From NCBI GenBank assembly GCA_944328905.1, contig CALVHW010000001.1, positions 1 to 55,906 of the forward strand: DNA of 55,906 nt, read 5' to 3'. The stretch's first letter is position 1. Each line of letters starts with the position of its first letter. The stretch comes from an uncultured Clostridia bacterium. Its GTDB lineage: Bacteria; Bacillota; Clostridia; Christensenellales; Borkfalkiaceae. Below, one piece after another: positions 1 to 55,906 of this stretch. The notes under the pieces were generated by a model. It worked only from the letters and a program-made list of their open reading frames with translations, was not told the DNA's origin and did no database searches. Made by a program: the position numbers and the translations under genes.

Positions 1-285
1 GCCGCCGCTTTGAAAAAGGGGCGGCTCTGCGTTCGGTTTTTCCTCTGCCACTCGTCGCAACAAGGTAATTTTCGCGCGCGGCTTTTCGCCGCTTGCTTTT
101 ATACGCTTGTTGCTCCTCTTCCCAAAAAATCTTTGCTTCGCAAATCTTTTTCGGGATGCCCTGTTTGTTTAGGTGCTCTCCATTATAGAAAACGCGGCAT
201 TCACCTTTTCCGCCAGAGGCGCTTATCGCGCAAATTGGGGGCGCTTTGGCAAAAGCGTGGTTTTGCCACGCACAAGTAAAAAATA
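1..285 (+). repeat. Structured repeat family, copy 1 (5'-truncated by window edge; carries ~111-bp insert at 50-160)
   Basis: Contains family motifs: GGTGCTCTCCATTATAGAA, ATTCACCTTTTCC, AAATTGGGGGCGCTTT and hairpin GGCAAAA-GCGTGG-TTTTGCC (248-267). Confidence 0.8.
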
Positions 286-287
286 TA

Positions 288-524
288 CTCGGCGAAATCT
301 TTTCGGGCTGCCGAAAACATTTCGTCCGATTTTTTAGGGCGACACCGCCGTTCAAACGCTTTCAGCGTTTTCTGCGGCGTTTTCTCCCTCTTTTTGCCCC
401 TTTTAAGGGCTCATCTTTATAGAATGGGCAAAAATTCACCCTCTTCCCATAAGCCGTAAGTATGCGGCAAATTGTGGGCGCTTTTTGAGAAACGCGGTTC
501 TCAAACGCGCAAACAGATTATTTT
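288..524 (+). repeat. Structured repeat family, copy 2
   Basis: H2 GACACCGCCG..CGGCGTTTTCTCC; H3 TTTTTGCCC(391-399)/GGGCAAAAA(426-434); H4 GCCG..CGGC; H5 TTTGAGAA-ACGCGG-TTCTCAAA (484-505); tail ATTATTTT. Confidence 0.9.
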
Positions 525-550
525 AAAACAATTTACCGTACGGCTTTCCG

Positions 551-648
551 TCTTGGGGTATGGGGCAATCGCCCCATATTGGCTTTTAACTCTGCGCACA
601 GTGGGCGGGGCAAGAACCGCAAAAGCAATTTCGCGCCCTTTATCAGCC
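551..648 (+). repeat. Accessory module D (3' appendage of repeat unit), copy a
   Basis: TCTTGGGGTATGGGGCAATCGCCCCATATT...CGCGCCCTTTATCAGCC; reverse-complement homolog at 9539-9636. Confidence 0.85.
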
Positions 649-728
649 AAAATTTGCATAACATTGCGTACAGCCATTTCAGCCGCGCAAATATTTTAAT
701 TCAACGAGCCTTTGCGGACTCAAAACTA

Positions 729-1403
729 TTACTTCTGCCCGTCCAGCAGATCCGGCCGTTTTTCGCGGGTGAGTTTTTCTGACTGCTGGCGGCGCCATTT
801 ATCGATTTCGGCATGGTTGCCGCTGCGCAGAACTTCCGGCACCGCAAGGCCGCCGTATTCGACCGGGCGGGTGTACTGCGGGTACTCCAACGCGTTTTCC
901 GAAAAACTTTCCTGCACCAGCGACGAAGTGTTGATCACCCCGTCTACATACCGCGCTAAACAATCGACCAGCACCATGGCTGGCAGTTCCCCGCCCGTGA
1001 GCACGTAGTCGCCGATGCTGATCTCCTCGTCGATAAAAAGGTCGATAACGCGCTGGTCCACCCCCTCGTAGTGCCCGCACAGCAGCACGATATGGTCGTA
1101 CTCCAACAGCGAAAACACCTTTTGCTGGCGCAGCGTTTCCCCTTTGGGCGAAAGATAGATGCGCCGCGCTTTATGTTCGGGGTCGAGCACGGCGATCGCC
1201 GAGCCGATGGGCTGGGGCGTCATGACCATGCCCGCGCCGCCGCCGAAGGGGTAATCGTCGCACTTTTTGTGCTTATCTTCCGAATAATCGCGGATGTTTA
1301 CGACGTTGATCTGTATTTTGTTTTCTTTTTGCGCCCTGCCTAAAATGCTCGCCGAAAGGGGCGCGAACATTTCGGGGAAGAGCGTTAAAATGTCGATCTT
1401 CAT
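729..1403 (-). CDS. trmD: tRNA (guanine37-N1)-methyltransferase
   Basis: MKIDILTLFPEMF, DDYPFGGGAGMVM, CGHYEGVDQR, SIGDYVLTGGE, YPQYTRP motifs; near rimM/rpsP. Confidence 0.98.
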   Translation of the reverse strand: MKIDILTLFPEMFAPLSASILGRAQKENKIQINVVNIRDYSEDKHKKCDDYPFGGGAGMVMTPQPIGSAIAVLDPEHKARRIYLSPKGETLRQQKVFSLLEYDHIVLLCGHYEGVDQRVIDLFIDEEISIGDYVLTGGELPAMVLVDCLARYVDGVINTSSLVQESFSENALEYPQYTRPVEYGGLAVPEVLRSGNHAEIDKWRRQQSEKLTREKRPDLLDGQK

Positions 1404-2131
1404 TCTTCAAAAATAGTTTCCAGCAGCGAAATTGCGAACAGGTCGTGCATTTCGCGGGTGGGATGGTTGATGTGGTTGCTGAGTAGTGCCGTGGTGTCTA
1501 CGTCCGCCGCGCGCAGTTTTTGCCAACGCGCGAAGCAGTCGCACACTTTCACTCCGCATTCTTGCGCCGCCGCCTTTGCCTCTTGCAGATACGCCGCCAG
1601 CCTGCCCTCTTTGGAAACGGCTGCCACGCTCTCGGCGGGCGCTTTCAGCGCGGCGTGCGGAATGTTGCAGTCTACATACTCGCACATGGAATTGGGCGTC
1701 ATGAAAATGACTTCGCTGCCGCTCTCTTTGAGTTTTGTAAAAATTTCGCGCAGGGCGGATACGTACGCCGCGCGCTTTTCCGGTTCCGGCCCCGCCATGC
1801 AGTCGTTCAGGCCGTAGCACACGACGGTGAGGTCGGGATGGTACGGCAGAATGTCGCGCGCGAGGCGTTTGGCGCCGTTTTGGGCGTTGTCGCCGCTGAT
1901 GCCCGCGTTGACGAGGTTGATCTGCGCGCGCGGGTACAGATAGTTCAGCATACGCACGAGGCGCGCCGAATAGGCGTTGTGCCGCTCGAACACGGTATCG
2001 AACGACGTTTCGCTCGTAAGATACAGTTCGAAACAGCCGTTGGTGACGCTGTCTCCCAAAAAGGCGATGGTCGCCGCCTCCGCTCCGAACAGATTTGAAT
2101 TTTTACCGTTCAGTTTTTCTAAAATTTTCAT
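1400..2131 (-). CDS. SGNH/GDSL hydrolase
   Basis: FLGDSVT block I, NAGISG, GLND, NHINHP catalytic His block; GGAGG RBS; 4-nt overlap with trmD start. Confidence 0.9.
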   Translation of the reverse strand: MKILEKLNGKNSNLFGAEAATIAFLGDSVTNGCFELYLTSETSFDTVFERHNAYSARLVRMLNYLYPRAQINLVNAGISGDNAQNGAKRLARDILPYHPDLTVVCYGLNDCMAGPEPEKRAAYVSALREIFTKLKESGSEVIFMTPNSMCEYVDCNIPHAALKAPAESVAAVSKEGRLAAYLQEAKAAAQECGVKVCDCFARWQKLRAADVDTTALLSNHINHPTREMHDLFAISLLETIFEE

Positions 2132-2147
2132 GATTTTCCTCCTTGCC

Positions 2148-2235
2148 GCGCCCTGTTCGGGTGCGCCGCTTTCGGGTTCGCTGTTTTCGGGGCGCCCCTT
2201 TCGAGCCGGCGCTTTTGCGGGCGGCCACCCTTTCC
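2148..2235. repeat. Degenerate ~15-bp tandem repeat (GCGCCNNTTTCGGG) in rimM-SGNH spacer
   Basis: GCGCCCTGTTCGGGT / GCGCCGCTTTCGGGT / TCGCTGTTTTCGGGG / CGCCCCTTTCGAGC followed by more degenerate units. Confidence 0.55.
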
Positions 2236-2270
2236 GGCGGCTTTTTTGCCTGCGTTATTGCACGGACGTT

Positions 2271-2774
2271 TTATTGCTCGGCCGCCACCTCGTAAAAGCG
2301 TTTTTCGTTGACCGTGATCTTTTTGTTTTCCACGTCTACCGCGGCGATCACGCCCTCGGCGGCGGGGAACATATACTCTTTTTCTTTACCCGCCAACACG
2401 AAAATATCCGTGTGCGCGGGCAGAACGTCGGCAATTTCGCCCAAACGTGCCCCCGTTTCCGTGACCACTTCGCAGCCGACGAGATCGACGATGTAGTACC
2501 TGCCCTCTTCGGGCGCGGGCGCCTCTTCGCGCAGGGCTTCGACCTCTTTTCCGCGCAGAAGTTCGGCCGCGTTCCGATCCGCCACGCCGGCGAGCGTGAG
2601 ATAGGCAAAACCGCCGCCCGCGCGCGCGGACAAAACGCGGTATTCTTTTCCGCCCAAAAACACGGTGCGGAAATTTTTGATGTAAGCCGCGTCGTCTAAC
2701 AGCGGCTTTATTTTCAGTTCGCCGCGGATGCCCTGGGGTTTGAGCACTTCGCCGATGACCAGTTTTTCGCGCAT
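2271..2774 (-). CDS. rimM: Ribosome maturation factor RimM
   Basis: IGEVLKPQGIRGELKI, DRNAAELLRG, YYIVDLVGCEV; synteny rpsP-KH-rimM-trmD. Confidence 0.97.
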   Translation of the reverse strand: MREKLVIGEVLKPQGIRGELKIKPLLDDAAYIKNFRTVFLGGKEYRVLSARAGGGFAYLTLAGVADRNAAELLRGKEVEALREEAPAPEEGRYYIVDLVGCEVVTETGARLGEIADVLPAHTDIFVLAGKEKEYMFPAAEGVIAAVDVENKKITVNEKRFYEVAAEQ

Positions 2775-2829
2775 ATATTCTCCATAGAAAAAAGAGGGAA
2801 AACCTGCATTTTCCCTCCGGGGCGCGGCG

Positions 2830-3075
2830 TTATTCCGCTTTGCCTTTTTCTTTGATTTCGATGTTGTATTTTTTGCCCTCTTTGGCGGACGCGCAGCGCA
2901 CGAGCGTGCGGAGCGCCTTGGCGATCTTGCCCTGCTTGCCGATCACTTTGCCCATATCAGACTCTTCCAAAAGCACGATAATGTCGGTGCCGCGGTCTTT
3001 TTCTTCGACGCGGTATTCGATTTCGTCTTTATGCTCGGCAAACTGTTCCACAACGTATTTTACAAGTTCCAGCAT
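2830..3075 (-). CDS. khpA: KH-domain RNA-binding protein (KhpA/YlqC)
   Basis: DMGKVIGKQGKIAKALRT GxxG KH motif; between rpsP and rimM. Confidence 0.93.
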   Translation of the reverse strand: MLELVKYVVEQFAEHKDEIEYRVEEKDRGTDIIVLLEESDMGKVIGKQGKIAKALRTLVRCASAKEGKKYNIEIKEKGKAE

Positions 3076-3096
3076 AGATCCGTTCCCCCGCCGCGA

Positions 3097-3390
3097 TTAC
3101 TTCTTTTTGCGCACTTTCGTTCTGGGGGCGGAAAGTTTGGCGGGCTTTTCGATGATGCCCTGGCGGATGAGCAGCGTTTTTACCGTTTCGGTAGGCTGCA
3201 CGCCCTTGGAAAGCCAGTCTTTCGCCTTGTCCGCGTCGATCACGATCTCTTCGGGCTGGGAAGTGGGATTATAATGCCCGACCTTTTCGATGTACTCGCC
3301 ATCGCGCGCCTTTCTCGAATCCACCACAACGATACGATAGAAGGGGCTCTTTTTGTCGCCCATTCTCGTAAGTCTCATTTTAACTGCCAT
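3097..3390 (-). CDS. rpsP: 30S ribosomal protein S16
   Basis: [22 protein letters not shown]...RDG...GHYNP. Confidence 0.99.
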
Positions 3391-3457
3391 TGTATTGCTC
3401 CTTTACAGAAAAATATTTTTTGCTTTGTTTTGCGCGGCCTTTTGCCGCAGCATTGCC

Positions 3458-3486
3458 ATTATACTCCTATAAAAAACGCCTGTCAA
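3458..3486 (-). promoter_or_regulatory. SigmaA promoter of rpsP operon
   Basis: TTGACA-17 bp-TATAAT exact consensus on minus strand. Confidence 0.85.
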
Positions 3487-3513
3487 GCATTTTTACCTGA
3501 CAGGCGGAAAATT

Positions 3514-3999
3514 TTACTCTTCTTCTGTTTCGCGGGGAAGAACGCTTCCGTTCGGGCCGTCTGCAATGCGCCATTTGAGAGAACTTGCGATAATGTATGA
3601 TTCGGCAGGCTCTTCCAAACCTTCGCCGACGGATTTCGGATCGAACTCGCTGTTCGACCACACGATCACGCGGGGATGAGCAAAATGCTCGCACGGCAAA
3701 ATTCCGTCGAAAAATTTGATGAATGCCTCAAAGATCTCGTTCAGGTAATTGTCCTGCAATCCGATCAGCCGAAAACGGCGCACGCCCTCGAAATACAGTT
3801 CGAGGTAATACGGCTCCCATTGGCTGTGAAAGAGCACCAACAGGCGCTGCCCGCCGGGACCGAACCACATCGCGCCGTCCTCTGCGACATGCGTGCCGCT
3901 CACATACTGCGCGGAAACAATACATGCATCGTGAAACCAACTGTACGCATCCTGCAATTCCCGTATATCTTCATCGGTTTGCACCTGTTTCCACTCCAT
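3514..3999 (-). CDS. Hypothetical protein, weakly Imm50-like (FHDA motif)
   Basis: 161 aa with GGGGGA RBS; WFHDACI...LELYFEGV pattern; family call is from memory only. Confidence 0.65.
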   Translation of the reverse strand: MEWKQVQTDEDIRELQDAYSWFHDACIVSAQYVSGTHVAEDGAMWFGPGGQRLLVLFHSQWEPYYLELYFEGVRRFRLIGLQDNYLNEIFEAFIKFFDGILPCEHFAHPRVIVWSNSEFDPKSVGEGLEEPAESYIIASSLKWRIADGPNGSVLPRETEEE

Positions 4000-4026
4000 A
4001 ATCCCCCCCCTCGCAGCAGTGCGCGC

Positions 4027-5343
4027 TTACCGCATAAACGGCAGGCGTTTGCCGCTTTTGAATTGCTTCATCATGGTTTTCGTCTGTTCGAACTGCTTTA
4101 AAAGTTGATTGATCTCCTGCACGGTGGTGCCGCTGCCCGCCGCGATGCGCTTTTTGCGCGACGAGTTGATGATTTCCGGGCGTTCGCGCTCCTTTTTCGT
4201 CATGGAAAGAATCATCGCTTTGAGCCGCTCGACCTTCTTTTCGTCGAAATCGCTCTCCTTTATTTTCAGCTTGCTCATGCCCGGCATCATTCCCATCACC
4301 TGCGAGATGCCGCCCATCTTTTTGAGGGATTCGAACTGTTCGAGGTAGTCTTCGAGCGTGAACGACGCCTCGCGCAGTTTCTTTTCCATCTTTTTCGCCT
4401 GTTCTTCGGTGACGGCTTCCTGCGCCTTTTCGATGAGCGATAAAACGTCGCCCATGCCTAAAATGCGCGATGCCATGCGGTCGGGATAGAACGGCTCCAG
4501 ATCGGTGAGTTTTTCGCCCACGCCGATGAACTTGATGGGCTTGCCCGTGACCGCCTTGATGGAAAGGCAGGCGCCGCCGCGGGTATCGCCGTCGAGTTTG
4601 GTCAAAATCACGCCCGTCACGTTGAGGCGCTTGTTGAAGGTTTCTGCCACGTTCACGGCGTCTTGCCCCGTCATTGCGTCGACGGTGAGCAGGATCTCGT
4701 TCGGGTGTACTTCCGAAACGATGTTTTCCAGTTCCGTCATGAGCGCGTCGTCGATGTGCAGGCGGCCGGCGGTATCGATGATGACGGTATCGTACCCCAT
4801 CGAGCGTGCCTCTTCGACGGCCTGTTTTGCCGTTTTAACGGGGTTTTGCGTGCCTTTTTCGAACACCGGCACGCCCGCTTTGCCGCCCACCACCTGCAAC
4901 TGGTTGATGGCGGCGGGGCGGTAGATGTCGCCCGCGACCAAAAGCGGCTTTTTGCCCTGTTTTTTGAGCAGGAGCGCCAGCTTGCCGCACAGCGTGGTTT
5001 TGCCCGCGCCCTGCAGGCCGCACATCATGATGATCGTGGGCGGGCGGTCGGCCACTTCCAGTTTGGCGTTGGTGGAACCCATCAGCGCGACGAGTTCGTC
5101 GTTGACGATTTTAATGACCTGCTGGGCGGGGTTGAGGCTTTTGAGGATCTCCTGCCCCACCGCCTTTTCGGAAACGTCGGCAATGAATTTTTTGGCGACG
5201 AAAATGTTGACGTCCGCCTCCAGAAGCGCCACGCGCACCTCGCGCATCGCGCCCTTTATTTCCAGTTCGGTCAAACGGCCGTGCTTTGTAAGTTTGGAAA
5301 AGATGTGATTCAGTCTGTCGGACAGAGAGGAAAACAGTGCCAT
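4027..5343 (-). CDS. ffh: Signal recognition particle protein Ffh
   Basis: GLQGAGKTT, DTAGRLH, TKLDGDTRGG, Met-rich M domain, RIAAGSG. Confidence 0.99.
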   Translation of the reverse strand: MALFSSLSDRLNHIFSKLTKHGRLTELEIKGAMREVRVALLEADVNIFVAKKFIADVSEKAVGQEILKSLNPAQQVIKIVNDELVALMGSTNAKLEVADRPPTIIMMCGLQGAGKTTLCGKLALLLKKQGKKPLLVAGDIYRPAAINQLQVVGGKAGVPVFEKGTQNPVKTAKQAVEEARSMGYDTVIIDTAGRLHIDDALMTELENIVSEVHPNEILLTVDAMTGQDAVNVAETFNKRLNVTGVILTKLDGDTRGGACLSIKAVTGKPIKFIGVGEKLTDLEPFYPDRMASRILGMGDVLSLIEKAQEAVTEEQAKKMEKKLREASFTLEDYLEQFESLKKMGGISQVMGMMPGMSKLKIKESDFDEKKVERLKAMILSMTKKERERPEIINSSRKKRIAAGSGTTVQEINQLLKQFEQTKTMMKQFKSGKRLPFMR

Positions 5344-5361
5344 GCGGCTCCTCCTTATTGG

Positions 5362-5706
5362 TTATTGTTCGGATTGCGGCTCTTCGCCGATTTGCAGGAC
5401 AGATAATATTTCATCGATTTCGGCGGCATATTCGGGGTGCTTTCCGGCAAAGGCGGAGAGTTTTTCCGCCGCGGCCGCCGCTCGCTGCGCCGCCTGTACG
5501 ATATGCAGTTTTTCTTCGTACTCATCCAAAAGCGCGCGGCTCTTGGCGAGCATTTCGGATACGCTCTGCTTGGACGTGCCCTTCTGCTCGGCGATTTCGG
5601 TGAGCGACAGATCGCACATATAATACAGTTCGCACACCTCTTTTTGGTGCTCCGTTAAAAGCGCGCCGTAGGCGTCGAACAGTTGCAGATATTTGAGATC
5701 TTTCAT
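5362..5706 (-). CDS. ylxM: YlxM family SRP-associated HTH protein
   Basis: LFDAYGALLTEHQ...YYMCDLSLTEIAE...SKQSV; directly upstream of ffh. Confidence 0.93.
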   Translation of the reverse strand: MKDLKYLQLFDAYGALLTEHQKEVCELYYMCDLSLTEIAEQKGTSKQSVSEMLAKSRALLDEYEEKLHIVQAAQRAAAAAEKLSAFAGKHPEYAAEIDEILSVLQIGEEPQSEQ

Positions 5707-5726
5707 GTTTTGCCTCTTACCTCAGC

Positions 5727-5756
5727 ATTATAACGCATTTTGCGAAGGCGTGTCAA
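5727..5756 (-). promoter_or_regulatory. SigmaA promoter of ylxM-ffh
   Basis: TTGACA-18 bp-TATAAT. Confidence 0.75.
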
Positions 5757-5847
5757 ACGGTTGGCGCAAAAGAAGGCAAGTTTTTCTGCCGCCGGGCGTA
5801 CAGGCTGCGGAAAATGCAAAATCCGGCGCCGTTTGTTCTTTTTTTGC

Positions 5848-5876
5848 TTGCAATCGGGCAAAATATGTGCTAAACT
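5848..5876 (+). promoter_or_regulatory. SigmaA extended -10 promoter, probably leaderless transcript
   Basis: TTGCAA-17 bp-(TGc)TAAACT, 7 nt before ATG at 5884; no SD sequence. Confidence 0.55.
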
Positions 5877-5883
5877 TGACGGT

Positions 5884-6957
5884 ATGGAAATGTGGAAGAT
5901 CGATAAGAATTTTGCACCCGGCAACGTGCAGGCGGACGGCAATGTGACGCGCTACGCCCTGCCCTGCGCGCCCTTCAATTTATACGGCGTTTATTACGAC
6001 GCGGCCGAACAGCGTTTCGCGCGGCTGCCCGCAGACGTGGCGGCGACGACGAGCGAGGGCGTTGTTTGGCTGCGCACGCATACTTCGGGCGGGCGGCTGC
6101 GTTTTGCCACCGATTCCGACTATTTTGAAATAACGGTGCGCTATAATATTTTGGAACTGTACTCACATATGCCCCTTTCCGCATCGGCGGGATTCGTGCT
6201 GATCGACGAAACGGATGAAAACCGCCCCGTGTTCGCCGGCGCGTTCCGCCCGGAAGCGGCAAATAAAGAAGGCTTTGCCGGTTCGGTACTGCTGGCAGGC
6301 GGAAAAATGCGGCAGTATACGCTGTATTTCCCCCTCTACAACGAGGTGACGGGCGTACAGATCGGGCTGAAAGAGGGCGCCCGAGTGGCGGCCGGCAGGC
6401 CGTACAGACCGGGCGGGCCGGTGCTGTACTACGGTTCTTCCATCACGCAGGGCGGCTGCGCCTCGCGCCCCGATAACTGCTACCCCGCATACATATCGCA
6501 GTGGACGAACACCGATTACATCAACCTCGGATTCAGCGGCAACGGAAAGGCGGAACCGGCGATCGTAAAATACCTCGCCGCGATCCCCTGCCGCGCCTTT
6601 GTGTGCGACTACGACCACAACGCGCCCGATGCGGAGTATCTGCAAAAGACGCACCGGCCGCTGTACGAAGCATTCCGCGCCGCACAGCCGGATACGCCCG
6701 TTCTGTTTATGACCAAGCCGGACTTTGACTTCGACCCGCAGGCGAAAGAGCGCCGCGCCGTCATACGGGACACTTATGATTTTGCGCGCGCAAACGGCGA
6801 TAAAAAGGTGTACTTTTTAGACGGCGAAACACTGTTCGGAAAAGCAGACCGCACGCACTGCACCGTAGACCGCTGCCATCCCACCGACCTCGGGTTTTAC
6901 TTTATGGCCAAAGCCGTGTACGAAAAACTGTGCGAGGCGGGCGTATTCGGCAAATAA
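5884..6957 (+). CDS. SGNH/GDSL hydrolase with N-terminal accessory domain
   Basis: YYGSSITQGGCASRP, NLGFSGNG, DYDHN, DRCHPTDLGF; start moved from 5740 to 5884 using the promoter position. Confidence 0.88.
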   Translation: MEMWKIDKNFAPGNVQADGNVTRYALPCAPFNLYGVYYDAAEQRFARLPADVAATTSEGVVWLRTHTSGGRLRFATDSDYFEITVRYNILELYSHMPLSASAGFVLIDETDENRPVFAGAFRPEAANKEGFAGSVLLAGGKMRQYTLYFPLYNEVTGVQIGLKEGARVAAGRPYRPGGPVLYYGSSITQGGCASRPDNCYPAYISQWTNTDYINLGFSGNGKAEPAIVKYLAAIPCRAFVCDYDHNAPDAEYLQKTHRPLYEAFRAAQPDTPVLFMTKPDFDFDPQAKERRAVIRDTYDFARANGDKKVYFLDGETLFGKADRTHCTVDRCHPTDLGFYFMAKAVYEKLCEAGVFGK

Positions 6958-6973
6958 ATGCAATAAGGAAAGC

Positions 6974-7015
6974 GCGGCCGCGGCGGAAACATTTCCGCCG
7001 CGGCCGTTTTGTTTT
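6974..7015. terminator. Intrinsic terminator between convergent genes
   Basis: CGGCCGCGGCGGAAA/TTTCCGCCGCGGCCG stem followed by T-rich tail. Confidence 0.8.
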
Positions 7016-7096
7016 GAACCGCGCACTGTTTTCGGGTGTACGTTGTTTATTTTTCATGCACACCGATGTGCGTTTATTTTCAAAAACAGGATGCAA

Positions 7097-7891
7097 TCAT
7101 TTTTCGAACGCGCCGCCGTTTTTATCGCCGTTATCGCCGGCGTTTTCGCCCGAACCGTTTTCATTTGAACCGCGGCCGCGCCTGCCTTTGCCGAATTTTT
7201 CGCGCACGGCCTGCAAACGCTGTATATTCCTTTCATGAAGCTCGCGCACCGCGTCCGCCAAGGACGCGCCCGCGAAGGGGAACAGGAAGCGCCGTTTTTG
7301 TCGGCTCGCCGCGCGCCGCTCATTGAGGGCAGCTTTGAGCTGTTCGTAATGCACGGCCTCTTTGAGCTGCGCCGCGGCCTTGCGGATTTTGAGCGATACG
7401 TTGAAACTGATGCACAGGTCGACGAAAAAGATGCCGTAAAAGGAGCCGACGACGAAGATCATCCAGATATTGTCCGCCGCCCACACCGCCGCCGTGTGCA
7501 GAGGCTCGAAGAGCAGGTACACGAACAGCGCGGCGATGATGCCCCACAGTAGCGAAAAGAGCGGGCAGATGATGCCCCGGATGTTGCCCCAGCGGCCCGA
7601 ATAATCCCACAGTTTGATCTTCATGCCCTTGATGAAGATGAGGCCGGTGACGTATTCGAGCAGGGTGAGCGCCACGGTGAGCAACAGCACCAGCCCCCAG
7701 CGCGGCAGAGGGATAAAGCAGGCGCCGTACAAGAGCACGGTGCCCGCGCCGTACATGGGCAGATACGGGCCGTTGAGAAAGCCGGGGTTGATCCACTTTT
7801 TCATGCTGAAAAAGCGGCGGAAAAACAGTTCGATCACCCAGCCGCCGACCGAACCGAGCATATACAGAAAAGTGAGGCGGAAAAAGACCAT
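7097..7891 (-). CDS. Putative ABC transporter permease family (DUF1113/CmpB-like) membrane protein
   Basis: GWVIE, NPGFLNGPYLPMYG, LEYVTG, LWDYS, GIICP motifs; multiple TM segments. Confidence 0.88.
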   Translation of the reverse strand: MVFFRLTFLYMLGSVGGWVIELFFRRFFSMKKWINPGFLNGPYLPMYGAGTVLLYGACFIPLPRWGLVLLLTVALTLLEYVTGLIFIKGMKIKLWDYSGRWGNIRGIICPLFSLLWGIIAALFVYLLFEPLHTAAVWAADNIWMIFVVGSFYGIFFVDLCISFNVSLKIRKAAAQLKEAVHYEQLKAALNERRAASRQKRRFLFPFAGASLADAVRELHERNIQRLQAVREKFGKGRRGRGSNENGSGENAGDNGDKNGGAFEK

Positions 7892-7924
7892 ACGCTACCT
7901 GTATTTGTATGCCGCAAAGGCAGG

Positions 7925-8818
7925 TTAAATGATGCCTTCGGTGAACTCTTCGGCGTCGAAAAGTTCGAGGTCTTCGAGTTTTTCGCCCGTGCCGACGAAC
8001 ACGACGGGGATTTTCAGTTCGCCGCACAGCGACACCACGAACCCGCCCTTGGCGGTGCCGTCGAGTTTGGTCAAAACGATGCCGTCGAGTTCGACAGCCT
8101 CGTCGAACAGGCGCGCCTGCGAAAGCGCGTTCTGCCCCGTGGTGGCATCCAGCACCAAAAATTTATAGAAATGCGCCTCGGGGTAATCGCGCCGCACCAC
8201 GCGGTCCATCTTTTTGAGTTCTTCCATGAGGTTCGCCTTTACGTGCAGGCGGCCGGCCGTATCGACGATGACCACGTCCGTCTTTTTGGCTTTGGCCGAG
8301 GCGATCGCGTCGTAGACGACGGCGGAGGGATCGCTGCCCTCTTCGTGCTTGACGATGCGCACTTTGGCGCGGTCTGCCCACACCGAAAGCTGATCGGACG
8401 CCGCCGCGCGGAATGTATCTGCCGCCGCCACAGTGACGCTCTTTTTTTCGCGCACGAAATAGTTTGCGAGTTTGCCGATGGTGGTGGTTTTGCCCACGCC
8501 GTTGACGCCCACGAGCATGATGACGGCGGGGTATTCGATTTCCGGAACTTCCGCCTCGCAGAGGGTATCTTCGATGACGTCTTTCAAAAGGTCGATGACG
8601 TACTGCTTGTCTTTTAGTTTTTCTTTTTTCGCCTCCGCGCGGATTTGCTCGACGATGTCTTCCGCCGTGAGCACGGAGATGTCGGCGGAAATTAAGATCT
8701 CTTCGAGTTCGTCGTAGAAATCGTCGCCGAGGTCTTTGGAAAACAGCGCGGAAAGCTTCGACGAAATGTTATCTTTCGTCTTTTTGAGTGCGCCGATGAT
8801 TTTGCCGAAAATGCCCAT
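7925..8818 (-). CDS. ftsY: SRP receptor FtsY
   Basis: GVNGVGKTTTIGKLA, DTFRAAA, DTAGRL, TKLDGTAKGG; GGAGG RBS before ATG 8818. Confidence 0.99.
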   Translation of the reverse strand: MGIFGKIIGALKKTKDNISSKLSALFSKDLGDDFYDELEEILISADISVLTAEDIVEQIRAEAKKEKLKDKQYVIDLLKDVIEDTLCEAEVPEIEYPAVIMLVGVNGVGKTTTIGKLANYFVREKKSVTVAAADTFRAAASDQLSVWADRAKVRIVKHEEGSDPSAVVYDAIASAKAKKTDVVIVDTAGRLHVKANLMEELKKMDRVVRRDYPEAHFYKFLVLDATTGQNALSQARLFDEAVELDGIVLTKLDGTAKGGFVVSLCGELKIPVVFVGTGEKLEDLELFDAEEFTEGII

Positions 8819-8835
8819 AAAAACCTCCATACTTC

Positions 8836-9069
8836 CTTCGCGCAAATTCTTTCAAAAGAGATGAAAGAATTTGCTTGATTTGAGAGAAAACCCGCGGGCG
8901 CGCCGCTATGCGGGCTTGGCCGCCTGTTTTCTCTCTGCGCGCGATACTTTATTTCGCTCTCAAAATTATAATCGCGCGCATTCACTCTTTCCGCATAAGC
9001 CGAATGTTTTCGGCAATTTGAGGGCGCTTTCCGAAAAGCGTGGTTTTCGGACGCGCAATAAATTATTTT
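8836..9069 (+). repeat. Structured repeat family, copy 3
   Basis: H1 GCAAATTCTTTCA/TGAAAGAATTTGC; H2 GAGAGAAAAC/GTTTTCTCTC; H3 TGCGCGCGAT/ATCGCGCGCA; H4 GCCGAA/TTCGGC; H5 TCCGAAAA-GCGTGG-TTTTCGGA. Confidence 0.92.
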
Positions 9070-9071
9070 AG

Positions 9072-9304
9072 TTCACAAAATTTGTTTTTTAGCGGCAAAA
9101 ACAAATTTTCGTGATTTTGATGGAGACACCGCCGCGCGCCGCTGGAAAGGCGGCTGTGCGGCGTTTTCTCCCTCTTTTTGCCCTTTTTTAGATGCCCTCC
9201 ATTATAGAACGGGCAAAAATTCACCCTCTTCCCGCAAGCCGAAGTGTCGGCAAATGGAGTGCGCTGGCGCAGAGACGCGGCTCTGCTTGCGCAAGAAAAT
9301 TATT
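9072..9304 (+). repeat. Structured repeat family, copy 4 (tandem to copy 3)
   Basis: H1 TCACAAAATTTGTTTTT/AAAAACAAATTTTCGTGA; H2 GGAGACACCGCCG..CGGCGTTTTCTCC; H3 TTTTTGCCC/GGGCAAAAA; H5 GCAGAG-ACGCGG-CTCTGC. Confidence 0.9.
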
Positions 9305-9355
9305 ATATCTTCGCGAACGCGAAAAATTATTTTAGTTCACAAAATTTTTTGCCGA

Positions 9356-9446
9356 GGGAGTTATAATGGAATATAATAAATTTTCCGTGAACCGCTCCGA
9401 ACGCTCCGCGTTCTGACCGCTTCCCGTCAAATTTATTATAACTCCC
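9356..9446. repeat. ~90-bp segment bounded by AT-rich inverted repeats (MITE-like)
   Basis: Left GGGAGTTATAAT(GGAATATAAT)AAATTT vs right AAATTTATTATAACTCCC. Confidence 0.55.
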
Positions 9447-9538
9447 GTTTCACCGCGATTTTATCGTTATCTGCCATATTTGTTTTTGGCAGGTATGATT
9501 GACAAAATTTTTGCTGTTTGCTTGATTTTGCGTTTTTA

Positions 9539-9636
9539 GGCTGATAAAGGGCGCGGAAATGCTTTGCAACTTTACCCTACCGCCCGCGCGCACATTTTAT
9601 TCGGCTAATATGGGGCTATCGCCCCATACCCCAAGA
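9539..9636 (-). repeat. Accessory module D, copy b
   Basis: Reverse-complement homolog of 551-648 (TCTTGGGGTATGGGGCGATAGCCCCATATT...CGCGCCCTTTATCAGCC). Confidence 0.85.
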
Positions 9637-9662
9637 TAATGACTCGCGCGAGTAAAAACATT

Positions 9663-9851
9663 AAAATAATTTACTGCGCGTGGCAAAACCACGTTTTTGC
9701 CTAAGCGCACCCAATTTGTCGCAAACCTGCGACCTGAGCGGGTGAATGCGGCGCGCGTATAAATGGAGAGCGCCTAAAAATGCGCGCCGCAGAGGGCAGA
9801 GCCCTCAAAATCACGGAAAATTTGCGAACTCTTTTCGCAAATTTTCGTGAA
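9663..9851 (-). repeat. Structured repeat family, copy 5 (inverted; H2 reduced)
   Basis: On minus strand: H1 with AAGAG loop, GAGGGC/GCCCTC, H3 TGCGGCGCGC/GCGCGCCGCA with loop GGCGCTCTCCATTT, ATTCACCC, AAATTGGGTGCGC, GGCAAAA-ACGTGG-TTTTGCC, tail ATTATTTT. Confidence 0.88.
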
Positions 9852-9855
9852 AAAG

Positions 9856-12800
9856 TTAGGCTACGGTATCCCCGCCGAGTTTGCTCTCCACCTCCGACAG
9901 TTTGACGGAGACGATTTTGGAAACGCCCTTTTCTTCCATGGTAACGCCGAAGAGGCTGTCTGCCTTTTCCATGGTGGGTTTGCGGTGAGTGATGACGATA
10001 AACTGCGTTTCTTTGGCGAATTTCTTTAAGAACTGCGCGAATTTATCGACGTTCGCCTCGTCTAATGCCGCCTCGATTTCGTCGAGCACGCAGAAGGGCA
10101 TGGGGCGCAGCATCAGGATGGCGAACAGGATGGCGATCGCCGTGAGCGCGCGCTCGCCGCCCGAAAGCAGCGAAATTTTGGTGAGTTTTTTGCCGGGCGG
10201 GCACGCCACGATCTCCACGCCGGCAGACAGCGGATCGTCGCACTCGGAATAATCCATTTGCAGTTCCGCGCGGCCGCCGCCGAACAGTTCTTTGAACAGT
10301 TTTTTGAAGTTTTCGTTGATCTGGTTGAAGCCTTCGTCGAACTGCTTTTGCATTTCGCCTTTTAGCTCTTCGAGTGCGGCGGTGGTGTCGTCGATGCCCT
10401 TTTGCACGTCGTCGCGCTGGGTGCACATTTCCTGGTACTGGGCGTTGAGCGTTTCGTACTCCTCGAGCGCGTTGTGGTTGATGGCGCCGAGCGCGCCGAT
10501 TTCCCGCTTTAAGCGGTTGACCGCCGTTTGCCCCTCTTTGGGATCGAATTCGTCGCTCTTGTATTGCAGGCAGCTCTCGTACGTTTCCTGGTACTCTTCG
10601 TCGATGCGCGCCTGCAGATTTTCCAGGTCGGAATCGATTTTGGTGAGTTCGATCTCCTGTTTGTGGCGCTCTTCGGAAAGCTGCTCGATGCGGTCGTTGA
10701 GGGTGCGCGTTTGGCCGAGCACGCCTTCGAGTTCGGCGTTGAGCGTTTGCTTTTCTTGCTGCCCCGCCGCCTGGCGCGCGCGCAGGGCGGAGAGTTCTTC
10801 GCGCTGCCGGGGCGTGAACGCCGCTTTTTCCGCCATGTCTTTGAGGTCGACAATGGTGGCGGCGATGTTTTTTATATTGCTGTTGGCATCGGCGATGCGC
10901 CTTTCCAGTTCCTCTTTTTCGCGGGAAAGGCGGAGAACATCGCCGCGGCTCGCCTCGGCGCCGGCGTTCCACTGCGCGATGTACACCTGCAGCACGTTCT
11001 GGCGCATATTGCGCTGGCCGAGTTCGGATTTGAGTTTATCGTACTCGCTTTTGCGGCGGTCGGATTCGCCCTCGGCGTCGCTCTTTAACCGGGCGATCTG
11101 TTCTTCGCCCTCGGCGGATGCGGAAAAGTCGCTGTCGATGCCCTTTAAGCGCTCGTAGAGGACGGCGAGGGTATCTTCCTGCACTTGCAGGTCCTTTTCT
11201 TCCTGCTCGCAGCGGGCGGTGAGCGATTGCTTTTTTTCAGCGAGCGCCGCGATGCGCGAGCGCGCCTCCTGAAAACTTTCGCGCAGCATTTCCAGTTCCT
11301 GCATGCCCTTGTTTTTCTTTTCTTCGAGCGCGGCGCGCTTGGCGGTGAGTTCCGCCTTTTGCTTTTCGGCGGCGGCGATGTTCGCGCGCGTCTCTTCGAT
11401 GCGGCGCTCGTTGGCGAGGAAGTTGCTGCCGCCCTCGCGCCGCGAGCCGCCCGTCATCGAGCCGCTCGTGGAGATGACGTCGCCGTCGAGCGTGACGATG
11501 CGGAAAGCGTGCGGATACTTTTTGGCGATATCCGTGGCGCTCGCGATGGTGTCGGCGATGAGCGTGTTGCCGATGAGATTGTAGATGACGTTGTCGTAAT
11601 ATTTATCGTAGCGGACGAGGTCGTTGGCAAGCCCCACGGCGCCCTTTTCTTTCAATGCGCGGCGGGTGTACTCCGTTTCGTAGCGCGGCTTTAAGGAGGC
11701 GACGGGCAAAAAGGTGATCTGCCCGCCCTTGGTGCGCTTTAAGTACTCGATGAGCCAGCGGGCATCGTCGCTGGTGGCGGTGACGATGTTCTGCATGGCG
11801 CCGCCGAACGCCGTTTCGATGGCGACTTCGTACTTTTCGTCCGTCTTGACGATGTCGGCAATGACGCCCTTGACGCGCTTGGAAATTTCCGGATCGCGGC
11901 GGGCGTCGCCCATGAGTTTTTTGACGGAGAATTTATAGCCCTCGAAATCGTTCTTGACGCTGTTGTAGAAGCGCCCGCGGTCGGAAAGGGCGGAAATGCG
12001 CGCGCCGCAGTCGAAAATCTGTTCGGAAACGGCGTCTGCCTCGGTGACCAGCGCGGCGATCTCTTCCTCTTTTGCCGCCTTGATCTCCTTTTCGCGCGAG
12101 AGGTATTCTTCCACCTCGTCGTGCCAGGAAACGCAGTCGGCGAGCGCCTTTTTATCCTCCGCGAGTTTGGCGCGGATCTCTTCCGCCGCGGCGGCGATTT
12201 CGTTTATGCGCTCCTGCACCGCCTCTTTTTTGGCCGAAAGCGTGCCGATGTTCTGGCGGATCTCGGAGAGGTTTTCCAGGCGGTCGATGACGCTTTTGTG
12301 CGATTCGCCTTCGAGCGCCTCGTATTCGGACAGTTTGCCCGTGAGTTCTTTGACCTCTTCGGCGAGTTGGGCGCTCTCTTTCTGCGCGCCCTCGATTTTG
12401 GAAAGCAGGTCTTTGACGTTCGCCTCGGCTTTTTCCGCCTCGACGGCGATGGCCGCGATGCGCGCGGCGCTCTCTTCGGAGACGCGTTCCTCGTTTTTTT
12501 GCTGTTCGAGGAAGAAGGAGATGCGCTCGCGGATGACTTTGGCGTCGCCCTCCTTTTTTTCTAAATCGACGGTGTATTTGAGGATCTCGTCGCTCAAAGA
12601 TTGCAGCGTCTGGTCGATCTCCGCGATGCGGCGGCGGGCGGAAGCGTACTTTTCTTCCAGCGATTCCACGCGCTCGCGGTTTTCGGCGATCTCGCTTTGC
12701 AGGCTGTCGGCGCGGATGCGGATGGCGGCGCGCGCCGATTCGGCGTTGTCGTGCTTGTATATGTAGAGGTTGATTTCGTTGTGTTTGAGCTGCTCGTACA

Positions 12801-13455
12801 GTTCTTTGTATTTTTTCGTCTTTTCTGCCTGGCGCGCGAGGGGGGTGAGCATATGCTCGACCTCGCCCATCCTCTGCAGGAAAATATTGAGGTTGGTGTA
12901 GGAGTTGGAGAGGCGCCGCTCGATATCCTGCTTGCGCGATTTGAACATGATGATGCCCGTCGCCTCTTCGAAAATGGCGCGGCGGTCTTCGGGTTTGGCG
13001 TTCATGATTTGCTCGATTTTGCCCTGGCCGATGATGGAATACCCCTCTTTGCCAAGGCCGACGGCGTGCAGGCGGTCGACGATGTCTTTCATGCGGCAGG
13101 GCTGCTTGTTGATGGCGTACTCGCTTTCGCCGCTGCGGAACAGGCGGCGCGTGAACGCCACTTCGTCGTATTCGAGATCCTCGAACATACGCGTGGAGTT
13201 ATCGAACGTGAGCGTGACCTCGCAGAACGACTGGCTCTTACGCTGCTGCGTGCCGCCGAAAATGACGTCCTGCATATTGGAGCCGCGCATGGTCTTGGCC
13301 GACTGTTCGCCGAACACCCAGCGGATGGAATCGGCCACGTTGCTCTTGCCGCAGCCGTTCGGCCCGACGATGCAGGTGACGCCGTTATCGAATTTGATTT
13401 CGGTTTTATCCGCAAAGGATTTGAAACCGTTGAGTTCGACTTTTTTGAAATTCAA
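9856..13455 (-). CDS. smc: Chromosome segregation protein SMC
   Basis: GFKSFAD, Walker A GPNGCGKSN, coiled coils with hinge, LSGGE signature, LDEIEAALDEAN; rnc-smc-ftsY synteny. Confidence 0.99.
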   Translation of the reverse strand: MNFKKVELNGFKSFADKTEIKFDNGVTCIVGPNGCGKSNVADSIRWVFGEQSAKTMRGSNMQDVIFGGTQQRKSQSFCEVTLTFDNSTRMFEDLEYDEVAFTRRLFRSGESEYAINKQPCRMKDIVDRLHAVGLGKEGYSIIGQGKIEQIMNAKPEDRRAIFEEATGIIMFKSRKQDIERRLSNSYTNLNIFLQRMGEVEHMLTPLARQAEKTKKYKELYEQLKHNEINLYIYKHDNAESARAAIRIRADSLQSEIAENRERVESLEEKYASARRRIAEIDQTLQSLSDEILKYTVDLEKKEGDAKVIRERISFFLEQQKNEERVSEESAARIAAIAVEAEKAEANVKDLLSKIEGAQKESAQLAEEVKELTGKLSEYEALEGESHKSVIDRLENLSEIRQNIGTLSAKKEAVQERINEIAAAAEEIRAKLAEDKKALADCVSWHDEVEEYLSREKEIKAAKEEEIAALVTEADAVSEQIFDCGARISALSDRGRFYNSVKNDFEGYKFSVKKLMGDARRDPEISKRVKGVIADIVKTDEKYEVAIETAFGGAMQNIVTATSDDARWLIEYLKRTKGGQITFLPVASLKPRYETEYTRRALKEKGAVGLANDLVRYDKYYDNVIYNLIGNTLIADTIASATDIAKKYPHAFRIVTLDGDVISTSGSMTGGSRREGGSNFLANERRIEETRANIAAAEKQKAELTAKRAALEEKKNKGMQELEMLRESFQEARSRIAALAEKKQSLTARCEQEEKDLQVQEDTLAVLYERLKGIDSDFSASAEGEEQIARLKSDAEGESDRRKSEYDKLKSELGQRNMRQNVLQVYIAQWNAGAEASRGDVLRLSREKEELERRIADANSNIKNIAATIVDLKDMAEKAAFTPRQREELSALRARQAAGQQEKQTLNAELEGVLGQTRTLNDRIEQLSEERHKQEIELTKIDSDLENLQARIDEEYQETYESCLQYKSDEFDPKEGQTAVNRLKREIGALGAINHNALEEYETLNAQYQEMCTQRDDVQKGIDDTTAALEELKGEMQKQFDEGFNQINENFKKLFKELFGGGRAELQMDYSECDDPLSAGVEIVACPPGKKLTKISLLSGGERALTAIAILFAILMLRPMPFCVLDEIEAALDEANVDKFAQFLKKFAKETQFIVITHRKPTMEKADSLFGVTMEEKGVSKIVSVKLSEVESKLGGDTVA

Positions 13456-13458
13456 AAC

Positions 13459-14121
13459 CTATTCTCCCTTTATAAGGCATTGCAGCAACTGCTTTGCCGC
13501 CGATTTTTCTGCCGCGCGCACCGTTTTGCCCGTGCCGACGGCGCTTTTGCCCGCCGCCGTCGCCTGTACGGTAAAGACGGGCGCCACGTCTTCCCCTTCC
13601 CGCCGCACAAGTTCGTATGCGGCGCGCGGAAGGTGCCTGCCCTGCAAGTATTCTTGCAATTCCCCTTTATAGTTCGGCTCCGCCTGCTGCGCCAGCGGCA
13701 GGTACGCCGCCACGAATTTTTGCGCGGGGACGATGCCGCCGTCGAGATAAATGGCCGCCACGATCGCCTCGAACAGGCTGGAAACCGCCTTTTTGCCCGG
13801 ATCGCCGCGCATACCCGCGGAGATGCGCAGGTATTTTTCCAAACCCAAGGCGCGCACGGCCGATTCGAGCGGGGCTGCCGAAACGCAGCGGATGCGCCGC
13901 GCCGTCATCTCCCCTTCGCGCTCGCCGCCCGCGCGGTACAGCGCGTCGGCGACCAGAAAGCCGAGCAGGGCATCGCCCAAAAATTCCAGCCGCTCGTTGC
14001 TCTCGCAGCCGTGCTCGCCCGCATAGGAAGCGTGCGTGAAACACGTTTCCAGAAGGCGCTTATCGCGGAACGTATAGCCGATTTTTTGTTCGATTTCGGA
14101 AAAAACGTCAGTGTTCGGCAC
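13459..14121 (-). CDS. rnc: Ribonuclease III
   Basis: NERLEFLGDA signature, FEAIVAAIYLD, C-terminal dsRBD (YKGELQE...AEKSAA). Confidence 0.96.
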   Translation of the reverse strand: MPNTDVFSEIEQKIGYTFRDKRLLETCFTHASYAGEHGCESNERLEFLGDALLGFLVADALYRAGGEREGEMTARRIRCVSAAPLESAVRALGLEKYLRISAGMRGDPGKKAVSSLFEAIVAAIYLDGGIVPAQKFVAAYLPLAQQAEPNYKGELQEYLQGRHLPRAAYELVRREGEDVAPVFTVQATAAGKSAVGTGKTVRAAEKSAAKQLLQCLIKGE

Positions 14122-15151
14122 CGGTACCCGCGGCGGCCGCCGCCTCCCAATCGACGCCTTCGAGCAGTTTTTTGATGTCGGCGATCAGGCCGTTCGCGGC
14201 GGCGTCTTTCGCCTGCAAAACGGACGCGCAGATGGAATCGGCATTGCTCGACCCGTGCGACTTGACCACGACCTTTTCGATGCCCAAAAGCACCGCGCCG
14301 CCGTATTTGTGGTAATCCATCTTCTCTTTGATGTTTTTGAACGCCTTTTTCATGAACAGCGCGTAGCCGAGTTTGGCGGAAAACGACTGCATGATGCTGT
14401 TTTTGATGATCTTCATGACGGCGGACGCCGTGCCCTCGACCGTTTTGAGGGCGATGTTGCCGGAAAAACCGTCGCACACGGCGACGTCGATGTCGCCGCT
14501 CATGATGTCGCGCCCCTCGACGTTGCCGACGAAGTTGATGCCCGGCAATGTTTTGAGGATGGCGTGCGCCTCCTGGTGGAGCGGATCGCCCTTGTGCTCT
14601 TCGGTGCCGTTGGTGACGAGGCCGACGCGCGGGTTTTTGACGCCGTTTGCCTTGGCGTACGCCGTGCCCATGATGGCGAAGTGCGCGAGGTTGACCGGCT
14701 TGCACTCGGCGTTGGCGCCCGCGTCGATGAGCAGTACCCTGCCGCCCTTGGCGGTGGGGAGCATGGGGCAGACGGCGGGACGGGAAATGCCGCGGATGCG
14801 GCCGACGCGCAGCAGCGCGCCCGTGAGCACCGCGCCCGTGGAACCGGCGCAGACGAGCCCCTGCACCGCATCGTTCTCTTTGAGGAGATTGAGCGCCACC
14901 ACGAGGGAGGAATCCTTTTTCTGCCGGATGGCTACGGTGGGCGCATCGTCGTTGGTGACGATTTCGGTGGTGTGCACGATCTCTACGCGGTCCTCATCGT
15001 AAGTGTACGCGGAGAGGCAGTTTTCGATTTGCGCCTCGTCGCCGGTGAACACGACGGAGAGATCTTTGTCTTTGGAAAGCGCCATGACGGCGCCCTTTAC
15101 GATTTCTGCGGGGGCGTTGTCGCCGCCCATGGCATCGACGATAATTTTCAT
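14108..15151 (-). CDS. plsX: Phosphate acyltransferase PlsX
   Basis: MKIIVDAMGGDNAP, AGSTGA, DAGANAE, CDGFSGN, KSHGSS; start at 15151 after AAGGAG. Confidence 0.98.
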   Translation of the reverse strand: MKIIVDAMGGDNAPAEIVKGAVMALSKDKDLSVVFTGDEAQIENCLSAYTYDEDRVEIVHTTEIVTNDDAPTVAIRQKKDSSLVVALNLLKENDAVQGLVCAGSTGAVLTGALLRVGRIRGISRPAVCPMLPTAKGGRVLLIDAGANAECKPVNLAHFAIMGTAYAKANGVKNPRVGLVTNGTEEHKGDPLHQEAHAILKTLPGINFVGNVEGRDIMSGDIDVAVCDGFSGNIALKTVEGTASAVMKIIKNSIMQSFSAKLGYALFMKKAFKNIKEKMDYHKYGGAVLLGIEKVVVKSHGSSNADSICASVLQAKDAAANGLIADIKKLLEGVDWEAAAAAGTGAEH

Positions 15152-15164
15152 AAAAAAATTACTC

Positions 15165-15395
15165 CTTCGCGCAAATCTCCGCAAAAAAGATGCGGATATT
15201 TGCTTGATTTGAGAGAAAACCCGCGGGCGCGCGGCTTTGCCGCTGGCCGCCTGTTTTCTCTCTTTGCGCGATATTTTAAGGGCTCTCAAAATTTTAATCG
15301 CGCAAATTCACTCTTTCCGCATGAGCCGTAAGAATGCGGCTAATTGGGGGCGCTTTCCGAAAAATGTGATTTTCGGACGCGCAGTAAATTATTTT
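15165..15395 (+). repeat. Structured repeat family, copy 6
   Basis: Closely matches copies 3 and 8; H3 TTTGCGCGAT/ATCGCGCAAA; H5 TCCGAAAA-ATGTGA-TTTTCGGA. Confidence 0.92.
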
Positions 15396-15396
15396 G

Positions 15397-15695
15397 AAAT
15401 AATCTACTCGCGCAAGCAAAACCGCGCTTTTGCGTTTGCGCACCCCAATTTGCCAACGCTTTGGCTTACGGGAAGAGGGTGAATTTGCGGCTTTATGTAA
15501 TTGTTTGGAGCCCTTAATATAAGCCGCAAAGAGGGAGAAAACGCCGCAGAAAATGCGTCAGCATTTGAACGGCGGTGTCTCCTTCAACTCTCGGAAAATC
15601 GCAGGCGTAATCGGAGACGATTGCGGTGCACTCGTTTTCGCCATTGCAAGCAAGTGAAAGCCTCGTGCACCTTCAGCTCGCCGAGATTTTCGAGA
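15397..15695 (-). repeat. Structured repeat family, copy 7 (inverted, tail-to-tail with copy 6; holds 88-bp module C)
   Basis: On minus strand: GGAGACACCGCCG..CGGCGTTTTCTCC, H3 TTTGCGGCTT/AAGCCGCAAA, TTCACCCTCTTCCC, AAATTGGGGTGCGC, GCAAAA-GCGCGG-TTTTGC. Confidence 0.9.
15599..15686 (+). repeat. Module C, 88-bp element identical (reverse complement) to 21490-21577
   Basis: Base-by-base identity by eye; internal stems AATCG-GAGA-CGATT, GGTGCAC/GTGCACC, GGCG/CGCC. Confidence 0.92.
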
Positions 15696-15701
15696 ACACT
15701 T

Positions 15702-17084
<1,383 letters not shown>

Positions 17085-17133
17085 GGTATTTTCTCCGTTT
17101 GCGGAATTTTTCTGCATTGTATATTTGCATAAT

Positions 17134-17162
17134 ATTGTAGCAGAAAACGCGCGATTTATCAA
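17134..17162 (-). promoter_or_regulatory. SigmaA promoter of asnS
   Basis: TTGATA-17 bp-(TGc)TACAAT about 50 nt upstream of ATG. Confidence 0.65.
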
Positions 17163-17370
17163 GTATAAATTTGTCGAAAAGCAAAAAAGTTAAAAGACGG
17201 CTTTGCGCCGTGAAACATTTTGCCGCGGCGGGGCGGAACACAGACTGACCGCCGCCCGTTTGCGGCGCAAAAACCGCCCCGCGAATGCGGGGCGGCGGTT
17301 GCGTTTGCATTTTGTGCGTGTTCTTGCATTTTTGCGGCGGAAAGCCGCTTCGCGTGATATTGCGCGAGGC

Positions 17371-17507
17371 GGCTTTTACGTTAAAAATTTGCGCGGCAGG
17401 CGGCAAGCGGCCGCTTTTACGACAAACGTTTGCGCGCGGCGGGCAAAATTTCGCTGTTTCGGCAAAAAACTGTGTGCGCGGGCAGCAAAACGCCGCTTTT
17501 TACGGCA
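17371..17507. repeat. Degenerate ~41-bp tandem repeat (about 3.3 units)
   Basis: GCTTTT(A)CG...AAA..TTTGCGCG..GGC.GCAA units starting near 17372, 17413, 17453, 17495. Confidence 0.5.
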
Positions 17508-18021
17508 GTTTTTTGTAAAAAATGAGGTCGGTCTGCACGTCTTGCCCGAGCAAGAAGGTGTGCGCGCTCACCTGCGAAAAACCGAACGTTTTGTAAAACG
17601 CCTGGGCGGGATAATTGTGCTCCCACACGCCCAGCCATATGCCCGCGGAATCCTCTTCGCGCGCGCGGCGCAGTGCCGTTTCCATGAGCGCTTTGCCGAT
17701 GCCCGTGCGCTTATATTCCGCCAGAACGTACAGCCGCTGCACTTCGGCGCAGCCGGGAAAGTGCGGCTCCGTTTGCGCCGCGCCGAAATTTAATTTCATG
17801 TACGCGGCGGGGCGCCCCGCGCTTTCCGCGAGATAAAATTCGCTCTGCGGCATCGCAAGTTCGCGCGCGAGCGCGGCGGGCGTGAAATTTTCGGAAATAT
17901 ACTGCCGCATATCTTCGGACGTGTTGCAGTGTTCGAACGTTTCGCAGAACGTTTGCGCGCCGAGCGCGGCGAGTGTGGCGGCGTCGGCCGCCGTACAGGC
18001 GCGGCAGGTGATGTTTTTCAT
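17500..18021 (-). CDS. GNAT acetyltransferase (PaiA-like)
   Basis: TFCETF, EVQRLYV...GIGKALM, WLGVWEHN..AQAFY..FGF. Confidence 0.9.
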   Translation of the reverse strand: MKNITCRACTAADAATLAALGAQTFCETFEHCNTSEDMRQYISENFTPAALARELAMPQSEFYLAESAGRPAAYMKLNFGAAQTEPHFPGCAEVQRLYVLAEYKRTGIGKALMETALRRAREEDSAGIWLGVWEHNYPAQAFYKTFGFSQVSAHTFLLGQDVQTDLIFYKKLP

Positions 18022-18069
18022 AGTACGTTCCCCATAAAAACGGCCGCCCCGATCGGCGGCCGCTGTGTT

Positions 18070-19197
18070 TTATTCGATCTCTTTGATGAAACATTTGCGG
18101 CGCTTTACGATTTCGCGCTGCAGAACCGTCCATTGTGCCTGCACGTCGAGATTGCTGACGAGCTCGGGGTTGGACTCGATCTTTTGAACGCCGTCTTCGA
18201 TGATGTTGCGGATGATGCGCGCCATCATGATGGAGTTGACGCCCTTTTTCTGGTAATCGGGCCGGACGGCGACGAGCGCCATTTCCAGTTCTTTCGGCCG
18301 GGCGATGGTGCGCAACAGGCCGAAAATGGCCGGGAGCGTCATGTGGCCGCGGCTCCGGATAAGCACGTCGCAGATGGACGGGATGACCGCGCCCATGGCC
18401 ACGACCTCGTCGTTCTTATCGGTGAGCAACGAAAAATAGCGGGGGTTGATGATGGTGGCGAACTGGTCGAGAACGTCGTCCATCTGCGCGCCTTCGACGG
18501 GAACGTAACAATCAAGCGGGGCGTATGCCTCGTTGACCATGGCGAGCGCCTTGCGGCCGTATTGCGGGATGAGTTTTTTCATCGGAACGGATTCCGCGCG
18601 CTCGGTAAGCCCCAGTTTGCGCTGGGTGTATTCCGCCACGCGCGCGATGCGGGCGTCAAGCTCGTCGGGAATGCCGAAATCGTATTCCACCCATTCGCTT
18701 TCGTCTGCAAAGCCGAGTTCTTTGACCAGTTTTTCGTAATAAGGATAATTGTAATTGGTGGCATAGGTGGCGCGGCGGTCGAACCCGTAGGTGAGCAGGC
18801 CTTCCCTGTCCATATCGTTGAAACCCCACGGGCCGTGAATATACTGCATGCCGCGCTCTTTGCCGAACGCCTCGACGGCGCCGAGCAGCGCGCGGGCAAC
18901 TTCGATATCGTCGATGCAGTCGAACCGCGAAAAGCGGATATACTTTTTGCCGGAGATCGCGTTGTGCTTTTTTTGAATGATGCCCGCGGCGCGGCCGACA
19001 TAGCGGCCGTCTTTTTCGGCAAGAAAACAGCGCACCTCGCAGTCGGCAAGCGACGGATTCTTTTTCGGATCCATTATGCTGATCTCGTCGGCATACAGCG
19101 ACGGCACATAATACGGGCAGCCGCGGTAAAATTTTTCGGAAAACCGCGCAAACGCTTTTAACTGCCTGCGGGTGCGGACTTCGACGATGTTGACCAT
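18070..19197 (-). CDS. GNAT-fold N-acetyltransferase (YghO-like)
   Basis: PYYVP, GRAAG, RFSRFDCID, GPWGFNDMDREG, YNYPYY, AVRPDYQKKGV; GAAGGAG RBS. Confidence 0.85.
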   Translation of the reverse strand: MVNIVEVRTRRQLKAFARFSEKFYRGCPYYVPSLYADEISIMDPKKNPSLADCEVRCFLAEKDGRYVGRAAGIIQKKHNAISGKKYIRFSRFDCIDDIEVARALLGAVEAFGKERGMQYIHGPWGFNDMDREGLLTYGFDRRATYATNYNYPYYEKLVKELGFADESEWVEYDFGIPDELDARIARVAEYTQRKLGLTERAESVPMKKLIPQYGRKALAMVNEAYAPLDCYVPVEGAQMDDVLDQFATIINPRYFSLLTDKNDEVVAMGAVIPSICDVLIRSRGHMTLPAIFGLLRTIARPKELEMALVAVRPDYQKKGVNSIMMARIIRNIIEDGVQKIESNPELVSNLDVQAQWTVLQREIVKRRKCFIKEIE

Positions 19198-19297
19198 TCT
19201 TTCTCCTTCGGTGAGACAATGTTCCACGTACTTAACATGGGATATTCTTTATTTTATCACATATTCGGCGCGGACGCAACTCTTTTTGTAATGTTTT

Positions 19298-20602
19298 TTA
19301 TGACAGGGCGTTTCCGTCCGGCGCGGAAGGGCTTTCGGACGGGGCGAGGGGCCGCTCGACGATGCCGCGCACGGGGGCGTAACTATCCTTGCGCAGGCGC
19401 TTGCGCTCGGTTTTGCCGCCGCGGCGCACGATGAGGTACCCCTCGCTGCGGATGCCCTGTTTGGGGACGCGGAGTTCGCGCTCTTCGGCAATCTCCGCAC
19501 TTTCGCGGATCTCCGGTTCGGGGGGATCGACGTACTGCACGAGCACGCTCTCGCGCTCGTATTCAACGCCCGTGGAGCGGCCGTACACTGATACCGTGAG
19601 AGCGTTGCCGTGCACGCGGCACACGAGGTATGCCCGCGCGCCCGTTACGTTGCGGAAGCGCAGGTCGCAGCCGCTGCCGCTGACCATGGCGTCGAACGAC
19701 GGCGCGACGTAGCCGACCGCCAAGCTGTGCGGGTGGTATTCGACGATCTGCATTCCCGCCAGAAGCGCGGCATTGTAGACGGTGGTGCTGACCTGGCACA
19801 CGCCGCCGCCCACGCCCTCGGTAAATTCGCCGCCCGAGATGACGGGCGCGGGAAGATAGCCGTTTTCCTCCGTGCGCCTGCCCGCCGCGGCGTTGAACGA
19901 GAACACTTCCCCCGCCGCCAGCGCGCAGCCGATCTTTTGCGCCGCCACGGCGATGTTGTGCGAACGGTTTGCCGCCGCCGCGTTGAAATAGGTGGTGAAC
20001 CGCGCGAGGAGGGAGGCGTCCGCCTCCGCCCTCGCACGCGTGACGGGCGGGCGGGAGGTGTGTACTTCGGCGACGACCGTGCCGCCGCCCGCGGCCAGCG
20101 TTTCGCGGATATCCGCGCGCAGTTTGGCGCCGTTGACGCAGCGGCCGCTCACCTCTTGGGTAAATTGCAGGGGCGTATCCGACTGCGGATCGAACAGCGT
20201 GCGCACGTTTTCGCTGCGGCGGTAGAGGTCGGCGCAGATGCCGCGCACCGCGCGCTCTTCGTTCAGAAGGCACAGCCGCTTTTGCAGCGGGTACTCGCCG
20301 CCCCCGCCGCGCAATGCCGCAAACAGCACACGGCGCAGGTCGGTGACGAAATACAGCTCGGGCGCGCGGAAAACATAGGTGTTTTCGCCCGCGTACACGG
20401 TGAGCGATTTTTCTTCGAGTTCGCGCGCGAGCGAATCGTTGACCAGAGCCGCGGCCTCGGCCGGCGTTTTGCCGGATACGTCTACCCCGCCCACGGTGCA
20501 GCCGCGCGGCAGGCGCGACGGGGCAAACCCCGCCGCCGCCAAACAAAAAAGCGCGGCCGCAAGCGCCGCGCAAATGCTTTTGAGAGTTCTTCCCTTTGCC
20601 AT
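19298..20602 (-). CDS. VanW-family exported protein (YoaR-like)
   Basis: Signal peptide; NRSHNI, FSFNAAAGRR, GGGVCQVSTTVYNA, HPHS, DLRFRN VanW motifs. Confidence 0.9.
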   Translation of the reverse strand: MAKGRTLKSICAALAAALFCLAAAGFAPSRLPRGCTVGGVDVSGKTPAEAAALVNDSLARELEEKSLTVYAGENTYVFRAPELYFVTDLRRVLFAALRGGGGEYPLQKRLCLLNEERAVRGICADLYRRSENVRTLFDPQSDTPLQFTQEVSGRCVNGAKLRADIRETLAAGGGTVVAEVHTSRPPVTRARAEADASLLARFTTYFNAAAANRSHNIAVAAQKIGCALAAGEVFSFNAAAGRRTEENGYLPAPVISGGEFTEGVGGGVCQVSTTVYNAALLAGMQIVEYHPHSLAVGYVAPSFDAMVSGSGCDLRFRNVTGARAYLVCRVHGNALTVSVYGRSTGVEYERESVLVQYVDPPEPEIRESAEIAEERELRVPKQGIRSEGYLIVRRGGKTERKRLRKDSYAPVRGIVERPLAPSESPSAPDGNALS

Positions 20603-20622
20603 ACGCCCCTTCTCCTCGGTTA

Positions 20623-20652
20623 CAGTATGCGGAAAAGACGGGCGATCCATGC
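20623..20652 (-). promoter_or_regulatory. Putative forespore sigmaG-type promoter of VanW gene
   Basis: GCATG-18 bp-CATACTG resembles GHATA-18-CATAHTA. Confidence 0.4.
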
Positions 20653-20667
20653 GCACTATTTTACTCT

Positions 20668-20900
20668 CTTCGCGCAAATCTCCGCAAAAGAGATGCGGAT
20701 ATTTGCTTGATATTCAGAGAAAACCCGCGGGCGCGCGGCTATGCCGCTGGCCGCCAGTTTTCTCTCTGCGGCGCATACTTTAAAAGGCTCTCAAAATTTT
20801 AATGCGCCGCATTCACTCTTTCGGCATGAGCCGTAAGAATGCGGCTAATTGGGGGCGCTTTCCGCAAAACGCGGTTTGCGGACGCGCGAGTGATTATTTA
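20668..20900 (+). repeat. Structured repeat family, copy 8
   Basis: Near-identical linkers to copy 6; H3 TGCGGCGCAT/ATGCGCCGCA; H5 TCCGCAAA-ACGCGG-TTTGCGGA. Confidence 0.92.
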
Positions 20901-20974
20901 TTGTACAAAACCGTGCCGCGAGCGCTATTTTACGGACGTCGCAGAAAAAGCTCCGCGCAGACGGGGTTCGCCGT

Positions 20975-21460
20975 TTAATTGCGCACGAGGCGCTTGCAAG
21001 TCCATTCGCGCACGCGGATCTCCGCCGCCGCGGTGAACGAGAGGGCGCGCGCATCGAAGGGCGTTTCGGCAAAGGTTTCGCCCGTGTAGTGCGCCATGAG
21101 GACGCGCAGGGCGTGCTCGCGCTCCTCTTCTTTTTCCAGAACGCGCGCAATGCCCGTGCCGCAGATGCTCTCGTAATCGGAAGTATAGCCGCAGGGCGCC
21201 GTGCCCTTGTTGAACACGCGCAGCAAATTCGCCGCAGAAAAGCCGACTTCGGGATTGCCGCGGAGAAGATCGAGTTTGGTGCCCTCTTTGGCGCAGTGAA
21301 AGTATAGAAACAGATCGCCGCCGCGCAGTTCCGCCCCGAAGTTGAGGGGCACGAGGTAGGGCGCGCCGCCCGTTTGCATGGCGAGCGTGAAATATCGGCA
21401 GCGCAGCAGCACTGCCAGTTTTTCGGATATATCGGTAACTTCGCGGTCGGATTTACGCAT
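20975..21460 (-). CDS. Pyridoxamine 5'-phosphate oxidase family (NimA-like) flavin-binding protein
   Basis: MRKSDREV, PYLVPLNFG, YFHCAKEGTKL, YESICGTG; AAGGAG RBS before 21460. Confidence 0.9.
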   Translation of the reverse strand: MRKSDREVTDISEKLAVLLRCRYFTLAMQTGGAPYLVPLNFGAELRGGDLFLYFHCAKEGTKLDLLRGNPEVGFSAANLLRVFNKGTAPCGYTSDYESICGTGIARVLEKEEEREHALRVLMAHYTGETFAETPFDARALSFTAAAEIRVREWTCKRLVRN

Positions 21461-21480
21461 GGAAAACTCCTTATTTTTGT

Positions 21481-21835
21481 TCTCGCATTTCTCGGCGAGC
21501 TGAAGGTGCACGAGGCTTTCACTTGCTTGCAATGGCGAAAACGAGTGCACCGCAATCGTCTCCGATTACGCCTGCGAAATGCCGAGATTTTAGGGAGACA
21601 CCGCCGCACGGCGCGTTGCGACTAACGTCGTTTTCTCCCTCTTTTTGCCCTTTTTAAGGGCTCACCTTTATAGAACGGGCAAAAATTCACCCTCTTCCCA
21701 TAAGCCGAAGCGTTATGCCGAATGTTTTCGGCTATTTGGGGGATGCCTTGGCAAAAGCGCGGTTTTGCTTGCGCAAATAATTATTTTCAGTTCACGAAAA
21801 TTCGTGAAAAGAGTTCGCAAAAATTCCGTGATTTT
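21481..21835 (+). repeat. Structured repeat family, copy 9 (with module C at 21490-21577) plus lone H1 hairpin 21791-21835
   Basis: GGGAGACACCGCCG..GTTTTCTCCC, TTTTTGCCC/GGGCAAAAA, TTCACCCTCTTCCCATAAGCCG, GCAAAA-GCGCGG-TTTTGC, ATTATTTT; then TTCACGAAAA..AAGAG..TTCCGTGA. Confidence 0.9.
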
Positions 21836-21874
21836 CCGGGGGGCGAAGAAAGAACACCTGACAGACGGCAGAAC

Positions 21875-23011
21875 TTACCGCGAGCGAAGGCGGAGGACGC
21901 AGTTGCGGACGATTTGCGCGGCGCGCAGGGCTTCTTCTTCCGAAGTGTTTTTGCCGAAGGTGAAACGCACGCCTGCGCGCGCCTCTTGCTCCGTTCTGCC
22001 CATGGCGAGCAACACGTGGCTGGGTTCGGGTGAGCCGGACGAACACGCCGCCCCGCCCGACGCCGCGACGCCCGCTAAATCGAGCGCCGCCAACAGCGCA
22101 TCGCCGGCAACGCCTTCAAACGTAAAATGCGCGTTGCCCGGCAGGCGCTGCTGCGGATGGCCGTTGTAACGGACGCCCGGAATTGTTTGCAGAATTTCCT
22201 GCACGAACGCGTCGCGCGCGGCACGGATGTGCGAAGTGCGCTCCTGCCGCTCTTTGCAGGCGAGGCGGAACGCCTCCGCCATGCCCACGATCGCCGGAAC
22301 GTTGAGCGTGCCGCCGCGCAGGCCGCGCTCCTGCTGCCCGCCCGCAATGAGTTTTGCCAGCGGCGTGCCCGCACGGACATACAGCGCGCCCGCACCCTTC
22401 GGCCCGTAAAATTTGTGCGAGGACAGAGAGAGCAAATCGCAGCCGATTTCGTTGACGTTGAGTTCGAGCGCACCCGCCGCCTGCACGGCATCGGTGAAAA
22501 ACAATGCGCCGCACCCGTGCGCCGCCGCGGCGATCTCTTTGAGCGGCTGCACGGTGCCCACCTCGTTGTTCGCCGCCATGACGGCGACGAGCGCCGTGTC
22601 TTTGTGCAGCAGGCCCTGCAAAGCGGCAAGGTCGGCCGCGCCGTATTCGTCGACCGGGGCGAGCGAAAGTTCGCAGCCCTCCCCTTTGAGAAGTTCGGCC
22701 GCTTCCAGCACGGCGTGGTGCTCCGTTGCGCCGACAACGAAATGCTTTTTGCCCGACGCGCGCACGCTGCCCCGCACCGCCCAGTTATCCGCCTCGGTGC
22801 CGCCCGACGTGAAATAAATTTCCGATGAACGTGCCCCCAAAAGCGAGGCGATTTCGTCGCGCGCGGCGTCTATGGCGGCGGCCGCGCGGCGGCCGAATGC
22901 GTGCGGCGAATGCGGGTTGCCGAACCGTTCGCCGAAATAGGGCAGCATCTTTTCCAGCACCCGGCCGTCGACCGGGGTGGTGGCGGCGTGGTCGAGATAG
23001 ATTTCTTTCAT
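21875..23011 (-). CDS. iscS: Cysteine desulfurase
   Basis: IYLDHAATTP, FTSGGTEADN, ANNEVG, TDAVQA, SSHKFYGPKG (PLP Lys), SGGAACSSG (catalytic Cys). Confidence 0.95.
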   Translation of the reverse strand: MKEIYLDHAATTPVDGRVLEKMLPYFGERFGNPHSPHAFGRRAAAAIDAARDEIASLLGARSSEIYFTSGGTEADNWAVRGSVRASGKKHFVVGATEHHAVLEAAELLKGEGCELSLAPVDEYGAADLAALQGLLHKDTALVAVMAANNEVGTVQPLKEIAAAAHGCGALFFTDAVQAAGALELNVNEIGCDLLSLSSHKFYGPKGAGALYVRAGTPLAKLIAGGQQERGLRGGTLNVPAIVGMAEAFRLACKERQERTSHIRAARDAFVQEILQTIPGVRYNGHPQQRLPGNAHFTFEGVAGDALLAALDLAGVAASGGAACSSGSPEPSHVLLAMGRTEQEARAGVRFTFGKNTSEEEALRAAQIVRNCVLRLRSR

Positions 23012-23022
23012 GCCCGCTCCCC

Positions 23023-23463
23023 TCAATACGCGACCCGCCGCTCTTCGGAATTGGGGCGGCATACGCGCACTTCGCAGTGGTCGTCGAGCATGGATTGCAG
23101 CGTCATCGAATCGAGAACCTCGTTGATGCCCGCGTACAGTTTACGCCATACCTCGCCCGCGGCGCACTTTTCGCAGGAGGACGTGATGCAGTCGGCAAAC
23201 TCCATGTTGTCTTCCAGGGCGCGCGCGATATCTCCCACTGTGATCTCGCGCGGCGGGCGCGTGAGTTTGTACCCGCCCGTAACGCCCCGCTCCGCCGCGA
23301 CGATGCCGTGCTTTGCCAGAAGGCGCATGATCTTTTCGATATACTTGCCGGAAACGGCGATGTCTTTTTCCAGCGACGACGCGCTGACGCATCCGCCCGG
23401 ATAACGCTGCGCGAGAATGTAACAGGCCTTCAGCCCGTACTGCGATTTGGATGACAGACGCAT
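23023..23463 (-). CDS. iscR: Rrf2-family regulator (IscR-like)
   Basis: MRLSSKSQYGL, YIEKIM, RGVTGGYKL, three C-terminal Cys (DCITSSCEKC); upstream of iscS. Confidence 0.85.
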   Translation of the reverse strand: MRLSSKSQYGLKACYILAQRYPGGCVSASSLEKDIAVSGKYIEKIMRLLAKHGIVAAERGVTGGYKLTRPPREITVGDIARALEDNMEFADCITSSCEKCAAGEVWRKLYAGINEVLDSMTLQSMLDDHCEVRVCRPNSEERRVAY

Positions 23464-23511
23464 TGCTTTTTTCTCCTCTGTGCGCACCTGCACCGTACCC
23501 GGCGCCGCGCT

Positions 23512-23538
23512 TAATTACTACTTAATTGGTAGTAATTA
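23512..23538. promoter_or_regulatory. Palindromic operator, probably Rrf2 autoregulation site
   Basis: TAATTACTAC-7 bp-GTAGTAATTA perfect inverted repeat abutting the -10 box. Confidence 0.7.
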
Positions 23539-23566
23539 TTATACATCTTCGCCGGCGCCGCGTCAA
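23538..23566 (-). promoter_or_regulatory. SigmaA promoter of iscR-iscS
   Basis: TTGACG-17 bp-TATAAT. Confidence 0.8.
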
Positions 23567-23743
23567 CCGTTTGCGGCGGGAATCGGCGAAAAAACAAAAA
23601 AGGCGCCGTGAAAGCGCCTTTTTGCTTGTTTACGTCACCTGCATAGTGTCCGGCCGCAGCGAGATACGCGCATGGGCTGCGCGGCAGCACCCTCTGCCCG
23701 GCGCGCGGAAAAGGATTCAAAACGGCAAAAGAGGGCGCGCCGG

Positions 23744-25345
23744 TCATTCGGACGCCATTTCCAGAAGCAGCGAACGCAGTTTTTCGAATTGCTCTTCGCT
23801 GTGGGGATAGACTTCGTAGCCTTCCCAGCCGCAGGAGCGGATGAGATCGCGCACGCGCTCCGCGCCGCAGCGGCGCGCCGCGGTGAGGCAGATGCGGTAA
23901 TCCTGCATGGCCTGGAAAAACAACTCGCTGCGCAGCGAATCGACCGGCCCGTCTGCGCCCGGGTATACGATGAAGGGATCGCCCGCGGGAAAGGCGCCGC
24001 CGCCCGCCTGGTCGACATACGGATTGATCTTATCTTTGGAAAGCGGAGTGTTGTAGAAATTGTAGCCCCACTGCAAAAATCCCGCCGCACCGTTGAGAAA
24101 CAGCTGGAAACCGAGGATGCGCGTGCGCAGAGAGGGCATATCGATCAGCGCGTTGGTCACATACGACGCCGTTTGGCCGCAGCAATAGTACACCCACACT
24201 CTGCGCCCCGCTTCCAGGAAAGGATTTACATGGTTGACCGCCACGACGGGGGTATCGACGATGTCGGCATATTCGAAACTGCTGAGAGCGTCGATGACGG
24301 TATAATTTTTCAGAAACCGATCGAGGAAAGCCTTGTGGCTCTTATACGTCTCTATGGTGGCATCCCACGGTTCGTCGGAGATGTGGAAGAGGCAGCGCCG
24401 CGCCACGCCCTTTTCTTCGAGAAAGGCGGTGAGTTGCGGCAGCAGTTCGGAAAGGAACGCGCGGTAAGACGCATCCTGCGAAGAGACCGCCCAGCCGAAT
24501 TCTTCTTTGGCGGCGCCGTTTTCCGTGACCACGATGTTGGGGCAATACTGCGCGCCCCACTGCGTGAACAGGTGCGACATTTCAAAGTATTCGATGCCGC
24601 GCGCGAGCATAAAATCGATGAACGTATTCAGTTTTTCGAAACTGAAACTGTATTTTCCGTTTTTGCGGGATACCTCGATCAACTGCGCGACGCGGCGTTT
24701 GCCGCCCACCTCGGTATCCAGGCAGGGCGTGAACAGCGGCGTTAAAATGACGTTGTTGCCGTGCGAAACGTAGTTTTCTATCCACGGCGACAGGGCGCGG
24801 CAGTATTCTTCGGTGAACGGCTCTTCGCCGCAGACGTCGGCCATGCAGTCGTAATGGAACCAGTGCGTGACGAGCAGATCGCTTTTATCGAGCGCGCCCG
24901 CGTACACGGTGAGCGAAAACTCCGTTTGGGCGACGACTTCGCCGGCCTCGCTGCGCAGAATGATCTGCGGGCGGTACTGCCCGGCGGGCAGGCCGGAAAA
25001 TTCTGCCCATACGAGCGAATTTCGGCCCGGGGAGGCGAACACGCCTTCGCGCCCGATGGGGCACAGAATGTCGGGCAGGCGGGCCGCTTTGAGGTAATAA
25101 TCGTCGCATTCGAACGTACCGCCCGATGCGTTGCCGTCGACATAAATTTCGCGGCGGAGGCGGACGCCGCACTCCACCCCTTCTGCGGAAAGCGTGTGCG
25201 AGCAGAAGCCTTTTTCGGCGAGCATCACGATCTGAAAGGCGAATTTTTCGCCCGAAAGCGCGCTCGCCTCGCGCAGAACGGGGATGTTCCCGTCCGACGG
25301 CGATATTTTGTAATTCGGGGATACGACCTGCAATTTTACCTGCAT
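23744..25345 (-). CDS. DUF4091-domain putative glycoside hydrolase
   Basis: THWFHYDC, FEMSHLFTQWGA, HISDEP, WVYYCC, GFLQWGYNFY, FPAGDPFIVYPG. Confidence 0.85.
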   Translation of the reverse strand: MQVKLQVVSPNYKISPSDGNIPVLREASALSGEKFAFQIVMLAEKGFCSHTLSAEGVECGVRLRREIYVDGNASGGTFECDDYYLKAARLPDILCPIGREGVFASPGRNSLVWAEFSGLPAGQYRPQIILRSEAGEVVAQTEFSLTVYAGALDKSDLLVTHWFHYDCMADVCGEEPFTEEYCRALSPWIENYVSHGNNVILTPLFTPCLDTEVGGKRRVAQLIEVSRKNGKYSFSFEKLNTFIDFMLARGIEYFEMSHLFTQWGAQYCPNIVVTENGAAKEEFGWAVSSQDASYRAFLSELLPQLTAFLEEKGVARRCLFHISDEPWDATIETYKSHKAFLDRFLKNYTVIDALSSFEYADIVDTPVVAVNHVNPFLEAGRRVWVYYCCGQTASYVTNALIDMPSLRTRILGFQLFLNGAAGFLQWGYNFYNTPLSKDKINPYVDQAGGGAFPAGDPFIVYPGADGPVDSLRSELFFQAMQDYRICLTAARRCGAERVRDLIRSCGWEGYEVYPHSEEQFEKLRSLLLEMASE

Positions 25346-25433
25346 TTTCTTTCTTCTCCGATTCCGGCGGCGTTTGTTACGCCTGCCGTTATTTTTTATA
25401 TAATTTATCTTACCACACAAAAAGGCAAAAGTC

Positions 25434-25470
25434 TTGTCGTATTATAACAATAATTTGTTGTTTTATAACA
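25434..25470. promoter_or_regulatory. Tandem direct repeats at 21-bp spacing, likely AraC-family activator site
   Basis: TTGTCGTATTATAACA (25434) and TTGTTGTTTTATAACA (25455), next to the weak -35 of a minus-strand TGg-TAAGAT promoter (25407-25412). Confidence 0.55.
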
Positions 25471-25699
25471 TCGGAGTACCGAAACCCCTTAACAATGCCG
25501 CATCTCTTTGCTATAATGAAAACAGTAATTGCAAAGGATCTTTTATGTATAAACTTCATTATATCGCGCTCCGCCAGCATACCGCGCTCCGCAGCCGGAC
25601 GTCAGGCGGGAGGCCGGCCAGCCTGCCGGACGCGCTGTTGCAAAAGGCGGCCGCGGGCAAAGGACAGCGGCCGACGGCATTGACTGCGCACGGGCGCAT

Positions 25700-26563
25700 T
25701 CAATGATAAAATTTTTTGGAAAACTCGTCCCAGCCGGAAGGTTTGCGGCGGTTTTCCCCTTCCCTGTATGCCGTGGGCGTGAGGCCTATGTATTTGCGGA
25801 AACAGCGTTCGAAATAGAGAGCGTCTTCAAACCCGACGGAAAGCGCCACGTCCTTGACCAGCATATCGGTACCGGCGAGCAGTTCGCAGGCCTTGTGCAG
25901 CCGCTTTTGGCGCAGATATGCGAAAATGCCCGTATGCATATATTCTTTGAAGGTATACGAGAGGTAATTGGGGTGAAAATGAAACATTTCGCTCAGTTTT
26001 GCCAGCGTTATGCCGCAATCGGTAAAATTTTCATCCAGCCAACGGGCGAGGAGCTCTGACAGCGTGCGGCGGGAATCGTTCTCTTCTCCGTGTTCGGAGG
26101 AACTGCTGAAATAGCTGAGCGTTTTCAGCAGCAGCGCCTCCGCCACCAACGCGGCACTGCGGTTGGCGCGCGAGCGGTTGAATTCGCGCAGCCATTCGCG
26201 CACCAGGGGCGTGTAGCCGCGCCGCACACAGCTGCGGTAAGATATGCCGAAACCGGCGTACAGCCGCTCGACATCTGCCCCGCGGAAAGACAGCCAGACC
26301 AGCTTCCAGCCCTGCCCTGCAAAATAATACGGCTTGCCCGGAAACAGAAAGAAAAAATCGCCTTTGGAAAGGTCGAACTGCCCCTGCTCCGTTTTCAGCA
26401 CGCCGCCGCCTTCGGCTACGAGGTACAGAAAATAACAGTCTGTCGTTTCAAATTCGGTGCAGTCGAACGGTTTCGGCTCGTATACAAAATGCAGCAGCCG
26501 CAGTCCGCCCGCACGATCTTCGGAAAAATATTGGCATACGGAAAGGTTGTTGTATCCGCGCAT
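25700..26563 (-). CDS. AraC-family transcriptional regulator
   Basis: N-terminal cupin-like domain; C-terminal HTH YLSYTFK...VKDVALSVGFEDALYFERCFRKYIGLTPTAYR. Confidence 0.93.
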   Translation of the reverse strand: MRGYNNLSVCQYFSEDRAGGLRLLHFVYEPKPFDCTEFETTDCYFLYLVAEGGGVLKTEQGQFDLSKGDFFFLFPGKPYYFAGQGWKLVWLSFRGADVERLYAGFGISYRSCVRRGYTPLVREWLREFNRSRANRSAALVAEALLLKTLSYFSSSSEHGEENDSRRTLSELLARWLDENFTDCGITLAKLSEMFHFHPNYLSYTFKEYMHTGIFAYLRQKRLHKACELLAGTDMLVKDVALSVGFEDALYFERCFRKYIGLTPTAYREGENRRKPSGWDEFSKKFYH

Positions 26564-27036
26564 ATTTCCTCCTTCCGCGCGGCGCAACGGCTGCGCGCGA
26601 ACAATTTGCCGCCCCGGCTGCATTGTGCCAAAGGCGGACTTTACGGCGCAGCCTTTTTCTTAATTATACTGTAAGAAAATAATAAGAACCCGTTTTCGAC
26701 GGCAGCCCTTGTGCGCCTCGCCGTTCATCGTTTTTGCAACACGGCGGTATTGCCGCATCCTCTTTATGGCAAAGCCTTCCCTTACAGTATAGCATAAATT
26801 TTATTTTTGGCAAGTAAAAACGATAATTTATCTATATATACGGATAAAAATTCCATATGCAAAACAGCAAAAATGTGCTATACTGATTGCTATGCGGAGC
26901 GGGAAAGGATTCCGCGCAGGTGCGCGGGATGCGGCCGCGCGCAGGGGGCGCGGCTAAAACCGACGGCTGCACGGCGTTCTGCCCTCCCGCATGACCGCAC
27001 AGGAAAAATTTACGGGGAGACCGGGAGTTACTGATC

Positions 27037-28038
27037 ATGCAATATTATCTGTTCCTGCTCGGCGCAACGCTGCTGTACTCGGTGCAGTTCGTATTTTTGA
27101 AATACTTTCAGAAAGTGCGCGGAACGGGGTTGGCCGCTTCGATCGCGTTCAGCGGCGGCGCGGCGGCCGTATTGTTCGTTGTTTTGCTGTGCGCGAACGG
27201 TCTGCGCATCGCTTTTTCCCCTTTTTCGCTGGGGGTGGCGGCACTGTATGCCGCCGCCATGATCGGCATGAACGCGGCGGGAATCAAATCGCTCGGATAC
27301 GTGAGCCTTTCGCTGTATACGCTGTTTTCCATGCCCGGCGGTATGCTGCTGCCCGTGTTATACGGCGTTTGCACGGGCGAGGCCATGACCTGGATGAAAG
27401 GCGCCGGACTCGCGGTACTGTTGGCGGCGCTGCTGCTTGCCGTGCGCGATACGGGCAAACCGGGGCTGACGGGCGCGCTTTGCTGCGCCGGCATTTTTGT
27501 GCTCAACGGTTCTTTCGGGATTTTTACAAAATGGCACCAAAGCAGTCCGCTCGCCGTGCCTACTTTGGATTTTTTGATTCTTTTCAGCGCGATCACCGCC
27601 GCCGCAAGCGTTTTGCTGCTTATACCGCTCGCCGCTTACGGGCGGAGCAAAAACAGAGGGGCGCGATCCGCCAGGGCGGGTGCGCAGGCCGCGGAAAGCT
27701 GTGCCGCGGAAGAACAGAACGGCGATTCTGCCGCGGCGCGGGACGAAGGCGAAACGCGCGGCGACGGACAAGGCCCGCGGTGCGGCGCGGCGGCAAAAAG
27801 GGAAAACGTTCTTTCATGGGCGAGCGTGGCCGGGTATGCCGCCGTGAACGGCGGCGCGCAGCTGATCGTGATGTTTTGCGCGCAGTATGTGGACGCGAGC
27901 GTGCAATACCCCATCATTACGGGCGGCTGCGTGCTGTTTTCCGTTGTGACGGGACTTTTGTTCGGCGAAAAGGCGACGCCGCGGGCAATACTTCGCGCCG
28001 CGCTCGCCGTTATCGGCACGCTGCTGTTCATGTTCTGA
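27037..28038 (+). CDS. EamA/DMT-family membrane transporter
   Basis: About 10 TM helices in two repeats; GLLFGEK motif; GGGAG RBS. Confidence 0.8.
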   Translation: MQYYLFLLGATLLYSVQFVFLKYFQKVRGTGLAASIAFSGGAAAVLFVVLLCANGLRIAFSPFSLGVAALYAAAMIGMNAAGIKSLGYVSLSLYTLFSMPGGMLLPVLYGVCTGEAMTWMKGAGLAVLLAALLLAVRDTGKPGLTGALCCAGIFVLNGSFGIFTKWHQSSPLAVPTLDFLILFSAITAAASVLLLIPLAAYGRSKNRGARSARAGAQAAESCAAEEQNGDSAAARDEGETRGDGQGPRCGAAAKRENVLSWASVAGYAAVNGGAQLIVMFCAQYVDASVQYPIITGGCVLFSVVTGLLFGEKATPRAILRAALAVIGTLLFMF

Positions 28039-28085
28039 CGGCCGCCGGAACCCTGCCGTATACGAAAGCCGTTCAAGAAACCGAT

Positions 28086-28122
28086 ACGTCCTCCCCGCGA
28101 CAGCGCGGGGAGGACGTGTTTT
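28086..28122. terminator. Terminator between convergent EamA and GH105 genes
   Basis: ACGTCCTCCCCGCG/CGCGGGGAGGACGT stem plus T-tract. Confidence 0.75.
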
Positions 28123-28155
28123 GCTTTTATTCTGTTTTGCCGGAGGCCGATGCGA

Positions 28156-29229
28156 TCAGACGGGGGCCGTTTGCGAGAACTTTATGTACTCCATCAGCGC
28201 CAGCGCGGTGAGCGTTTGACCGTAAGGCATGGGACAGACGGGAATCTCTCTGTATGCCTGCAAGGTGCTGCCCATGCCCGTGCCGTAAGAACAGTTCTGC
28301 ACGATGCCGTCCGGCCCGATGCAGGAAATGAGCGCCTGCACGGCCTTTTCCGCACTTGCGGCGAACGGGGCGGGCAGCAGCCCCATGCGGATCCCCTTTA
28401 AGAACCCGTAGGCGAAATTGGCGCTTGCGGACGATTCGAGATAGGACGACGGATCGTCTAAAAGCGTGTGCCAGAGGCCGGAGGCATCTTGCAGAGAGCG
28501 CAGCGATTCCGCCTGGCGGACGTATGCCTCGGCGATGAAGCGGCGCGCCGCCCGCTGCGGGCGGGCGATCTCGAAAAATGCGGGGATGCCTGCCGTGATC
28601 CAGGAATTGCCGCGCGCCCACAGCGCGCCCGCAAAGTGATCGCCGCGCCCGAAAGACCAGCCGTGGTACCAAAGCCCGCTGCGGCGGTGCGTGAGGTATT
28701 TGATGTGGACGAAGAACTGGTAGACGCTCTCTTCGAGACAGTCGTCCCGGCCGAACAGCACGCCGTACTTTGCCAGAAAGAGCACGGTCATATACAGCGT
28801 ATCGTCCCAGATCTGCCCCGGATTGGGACTGCCCGTACAGGAGTGCTGGATGCCGCCTTCGCACGTGCGCGGAAGGGAGTGCATCGCGTACTCCGCCCAT
28901 TCGTGCAGGACGGGCAGGAATTCTTCGCCGCCCGTTTCTTCGTACAAAAACAGCATCGTGAGCAGCGGGCACATCGTGTTCACGTTCTTTTCCGGCAGGC
29001 CTTCGCGCAGGCGGTCGGAATACCATTTTTGGATTTTTTTCCGCACGGAAACGTCGCCGCTCAGTTTATAATACTGCCAGAGCGCGAACAGCCCCACGCC
29101 CTGCGTCCATTCCCATTTCTCAAAATCGACGATGCCGATGGGCGCCGTTTCCACAAATTCGGCATCCACCGACGAGACCGCCGAAATGGTTTTGCGTGCC
29201 AGTTCCAGCAAAACTTTATTGTCTTTCAT
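28156..29229 (-). CDS. Unsaturated rhamnogalacturonyl hydrolase (GH105/GH88, YteR/YesR-like)
   Basis: WEWTQGVGL, QIWDDTLYM, SGLWYHGW, WARGNSW, SYLESSAS, PYGQ. Confidence 0.92.
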   Translation of the reverse strand: MKDNKVLLELARKTISAVSSVDAEFVETAPIGIVDFEKWEWTQGVGLFALWQYYKLSGDVSVRKKIQKWYSDRLREGLPEKNVNTMCPLLTMLFLYEETGGEEFLPVLHEWAEYAMHSLPRTCEGGIQHSCTGSPNPGQIWDDTLYMTVLFLAKYGVLFGRDDCLEESVYQFFVHIKYLTHRRSGLWYHGWSFGRGDHFAGALWARGNSWITAGIPAFFEIARPQRAARRFIAEAYVRQAESLRSLQDASGLWHTLLDDPSSYLESSASANFAYGFLKGIRMGLLPAPFAASAEKAVQALISCIGPDGIVQNCSYGTGMGSTLQAYREIPVCPMPYGQTLTALALMEYIKFSQTAPV

Positions 29230-29322
29230 GTTTTCTCCTTATCAGCCCGCCGAACGTTTTCCGATACGGGCGAACGGCGGGTCCTGCAATATTTTTTAAC
29301 GCACTTTCCTGCAAGCGGGGGG

Positions 29323-29490
29323 CTACCTTGCCAGCCAGCCGCCGTCTACCGCGAGCGTGAATCCGTTCACATAATCGGACGCGGCGCTCGCAAAAAACAC
29401 CGCCGCGCCTTTCAGATCGTCGGACGTGCCCCAGCGGCCGGCGGGTATACGCGACAGAATCTCTGCACTGCGCGCCGTCTGCCCGCAGCT
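29323..29490 (-). pseudogene. kduD: C-terminal remnant of 2-dehydro-3-deoxy-D-gluconate 5-dehydrogenase
   Basis: Minus-strand translation [49 protein letters not shown] matches the KduD C-terminus; no start codon or Rossmann domain. Confidence 0.88.
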
Positions 29491-29563
29491 AAAGTCGCGG
29501 GCGTGAGCCGTGCGGGCTGTGCGGAAACGGCGCAGCGCATCCGGCGGCGAATTTCTGGCCGCG

Positions 29564-30500
29564 CTATGCGCGGCGGTACGGATCCATCTCCGGTTGTACG
29601 GTCACTCCGCCCACTTCTGCCCGGATGCGCCGCCTGTTCATACAGTCTTCGCGCGGGATGCAATATTCGGGCGGCGTTTCGTCGCACACCGCGGCGGCGG
29701 ACAGCGTTTGCTCCCAGCCCGCGTTTTCAAAAGCCGCCACCAGCCACGCGCTTTCCAGCCGCCTGCGGAACAGGAGCGCGTTTTCTCCGCGGTGCAATGC
29801 CACGGACACGGCGCACGACTCCCCTTCGCGCACGATCTCGGCGGGAACGGAACGCCTGCATTCCCCGTCCGCCGCGATGCACGCCAGCGGCAGCACCGCG
29901 ACCGCCGCCTGGCCGTAATCGAAAACATACCACCTGCCGCACGCCGACTCTACGGTGCGCATTCTGCCCGTAAAGCGCGGCACCACCCATTCGTCGGAAA
30001 CAGTGCCGACGGCGTTTGCGATATGTTCGACCGAACGCACCGCGAGCAGAAGATTGCCGTTCTGCGCGCACTCGGTGCGGACTTCGGGAATGTTTTCGCC
30101 CTCGAAAAGCTTTGTGGACAGATACGCCTCGTGCTTGTTGACGGCGGGATGGCTGCGCCACGCGCCGCCCGACGACGTTTGAAAGCGCAGAAAAGACGTG
30201 CCTGCACCCTGTACCGACGCGCTGACGGGCATCGACTGCCAGCCAAGCCCCCAGGATTCGCGCTGGTAACAGCCGGGCACGGCGGGGAAAAGGGTAAGAC
30301 TGCCCAGCCGCACGCCGCGGCCGTTCCACGTGTGTGCGTATACATCGCCGAATACCCGCTCTTTCCGTTCGCCCCGCCGATAGGAAAAGTCGGGTTTTGC
30401 CGTGCCCGTTTCGCAGTATAAAACGGCAGACATGAGTTTTTCGCAGGTATCGAGCGAGGAAGGATGTTCAAAAATGTCGTATACGGGGCTGCCATTTGCC
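29564..30500 (-). pseudogene. 5'-truncated hypothetical CDS joined out of frame to the GH fragment
   Basis: Protein-like frame (YDIFEHP...MDPYRRA*) begins only near 30490; upstream part of ORF 29564..30628 is out-of-frame GH sequence; no RBS/start. Confidence 0.55.
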
Positions 30501-31700
30501 GCGCCACGCGTATTCGGTGGGATCGATGAGCGCGACGGGATAGACGGGTTTGCCGCGCGCCATGAGGCAGGTGCGGGCGGCAAGTTCGTCGTTGAGTTGT
30601 TTCGTGGCGTAATCGAGCATGCCGGCATCGGAAAAATCGGGCGGGGCGAAATATTTGGTTTCGCCCGTAAAGCGGTAATGCCAGGCGTGCGGCACGACGA
30701 AAGTGACGCCCTGCATGATCTGGTACGCGGCGATCTGCCGGAGGGTTGCCGGCTCTACCCCGTAATTGGATGCCGCAAACATCTCGCACATGACGCCCTT
30801 TTTGCCGTACTGGAAGGCGGTGGCCGCCGCCTGTTTGGCGCGGAGATCGTTGGATACGTCGTAAAAATTTGTCATTTTAGGCATATACTCGCGCTCGCCC
30901 CAGATGACGCTCGGCGTATAAAAATTGACGAATTTGGTGGGTTTTGCACTGTCGAGCGAGTACATTTCCTGGTCGGTGCCGGGGTAATCGAAATGGCGCT
31001 CGAGGTCGGAAAAGCGCCCCTCGGTAAAGCAGGAACTGCGCTGCGTTTCCTGCGTGAGGTAGGGAGAACTGTCGCTGGTGTGCCCGGTGTACTCCAGCCC
31101 GTTCTCGCGCAGCCAGGCGTGGTGCGCCGCGAACCAACCCTGCATCAGCCTGCCCGCGTGCTCCCAGTAATCGGCAGCCTGCGGCACGTCTTCCCGCCGC
31201 AGAACGGCGGGCATGTACGGCATGATATCGTAGCCGTAAGCGGCGCGGAACGTCTCTTCAAAATCGGACGACCACGGGAAATAATCGCGCATGGGGCTGT
31301 TTTCGTCGTAAAACACCAGCACGTTGACGCGGCGGTTATCCGAATCGGAAAAGAACCCCATGATCGTGTCGCCGAAATATTTGCCCAGCCGCTTTTTGTA
31401 TTCTTCGTACACAAACCGTATGAACAGTTGCGTGGAAAGCGGTTCTTCGAAGGCGGGAAAGCCCCCAGTCTGCCTCCACGACGACGGGGCGGTCTCCTTC
31501 CAGGCGGATATGCCGCTGTTTCAGATGCGGCGCCGCCTTACGGACGCGGCCGGCGACGTCGCCGGGCGGATAATCGAAGCCGTCGTTGATCCACATGGCC
31601 AGCGAAAGTTCGCGGCAGGCTTTGGCGGCGTTTTCCACCCTGCGGAACCAATCGTCGGAAAGATAATTCTCTGCGTTGAAGCCGTGCGGCGGGCAACCGG
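30468..31700 (-). pseudogene. Frameshifted, truncated GH106/GH2-like (alpha-L-rhamnosidase-like) glycoside hydrolase
   Basis: YLSDDWF..MWINDGFDYPPG in one frame; YEEYKKRLGKYFGDTIMGFFSD, PWS..F...YGYDI, YTGH, DYPGTD, CEMFA, QGVTFVVPH in the next; frames join if one G is removed from the G5 run at 31462-31466. Confidence 0.75.
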
Positions 31701-31770
31701 CGTGACCGCCGCACTTTCCGGCCGGTTCGTGCATTCGCCTGCAAAAATTTTCTTTTTTGTTTTGCAACGG

Positions 31771-31828
31771 TTGACTTTTGGGGAAGTTCTGTCGTATTAT
31801 ATCTATAAAGAATGTTGCAAATGCAACA
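31771..31828 (+). promoter_or_regulatory. Promoter plus Crp/Fnr-type palindrome
   Basis: TTGACT-18 bp-TATTAT, then TGTTGC-AAAT-GCAACA (31813-31828) just before the RBS. Confidence 0.65.
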
Positions 31829-31838
31829 CGGAGGATGT

Positions 31839-32489
31839 ATGGAAAAGACGAATCCCGTTGTTACCTCGCTGTTTGACGGCGTTTCGCAGCAGGAATACGC
31901 CGCGATGATGACGTGTTTCAAAGCGACCGTAAAGCCCTACCGCAAGGGCGAAGAAGTGCCCATGCCGCAGGGGCGCGTGGGCGTGGTGCAGAGCGGGAAA
32001 ATAAGCCTGATCAAAATAGACGCGAACGGCGGGCGGACGATTTTCGAACAACTGCGCGAAGGGGGCGTGTTCGGCGACGCGCTCGGCTTTGCCCGGGCGG
32101 ACGCCAGCCTGTACCTGCTCGCCGACGAGGATTGCAGCGTGCTGTACATAGACTACGAACACATCGTAAAGCGCTGCCCCAACGCCTGCACGCACCACAG
32201 CACGGTGGTGGCCAACCTTGTAAAGCTGATGAGCGAAAAGACGCAGGCGCTCTCCGAGCATTTGGAAATACTCAGCCGCCGCACCATCCGCGAAAAACTG
32301 CTCGCCTATTTTTCCATGCAGGCGGCCAAAAACCGCAGCGCCTATTTTACCCTGCCCTTTTCGCAGACGAGCCTTGCCGACTACGTGTGCGTAGACCGCA
32401 GCGCCATGGTGCGCGAACTTCGGCGTATGCACGAGGAAGGGCTGGTGGAAATAGAGCGGCGCAACGTGAAATTCACGCCGCCGGTATAA
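31839..32489 (+). CDS. Crp/Fnr-family regulator
   Basis: cNMP-binding domain (GVVQSG, GGVFGD), TIREKLLAY, HTH SLADYVCVDRSAMVRELRRM. Confidence 0.93.
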   Translation: MEKTNPVVTSLFDGVSQQEYAAMMTCFKATVKPYRKGEEVPMPQGRVGVVQSGKISLIKIDANGGRTIFEQLREGGVFGDALGFARADASLYLLADEDCSVLYIDYEHIVKRCPNACTHHSTVVANLVKLMSEKTQALSEHLEILSRRTIREKLLAYFSMQAAKNRSAYFTLPFSQTSLADYVCVDRSAMVRELRRMHEEGLVEIERRNVKFTPPV

Positions 32490-32534
32490 ACGGGCGGTTG
32501 AAATCAGCCGCCCAGCATTTTTATGCGGCGGCAC

Positions 32535-32576
32535 AAAAAATCGGCGGGAAAGGTTTGCCTTTCCCGCCGGTTTTTT
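32535..32576. terminator. Bidirectional intrinsic terminator
   Basis: AAAAAATCGGCGGGAAAGG/CCTTTCCCGCCGGTTTTTT. Confidence 0.8.
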
Positions 32577-32691
32577 ATTGCGCGTTTTTACTTTTACGCG
32601 CTCATGCTCTCTTTGGCGCCCCGCCGCAACGGCGGAAGGGCGCGTTTTCCTGTTCTGCGAAAAACGGGCCCGCACAGCCCGTTTTTCCTTT

Positions 32692-33396
32692 TTAAACCGA
32701 ACCGGTGAGGTCGCGCACGATCTCGCCGGCGAGCAACAAACCCGCCGCCGAGGGCATGAAGGATACGCTGCCCACGAATTTTTCGCCGCGCACGGCCTGC
32801 TCCCGTGCGGGAGCGAGCGGCGCCGACGGCGCATACACCGCCTTTACGCCCGCGATGCCCGCCTTTTTCAGTTCGCGCCGCACGATGCGCGCCAGCGGGC
32901 AGCCGCTTGTTTTTTCGATGACGTCTACCCGAAAATCGGCCTGCAGACGGTTGCCCGCGCCCATGCAGGATACCACAGGCACCCCCGCCGCGCGCGCGGC
33001 GGAAATCAGCCGCACTTTTTCGGGAACGCTGTCGATGCAGTCCGCCACGTAATCGTACCGCGAAAAATCGAACCGCGGCGCCGTTTCTGCCCCGTAAAAG
33101 AGGGGCATTGCCAAAACTTCGCAGGCGGGATCGATGTCGCGGACGCGCGCCGCCATCACTTCCGCCTTGTTTTTGCCCAGCGTGGAATGCAGGGCGATGA
33201 GCTGGCGGTTGAGGTTGCTCTCCGCCACGGCATCGCCGTCCACCAACGTGAGTTTGCCCACGCCCGCGCGGGCGAGCGCCTCCGCGGCGTACGAGCCGAC
33301 GCCGCCGATGCCGAACACCGCCACGTGCGCCGCGCGCAGTTTTTGAAAACTTTCTTCGCCGAGCAGCGCGATCTCGCGCACGTACTGCCCCGTCAC
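32692..33396 (-). CDS. tcdA: tRNA threonylcarbamoyladenosine dehydratase (ThiF/E1 family)
   Basis: VFGIGGVGS, DGDAVAESNLNRQ, DCIDS, SCMGAGN, CPLARIVRREL. Confidence 0.88.
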   Translation of the reverse strand: MTGQYVREIALLGEESFQKLRAAHVAVFGIGGVGSYAAEALARAGVGKLTLVDGDAVAESNLNRQLIALHSTLGKNKAEVMAARVRDIDPACEVLAMPLFYGAETAPRFDFSRYDYVADCIDSVPEKVRLISAARAAGVPVVSCMGAGNRLQADFRVDVIEKTSGCPLARIVRRELKKAGIAGVKAVYAPSAPLAPAREQAVRGEKFVGSVSFMPSAAGLLLAGEIVRDLTGSV

Positions 33397-34169
33397 GGCC
33401 GCTCCCCGTAAACGCTCGGCGTGACGGCATAGGGCTGCACGCAGGCGTTTTTTGCGGACTCAACGGCCACGGCGCGCTCCGCCTCGCCTACGCCCGCGGG
33501 CACGAACGAAACGCGCTCGGGCGAAACGCCGAGCACGGTTTTGGCGAACGTGAGCCCGGCGATGTACCGCCCCACGCCGTAAGAAAGGTGAAAACCGTCG
33601 CGCGTGAGCGCGTCGCCCAAAAAAGAGGTGCGGGCGTTCTGCACCGCCGTTCCGCAGGGCACCGCGGCGGAAAACTCCGCATGCGGCAGAACTTTCTCTT
33701 TTACCGCGGCGAGGATGTTTTCGTACATACGCTGCTGGTTATAGCCGTAGGGTGCGAACGTTTCGGAAACGAAGTCGGCCTGGTACGCCCACGTCATGTT
33801 CCAAACGAGCTTTGCCTGCGGCGCGCGCGCCCGTACATAGACGATGAGATCGCTCAAAAACGGCTCGTACGACTGCGGCTGCCCGCTCAAAGGGCTGGCC
33901 TGCTGCAAACTGATTACGTCCCACTCCTGCGCGGAGAGGGCATCGCCGAGGCGGAACTGCGGCTGCGTGCGCCATTCGCCCGCGTCGTCGGTGCGGTATT
34001 CGTACGCGGCGGCGTTTGCGCGCGCATTGGCGGCGTGCGTTTCCAGCGAGCAGCCGCCGATGTACAGGTTGCCGAGAGAAAGTTCCCCCTCGCCCGCGCT
34101 TCGGGCGATCCGGTAAACGTATTCCATGGTATCGTCGGAAAAACTGTTGCCGACGGCGAGTATTTTCAC
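33393..34169 (-). CDS. DUF4886-family (SGNH-like) protein
   Basis: KILAVGNSFS, NLYIGGCSL, WDVISLQQAS, MTWAY, RDGFHLS. Confidence 0.85.
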   Translation of the reverse strand: MKILAVGNSFSDDTMEYVYRIARSAGEGELSLGNLYIGGCSLETHAANARANAAAYEYRTDDAGEWRTQPQFRLGDALSAQEWDVISLQQASPLSGQPQSYEPFLSDLIVYVRARAPQAKLVWNMTWAYQADFVSETFAPYGYNQQRMYENILAAVKEKVLPHAEFSAAVPCGTAVQNARTSFLGDALTRDGFHLSYGVGRYIAGLTFAKTVLGVSPERVSFVPAGVGEAERAVAVESAKNACVQPYAVTPSVYGERP

Positions 34170-34285
34170 CTCTGCGACCTCCTTTTTGCGGCGGTTTTTT
34201 CTGAAATATTATACACCCCGCCGCACGCCGCCGCAAGCGGAATCGAACGTTTTTTTAATTTTCTGCAAAAATTTTTCAAATACTA

Positions 34286-34314
34286 TTGAAAACACGGCGG
34301 TTTTGTATTATAAT
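34286..34314 (+). promoter_or_regulatory. SigmaA promoter of EF-G paralog
   Basis: TTGAAA-17 bp-TATAAT. Confidence 0.75.
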
Positions 34315-34372
34315 AGTAGAGAAGCGGGCATTTGCGCTTAAATTTCCGCCCGCCGATAAGGGAGTACAAATT

Positions 34373-36445
34373 ATGAGCATCAGAGGCGAAGACATCCGGA
34401 ATATTGCAGTGATCGGGCACAGCGGCGAAGGCAAGACCTCCGTCTGCGAGGCCATCCTTTTCAACGGAAAGGCGACCGACCGTTTGGGAAAAGTGACCGA
34501 AGGCAACACCGTGACCGACAGCGACGAGCAGGAGATCGCGCGGAAAATGTCGATCTCGCTTTCCGCCGCATACGCGATGTGGGAAGGCGTAAAACTCAAC
34601 CTGCTCGACGTGCCCGGGTTTTACGATTTTGAGGGGGAAGAGAACGAGGCGCTGCGCGCCGCGGGCGGCGCACTGATCGTAACGGGCGCCACGGGCGCGG
34701 TGAGCGTGGGCGCCGAAAAGGCGATCGACAAGTGCCTGAAAAACAAGATCCCCATGGTCATCTTCATCAACGGCATGGACAAAGAGAACGCCGACTATAA
34801 GGGCACCGTGGCCGCGCTGAAAGAGAAATACCCCGGCAAGATCGCGCCCATACAGATCCCGCTGATGGAAGGCAACAAGATGGTAGGCTATGTGAACGCG
34901 CTCAAAGAGACGTGCTACCACTTTGCCGACGAGGCGAAAAAACAGCCCGTGCCCATCCCCGAAGAGCTGAAAGGCACGCTCGCCGAAATGCAGGCGAGCC
35001 TGACCGAAACGGCCGCCGAAAACGACGAGGCGCTGCTCGACAAGTATTTCGAGGCGGGCGAACTGACCAAAGACGAGATCATTCACGGCATCCGTAAGGG
35101 CATCTACAACGTGAACACCATCCCCGTGATGGCGGGCTCGGCACTGCAGAACAAGGGCATCATCAACCTGATGGACGAGATCGTGAAATATATGCCCAGC
35201 GCCGAAGAGCACACCGAGATGCTCGCCTCTTCGCCCGACAAAAACGAGTTGGTGAGCGTGACGTGCGAGGAGAGCGGCCCGTTCGCCGCGCAGGTGTTCA
35301 AAACGGTGGTCGACCCCTTTGTGGGCAAACTCAACGTCATGAAGGTGTTCCGCGGCTCGCTGAAAACGGGCAGCACGGTGTACAACGCCACCACCGAAAA
35401 GCAGGAGCGCATCAGCCAGATCTATTTGCTGCGCGGCAAAAAGCAGGAGCCGGTATCCGAACTGACGGCGGGCGACATCGGCGCCGTGAGCAAACTGGCC
35501 GCCACCAACACCGGCGACACGCTGTGCGACGAAAACGCCAAAGTGAAGTTTGACCCCATCCACTTCCCCCGCCCCGTGCTCTCCATGGCCATCTACGCCG
35601 AAAAGAAGGGCGATGAGGACAAAATTTTCCAGGGCCTGAACAGGCTGGCGGAAGAAGATTATTCCTTTGCCGTGACGAAGAACCGCGAAACGGGCGAAAC
35701 GCTCATTTCCGGCCAGGGCGAAACGCACCTCGACGTCATCAACAAAAAACTGAAAGCGAAATTCAACGTTTCGGCGCTGCTGAAAACGCCCAAGATCGCC
35801 TACCGCGAAACCATCCGCAAGACGGTGGAGGCGGAAGGCAAGCACAAAAAACAATCGGGCGGGCACGGCCAGTACGGGCACTGCAAAATACGCTTTGAAC
35901 CATTCGACGGCGAGTTCGAGTTCGCCGAAGAGGTGGTGGGCGGCTCGGTGCCCAAACAGTACATCCCCGCCGTGGAAAAGGGGCTGATCGAGTGCCTGCC
36001 GCACGGGGTGCTGGCGGGCTACCCCGTAACGGGGCTGCGCGCCGTGCTCTACGACGGCAGTTACCACGACGTAGACTCCTCGGAAATGGCGTTCAAACTG
36101 GCGGCGGCGCTCGCCTTTAAAGAGGGTTTGAAAAACGCCAGGCCCGTGCTTTTGGAACCCATCATGAAACTGCGCATCGCCATCCCCGAGGCGTACCTCG
36201 GCGACATCATGGGCGACATGAACAAGCGCCGCGGCAGGATCCTCGGCATCGATATGCTCGAAGGGATGCAGGTAGTCAACGCGGAGGCGCCGCAGGCGGA
36301 AATACAGAAGTACGCGACCGACTTGCGCAGCATGACTCAGGGGCGCGGCAAATTTACCGCCGAACTTGCCCGCTACGAAGAAGTACCCGCGCCCGAGGCG
36401 GATAAGATCATCAAGGCGCGCGAGGCGGAAAAGGAACAGCAATAA
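34373..36445 (+). CDS. fusA: Elongation factor G paralog (EF-G2/FusA2-like)
   Basis: IRNIAVIGHSGEGKT, DVPG, ETGET..GQGETHL, AYRETI, KKQSGGHGQYG, DGSYHDVDSSEMAF, LRSMTQGRG; stand-alone, not with rpsL/rpsG/tuf. Confidence 0.93.
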   Translation: MSIRGEDIRNIAVIGHSGEGKTSVCEAILFNGKATDRLGKVTEGNTVTDSDEQEIARKMSISLSAAYAMWEGVKLNLLDVPGFYDFEGEENEALRAAGGALIVTGATGAVSVGAEKAIDKCLKNKIPMVIFINGMDKENADYKGTVAALKEKYPGKIAPIQIPLMEGNKMVGYVNALKETCYHFADEAKKQPVPIPEELKGTLAEMQASLTETAAENDEALLDKYFEAGELTKDEIIHGIRKGIYNVNTIPVMAGSALQNKGIINLMDEIVKYMPSAEEHTEMLASSPDKNELVSVTCEESGPFAAQVFKTVVDPFVGKLNVMKVFRGSLKTGSTVYNATTEKQERISQIYLLRGKKQEPVSELTAGDIGAVSKLAATNTGDTLCDENAKVKFDPIHFPRPVLSMAIYAEKKGDEDKIFQGLNRLAEEDYSFAVTKNRETGETLISGQGETHLDVINKKLKAKFNVSALLKTPKIAYRETIRKTVEAEGKHKKQSGGHGQYGHCKIRFEPFDGEFEFAEEVVGGSVPKQYIPAVEKGLIECLPHGVLAGYPVTGLRAVLYDGSYHDVDSSEMAFKLAAALAFKEGLKNARPVLLEPIMKLRIAIPEAYLGDIMGDMNKRRGRILGIDMLEGMQVVNAEAPQAEIQKYATDLRSMTQGRGKFTAELARYEEVPAPEADKIIKAREAEKEQQ

Positions 36446-36654
36446 ACGCCGCCCGACGGGCGATATGAACATAACGCGTAGGACAGAAACACAACGCGGC
36501 AAAGAAACCGCCGCGCGGCAATGCAAACCGCTGCCCCGATGCCGCCGTCAATGCGGCGGCGATACGGCGCATTGCGGCGGACAGAAACGCGGCGCACCGG
36601 CAACGCGGGCGGAAAAAGCACAATACAGGCGGCAAAACATATCGTTTTGTACAA

Positions 36655-36682
36655 AAAAAGAGGGGCACGTGCCCCTCTTTTT
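36655..36682. terminator. Bidirectional intrinsic terminator
   Basis: Perfect palindrome AAAAAGAGGGGCACGTGCCCCTCTTTTT between convergent genes. Confidence 0.85.
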
Positions 36683-36703
36683 CGTACCTTTATTTCTTTG
36701 CGG

Positions 36704-37783
36704 TCAGCGGCCGATTTGCTCGTAAACGTAGTTCTTGTTGCCGTCGGCATCCGTCTGCACGCGCACGTAATAACTCTGCGCCGCGCCGCCGCTGCCCACG
36801 CGGATGCGGATGACCTCTTCGCCGCGCACCGTTTCGCGCTCGAAATAGAAAACACTGCTTTCGCCGCCTTTGCGGGAAGTCATTTTTAACTCGGTTTCGC
36901 CCTTTTCCTCTTCGTATTCGAACGAACTGCGCTCGGTAAGTTTACCGTTTTCGAACACCGAATAACTGTATTCCTGCTCGGTTTCGTTCCGCTCGCTCTC
37001 GTAACTCTGTTCCACGAGCATATAACTTGCATCGCTGAGGGTGACGCGGAAGGAGGTTTCGCTCTCCGTTTCGCTGCCTTCCGATTCCGTTTCGCGCTCG
37101 CCGCGGATGGCGTAGTCGGCGCCGTCGATGACCATGACGCCCTCGATGCCGTACTCCTCTTCCGATTCGTTTTCAAAGCGGTCGTCGAAATCGTCGTCAT
37201 CGTCGTCGTCATTGTCCGGGCGCGCGATGCTGTTGTAGTGCAGTTCGTATTGCAGGGCTTTGCCGTTCAGATCGCGGTAAGATACCACCATTTTCGTTTC
37301 GTAGCCTCGGTCGGATGCGCCCTCCTGCACCCGGAAACCGCCGTCGCTGAGCAGGCTTTCGACCAGCGCCATGTACGCGTCCAGTTCGGCTTCGATCTGC
37401 TGCGTATCGCCCGCCGCGCCCGTCTGGCCGCCGTTTTCGCCCGTACCCGTCTGGCCGTTTTCGGTGTTTTCACCCGCGCCCGTCTGTTCGTTTGCGGTAT
37501 TTTCCGCACCCGGTTCCGTTTGCGCTGCCTGCGCCGAAAGGGGCAGAGCGTAGCCTTGGGCAGATGCCAACGCCGCGGCGGAGCCGCCGTTCATCGAGGA
37601 GATGAGCATCCCCGCCGACGCCGCGCTGAACCCGTACACCGATTCGGTCGTATTCAGTTCGTCGAACTTGCCGCCGGACGAGTTGCCGCCGCCCGCGCCG
37701 CTGCCTGCATCTGAGCACGCCGCCACGCCGGCGGAGAGCGCCAGGCAGAGCAGCAGAGCCAATACTGTGATGATCTTTTTCAT
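36704..37783 (-). CDS. Acidic lipoprotein of unknown function
   Basis: MKKII + hydrophobic stretch + VAAC lipobox; D/E-rich; AAGGAGG RBS. Confidence 0.8.
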   Translation of the reverse strand: MKKIITVLALLLCLALSAGVAACSDAGSGAGGGNSSGGKFDELNTTESVYGFSAASAGMLISSMNGGSAAALASAQGYALPLSAQAAQTEPGAENTANEQTGAGENTENGQTGTGENGGQTGAAGDTQQIEAELDAYMALVESLLSDGGFRVQEGASDRGYETKMVVSYRDLNGKALQYELHYNSIARPDNDDDDDDDFDDRFENESEEEYGIEGVMVIDGADYAIRGERETESEGSETESETSFRVTLSDASYMLVEQSYESERNETEQEYSYSVFENGKLTERSSFEYEEEKGETELKMTSRKGGESSVFYFERETVRGEEVIRIRVGSGGAAQSYYVRVQTDADGNKNYVYEQIGR

Positions 37784-38024
37784 AGAAAATCCTCCTTATA
37801 TGCGGAGCCGCGCCCCGCCGTTTTTAATGGATAGGATGGCCGTTTTGCCTTCCCTTTACACCTATACAACAGCCGCCCGCGGCAAATTGTTGGAGGATTT
37901 TATAATTTTTTTTTTATTTTTTTTGGCGGGTGATACAGCGCCGCCCAAAAACCTCACGAATCGCCGCCGCGCAAAGAGCTGCCCCACATACAAAAGATTT
38001 CCGTGCCAAAATATGATTAAACGG

Positions 38025-38055
38025 AAAGAGCCGCGAATTTTTCGCGGCTCTTTTT
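38025..38055. terminator. Intrinsic terminator after small Rho-N-like gene
   Basis: AAAGAGCCGCGAA/TTCGCGGCTCTTT. Confidence 0.75.
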
Positions 38056-38058
38056 GGC

Positions 38059-38268
38059 TTATTCGCCGGGGTTTTGGTTAAAAACGTCTTCGGCTTTGAT
38101 TTTTCCCGCCGTAATTTCGCTTATTATCTTTTCGATCAATTCTCCCTTTTTGAAGGTGGCGGGCCTTGCAATGCCGACCGCACGGGCGAGATTTCTCACT
38201 TCATGAATGCTCAAACTGTTCAGACACGCTGAAATATCTGTTTTCTGCACCAAATCTTCTCTTTTCAT
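38059..38268 (-). CDS. Small Rho N-terminal-domain-like protein
   Basis: LNSLSIHEVRNLARAVGI...FKKGELIEKII matches the Rho_N helix-extension-helix pattern; followed by terminator. Confidence 0.65.
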   Translation of the reverse strand: MKREDLVQKTDISACLNSLSIHEVRNLARAVGIARPATFKKGELIEKIISEITAGKIKAEDVFNQNPGE

Positions 38269-38512
38269 AAACTTCTCATTTTTATCTTAAAACTCTTTTA
38301 TTGGAAATTTTAGTTGTTAACTTCTATATTTACCTCCCTCTCAACGAATATTTTTTAATAAATTATTCACTATAACTATTTAGTTAACAACGCCAAAGAA
38401 AAAATAAGTTATCTTATACTTGATAACAAACAAATTTTAGTGAACATATTGTAATTAAAATATAGCACTTTTTTAAAAATAAAGCAAATTCTGTAAACTG
38501 GTTTATTAAATT

Positions 38513-38992
38513 ATGTCAAAATTGCCCGAAGACAGCGTGAATGTTTCCCCTGTTTTTCAAAAAAGAATAAAGGAACTGGTTGCCGACGAAGAATGCGGCA
38601 ACGCAGAATTTGCCGACCGCTGCGGAATAAGCCGAAATATTGTTTCCGCGGCTGTAAATTACGGAATTTTGCCAACAGTGAAAACGCTCGTAAAAATTGC
38701 CGACCATGCAGGCAGATCGTTTGCCTATGTTTTGGGAATGTCCGACGAACCCGCTTTTGAACCGGCGGAAAACCCCGCCTCGTTCCATGAAAGGCTTTTG
38801 CTGTTGATCCGCGAAAACAACATGAGATTTTCGGACGTTACCAATCACCCGAAAGCGACTTTTTCGAGAAATTCCATCCACGTTTGGATAAAGCGCAAAA
38901 ATTTGCCCGCGCTTGAATTTTTGTTACAGTTGGCAGAGATTTTCCGCGTTTCTCCCGACTACCTGCTCGGCAGAACGGACTATAAAAATTAA
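38513..38992 (+). CDS. Tandem XRE-family HTH regulator
   Basis: Two HTH_3-like repeats (FQKRIKEL..LVKIADH..YVLG; FHERL..LQLAEIFRVSPDYLLGRTD). Confidence 0.85.
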   Translation: MSKLPEDSVNVSPVFQKRIKELVADEECGNAEFADRCGISRNIVSAAVNYGILPTVKTLVKIADHAGRSFAYVLGMSDEPAFEPAENPASFHERLLLLIRENNMRFSDVTNHPKATFSRNSIHVWIKRKNLPALEFLLQLAEIFRVSPDYLLGRTDYKN

Positions 38993-39071
38993 AAACAAAA
39001 CGGCGGCGCGCCCACAACGGGCGCGCCGCGCTTTTATTATTTTTGCCGAACGCCGCGCAGATTGCGGTATT

Positions 39072-40001
39072 TTATTTGGATTTCGGCGGCTGTTCCTGTG
39101 CCGGAGGCTCTTCTGCCTGCGGCTGTTCCTGTTCTGCGGAACGTTCTGTTGCCTGCGGTTCCTGCACCTGCGGCTGTTCTGCCGGCGGGTACACCGCAAA
39201 CGCATCGGCGCGGTCGGCGGGGCTTTTCATGAGCAGAAACACAAAGTACACCGCGGCGGCAACGCCGACGGCGGCGGTGAGCAGAATTTCCGGCCACGTC
39301 CACACAGTGGAAAAAGTTGCGTTGCCCAATTCGAAAGCGACGTTGCCGCAGAAATTGAACACGGCGTGCACGAGAGAGCAGCAAACGACTCCCGCGCCGC
39401 GGAACATACAGATGGCGAGCATGGCGCCGATGAGAAAGGAATACCCCACCTGCAAAAATACGCCGGCGGAAAAACCGCCGAGCAGGTTGACCAGGTGCAA
39501 CAGCCCGAACGCGGCGGAAGAGAGTATCACCGCCTGAAAGCGCCCCTTTGTGCCCGTGCCCGTTTTGCCGAGCGCGAAGGGAAAAATGACGCCGCGGAAG
39601 GCAACTTCTTCAAACAATCCCACGCCGACGCATTGGAGCGCGAACGCGGCGATCATGCCGGCGGAGCCGCTTACCTGCACGGCGCCCTCCGCCATACCGA
39701 CGACGGGCAGGTTGTTGACCGCCACCGCCAGCGCGGGCAGCGCCAGAACGAGCGCGAAAAGATCGCCCCGCCGCGGAAAGAGCGTGCCGCGTATCCCCAT
39801 ATGAAAGGCGAGCGCGAGCATGACGCCCGCCATGACGATGCGCAGGATGCCCAGCCCCAAAAATCCCGCCAACTGCTCGTTTTGCGTGAACAGGTCGCCC
39901 AGCCACTGCGTGGGAAAGAACACGAATCCCGCCGCCAGCAGGTACAAAATGGCGCCGCTGGATAAGGGCGTTTTGCGCATATAGAGCATTTTACGCTGCA
40001 T
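39072..40001 (-). CDS. CPBP (CAAX/Abi) intramembrane metalloprotease
   Basis: FEEVAFRG, FGLLH, HAVFN motifs; multiple TM; Q/E/P-rich tail. Confidence 0.88.
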   Translation of the reverse strand: MQRKMLYMRKTPLSSGAILYLLAAGFVFFPTQWLGDLFTQNEQLAGFLGLGILRIVMAGVMLALAFHMGIRGTLFPRRGDLFALVLALPALAVAVNNLPVVGMAEGAVQVSGSAGMIAAFALQCVGVGLFEEVAFRGVIFPFALGKTGTGTKGRFQAVILSSAAFGLLHLVNLLGGFSAGVFLQVGYSFLIGAMLAICMFRGAGVVCCSLVHAVFNFCGNVAFELGNATFSTVWTWPEILLTAAVGVAAAVYFVFLLMKSPADRADAFAVYPPAEQPQVQEPQATERSAEQEQPQAEEPPAQEQPPKSK

Positions 40002-40013
40002 GGCCCGCCCCCG

Positions 40014-40955
40014 TTACCGCAGTTTGCCGAGTTTTTCCAGCACCTCTTCGGCGCCGCGCACGACGTCCTGCACGATCTCGGCGGCCGTTTCTTCGCGGCT
40101 GACCATGCCGGCGATCTGCCCGGCGAGGAAGCAGCCCTCCTCTGCATCGCCCGCCTCCACCGCGCGGCGCAGGCTGCCCACGCCCAACTCTTCCAGCGCC
40201 TCGGCGGAAAAGTTTTCGTCTGCCTCCGCCTTGGCATAGCGGGCGGTGTACGCCGTTTTGATGGCGCGCACGGGGTGCCCCAGCCGCCTGCCCGTGACGA
40301 TGGTGGAAATATCTTTGGCTTCCAGCACTTTTTTCTTGTATTCGGAAGAAACGCGGCACTCCTTTGCCACCAGAAAGCGGGTGCCCATCTGCACGCCGCA
40401 CGCGCCCAGAGCCAAAGCAGCCGCCAGGCCGCGGCCGTCTGCAATGCCGCCCGCCGCCACGACGGGGATGTTCACCGCGTCGACCACCTGCGGCACGAGC
40501 GCCATGGTGGTGAGTTCGCCGATGTGCCCGCCGCTCTCGCAGCCCTCGGCAATGACGGCGTCTGCACCCGCGCGCTCGGCCAGTTTGGCAAACGCCGTGC
40601 TCGCCACGACGGGCAGAACTTTGATGCCCGCCTCTTTCCATATCTTGATATAGCGGCCGGGACTGCCCGCACCCGTGGTGACGACGGGCACCTTTTCTTC
40701 GGCGAGCATGGCGGCGACCTCTTCGACGTGCGGGCTCATGAGCATGACGTTGACGCCGAAAGGCTTATCGGTGAGGGCGCGGCACTTTACGATTTCGCCG
40801 CGCACCCAGTCTGCCCCCGCGTTCATGGCGGAGATGATGCCGAGCCCGCCCGCCTCGGATACGGCGGCGGCCAGAGCGGCGTCTGCGATCCACGCCATGC
40901 CGCCCTGCAATACGGGGTGCTCTATTCTCAAAAGCTGCGTGAGTTTTGTTTGCAT
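40014..40955 (-). CDS. fabK: Enoyl-ACP reductase II
   Basis: QGGMAWIA, AGGLGII, TTGAGSP, EGCESGGHIG, AAGGIADGRG, QMGTRF; next to fabZ. Confidence 0.93.
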   Translation of the reverse strand: MQTKLTQLLRIEHPVLQGGMAWIADAALAAAVSEAGGLGIISAMNAGADWVRGEIVKCRALTDKPFGVNVMLMSPHVEEVAAMLAEEKVPVVTTGAGSPGRYIKIWKEAGIKVLPVVASTAFAKLAERAGADAVIAEGCESGGHIGELTTMALVPQVVDAVNIPVVAAGGIADGRGLAAALALGACGVQMGTRFLVAKECRVSSEYKKKVLEAKDISTIVTGRRLGHPVRAIKTAYTARYAKAEADENFSAEALEELGVGSLRRAVEAGDAEEGCFLAGQIAGMVSREETAAEIVQDVVRGAEEVLEKLGKLR

Positions 40956-40987
40956 CTTGTTTTCCTCCGATAAACGGAACGCGGCCG

Positions 40988-41425
40988 CTAATTGGCCGCG
41001 TTTTTGTCTTTTACGGAAACGAGCGCGAAGGAAAATTCCGCCTTCGTGCACACTTTGCCGTTTGCTTCCAGCGTTCCCTGCGCAAAGTAAAAGATACCCT
41101 TGCGCGCTTTGAGCGTTACCCGCGTGATCGCGGTTTCGCCCGGCAGGAGCGGATGCTTGAATTTTACGTTGTTCATGCCCGTATAGTAGGGCATTTTGCC
41201 CTTTTCTTCCTCAGGCACGAGCAAAACGGCCGTCTGCGCGATCATTTCGCACTGAATGACGCCCGGAACGATGGGAAAACCGGGAAAATGCCCCTGCAAA
41301 AAGAATTCGTCGCCGCGCACGGTGTATTTGCCAACGGCCTCGCCGTTTTCACCCTTCGTAACTTCATCCAAAAGCAGCATCGGCTCCCTGTGCGGAAGCA
41401 GAGCTTTAATTTCTTCTCTGTTCAT
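40988..41425 (-). CDS. fabZ: 3-hydroxyacyl-ACP dehydratase
   Basis: LPHREPMLLLD, GHFPGFPIVPGVIQCEMIAQ. Confidence 0.94.
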   Translation of the reverse strand: MNREEIKALLPHREPMLLLDEVTKGENGEAVGKYTVRGDEFFLQGHFPGFPIVPGVIQCEMIAQTAVLLVPEEEKGKMPYYTGMNNVKFKHPLLPGETAITRVTLKARKGIFYFAQGTLEANGKVCTKAEFSFALVSVKDKNAAN

Positions 41426-41458
41426 ATCTGCGCCCCTCGCACGATTGTCAGCCTAATT

Positions 41459-41487
41459 ATTATATCAAATCGCAATAGAACCGTCAA
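41459..41487 (-). promoter_or_regulatory. SigmaA promoter of fabZ-fabK
   Basis: TTGACG-17 bp-(TGa)TATAAT. Confidence 0.78.
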
Positions 41488-41547
41488 GCCGGGCGGCGGG
41501 CTTTCGGCAAAAGTTGTAAACTATTTCACAAAGATTTCATCGCACGT

Positions 41548-41967
41548 TTAACTCACCGGCCCGGACGCAGCGGCGTCTTCGGGAAACAGCGTACCCGAAA
41601 CGACGGGCAGCACGATGGGGGCCGACAGTGCCGACGTGGTGAGCGTTGTTACCGCCGCGCGCAGATACGGATACAGCAGCGCGGTGGCGGCGATCACCGC
41701 CTCGCGCGGGGCCTGCCCTTCTTCGGGAACGGGTATATCGAATACGCCCGTCATGGTAACGCATACGGAAAACGGGGTGGGACGTTCGGGCGTGCCCTCG
41801 ATCTTTACGGTGAGCGTTACGAACATACGGCCTTTGTTTTCGACGGCGTGCCGCACCTGGCGCGAAAATGTGGGACTCAGCTGTACTTTTTCCGCCCCGG
41901 CACGAACACTGCCCAGTTTGTAGGTGAGTTCGTCCGCACGGATCCCTATGAGTTTTATATTGTCCAT
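41548..41967 (-). CDS. SecB-like chaperone
   Basis: Beta-strand pattern plus ATALLYPYLRAAVTTLT...PIVLP, resembling SecB ILFPYxR; GGAGG RBS; own TTGACG-18-TATAAT promoter (42015-42044). Confidence 0.75.
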   Translation of the reverse strand: MDNIKLIGIRADELTYKLGSVRAGAEKVQLSPTFSRQVRHAVENKGRMFVTLTVKIEGTPERPTPFSVCVTMTGVFDIPVPEEGQAPREAVIAATALLYPYLRAAVTTLTTSALSAPIVLPVVSGTLFPEDAAASGPVS

Positions 41968-42140
41968 GTTCCCTCCGCAGCGGCGCACCGCGCCGCCTTT
42001 TGATTTCTTCCTTAATTATACTAAATTTATATGCGTAACGTCAATGATTCCGGCACGTTTGACGGACTTTTTGCCGACAGAATCGCCCGTTTGCAAAAAA
42101 CAGCCGGCCGCCGCTGTAAAACAGCCTGAAAAAACCAACC

Positions 42141-42180
42141 GCACACAAAAAACCCGCCGGATGGCGGGTTTTTTGTGTGC
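42141..42180. terminator. Intrinsic terminator after ypeB
   Basis: GCACACAAAAAACCCGCC/GGCGGGTTTTTTGTGTGC. Confidence 0.85.
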
Positions 42181-42188
42181 GTGACCGA

Positions 42189-43892
42189 TCAGACGACGGC
42201 CATGCCCCTGTCTGTATTGGAAACGGTGTAGACGCGCAGCGTGTCGCCGGTGGACGCGTCTACGAAGGCGATATACATTCTGCCGCCGTATTCGCCGCGG
42301 ATCTCCCAGCAGAGCACGTCCTTTCCGCCCTCGGGCAGCAGCGCCGGGCGCACGCCGTGCAATTCGTCCATGCGTTCGCGCGCGTTGCGCTCCACTTTGG
42401 CTTTGGAAAGCGCAGGCTCGCCGACCGTGCGGCTGTGATGATTGATAAGGTAAGGATGCGCCTCTACGCCCGTAACAATGCCGCGCTCGGTGCAAACCTT
42501 TACTTTGATGCGGTCTGCATACACGACCGCGCCGCCCTGCATACAGGCGAAATCGACCGTGCACTCGCTGCCCGCCTCGCTCAACCACACGGGGCGAAGT
42601 TCTTCGTACCCGCATTTGGCGAGAAATTTTTCGGCGATCTTCACGCAGTTGCGCGCATCGTAGTTGTGCCGATCGCACGGCTCGTAACTTTCGAAGAAGG
42701 CGAGTTTGCCGCCCTTTTCGGTGATCTGGGCAAAATAGCTGCGCCCCTGCGCGTCGGAAAACTCGAAGTTATAGCACACGAGTCCCCTGTTCTCCGTTTT
42801 GCCGGCGGCGCGCATCTCTTTGGGAGCATAGTCTTTGAAAATTTCGCCCGCGCGCTGTGCCGCCTCGCTCTCGGAGATCGCCGCCTCGCCTTGGAGCGCC
42901 TCGCCCGCAATTTTTTCATCCGCAAAGCCCTTTGCGTTTTCGGGCACTTCGGCAAGGCTGCCCGCCATCTCTTCGAACTTTTGGCTGAAATCGCCCTGCG
43001 AGAGCATCATCTTATCGAGCACGCCGCTCTGCGCGCTCTCGACGAGCCCGGGCATCGCCGCGCGGATCTGCCCGATGCAGGTGTACATATATTCGACCGC
43101 TTCCCGCTCCTCTGCCGTGAGAGTCTGCCCTGCATTTGTCTTGCGCAGAAGTGCGCGCGAATACTCACCCGTACGATTGAGGAATGCCGTAATGCTTTCG
43201 GCGGCATGGCCGTCTACGGGGAAGTGCTCCACGCACAGTTCGGCGAGCTCGCTGTCTACCAGGATATCGGTGAGCACGCGGCGCATTTCACCGCCGGAGG
43301 CGACGCGCGCCTTGGCGAGTTCCGCATCCATGCGTTCGACGATTTCGGAAAACTCGTACACGGATGCACGGTAACCCGTTTCCACCATCGAGCGCGTTTG
43401 CGTGAGGTCGAAGTACCCCACGGTGACGATGGCACCCAGCGCGAGCACCGCCACCGACAGCGATACGACCGCCGCCAGCCAGCCGCCGAAACCCGGCGCG
43501 TGCTGTTTTTTGCTCTCTGCGCGCTTTGCTTTGCGCGCGGCGCGTTCTTCGCGGCGGTGCCGGCGCGCCTCGGCGGCGTGCGCTTCCCTCGCGCGCTGCT
43601 GCTCCTGTTTGCGCAGGGCGCGTTCTTCTTTTTCTTTCTTTTTGGCTTCCGCCGCCGCTACGCGGCTGCGGGCGCACTCGTTTTCGCGCTCGATCTTTTC
43701 CGCCATCGCCTTTTCGTGTGCGGCTTTGTTTTCGGCGCGGTTTGCCTTTTTGACCGACTGCGCCTTCCCTGCGCCGCCGCCTGCCGCGGCCGCCTGCAAT
43801 TCTTCGCGCTCGCGGCCGTTTGCCGCGCCCGCCTCGCCGCGCGCGATCTTTTCCACCTTTTCCGCGCCGCGGGAAATATTTTTTTCTTTCAT
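42189..43892 (-). CDS. ypeB: Spore germination protein YpeB (with long charged N-terminal extension)
   Basis: TM anchor, FLNRTGEYS, PepSY-like C-terminus (LCWEIRG..Y..FVDASTG); own RBS AGGAGG; follows sleB. Confidence 0.85.
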   Translation of the reverse strand: MKEKNISRGAEKVEKIARGEAGAANGREREELQAAAAGGGAGKAQSVKKANRAENKAAHEKAMAEKIERENECARSRVAAAEAKKKEKEERALRKQEQQRAREAHAAEARRHRREERAARKAKRAESKKQHAPGFGGWLAAVVSLSVAVLALGAIVTVGYFDLTQTRSMVETGYRASVYEFSEIVERMDAELAKARVASGGEMRRVLTDILVDSELAELCVEHFPVDGHAAESITAFLNRTGEYSRALLRKTNAGQTLTAEEREAVEYMYTCIGQIRAAMPGLVESAQSGVLDKMMLSQGDFSQKFEEMAGSLAEVPENAKGFADEKIAGEALQGEAAISESEAAQRAGEIFKDYAPKEMRAAGKTENRGLVCYNFEFSDAQGRSYFAQITEKGGKLAFFESYEPCDRHNYDARNCVKIAEKFLAKCGYEELRPVWLSEAGSECTVDFACMQGGAVVYADRIKVKVCTERGIVTGVEAHPYLINHHSRTVGEPALSKAKVERNARERMDELHGVRPALLPEGGKDVLCWEIRGEYGGRMYIAFVDASTGDTLRVYTVSNTDRGMAVV

Positions 43893-44639
43893 TTTCTTCC
43901 CCCCTCCTTCAATGGCAAACACGTGCTTGCCGATGGTGATCACCGTTTCGCGCGAAAAGATCCACTCGCTGGTCGCCGTGACGGGGTTGTAATAATACAG
44001 GCACCCGCCCGTGGGATCCCAGCCGTTCATCGCGTCTTTGGCGGCGTTGATCGCCGTCTGATCGGGCGTGAGGTTGATCTGCCCGTCGGAAACGGCGGTG
44101 AACGCGTGACGCTGGTAAATGACGCCCGCGATGGTGTTGGGGAATTGGGGACTGCGCACGCGGTTTAAAACCACCGCGCCGACCGCCACCTGACCGGTAT
44201 AGCTTTCGCCGCGCGCTTCGCCGTAGATGCAGCGCGCGAGAAGATAGGTGTCTGCATTGGTATAGCCGCTTTGCGAAGGCTGCGATGAATTGCCCTGCCC
44301 CGCCTGCTCCATCATGCCCAGCGCCGCAAAGGTGGCTTTGCCGACGATTCCGTCTGCCTTCAGCCCGTTTTTGCGCTGAAAATATTCGACCGCCTTTTTG
44401 GTTTGGGGGCCGTAAATGCCGTCTACGCTGCCCGAATAATAGCCCCAGCGTTTGAGTTTTTCCTGCACTGTTTTCACGTCTTGCCCGCGGCTGCCCTGTT
44501 TGAGCACCGCCGCATCGACGCACTGCGCATACGCGGCCGAATCGCCGCGGGCAGCCGTTTGCATGGTGAACAGCACCGCCGCCGCGAGAACGGCGACCAG
44601 GGCGAGCGCTAAAGCGCTGACTCGAATAATCTTGTTCAT
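43893..44639 (-). CDS. sleB: Spore cortex-lytic enzyme SleB (no stop codon; reads in frame into ypeB)
   Basis: Signal peptide, PG-binding domain (DGIYGPQT..FQRKNGLKADGIVG), Hydrolase_2 (YGEARGESYTGQVAVGAVVLNRV, GWDPTGG, IGKHVF). Confidence 0.93.
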
Positions 44640-44688
44640 TGTTCCTCCTCTTCTTAACATGAAATGGCGCGAAGAGGGGAAACTGCCC

Positions 44689-45219
44689 TCAATCCGCAAA
44701 AAAATTCTGCACGATCTCCCACAGGCGGGAGCGGTAGCGGATGTTTTCACCCGTCGCCTCGCCGGAAAAGCAGAGGGGCGGATAGATCACGCACCACCAG
44801 TTCGCGCCGGCGCCACCGCCCAGTTCGACGATGAGCGCGTCGTACACGCCCGCCTCGAGCGTGACGTTTTCGTATACGCGGGTGGGAAATTTTTCCCGGC
44901 GCAGCTGGGCGCGCGCGGTATACGAAAAGCCGTTTTCGGCGAGCACTTCGTTTGCGACCGCCTCGATGCTTTCGAGAACGCCCGCGAGCATCTCCATCGC
45001 CTCCCCTTTACTCTCGCATTGCGCGGCGAGGGGGATGAGATACTCCACCACGGCGTCTTTGACCTCGTATTTGACGGCCTGGTCGGCCGCCGAATCGGAC
45101 GCGGCGCGCACGTGCATACGCAGAAACTCCGTCTGCGTGCCGCCCGCGCTTTGCGCCGTAAAGACGGCCGTCAGAATTATTATGAATAGGAATCCGAAAA
45201 CTATGCAGTATTTTTTCAT
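44689..45219 (-). CDS. spoIIR: Stage II sporulation protein R
   Basis: LRMHVRAASDS..DQAVK, FPTRVY...AGVYDAL..LGGGAGANWWCVIYPPLCF. Confidence 0.95.
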   Translation of the reverse strand: MKKYCIVFGFLFIIILTAVFTAQSAGGTQTEFLRMHVRAASDSAADQAVKYEVKDAVVEYLIPLAAQCESKGEAMEMLAGVLESIEAVANEVLAENGFSYTARAQLRREKFPTRVYENVTLEAGVYDALIVELGGGAGANWWCVIYPPLCFSGEATGENIRYRSRLWEIVQNFFAD

Positions 45220-45252
45220 GGCTGCGATCTCCCTGTGCAAGTTTGCCCTTCG

Positions 45253-45281
45253 TTTATGGCCCGCATTGAAAAAATTTATAC
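45253..45281 (-). promoter_or_regulatory. SigmaF-type promoter of spoIIR
   Basis: GTATA-15 bp-GGCCATAAA vs consensus GYATA-15-GGnnAnAHT. Confidence 0.5.
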
Positions 45282-45531
45282 GTTAACGAAAAAAAAGCGC
45301 GGCCGCTCCGCGCCTTTTTATAAAAATACCCCGCGGCGGGCGGAGCGGCGAACATTTATGCACGCGCGGCGGGAGGAGCGGCACGGCCCCTTGTTTTTAT
45401 TTTTACGCGAAGCGAACCACCGACACGCAGCGGCATAAAACGCCGGCGGCGCGAGGTGCCCGCGCCGCCGTTTTGCAGATTTCAAAATAAAAACCGCCTT
45501 CCCGCAAGGGAAAGCGGCTGCCTGTTCGGCT

Positions 45532-46425
45532 TTACTTTGTCATATCTTCCACGATGGAAAGGATGAGCTCCTCTTCTTCGGCGCAGATGCGCGCCTTTTC
45601 GCCCGCTTCCGTAGTGCCTGCGCGCAGATTTTTCGTGCGCGCGATGCGCGCGTGCACCAGGCGCTTGCCGAATACGACCGCCGGCACGAACAGCCCCAGC
45701 GCGGCGGCGAAACTGACGATGGAGAGCGCCAAAAAGGTGTTGCCCTCGTAATCGTAAACCAAACTTGCAAACACGCAGCCTGCCGCGATAAACGCGGCAA
45801 ACAGGATAACAAAGCAGGCAAACAGCGCGGCCGCTTTTTTGCAGGAGGCGATCACGGCGGGGCGTTCCTCTTCGCGCCGGCGGGTATCCTCTTCGGAAAA
45901 GCGCTGCTGCTCCCCGGCAAGATGCGCCGCGCGCTCGCGCAGGCCGGATTCATATTTTTCGGCAAGAGCGCGGCGGTCTTCGGCCGTCATGCGGCGGAAG
46001 GCCTTGTCGTACGCCTGCTCACAGTCGTATATCCCGGAAAAATCGGTGAGGTCTTTGGTCTGCACGCGCACCACGCCGAACCAGGCGCGCCAGTCGCCGC
46101 CGTAGAGGGAGGCGCTGTCTAAAAACTTTTCGCCGGCGCCGTCAAGATCGCCCTGCTGAAACAGCTTTTCCGCTTCCTCGTAGGTCTGCTGCGCCAATGC
46201 CCTGCGCCCCGCGCGCTCGCGTTCGCGCTCTTCGCTGCGGCGCACCAGTTCTTCGTCGGATACCGCCCCGCCCTCGTTCTCTTCGCCGAACCCTTTGAAA
46301 TCGGGTACGTCGATGACGATGTCGTTTTCGGAAAAAGTTTCCGCCCCTTCTTCGGGAAGTACCTGCGTGTTTTTTCTGATCTTGATCTTTCCGTCGTCGT
46401 CGAGTTCGAGATTACGCTCTTCCAT
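45532..46425 (-). CDS. Hypothetical membrane protein with TPR-like region and two C-terminal TM helices
   Basis: Acidic N-terminus, YEEAEKLFQQGDLDGAGEKF..WRAWFG, two hydrophobic helices; AAGGAG RBS. Confidence 0.75.
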   Translation of the reverse strand: MEERNLELDDDGKIKIRKNTQVLPEEGAETFSENDIVIDVPDFKGFGEENEGGAVSDEELVRRSEERERERAGRRALAQQTYEEAEKLFQQGDLDGAGEKFLDSASLYGGDWRAWFGVVRVQTKDLTDFSGIYDCEQAYDKAFRRMTAEDRRALAEKYESGLRERAAHLAGEQQRFSEEDTRRREEERPAVIASCKKAAALFACFVILFAAFIAAGCVFASLVYDYEGNTFLALSIVSFAAALGLFVPAVVFGKRLVHARIARTKNLRAGTTEAGEKARICAEEEELILSIVEDMTK

Positions 46426-46461
46426 GTTTTACTCCTTTTTCTTATCCGGCCGGCGCAGCCT

Positions 46462-47346
46462 TTACAGTGCAAACGGATTGCGCAGACTCATTTTCGCCGC
46501 CGGTTTTGCCGCCACGACGCGCGTGCGGAACTTGCCGCGGTAGCGCGATTTTGCCCAGCGGCACAGTTCTTCGCTTTCAAACAGTGCGAACACGGCGCTA
46601 CCCGAACCGGATACGCCGTACGCCGACGGCGAAAAAGCCGCCGCCTGTGCGAGCGCTTCCGCCACGTCCGCATTGAGGCGGCAGGCAGGCGCGGCCAGCG
46701 CATTGTATACGTTTTGCGCCACGCCGGCAAAATCGCCCGCCGCAAGCGCCTCGGCCAGCCGCGCGCTGTCTGTTCGCGGCGCATCGGGCGCGGCATCGTA
46801 TTCGCGGTAACATTCCCCCGCCGAAACGGACGTGGGCGGCAGGATGAGCAGCATATGCAGCGGCATCCCCGCGAGCGGCTCTACGCGCTCGCCCCTGCCG
46901 GAAATGCGGGCAAACCCGCCGCCGAGCATATAGCCGGTATCGCTGCCGAGAGAATCGGCGATGGCTTTGAGGGCGGCGCGGTCGGTCACCTTGTACATCT
47001 TTGCCAGCGCGTTGAGCACGCCGGCGGCATCGGCAGAAGAGCCGCCAAGCCCCGCGCCGATGGGAATATCTTTGTAAATTTCAATATCGGCCCCGCGCGT
47101 GCCGAAAGCCGCCGCGAACGCCTCGCCCGCCTTTACGGCGTTGTTCTTTTCGGGCGGGATGCTTTCGCTGCCCATGCCGTGCATATACACGTTTATCAGC
47201 GAATCCCGGCGCGGTTTTGCCCGCACGGTATCGCAGACGTCGATGGGAACGACCACGCTGTCGATGAGATGATACCCGCCCGCAGTACCGTTTATGTTGA
47301 GCGAAAGGTTCACCTTTGCATAACTTTTTACTTTCGTTGCGAACAC
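46462..47346 (-). CDS. ispE: 4-diphosphocytidyl-2-C-methyl-D-erythritol kinase
   Basis: YAKVNLSL, KDIPIGAGLGGSSADAA, GSD, VSGSGSAVF. Confidence 0.94.
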   Translation of the reverse strand: MFATKVKSYAKVNLSLNINGTAGGYHLIDSVVVPIDVCDTVRAKPRRDSLINVYMHGMGSESIPPEKNNAVKAGEAFAAAFGTRGADIEIYKDIPIGAGLGGSSADAAGVLNALAKMYKVTDRAALKAIADSLGSDTGYMLGGGFARISGRGERVEPLAGMPLHMLLILPPTSVSAGECYREYDAAPDAPRTDSARLAEALAAGDFAGVAQNVYNALAAPACRLNADVAEALAQAAAFSPSAYGVSGSGSAVFALFESEELCRWAKSRYRGKFRTRVVAAKPAAKMSLRNPFAL

Positions 47347-47623
47347 GGGAGCATCTCCTTTTATCTATTATACCACAATGGCGGATAAATTGTAAACATC
47401 TGCGCAAGAATTTGTGCGATTTACACACAATTTTAACAAAAAAGGGCGATTTTTCCGCTCTTTGCGGCCGAAAAGCTCCCCCGGGCGCGCGCTGAAAAGA
47501 TTTGCCCGCACCGTTTGCGCAGAAAAACGGCCGAAAACCGCCCCTCCGCTCCCCCGACAAAGCCGCCGCAACGGCAAAAGCCCTCCCGCTTGCGGGAGGG
47601 CCGGCAGATGTTTGATTTTTGTT

Positions 47624-49135
47624 TTACGCCTCTAACTTTTTGCGGCGCCACACCACGATGCGTTCGGCACCCGTGAGCGGAAATTTGAGGTCGGGATTGC
47701 AGCTCTGCACTTCTTCGGCCGTTTTGCCCAGTTTTTTGGCGGTTTCCCAAAGGGTATCGCCGGCGGCGGGGAAATACACGCCCACGGCGCCGCCCTCTTC
47801 GGCGCGCTCTTCGCCCACCGTAAGTTCGCACACGTAGCGGCTCTCTTCGCACACGTACAGTGTAACGTACAGTTTCAGGGAGCCTTCCGCATCCAGTTCG
47901 CCCGCCCGCAGCTGGCGCGCCGAAACGCCGCAGGCGATGGCCGTGACTTCCGCGCGCATACCCTGCCGCGCGCGGTCGCACCGCACGGGGAAGGCGAACG
48001 GCAGGCTGACGTTGACCGTTTTCGGGTTGCCTTCGCCGTCTTTGAAGAACACCGCGGCGGAGAGTACGCCCTCCGCCTCGATCTCGCCGTCGGAAACGGT
48101 GGCCGCAATCTGCACGCCGCACAGCGCCGCCGCCTGCAAGGAACAGTTCGGATCAACATTGCCGTCGATCGCCGCCGTGCCGGAAACGCGCTCGGCAGCG
48201 GTAAAGGCGCACACGGGTTCTTCGAACGACAGTTTTTCGGCGGCGGGCACGCTTTCATGGCCGAGGCAGAAGGCGTCCTGCGGGAGCTGCAACTCTTCGG
48301 CGCGGCTGACGCGGCCGCGGATCTCCACGTTGATCTGCGCCAGAATGCGGCAGCGCCCCTTCTCCTCGTCGCAGGCGCAGGTGAGGCTGACGGATACGAC
48401 GCTCGCTTCGGCGCGGCAGGCCATGCCCGTGACCGCCTCGTCGCAGGGGATTTCGGCGCGGAAAGGGATAATACGTTCATACGAAACGGCATCCTTTTCC
48501 CCCTCTTTGCCGGCGAGCACGCCGAGGTTGACCTCGCCGGATACGTCTAAACAGCCCGCGGCGCACACGGCGCGGGTGACGTACACCTGTTCGCTGTGCA
48601 AAAGCACGTCGCTCACGTAATCGGTGTCGAACTCCTCTTCCAGTTCGGCGGTGCCCGAGCACTGCCAGCTGCGGGGCAGGCGCACGGGCGCGAAGTTGCA
48701 GACCACGCCTTCGCCGCCCGAAAGGTAGCGCATCTGCACGGGAACGCGCAGGCGGATGGTGGCCGTTACGATGGCGGAAACGATGACGGAACGGCCTTCC
48801 TGGCGGCGCTCGGTCTTTTCCACGCACAGCGAAACGTCTGCGCGCTGGGCGGGCGCGGCGCTCTCGCATTCGGCGCGGTGAGAAAATTCCACGCCCCGTT
48901 CGGCGGCGACGAGCGTGCCGTCCGGCGCGGCCGCCACGACCGAAAAGAACAGTTTGCCGCCATAGCGAACCTCGCCGGGCAGCACTTCCGCCTCCCCGCA
49001 GACCACGTTGGGGCTGACGGCGAGGATGCGGTTTTCCGACCAGTCGGCGAGGCGGCATTCGACGATCGACTGGCTTTTGAGCACGGGGCCGTCGGCGATG
49101 TATTCGTAATTTTCGTAAGTTGGCGAAACGCTCAT
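47624..49135 (-). CDS. SPOCS (DUF3794) + LysM spore coat morphogenetic protein (SipL-like)
   Basis: Three repeated beta-rich domains, C-terminal LysM (GDTLWETAKKLG); veg/sipL/ispE neighbourhood; sigmaE-like promoter. Confidence 0.82.
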   Translation of the reverse strand: MSVSPTYENYEYIADGPVLKSQSIVECRLADWSENRILAVSPNVVCGEAEVLPGEVRYGGKLFFSVVAAAPDGTLVAAERGVEFSHRAECESAAPAQRADVSLCVEKTERRQEGRSVIVSAIVTATIRLRVPVQMRYLSGGEGVVCNFAPVRLPRSWQCSGTAELEEEFDTDYVSDVLLHSEQVYVTRAVCAAGCLDVSGEVNLGVLAGKEGEKDAVSYERIIPFRAEIPCDEAVTGMACRAEASVVSVSLTCACDEEKGRCRILAQINVEIRGRVSRAEELQLPQDAFCLGHESVPAAEKLSFEEPVCAFTAAERVSGTAAIDGNVDPNCSLQAAALCGVQIAATVSDGEIEAEGVLSAAVFFKDGEGNPKTVNVSLPFAFPVRCDRARQGMRAEVTAIACGVSARQLRAGELDAEGSLKLYVTLYVCEESRYVCELTVGEERAEEGGAVGVYFPAAGDTLWETAKKLGKTAEEVQSCNPDLKFPLTGAERIVVWRRKKLEA

Positions 49136-49165
49136 TTTTCGTGTACCTCCGGATTTTTCACTTTC

Positions 49166-49194
49166 ATTGTATGACGGAAAATTTGCATTTATTC
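49166..49194 (-). promoter_or_regulatory. SigmaE-type promoter
   Basis: ATA-16 bp-CATACAAT. Confidence 0.6.
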
Positions 49195-49234
49195 CCGCGC
49201 GGCGGCGCGAAAAAGCAAATTTTTTGGCGAACGG

Positions 49235-49263
49235 GCATAACCGGGGGCAAAACGGGCAAAAAT
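49235..49263 (+). promoter_or_regulatory. SigmaF/G-type promoter of veg
   Basis: GCATA-15 bp-GGCAAAAAT matches GYATA-15-GGnnAnAHT. Confidence 0.55.
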
Positions 49264-49299
49264 ACAGTTGCGGCGCCGCAGGCCGCAAAGGAGAAACGC

Positions 49300-49542
49300 A
49301 TGATCAAGGGAACGAGGAATCTGCCGCGCATCAAAGAGGAGATACGCGGCTTTTACGGGCAGAACGTGCGCGTGCACGTGAACCTGGGGCGGAACAAAAC
49401 GAGCGACTTTACGGGAACGCTGACGGGCATTTACCCCGCCCTGTTCACCGTTTCGCCCGACGATAAAAATTATTTGGGCAAAACCGCCTACTCCTATTCG
49501 GAAGTGCTGTGCGGCAGCGTAAAGGTGACGGCGCGCAAATAA
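49300..49542 (+). CDS. veg: Veg-family protein
   Basis: IKEEI...NLGRNK...G.LTGIYPALF...AYSYSEVLCGSV; AAGGAG RBS. Confidence 0.88.
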   Translation: MIKGTRNLPRIKEEIRGFYGQNVRVHVNLGRNKTSDFTGTLTGIYPALFTVSPDDKNYLGKTAYSYSEVLCGSVKVTARK

Positions 49543-49680
49543 AGTGCGGCGCCCGCCCTTGTAGCGAGGTTGCACTGACCAAAAACTTTCCGCGCTGAAC
49601 GGATGCGGTAAAAAGCAAAAACCCGAGCCCCGCACATTGCGCAGGCCCGGTTTTTATTTTGCCTTTGTGATGGGCGACGC

Positions 49681-50184
49681 TCAGAAATCGTCGTCCTCGT
49701 CTTCCTCCTCGTCGTCTTCGTCCTCGTCTTCGTCGTCGTAATCGAGGTCGCCGCCCAGATCGTCGAAATCGTCCTCGGCAGACTGATCCGCGCTTTCGTC
49801 TTCGAACTCCTCTTCCTCCTCGTCGAAATCGTCGCCGAACGCTTCGTCGAAATCCTCGCCGATGTCGATATTTTCGTCCATATCCAGCGGTTCGGGATCT
49901 TCGTCGAGGTAGTTGCGCCACTCGTCGTCTTTTTCCGGATCGATGTCCTCTTCCTCCTCGTATTCGGAAGTGCGCTTGCATTCGTCGCACATCTTTTCGC
50001 CGGGGCGCATATAATTTTCGCCGCAGACGGGGCAGAGTTCGGTCTTTTCGTCCTCCTCGTCATCGTCGAGATCGGCGAATTTGAGTTGTTTGCCCTGCAA
50101 TTCGGCGAGGCAAACATCGCAATAGTCTTTATCCTCTTCGATGTAGTTGAGTTCACACCGCGGGCATTTTTTGTACTTTGGCAT
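49681..50184 (-). CDS. Double Zn-ribbon protein with long acidic C-terminal tail
   Basis: CPRCELNY..YCDVC and CPVCGENY..MCDEC, then D/E-rich tail; GGGAG RBS before ATG 50184. Confidence 0.8.
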   Translation of the reverse strand: MPKYKKCPRCELNYIEEDKDYCDVCLAELQGKQLKFADLDDDEEDEKTELCPVCGENYMRPGEKMCDECKRTSEYEEEEDIDPEKDDEWRNYLDEDPEPLDMDENIDIGEDFDEAFGDDFDEEEEEFEDESADQSAEDDFDDLGGDLDYDDEDEDEDDEEEDEDDDF

Positions 50185-50395
50185 CTCTTTTCTCCCTGTT
50201 ATAAAATCGGCTTTTCCGATCCGCACTCTAATACAATAGTATTGTAAAGGGACGCACTGTGTGCAGGAAAACAATAAATAGAATGCGGATACTGTTTTTT
50301 TCGGGCATTATTATACTAATAATCCCCGCTTTTGTAAAGCCTTTTTATGGAAATTTTTATTTTTTTTCGAGATTTTTATACCATTTTAAAAAAAG

Positions 50396-50426
50396 AAAAA
50401 AGCGGAAATATTTTCCGCTTTTCTTT
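50396..50426. terminator. Intrinsic terminator
   Basis: AAAAAGCGGAAA/TTTCCGCTTTT immediately after stop at 50428. Confidence 0.7.
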
Positions 50427-50427
50427 C

Positions 50428-52503
50428 TTATCTTCTGCGGCGCCTGCGCACGATCAGCCAGGCCGCGATGCCGCCGCCGATCAGTACGACGCCGATGGGC
50501 ACGAACAGAGCCGCCCACTGCCACGTCCAGCCGCCGCTTTCCGACGAATCCGCCGTGAAGCCGGTGATGTAAGCGGATTTGAGGGAATCTTCGTTGTCGC
50601 TTTGGTCGTCTTCCGTGACGATGCTGATGCAGTTGACGAAGGAGGTGCGCCTGTTGAACTCTTTCACTTCGGCAAAGCCGTAGCCGCGCTGGTCGGTGCC
50701 GGCAACGAACGCGTTGATCAGCTCGACGTCTTCGTCTTCGTACTCGTCGCGGTATTCGCCGTTGTCATCCGTGACGATGCTCACGTCGCCGCCGTAGTAG
50801 TAATAGCGCATCACGTTGGCCGCCGCGCTGAACTTTTCTTCCACTTCGGTGAAGAGATCCTGTACGGCCTGGTAATTGTCGTTGCGCGTTTTCAGTTCTT
50901 CGTTGGTGGCGCAGACGTCGGTCACATACACATAGTTATCGGCATATGTGTCGGCATCGGCAAAAAAGATGCGGCCGTTCACCACTTCGGGCGCGAACCA
51001 ACTGCTGTTGTAATCCACTCCCAAATATTGGGTGGCCTTATAGTCTTCGGCGTTTTCAATGTCCATCATATCGGCGCCGCCGTTATAATAATTGGCTTCG
51101 CCGTCGTAGCGGACGCGCCAGAGCGCGTTGCCGTTGGTACCCGTGCGCGAATAGTAGAGGAAGTGCGTTTCCGTATCCATGAACAGCAGCGTGGCGCCTT
51201 CCTGCGCGTAGGCGAGAGCCTCGTCCGTTTCGGTGAACCCGCTGCCTTCCGCAACGACCGCACGCGTACGGTAAATGTTGTTGGAAGTAGAGTCGATATA
51301 GATGAAATACTGCGTGTCGTTCTCGACGTAATAGAGCGCGTTTTCGGTGGCTTTTTCGGCATCGTACGAAACCAGCGTGATGGCCTCGCCCGCCGATTCT
51401 ACATCCTGCCCCGCACGGATGGTGGGGTTGGCCTGAATGGTATCCCAGTCGCTCGCGGCGGCATACTTTTCGCCGTCAAGACGGCAGACATACGCAACGG
51501 TGTTGGTGGAATCGCCCGAAAGCACGGTGACCGTGAAGTACAGATCGCCGTTCGAGAACCGCTCGATGGCATAGGTGAAACCCTTCTGGCTCTTGGGCGT
51601 ATTGTCGGCAGACCAATCGGGGTTGAAAACAGACGCTTCCGTTTTGTCTGCTCCGATGCCGTCGAGCACGAGCGTGCCGAGGTTGACGTATTCGAGATCG
51701 CCGTAGCCTTCGGAAAGGTCGTAATCGCGGGGCGCCTCCGTAGTGGCGGCGCTGACCTTATACAGCTGCTGGTAAGCTTCGTTCTGCACCGCGTCGTCGG
51801 AATTATAAACCTTTTTGGCGACCTGCATCGTATAATATACGGTGGGGCTGGCGATGTTATCGGAATCGAACGCGTAAGACGCGTAGCCTTCGACGAGGGT
51901 GACGTCTTGCATCGTTTTCGTGTTCACGGAGTGAATTTCGCTGTTGGCGGTATCCGCGTACAGCAGGTACACGGTATCGTTTTCCACTACATAGCGGTAG
52001 GCGTGGCTGCCGATCTCCAGCTGGGCGTAATTGCCGGAAAGCACGTCGCTGCCGTCGAGACGGGCGCGTTTGAAATTGAGCCAGGTGTTTTCGATCTGCG
52101 CCTGCATATTCCTCGTGTTGTTGGGCGTGGCGTAATACACATAGTCGCCCTCGATGAAGATGCCGGCGTCATAATTGCCGTCGTACACGATTTCGGGAAT
52201 GACGATCTCGGCGGAAGAATAATTGCCTTCCGCAAGGGCGCTTTCGGAAACGCGGACGAGCGAACCCTTTGTTACGCTGCCGTAGTTGTTGGAAGAGGTG
52301 TTGCTCTCCACGCCGTTGATGAAGTAGATCCAGTCCCCTTTTTTGGCCACGAACCCGCCGTTGCTTTCGACGGCGGCGCTGCTCGTTGCGTCGTAGCCGT
52401 CAAGCGGCTCGAAGTGATATGTGCTGCCGCAGCCCGCGAACATGGCGAGTACCAATACGAGGGCAGCGATGATCAGCAGGAATTTTTTGCCTGTTTTCCG
52501 CAT
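50428..52503 (-). CDS. Large surface lipoprotein (beta-propeller-like, DUF5050-like) with C-terminal TM anchor
   Basis: MFAGC lipobox; GDWIYFIN/GDYVYY repeats; C-terminal GG-TM-RRRRR. Confidence 0.78.
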   Translation of the reverse strand: MRKTGKKFLLIIAALVLVLAMFAGCGSTYHFEPLDGYDATSSAAVESNGGFVAKKGDWIYFINGVESNTSSNNYGSVTKGSLVRVSESALAEGNYSSAEIVIPEIVYDGNYDAGIFIEGDYVYYATPNNTRNMQAQIENTWLNFKRARLDGSDVLSGNYAQLEIGSHAYRYVVENDTVYLLYADTANSEIHSVNTKTMQDVTLVEGYASYAFDSDNIASPTVYYTMQVAKKVYNSDDAVQNEAYQQLYKVSAATTEAPRDYDLSEGYGDLEYVNLGTLVLDGIGADKTEASVFNPDWSADNTPKSQKGFTYAIERFSNGDLYFTVTVLSGDSTNTVAYVCRLDGEKYAAASDWDTIQANPTIRAGQDVESAGEAITLVSYDAEKATENALYYVENDTQYFIYIDSTSNNIYRTRAVVAEGSGFTETDEALAYAQEGATLLFMDTETHFLYYSRTGTNGNALWRVRYDGEANYYNGGADMMDIENAEDYKATQYLGVDYNSSWFAPEVVNGRIFFADADTYADNYVYVTDVCATNEELKTRNDNYQAVQDLFTEVEEKFSAAANVMRYYYYGGDVSIVTDDNGEYRDEYEDEDVELINAFVAGTDQRGYGFAEVKEFNRRTSFVNCISIVTEDDQSDNEDSLKSAYITGFTADSSESGGWTWQWAALFVPIGVVLIGGGIAAWLIVRRRRRR

Positions 52504-52723
52504 AAAATACAGACTCCTTTCGGTCAAAAATGTTTTTGTTTTTCCGCGTCGGATGCGGTTTCCCCTATCGGCAATACGGCCGATATACTTTTCTATTATA
52601 TACCAAAACAAGCGTTTACGCAATTAAAAACGGTAAAAAACCGATGAAATTTTTATGCGTTTTGAAAAATTGCGCCGTATTTGCCGCGCCTGCCGCAATT
52701 ACGGGGTTTTAACGGAGGTGTTT

Positions 52724-52948
52724 ATGGAAAATTTCGGACTGCTCAAACTGCTTTCGGCGCTGGCCGGCACGGAAAACGGCAACAAGGACGAAACCGCAAA
52801 CTCCGCGCAGACGGCTGCCCCGCCCGAACAGAATGCAGCCAATGCCGGTTTTTTTACCGCCGACGAGCGCGCCAGGCGCGCCGCCGAGATGCTGGAACGG
52901 CACGATGCCGCTCTGCGGCGCATCAAAAAGAACCCGCCCCGGCCGTAA
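52724..52948 (+). CDS. Small hypothetical protein
   Basis: GGAGG RBS before ATG 52724; 74 aa. Confidence 0.55.
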   Translation: MENFGLLKLLSALAGTENGNKDETANSAQTAAPPEQNAANAGFFTADERARRAAEMLERHDAALRRIKKNPPRP

Positions 52949-53035
52949 CGGGGCAAAACGCCGCCAGACGAATGCGGCGCCGCGCATACCTGCGCGGCGC
53001 CGCTGTTTGCCGTTGACTGTTTTCCCTGCGGGAAA

Positions 53036-53449
53036 TTATCTCTTCGAGAACTGAGGAGCACGGCGCGCTTTTTTGAGACCGTACTTCTTTCTTTCCTTGC
53101 TGCGCGGATCGCGGGTAAGGAACCCTTCTTTTTTCAGCGCGGGACGAAGTTCGGGCTGCGCCTGGATGAGCGCGCGGGCGATGCCGTGGCGGATAGCGCC
53201 CGCCTGGCCGTTATAGCCGCCGCCGCACACGTTTACGAGAATATCGTAAGCCGTTTCCGTTTGCGTGAGCACGATGGGCTGTTTGACGATGTATTGCATC
53301 GTTCCCTGCGGAAAATAATCCTCGAGAGAACGGTCGTTGATGACGATGTTGCCGGTGCCGCCGGGAATGAGGCGGACGCGGGCGATCGCTTTTTTTCTTC
53401 TGCCCGTTCCCCAGAACTGCAATTTCTTTTTCAGATTCGCTTTTGCCAT
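53036..53449 (-). CDS. rpsI: 30S ribosomal protein S9
   Basis: [44 protein letters not shown]. Confidence 0.99.
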
Positions 53450-53461
53450 TGTTCCACCTCG

Positions 53462-53893
53462 TTAAAATAATTTAAGTTCTTCGGGCTTCTGCGCCTCGTG
53501 GTTGTGTTCCGCTCCCTTGTATACCCTGAGCTTTTTGATCATTTTTCTGCCCAGAGAGTTCTTCGGAAGCATACCGCGCACTGCCTCGTACACCGCTACG
53601 TCGCTCTTTTCCGCCATCATTTTGCGGTAAGAAGTTTCTTTCAGTCCACCGATGTAGCCGGTATGATAGCGATAAAACTTATCGTCGAGTTTTTTGCCCG
53701 TAAGGACCGCCTTGTCGCAATTTACGACGATAACAAAATCGCCGGTATCGACATGGGGAGTAAAGGTGGGTTTGTTTTTGCCGCGAAGGATCGCCGCAAC
53801 TTTGGAAGCCAATCTTCCCAGAGGCACGCCCGCTGCGTCGACAACATACCACTTTCTCTCTACCGTTTGGGCATTCGCCATGTAGGTTTTCAT
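53462..53893 (-). CDS. rplM: 50S ribosomal protein L13
   Basis: [44 protein letters not shown]. Confidence 0.99.
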
Positions 53894-53969
53894 GATGTGT
53901 TCTCCTTATTTGGTAATTTATAAAAAGGAATAAGCGTGCCATAGACGCTTTCCGTTGTTTACTCAATAA

Positions 53970-53998
53970 ATTTTATATTATATCCGGGATACTGTCAA
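53970..53998 (-). promoter_or_regulatory. SigmaA promoter of rplM-rpsI
   Basis: TTGACA-17 bp-TAAAAT. Confidence 0.75.
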
Positions 53999-54169
53999 GC
54001 GGTTTTGATTGCGGTTTTGCTCTTTTTTTGAAAAAATTTTCTTTTTATTTTCAAGAAAAACCGCCGGCGGGATCGGCAAACGGGCAAAACGCGGCGGCTT
54101 GCGGCGCTTGCCGGAGACAGAAAGCGGCGGGCACCGCCGTGCCCGCCGCTCTGCGTTGTTACGTGTTTT

Positions 54170-55777
54170 TTACAGCTGTGTATAGGAAGAACCCGTTCCG
54201 TTCAGGCCGTATTTCACCAGAAAATGCTTTGTTTTTTCCCCGCTGTTTACCGAAATAAGATACAAACAGTTCGTTTCGGTAACCAGAGAACGGGCGGAAA
54301 GCGACGCGGTAAGCACCTCCGTTGCGGCGAGTTCCGCATCGGCCACGGTATAGGAAGCATCGTACAGGTCGCACACGATGCCGTCCGCCATGTAAAACCG
54401 CCCGCCGGCAACGCTCAGCCGCGTTCCCGGCACCTCGCCCATCAATATTGACGCTTTTGCCGAAAGGACGTAAATGTACAGGAAGTATTTCGACGCGGAA
54501 CCGTCGCTCTGCTCCTCCTCCGTTATGTAATAGACGTTTCCGCCGTACACCCCCTGCAAAACGGCGCCTTCGGGCAGGTCGAATACCTCTTTCGTGTTCG
54601 CGTCGTATATGATTTTGCCGTCTATGTCCGTAAAATAGCCGTCTCCCGCCCATCCTACATCCGTAAAGGCGGAAAATTCCGCATACCGGCGGCCGTTCCT
54701 GAAAACGACCTCCTGCGAATTGTTGGCGAGCACCAGATACCCTTCTTCCGGCGAGGACATGGCGTCGGCGCCCGGCAGGAGCGACTGCAGGTCGACGTAC
54801 ACCTTTCCGTCTGCGCCGAACGTTTGCAGGTACGTTTCCGAAGAGAGCGTTTTGTTTTTGAGGATGCCGCGCACCGTAAGCGCCGCGTAGCGGTCGGGAT
54901 CGGCCGAAACATCTTGCGAGGTGACCAATACGCCGAGATCCGCCTCGCCGCCCTCGCCGGTCAAAACGTCGAAATAGTACGTTTGCAGGTCGTATTTGGT
55001 ATTGCCGCTGTAATAATCGTAATTTGCGGCGTCGTCCGGCAGGGACACGCGGTACTGTTCAAACAGGCGGCTGCCCACCTGCCACTGCTGCACGGGCGTG
55101 CCTTCCGGAACATCGCAGGCAAGAGTCTTATCCGTCGTGCGCAGAAATCTGCCGTTGCGGTCGAACACGCCGTAAACGGAATCGTCCGCGCGGACAACAT
55201 AATAATTTCCCATTTTAAACGCGTTGGCGGAAGTGGCCACGGGCCGGACGCCCCGTTCGCCGTAGTACACTTCGCCGGCCACGTCTTTGTAGATCACCTT
55301 GCCGTCGGCAAAGGTGCCGATGCCGTCTGACACGATAAACCGCGAAGAGTCCTGCACGACCGTTTCCGCTTTTACGGCGCCGTCGTAAAAGGTATAGGTA
55401 TACTTATACGTCAATTCGGGCGACGTGCCCTGCGTTTCGGTTTCGAGCGTGTAATAAAAACCGGAATATCCCGATACGCTTTCGAACTCCGATTCCTTGG
55501 ATACGACCATTTCGCCGCTGGTGAGATCGTACAGGCCGTACTCTGTGCCCGTATCGTTGTCACGATAGATCCTGGCGATCCCGCTGCCGTCTACCGAAGA
55601 AACGGTATAGCCTTCGAGTTCGGAGACTGGTTCCGATGAGATGAAGCGGCCGATGCGCAACGATTCTTCCAGGCCGGATGCCGGAGCAGGTTCGCTGTGG
55701 CAGCCCGCGGCGCCCAGCATAAACGCGCCCGCAAGCGCGAGGCAGGCCGCAGCCGCCGTTCGTCTGATTTTTTTCAT
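54170..55777 (-). CDS. Lipoprotein of unknown function
   Basis: MKKIRR + hydrophobic stretch + AAGC lipobox; GGAG RBS; Tyr/Gly-rich beta-type repeats. Confidence 0.78.
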   Translation of the reverse strand: MKKIRRTAAAACLALAGAFMLGAAGCHSEPAPASGLEESLRIGRFISSEPVSELEGYTVSSVDGSGIARIYRDNDTGTEYGLYDLTSGEMVVSKESEFESVSGYSGFYYTLETETQGTSPELTYKYTYTFYDGAVKAETVVQDSSRFIVSDGIGTFADGKVIYKDVAGEVYYGERGVRPVATSANAFKMGNYYVVRADDSVYGVFDRNGRFLRTTDKTLACDVPEGTPVQQWQVGSRLFEQYRVSLPDDAANYDYYSGNTKYDLQTYYFDVLTGEGGEADLGVLVTSQDVSADPDRYAALTVRGILKNKTLSSETYLQTFGADGKVYVDLQSLLPGADAMSSPEEGYLVLANNSQEVVFRNGRRYAEFSAFTDVGWAGDGYFTDIDGKIIYDANTKEVFDLPEGAVLQGVYGGNVYYITEEEQSDGSASKYFLYIYVLSAKASILMGEVPGTRLSVAGGRFYMADGIVCDLYDASYTVADAELAATEVLTASLSARSLVTETNCLYLISVNSGEKTKHFLVKYGLNGTGSSYTQL

Positions 55778-55801
55778 AGTTCTCTCCTCCTCTTTTCTTT
55801 G

Positions 55802-55830
55802 ATTATAATATGCAGCGCGCGTTTTGTCAA
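55802..55830 (-). promoter_or_regulatory. SigmaA promoter
   Basis: TTGACA-17 bp-TATAAT. Confidence 0.8.
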
Positions 55831-55906
55831 TCTTTCGACAAAATATTTTCTTTTTCTGCACGTTCCGCCGTCTTAGAAAAAAAAGCGGCGGCTTTCCTGC
55901 GAAAGC

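Follow-up and report, generated by a model that had tools for sequence, protein, structure and literature searches.

A folded, non-coding repeat family of about 230 bases in Christensenellales, apparently undescribed so far

Repeat units, modules and flanking genes

The window, i.e. the whole stretch of 55,906 nucleotides that was analysed (contig CALVHW010000001.1, assembly GCA_944328905.1), belongs to an uncultured Clostridia bacterium of the Borkfalkiaceae, the genus of which is likely Ca. Borkfalkia. Copies of a five-hairpin unit of about 230 nt lie there beside several genes (Table 1). On the folding strand, to which the strands in Table 1 refer and which is opposite to that of the original prediction, the unit is ordered 5'-AT tail-H5-H4-GTGAA-H3-H2-H1-3'. 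The nine copies predicted from the letters were found at their coordinates and strands; the H5 arms and RYGYGR loop were as described in 9/9 copies and the matching partners of the H3 arms were confirmed by pairing. The list had missed the remnant and the H1-only partial unit and had overlooked modules C and D. The uniform H1-H5 order held generally, the exceptions being the atypical H1-H3 region of the first unit, the minimal H2 of the unit behind smc and the two copies with an insert in H1. As for the connecting sequence thought to be constant, TTCAC was invariant in 9/9 copies whereas the linker and the ATTATTTT tail varied among them.

Table 1. Features of the repeat loci in the window
Feature	Position	Strand	Evidence or remark
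Repeat unit, truncated by contig start	1..285	-	nhmmer E 2e-41; H1-H3 region atypical
Full repeat unit	288..524	-	nhmmer E 7e-55; tandem with 1-285
Module C	531..704	+	19 genome matches; end 25 nt from trmD stop
trmD, flanking gene	729..1403	-	NCBIfam
ftsY, flanking gene	7925..8818	-	ribosome-binding site touches H1 of the 8836 unit
Full repeat unit	8836..9069	-	nhmmer E 5e-57
Full repeat unit	9072..9304	-	nhmmer E 1e-53; tandem
Remnant, tail and beginning of H1	9310..9350		sequence, repeat family D20
Module D	9356..9492		repeat family I25
Module C copy	9482..9658	-	E 2e-47
Repeat unit, H2 minimal	9663..9851	+	H1 starts 4 nt past smc stop
smc, flanking gene	9856..13455	-	
plsX, flanking gene	14108..15151	-	H1 end enters its GGAG ribosome-binding site
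Full unit, arm of tail-to-tail doublet	15165..15395	-	nhmmer E 3e-60; junction TTATTT-TG-AAATAA
Second doublet arm	15397..15695	+	insert E 15608-15674; starts 6 nt past asnS stop
asnS, flanking gene	15702..17162	-	
Full single unit	20668..20900	-	ahead of VanW-domain gene start (20650)
Unit with insert E (21502-21568), H4 duplicated	21481..21787	-	ahead of pyridoxamine-oxidase-like gene start (21460)
Partial unit, H1 only	21790..21841	-	repeat family I5; tandem

The constant parts of the unit are loops and linkers, namely the H5 loop, GTGAA and GAGRRRAAA. The conserved C of the H5 loop pairs in the outer helix of H4 (61/61), and an H5-loop pseudoknot, considered by eye, was dropped for this reason. 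Module C is a second repeat, composed of a GGGG-ATGGGG..CCCCAT hairpin and a CGCGCCCTT motif, and stands where an inverted arm would be. Module D is a long imperfect hairpin with TTATAAT arms, the motif of which occurs 9 times in the genome. Insert E is a 66-nt segment within H1; a joint skipping 21503-21567/8 was present in 4/4 DNA runs, although paralogues may be its source. The hairpin modules are combinatorially mixed among copies, as in shuffling.

Fold and folding strand

Stems that covary while pairing is kept had been predicted, and covariation was found at 19/23 stem pairs. Of 1369 cells, 86.5% were paired, with 256 double changes versus 89±10 in shuffled controls, which ignore relatedness. 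The stems are mostly Watson-Crick and change as whole-arm blocks with near-perfect pairing; one copy folds at z -7.8 as RNA and z -6.8 as DNA. RNAalifold recovered only 15 pairs from a plain MAFFT alignment, because the stems misalign in it. The proposed structure-preserving covariation is thus supported, but covariation alone is no proof of selection because template switching also repairs palindrome arms. Folding energy alone hardly tells the strands apart (reverse lower in 31/43). On the strand read originally, mismatches were A.C in 56 cases and G.T in 15, in the same direction in 5/5 helices; this bias favours the opposite strand as the folding one, so that the strand first taken as structured is probably the non-folding one.

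The predicted novelty to Rfam was borne out at two thresholds: the Rfam 15 covariance models, including those of T-box, HEARO, group II intron and riboswitches, gave no match at gathering score, either in the window or on the repeat at any of 10 relative loci, and at E<=5 the repeats themselves were still without one. T-box, group II intron D5, dif/XerD, MOBQ oriT and CRP/CodY boxes were also weighed by eye and dropped. No account of this family was found in the literature, where the Weinberg motif tables and the loci of a 2026 preprint could hold one. The non-coding, folded repeat family is real and a description of it is apparently absent so far.

Distribution, turnover and search for a mobiliser

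A profile built from the nine copies gave 142 matches on 54/138 contigs of the genome (E 1e-36 to 1e-60 on the nine themselves) and 0 on the reversed genome, and the family proved far larger than nine copies, with 164 matches in 90 loci, 93 of them full length. It was present in 47/49 genomes of the genus; matches per genome ranged from 0 upward, the highest counts being at least those listed, and some genomes held 0-2. The same skeleton was found in other Christensenellales families, and in a sample of the class 2/150 genomes had a single weak, uninspected match each. Blastn against plasmids and phages returned no repeat match and one chance match of module C. On viral contigs, 17 matches of a loose pattern were attributed to chance on inspection, and the three-anchor and module-C patterns gave 0 matches.

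Units stand in tandem or tail-to-tail as back-to-back doublets of unlike arms, whereas an H1-to-H1 junction occurred in 0 of 90 own loci and 0 of 222 adjacent pairs elsewhere. Identity between compared copies reached 95% at most, so the copies are not recent near-identical duplicates, as predicted, and there is no sign of current transposition. Arms at orthologous sites of different genomes were as alike (0.650) as those at different sites (0.648); arms of the same genome and orientation were 0.765 alike (n=11), and inverted arms 0.63 (max 0.68, n=12) versus 0.68 for random pairs (p=0.008). Sites shared between species show allele turnover, and the unrelated alleles in orthologous gaps indicate that copies are replaced or converted. 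The same gaps were filled in 20/25 (plsX) and 14/23 (ftsY) genomes and without a copy in 5/25 and 9/23, an occupancy which old residency with gene conversion fits equally well. Target duplication was absent in 48 doublets (mean flank repeat 1.54 vs 1.39 shuffled, p=0.26); a flank test in the own genome (p=0.004, n=18) owed its signal to a single T-run and was not reproduced. Doublet ends typically agree at 5-6/8 positions, only because both ends are H1. Among 15 listed of 133 joints from four DNA runs, no clean empty-site allele was seen.

H1 lies close to genes, at a median of 3 nt after stop codons (<=20 nt in 34/46) or 18 nt before start codons, while the AT tails are distant (139 nt on the stop side, 92 nt on the start side) and adjoin foreign low-GC genes. 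With 45/92 copies sense and 47/92 antisense, the orientation of the unit to the mRNA is not fixed. Co-directional gaps hold 48/60 loci and convergent gaps are not enriched (7/60 loci vs 124/1178). Codon adaptation of neighbouring genes was 0.742 vs 0.714, by a crude 13-gene reference. Promoter and terminator scans gave nothing consistent. The core operons carrying the repeat are smc-ftsY, asnS-plsX and trmD.

Spread without a linked enzyme, as predicted, agrees with the absence of a linked Y1, TnpB, RT, IS110, recombinase or Ssn gene from window and genome. Y1 (PF01797) was not found in the own genome, which is 67% complete, and the repeat was seen at 0/30 Y1 loci of the genus (of 71 matches) and 0/5 in other families. 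Genes for RT, TnpB and IS110 occur in 5/49, 1/49 and 5/49 genomes of the genus, with the repeat near none; HNH, searched outside the IscB RRXRR family, was confined to 5/49. A copy was nearby in only 2/114 enzyme loci, both zinc-finger matches below the cut-off, and a convincing one in 0/19 tyrosine-recombinase loci. DUF559 was absent from 6 genomes. In the own genome a motif scan gave no small Ssn-type gene, the sole GIY-YIG match being a 578-aa frame.

Known systems and possible meaning

The arrangement recalls REP/BIME/REPIN elements with RAYT in E. coli and Pseudomonas. As far as the available parts of two sources describe them (PMC6006769, 10.1101/2024.07.17.603846), these are intergenic, make up about 1-2% of the genome, form inverted doublets and tandem mosaics without target duplication, have many copies close behind stop codons (within 15 nt) and are mobilised in trans, features of which all but the last are shared here. 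The likeness to REP and attC drawn originally failed on the defining features, which were absent, as were those of Ssn/SRM. The present unit has about 230 nt and five helices versus 21-65 nt in REP, lacks the GTAG/GTGG guide at the hairpin foot (GT[AG]G in the terminal 30 nt of only 17/91 copies), has freely varying, compensated stems, and no repeat-flanked Y1 gene was found. Integron attC sites also start at stop codons, finish before the next ribosome-binding site and have covarying bulged stems, but RYYYAAC..GTTRRRY ends occurred in 0/182 strand readings, and here five hairpins stand in both orientations among syntenic housekeeping genes with no integrase nearby. Ssn nucleases with NTS/SRM hairpins (PMC11893778) likewise tie single-strand hairpin repeats to a GIY-YIG nuclease; the SRM pattern was found in 0/91 copies and the adjacent GIY-YIG gene here is a multi-domain one of 450 aa. 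By eye, SRM-type repeats are mixed into a few repeat loci, e.g. L056. BOX/RUP/SPRITE of Streptococcus and Neisseria NIMEs are also modular mosaics with clustering, nesting and variable module number, but BOX and RUP have, in the part of the source seen (PMC3049150), terminal inverted repeats, target duplications and a preference for convergent gaps; here neither duplication nor such a bias was observed. TwoAYGGAY (RF01731) is, according to the accessible part of its description (10.64898/2026.09.22.753630), multi-copy, structured and variable in copy number, with 68% divergent doublets and no known mobiliser. It differs from the present family, which has AYGGAY loops in 0/91 copies, no Rfam match, spacer-free back-to-back doublets and five tandem hairpins.

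We give an even chance to the reading that this is a non-coding, BIME/REPIN-like repeat of Christensenellales which spreads as a folded single strand by an enzyme acting in trans, is co-transcribed in operons and alters mRNA processing or stability. On one strand, the constant elements (H5 loop, GTGAA, GAGRRRAAA) would be recognised by a nuclease or strand-transfer enzyme, which would copy or paste units, with the AT tail as the putative exchange point. Homologous recombination between copies would swap modules and homogenise copies within a lineage, and near-identical inverted arms would be purged as long palindromes. Most of the surviving insertions would lie after a stop codon and ahead of a Shine-Dalgarno sequence, a place at which hairpins may shield mRNA ends.

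Recombination-only spread of a domesticated cis-acting mRNA element, kept by selection, is possible but rather unlikely. The doublet would then be a processing and stability cassette, cut by an endoribonuclease in its AU-rich centre, with the H1 hairpins as protection of the 3' end upstream and the 5' end downstream. The tight placement of H1 at stops and starts, the share of co-directional gaps, the highly expressed neighbours and the reuse of the same gaps across species argue for it, and the purine-rich GGAAAG/GGTGA tracts may resemble Shine-Dalgarno-like stabilisers. In Clostridium cellulolyticum, as far as the source was available (PMC4423207), the ratios of transcripts are determined by intergenic processing sites that carry stem-loops. 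Against such a cassette, both orientations are equally common, yet the wobble bias is on one strand only; the repeat is absent from some orthologous gaps and nearly so from some genomes, and selection and recombination alone leave its first arrival at about 90 sites unexplained. It is doubtful that the units encode a multi-copy structured RNA, read from the AT tail (divergently in doublets) and acting in trans, for instance as a protein sponge. The bias towards G.U and purine mismatches on one strand, the loops conserved across families, the TwoAYGGAY precedent and repeat pieces in RNA-library contigs are compatible with it. These contigs carry no strand information and pool the paralogues, and RNA read depth is not readable as expression; moreover, the 15165/15397 junction lacks a consensus promoter, no terminator is present at the H1 end, which enters a ribosome-binding site or stop, 44/145 matches are partial, and the stems are mostly Watson-Crick.

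In two relatives (L353, L478) a GIY-YIG-NUMOD endonuclease gene of 450 aa and 32% GC extends from the trmD stop into the AT tail of the unit. Its protein has 11 full-length relatives with 51-96% identity, 7 of them with PF01541, and matched no solved structure. That the unit is the RNA or DNA partner of this endonuclease, the trmD locus being an autonomous form which mobilises gene-less copies, appears very unlikely: the gene was 1 of the 519 unit-adjacent genes examined, a close homolog occurs in 1/49 genomes of the genus, a paralog that follows a RecX-like gene stands there without a unit, the gene was seen at 0/27 other relative loci, and a single site is expected of a free-standing homing endonuclease landing in the tail. 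Neutral palindromic junk, the arms of which template switching keeps complementary while copies drift by recombination, would account for the block changes and near-perfect pairing, and, according to the accessible part of PMC3820800, mutation through the correction of quasi-palindromes is known. This reading is already disfavoured and highly improbable, as mismatches are strand-asymmetric, bulges and loops are constant, the order of five helices is conserved across families and the orientation rule is strict. A bolder and unlikely possibility is an undescribed selfish system which has the unit, folded as a single strand, for its substrate and inserts at translation boundaries (3 nt past stops, flush with Shine-Dalgarno sites), with the AT tail as entry of foreign genes and the GIY-YIG endonuclease perhaps as autonomous partner, i.e. 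an integron-like device for gene capture and mRNA rewiring in gut Christensenellales.

Interspersed repeats of bacteria are mostly short, with copies that hardly differ, whereas here a five-helix fold persists from family to family with its stem sequences rewritten, a caution for covariation-based discovery of non-coding RNA. The repeat would reshape the mRNAs in which it sits, and with 49 genomes from one lineage two questions become testable, namely by what means structured repeats without an enzyme of their own, BOX and TwoAYGGAY among them, are spread, and if such repeats adjust the stoichiometry of operons. The repeat also breaks assemblies (23 contig ends).

Extent and fold of the repeat family

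The repeat family is real. All nine copies of the ~230-nt unit (hairpins H1 to H5 and an AT tail) claimed by the original prediction are present in the window, and a profile built from them gave 142 matches in 80 loci on 54 of the 138 contigs of the own genome (GCA_944328905.1; 1.64 Mb assembly, 67% complete), i.e. 1.6% of it. The refined profile highlighted 164 matches in 90 loci, 93 being full length; a profile search of the reversed genome gave none. Identity among full-length copies (60/70 copies compared) has a median of 67%, a nearest-paralogue median of 88% and a maximum of 95%.

A core alignment of 61 sequences shows pairing in 86.5% of 1369 cells, against 37-53% when the alignment is slid, and double changes affect 19 of the 23 stem pairs (256 cells versus 89±10 after shuffling), both controls ignoring relatedness. 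An anchor-based count gave 85% Watson-Crick pairs in H5 (60% with swapped arms) and 97% in H3 (46%), the H3 value being biased upwards because the arm was picked by best pairing. Since compensation is clear, Rfam gave no match on the repeat and recent duplicates are absent among the copies, the refutations envisaged in the original prediction fail. Literature searches gave no description of the family, which is undescribed as far as searched.

On the strand written in that prediction, 297 copies yield 199 distinct contexts of 1x1 mismatches, among them 56 A.C, 15 G.T (p=1e-6, the contexts not being independent) and 49 C.T, versus 14 A.C and 19 G.T in terminator-like controls. The bias is kept in every helix (6:2, 16:1, 11:5, 4:2, 9:0). 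The wobble and purine mismatches are therefore carried by the opposite, probably folding strand, which reads 5'-AAATAAT tail-H5-H4-GTGAA-H3-GAGRRRAAA/H2-H1-3'. The pattern fits RNA and single-stranded DNA as well as strand-specific mutation acting on a single-stranded intermediate, and does not tell them apart.

Position and arrangement of the copies

According to gene calls from a custom ORF caller, 48 of the 60 loci flanked by a gene on each side sit between co-directional genes, as in the background (922/1178), and copies are sense (45) or antisense (47) to transcription. The stop codon precedes H1 by a median of 3 nt (≤20 nt in 34/46) and the H1 end, often merging into the Shine-Dalgarno sequence, precedes the downstream start by a median of 18 nt (≤30 nt in 34/51); tails lie farther off, at 139 nt from stops (n=9; p=4e-5) and 92 nt from starts (n=13; p=3e-5). 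The adjoining genes are housekeeping genes and show stronger codon adaptation (126 genes compared with 1096; the reference is crude). A low-GC gene faces the tail in 7/133 cases and H1 in 1/233 (p=0.004; two are orthologues and one perhaps a false ORF). The DUF6883/DUF4926 pair is presumably toxin/immunity-like; the CoiA-like gene occupies one site in two genomes whose unit alleles differ.

The layout is always (>)n(<)m, tails meeting or a tail following H1. No H1-to-H1 junction was found in the 90 own loci or in 222 adjacent pairs elsewhere (overlapping loci possibly counted twice). Tails meet at TTATTT-N1-3-AAA(T/C)AA. Arms of these tail-to-tail doublets are less alike than random pairs (0.63, maximum 0.68, n=12, vs 0.68; p=0.008), and many allele combinations of H1, H2, H4 and H5 occur. 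The doublet centre or H1 can be taken by further repeats: module C (19 matches), module D (9) and a 66-nt insert (4). In family f10, too, sequences resembling C come after the tail, and other REP-like palindromes, of GTCATCCTGAGC and CCTTCCCCC type, are nested among units in the smc-ftsY gap (L056), L097 and G000:C89.

Features associated with repeat units (G, genome, G000 being the own genome; C, contig; L, fetched locus)
Feature	Coordinates	Context
Low-GC DUF6883 + DUF4926 gene pair	G000:C89:1797-2760 (L277:597-1463)	between partial unit and modules C, D
Low-GC 156-aa lipoprotein-like ORF, no Pfam match	G000:C38:6683-7260 (L278:980-1450)	between two repeat arrays
Low-GC CoiA-like nuclease gene	L194:1379-2239, L370:4227-5102	upstream of unit tail
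Modules C and D, separate multi-copy hairpin families	window 531-704, 9482-9658, 9356-9492	always tail side of main unit
GIY-YIG/NUMOD-clade endonuclease gene, 450 aa, 32% GC	L353:2627-3979; L478 (G050:C3:4471-5820)	two relatives, orthologue of window trmD site

Distribution and turnover

Matches occur in 47 of the 49 genus genomes, with counts from 0-2 upward, the top counts being "at least" values. In the order sample 5/150 genomes match weakly, inspection revealing multi-copy units of the same skeleton; in the class sample 2/150 have one weak match each. Searching the species collection with a three-anchor pattern gave 116 stretches, spread over 28 of its 64 parts. Among the matches listed (80 titles), all are Clostridia/Bacillota, including Gallimonas, Alloclostridium and many Ca. 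Borkfalkia, on this basis the likely genus. The repeat was not found in the viral, phage and plasmid sets. An OLE RNA (RF01071, 444 bits; L154:426-1024) lies ~80 nt from a distant repeat homolog.

Among the best 30 loci fetched for each gene, and counting those with the upstream gene in view, 20/25 asnS-plsX gaps and 14/23 smc-ftsY gaps are occupied; the range runs from 33-nt gaps to 1.1-kb arrays. Across genomes, arms are no closer at the same site (0.650) than at different sites (0.648), and within one genome, in the same orientation, they are closer (0.765, n=11), which points to copies being exchanged or converted inside each lineage. No target duplication showed in 48 doublets; in 18 own-genome doublets the flank-duplication test gave p=0.004, owed to one T-run.

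Possible modes of propagation

Background to the comparison includes Shine-Dalgarno-like stabilisers, long-palindrome instability and the attC consensus. The family works like BIME/REPIN doublets but falls outside REP, attC, Ssn and the Rfam families when tested for membership, and outside MITEs on the target-duplication test. The comparison drew on sources on REP/BIME (PMC6006769, 10.1101/2024.07.17.603846), Ssn (PMC11893778), BOX/RUP (PMC3049150) and TwoAYGGAY (10.64898/2026.09.22.753630), and on 10.1101/119735, PMC2864571, PMC4423207 and PMC3820800.

We would put at about an even chance that the unit is a non-autonomous repeat, which a putative trans-acting enzyme would copy through a folded single strand, which recombination would shuffle, and which would be kept where stop codon and ribosome-binding site are spared, any action on mRNA being secondary. 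As mobiliser, the 67%-complete own assembly contains no Y1, TnpB, RT, DUF559 or tyrosine recombinase. In the genus, RT is present in 5/49, TnpB in 1/49 and IS110 in 5/49 genomes, and Y1 in 28, its loci being ordinary IS200 elements where they were read; only 2 of 114 enzyme loci have a copy close by, both being below-cut-off zinc-finger matches. The one lead, the GIY-YIG/NUMOD gene, starts at or overlapping the trmD stop and ends inside the unit's AT tail. It represents 1 of 519 repeat neighbours, and close homologs occur in 1/49 genus genomes; its paralog in G050:C12, located after a RecX-like gene, has no repeat unit, and 27 more distant loci have none either. We read the trmD-site gene as a homing-endonuclease-like passenger with the unit tail as landing site, and a repeat partnered by an endonuclease seems very improbable. 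Both GIY-YIG genes (at the trmD site, and the paralog after the RecX-like gene) are free-standing, homing-endonuclease-like genes within chromosomal operons.

A domesticated cassette for mRNA processing is unlikely but deserves some weight, and can be compatible with the non-autonomous repeat. A family of trans-acting ncRNAs is distinctly doubtful, and neutral palindromes are the least probable explanation. Repeat pieces occur in RNA contigs, which are unstranded and pooled.

Elsewhere in the window, a low-GC stretch (37800-39000, 41%) has no relation to the repeat, and a similar terminator-like inverted pair lies at 38996-39034 and 45437-45475. Ordinary Asp/Glu-rich low-complexity coding repeats (49679-49977, 37137-37237) make up the bulk of the direct-repeat output.
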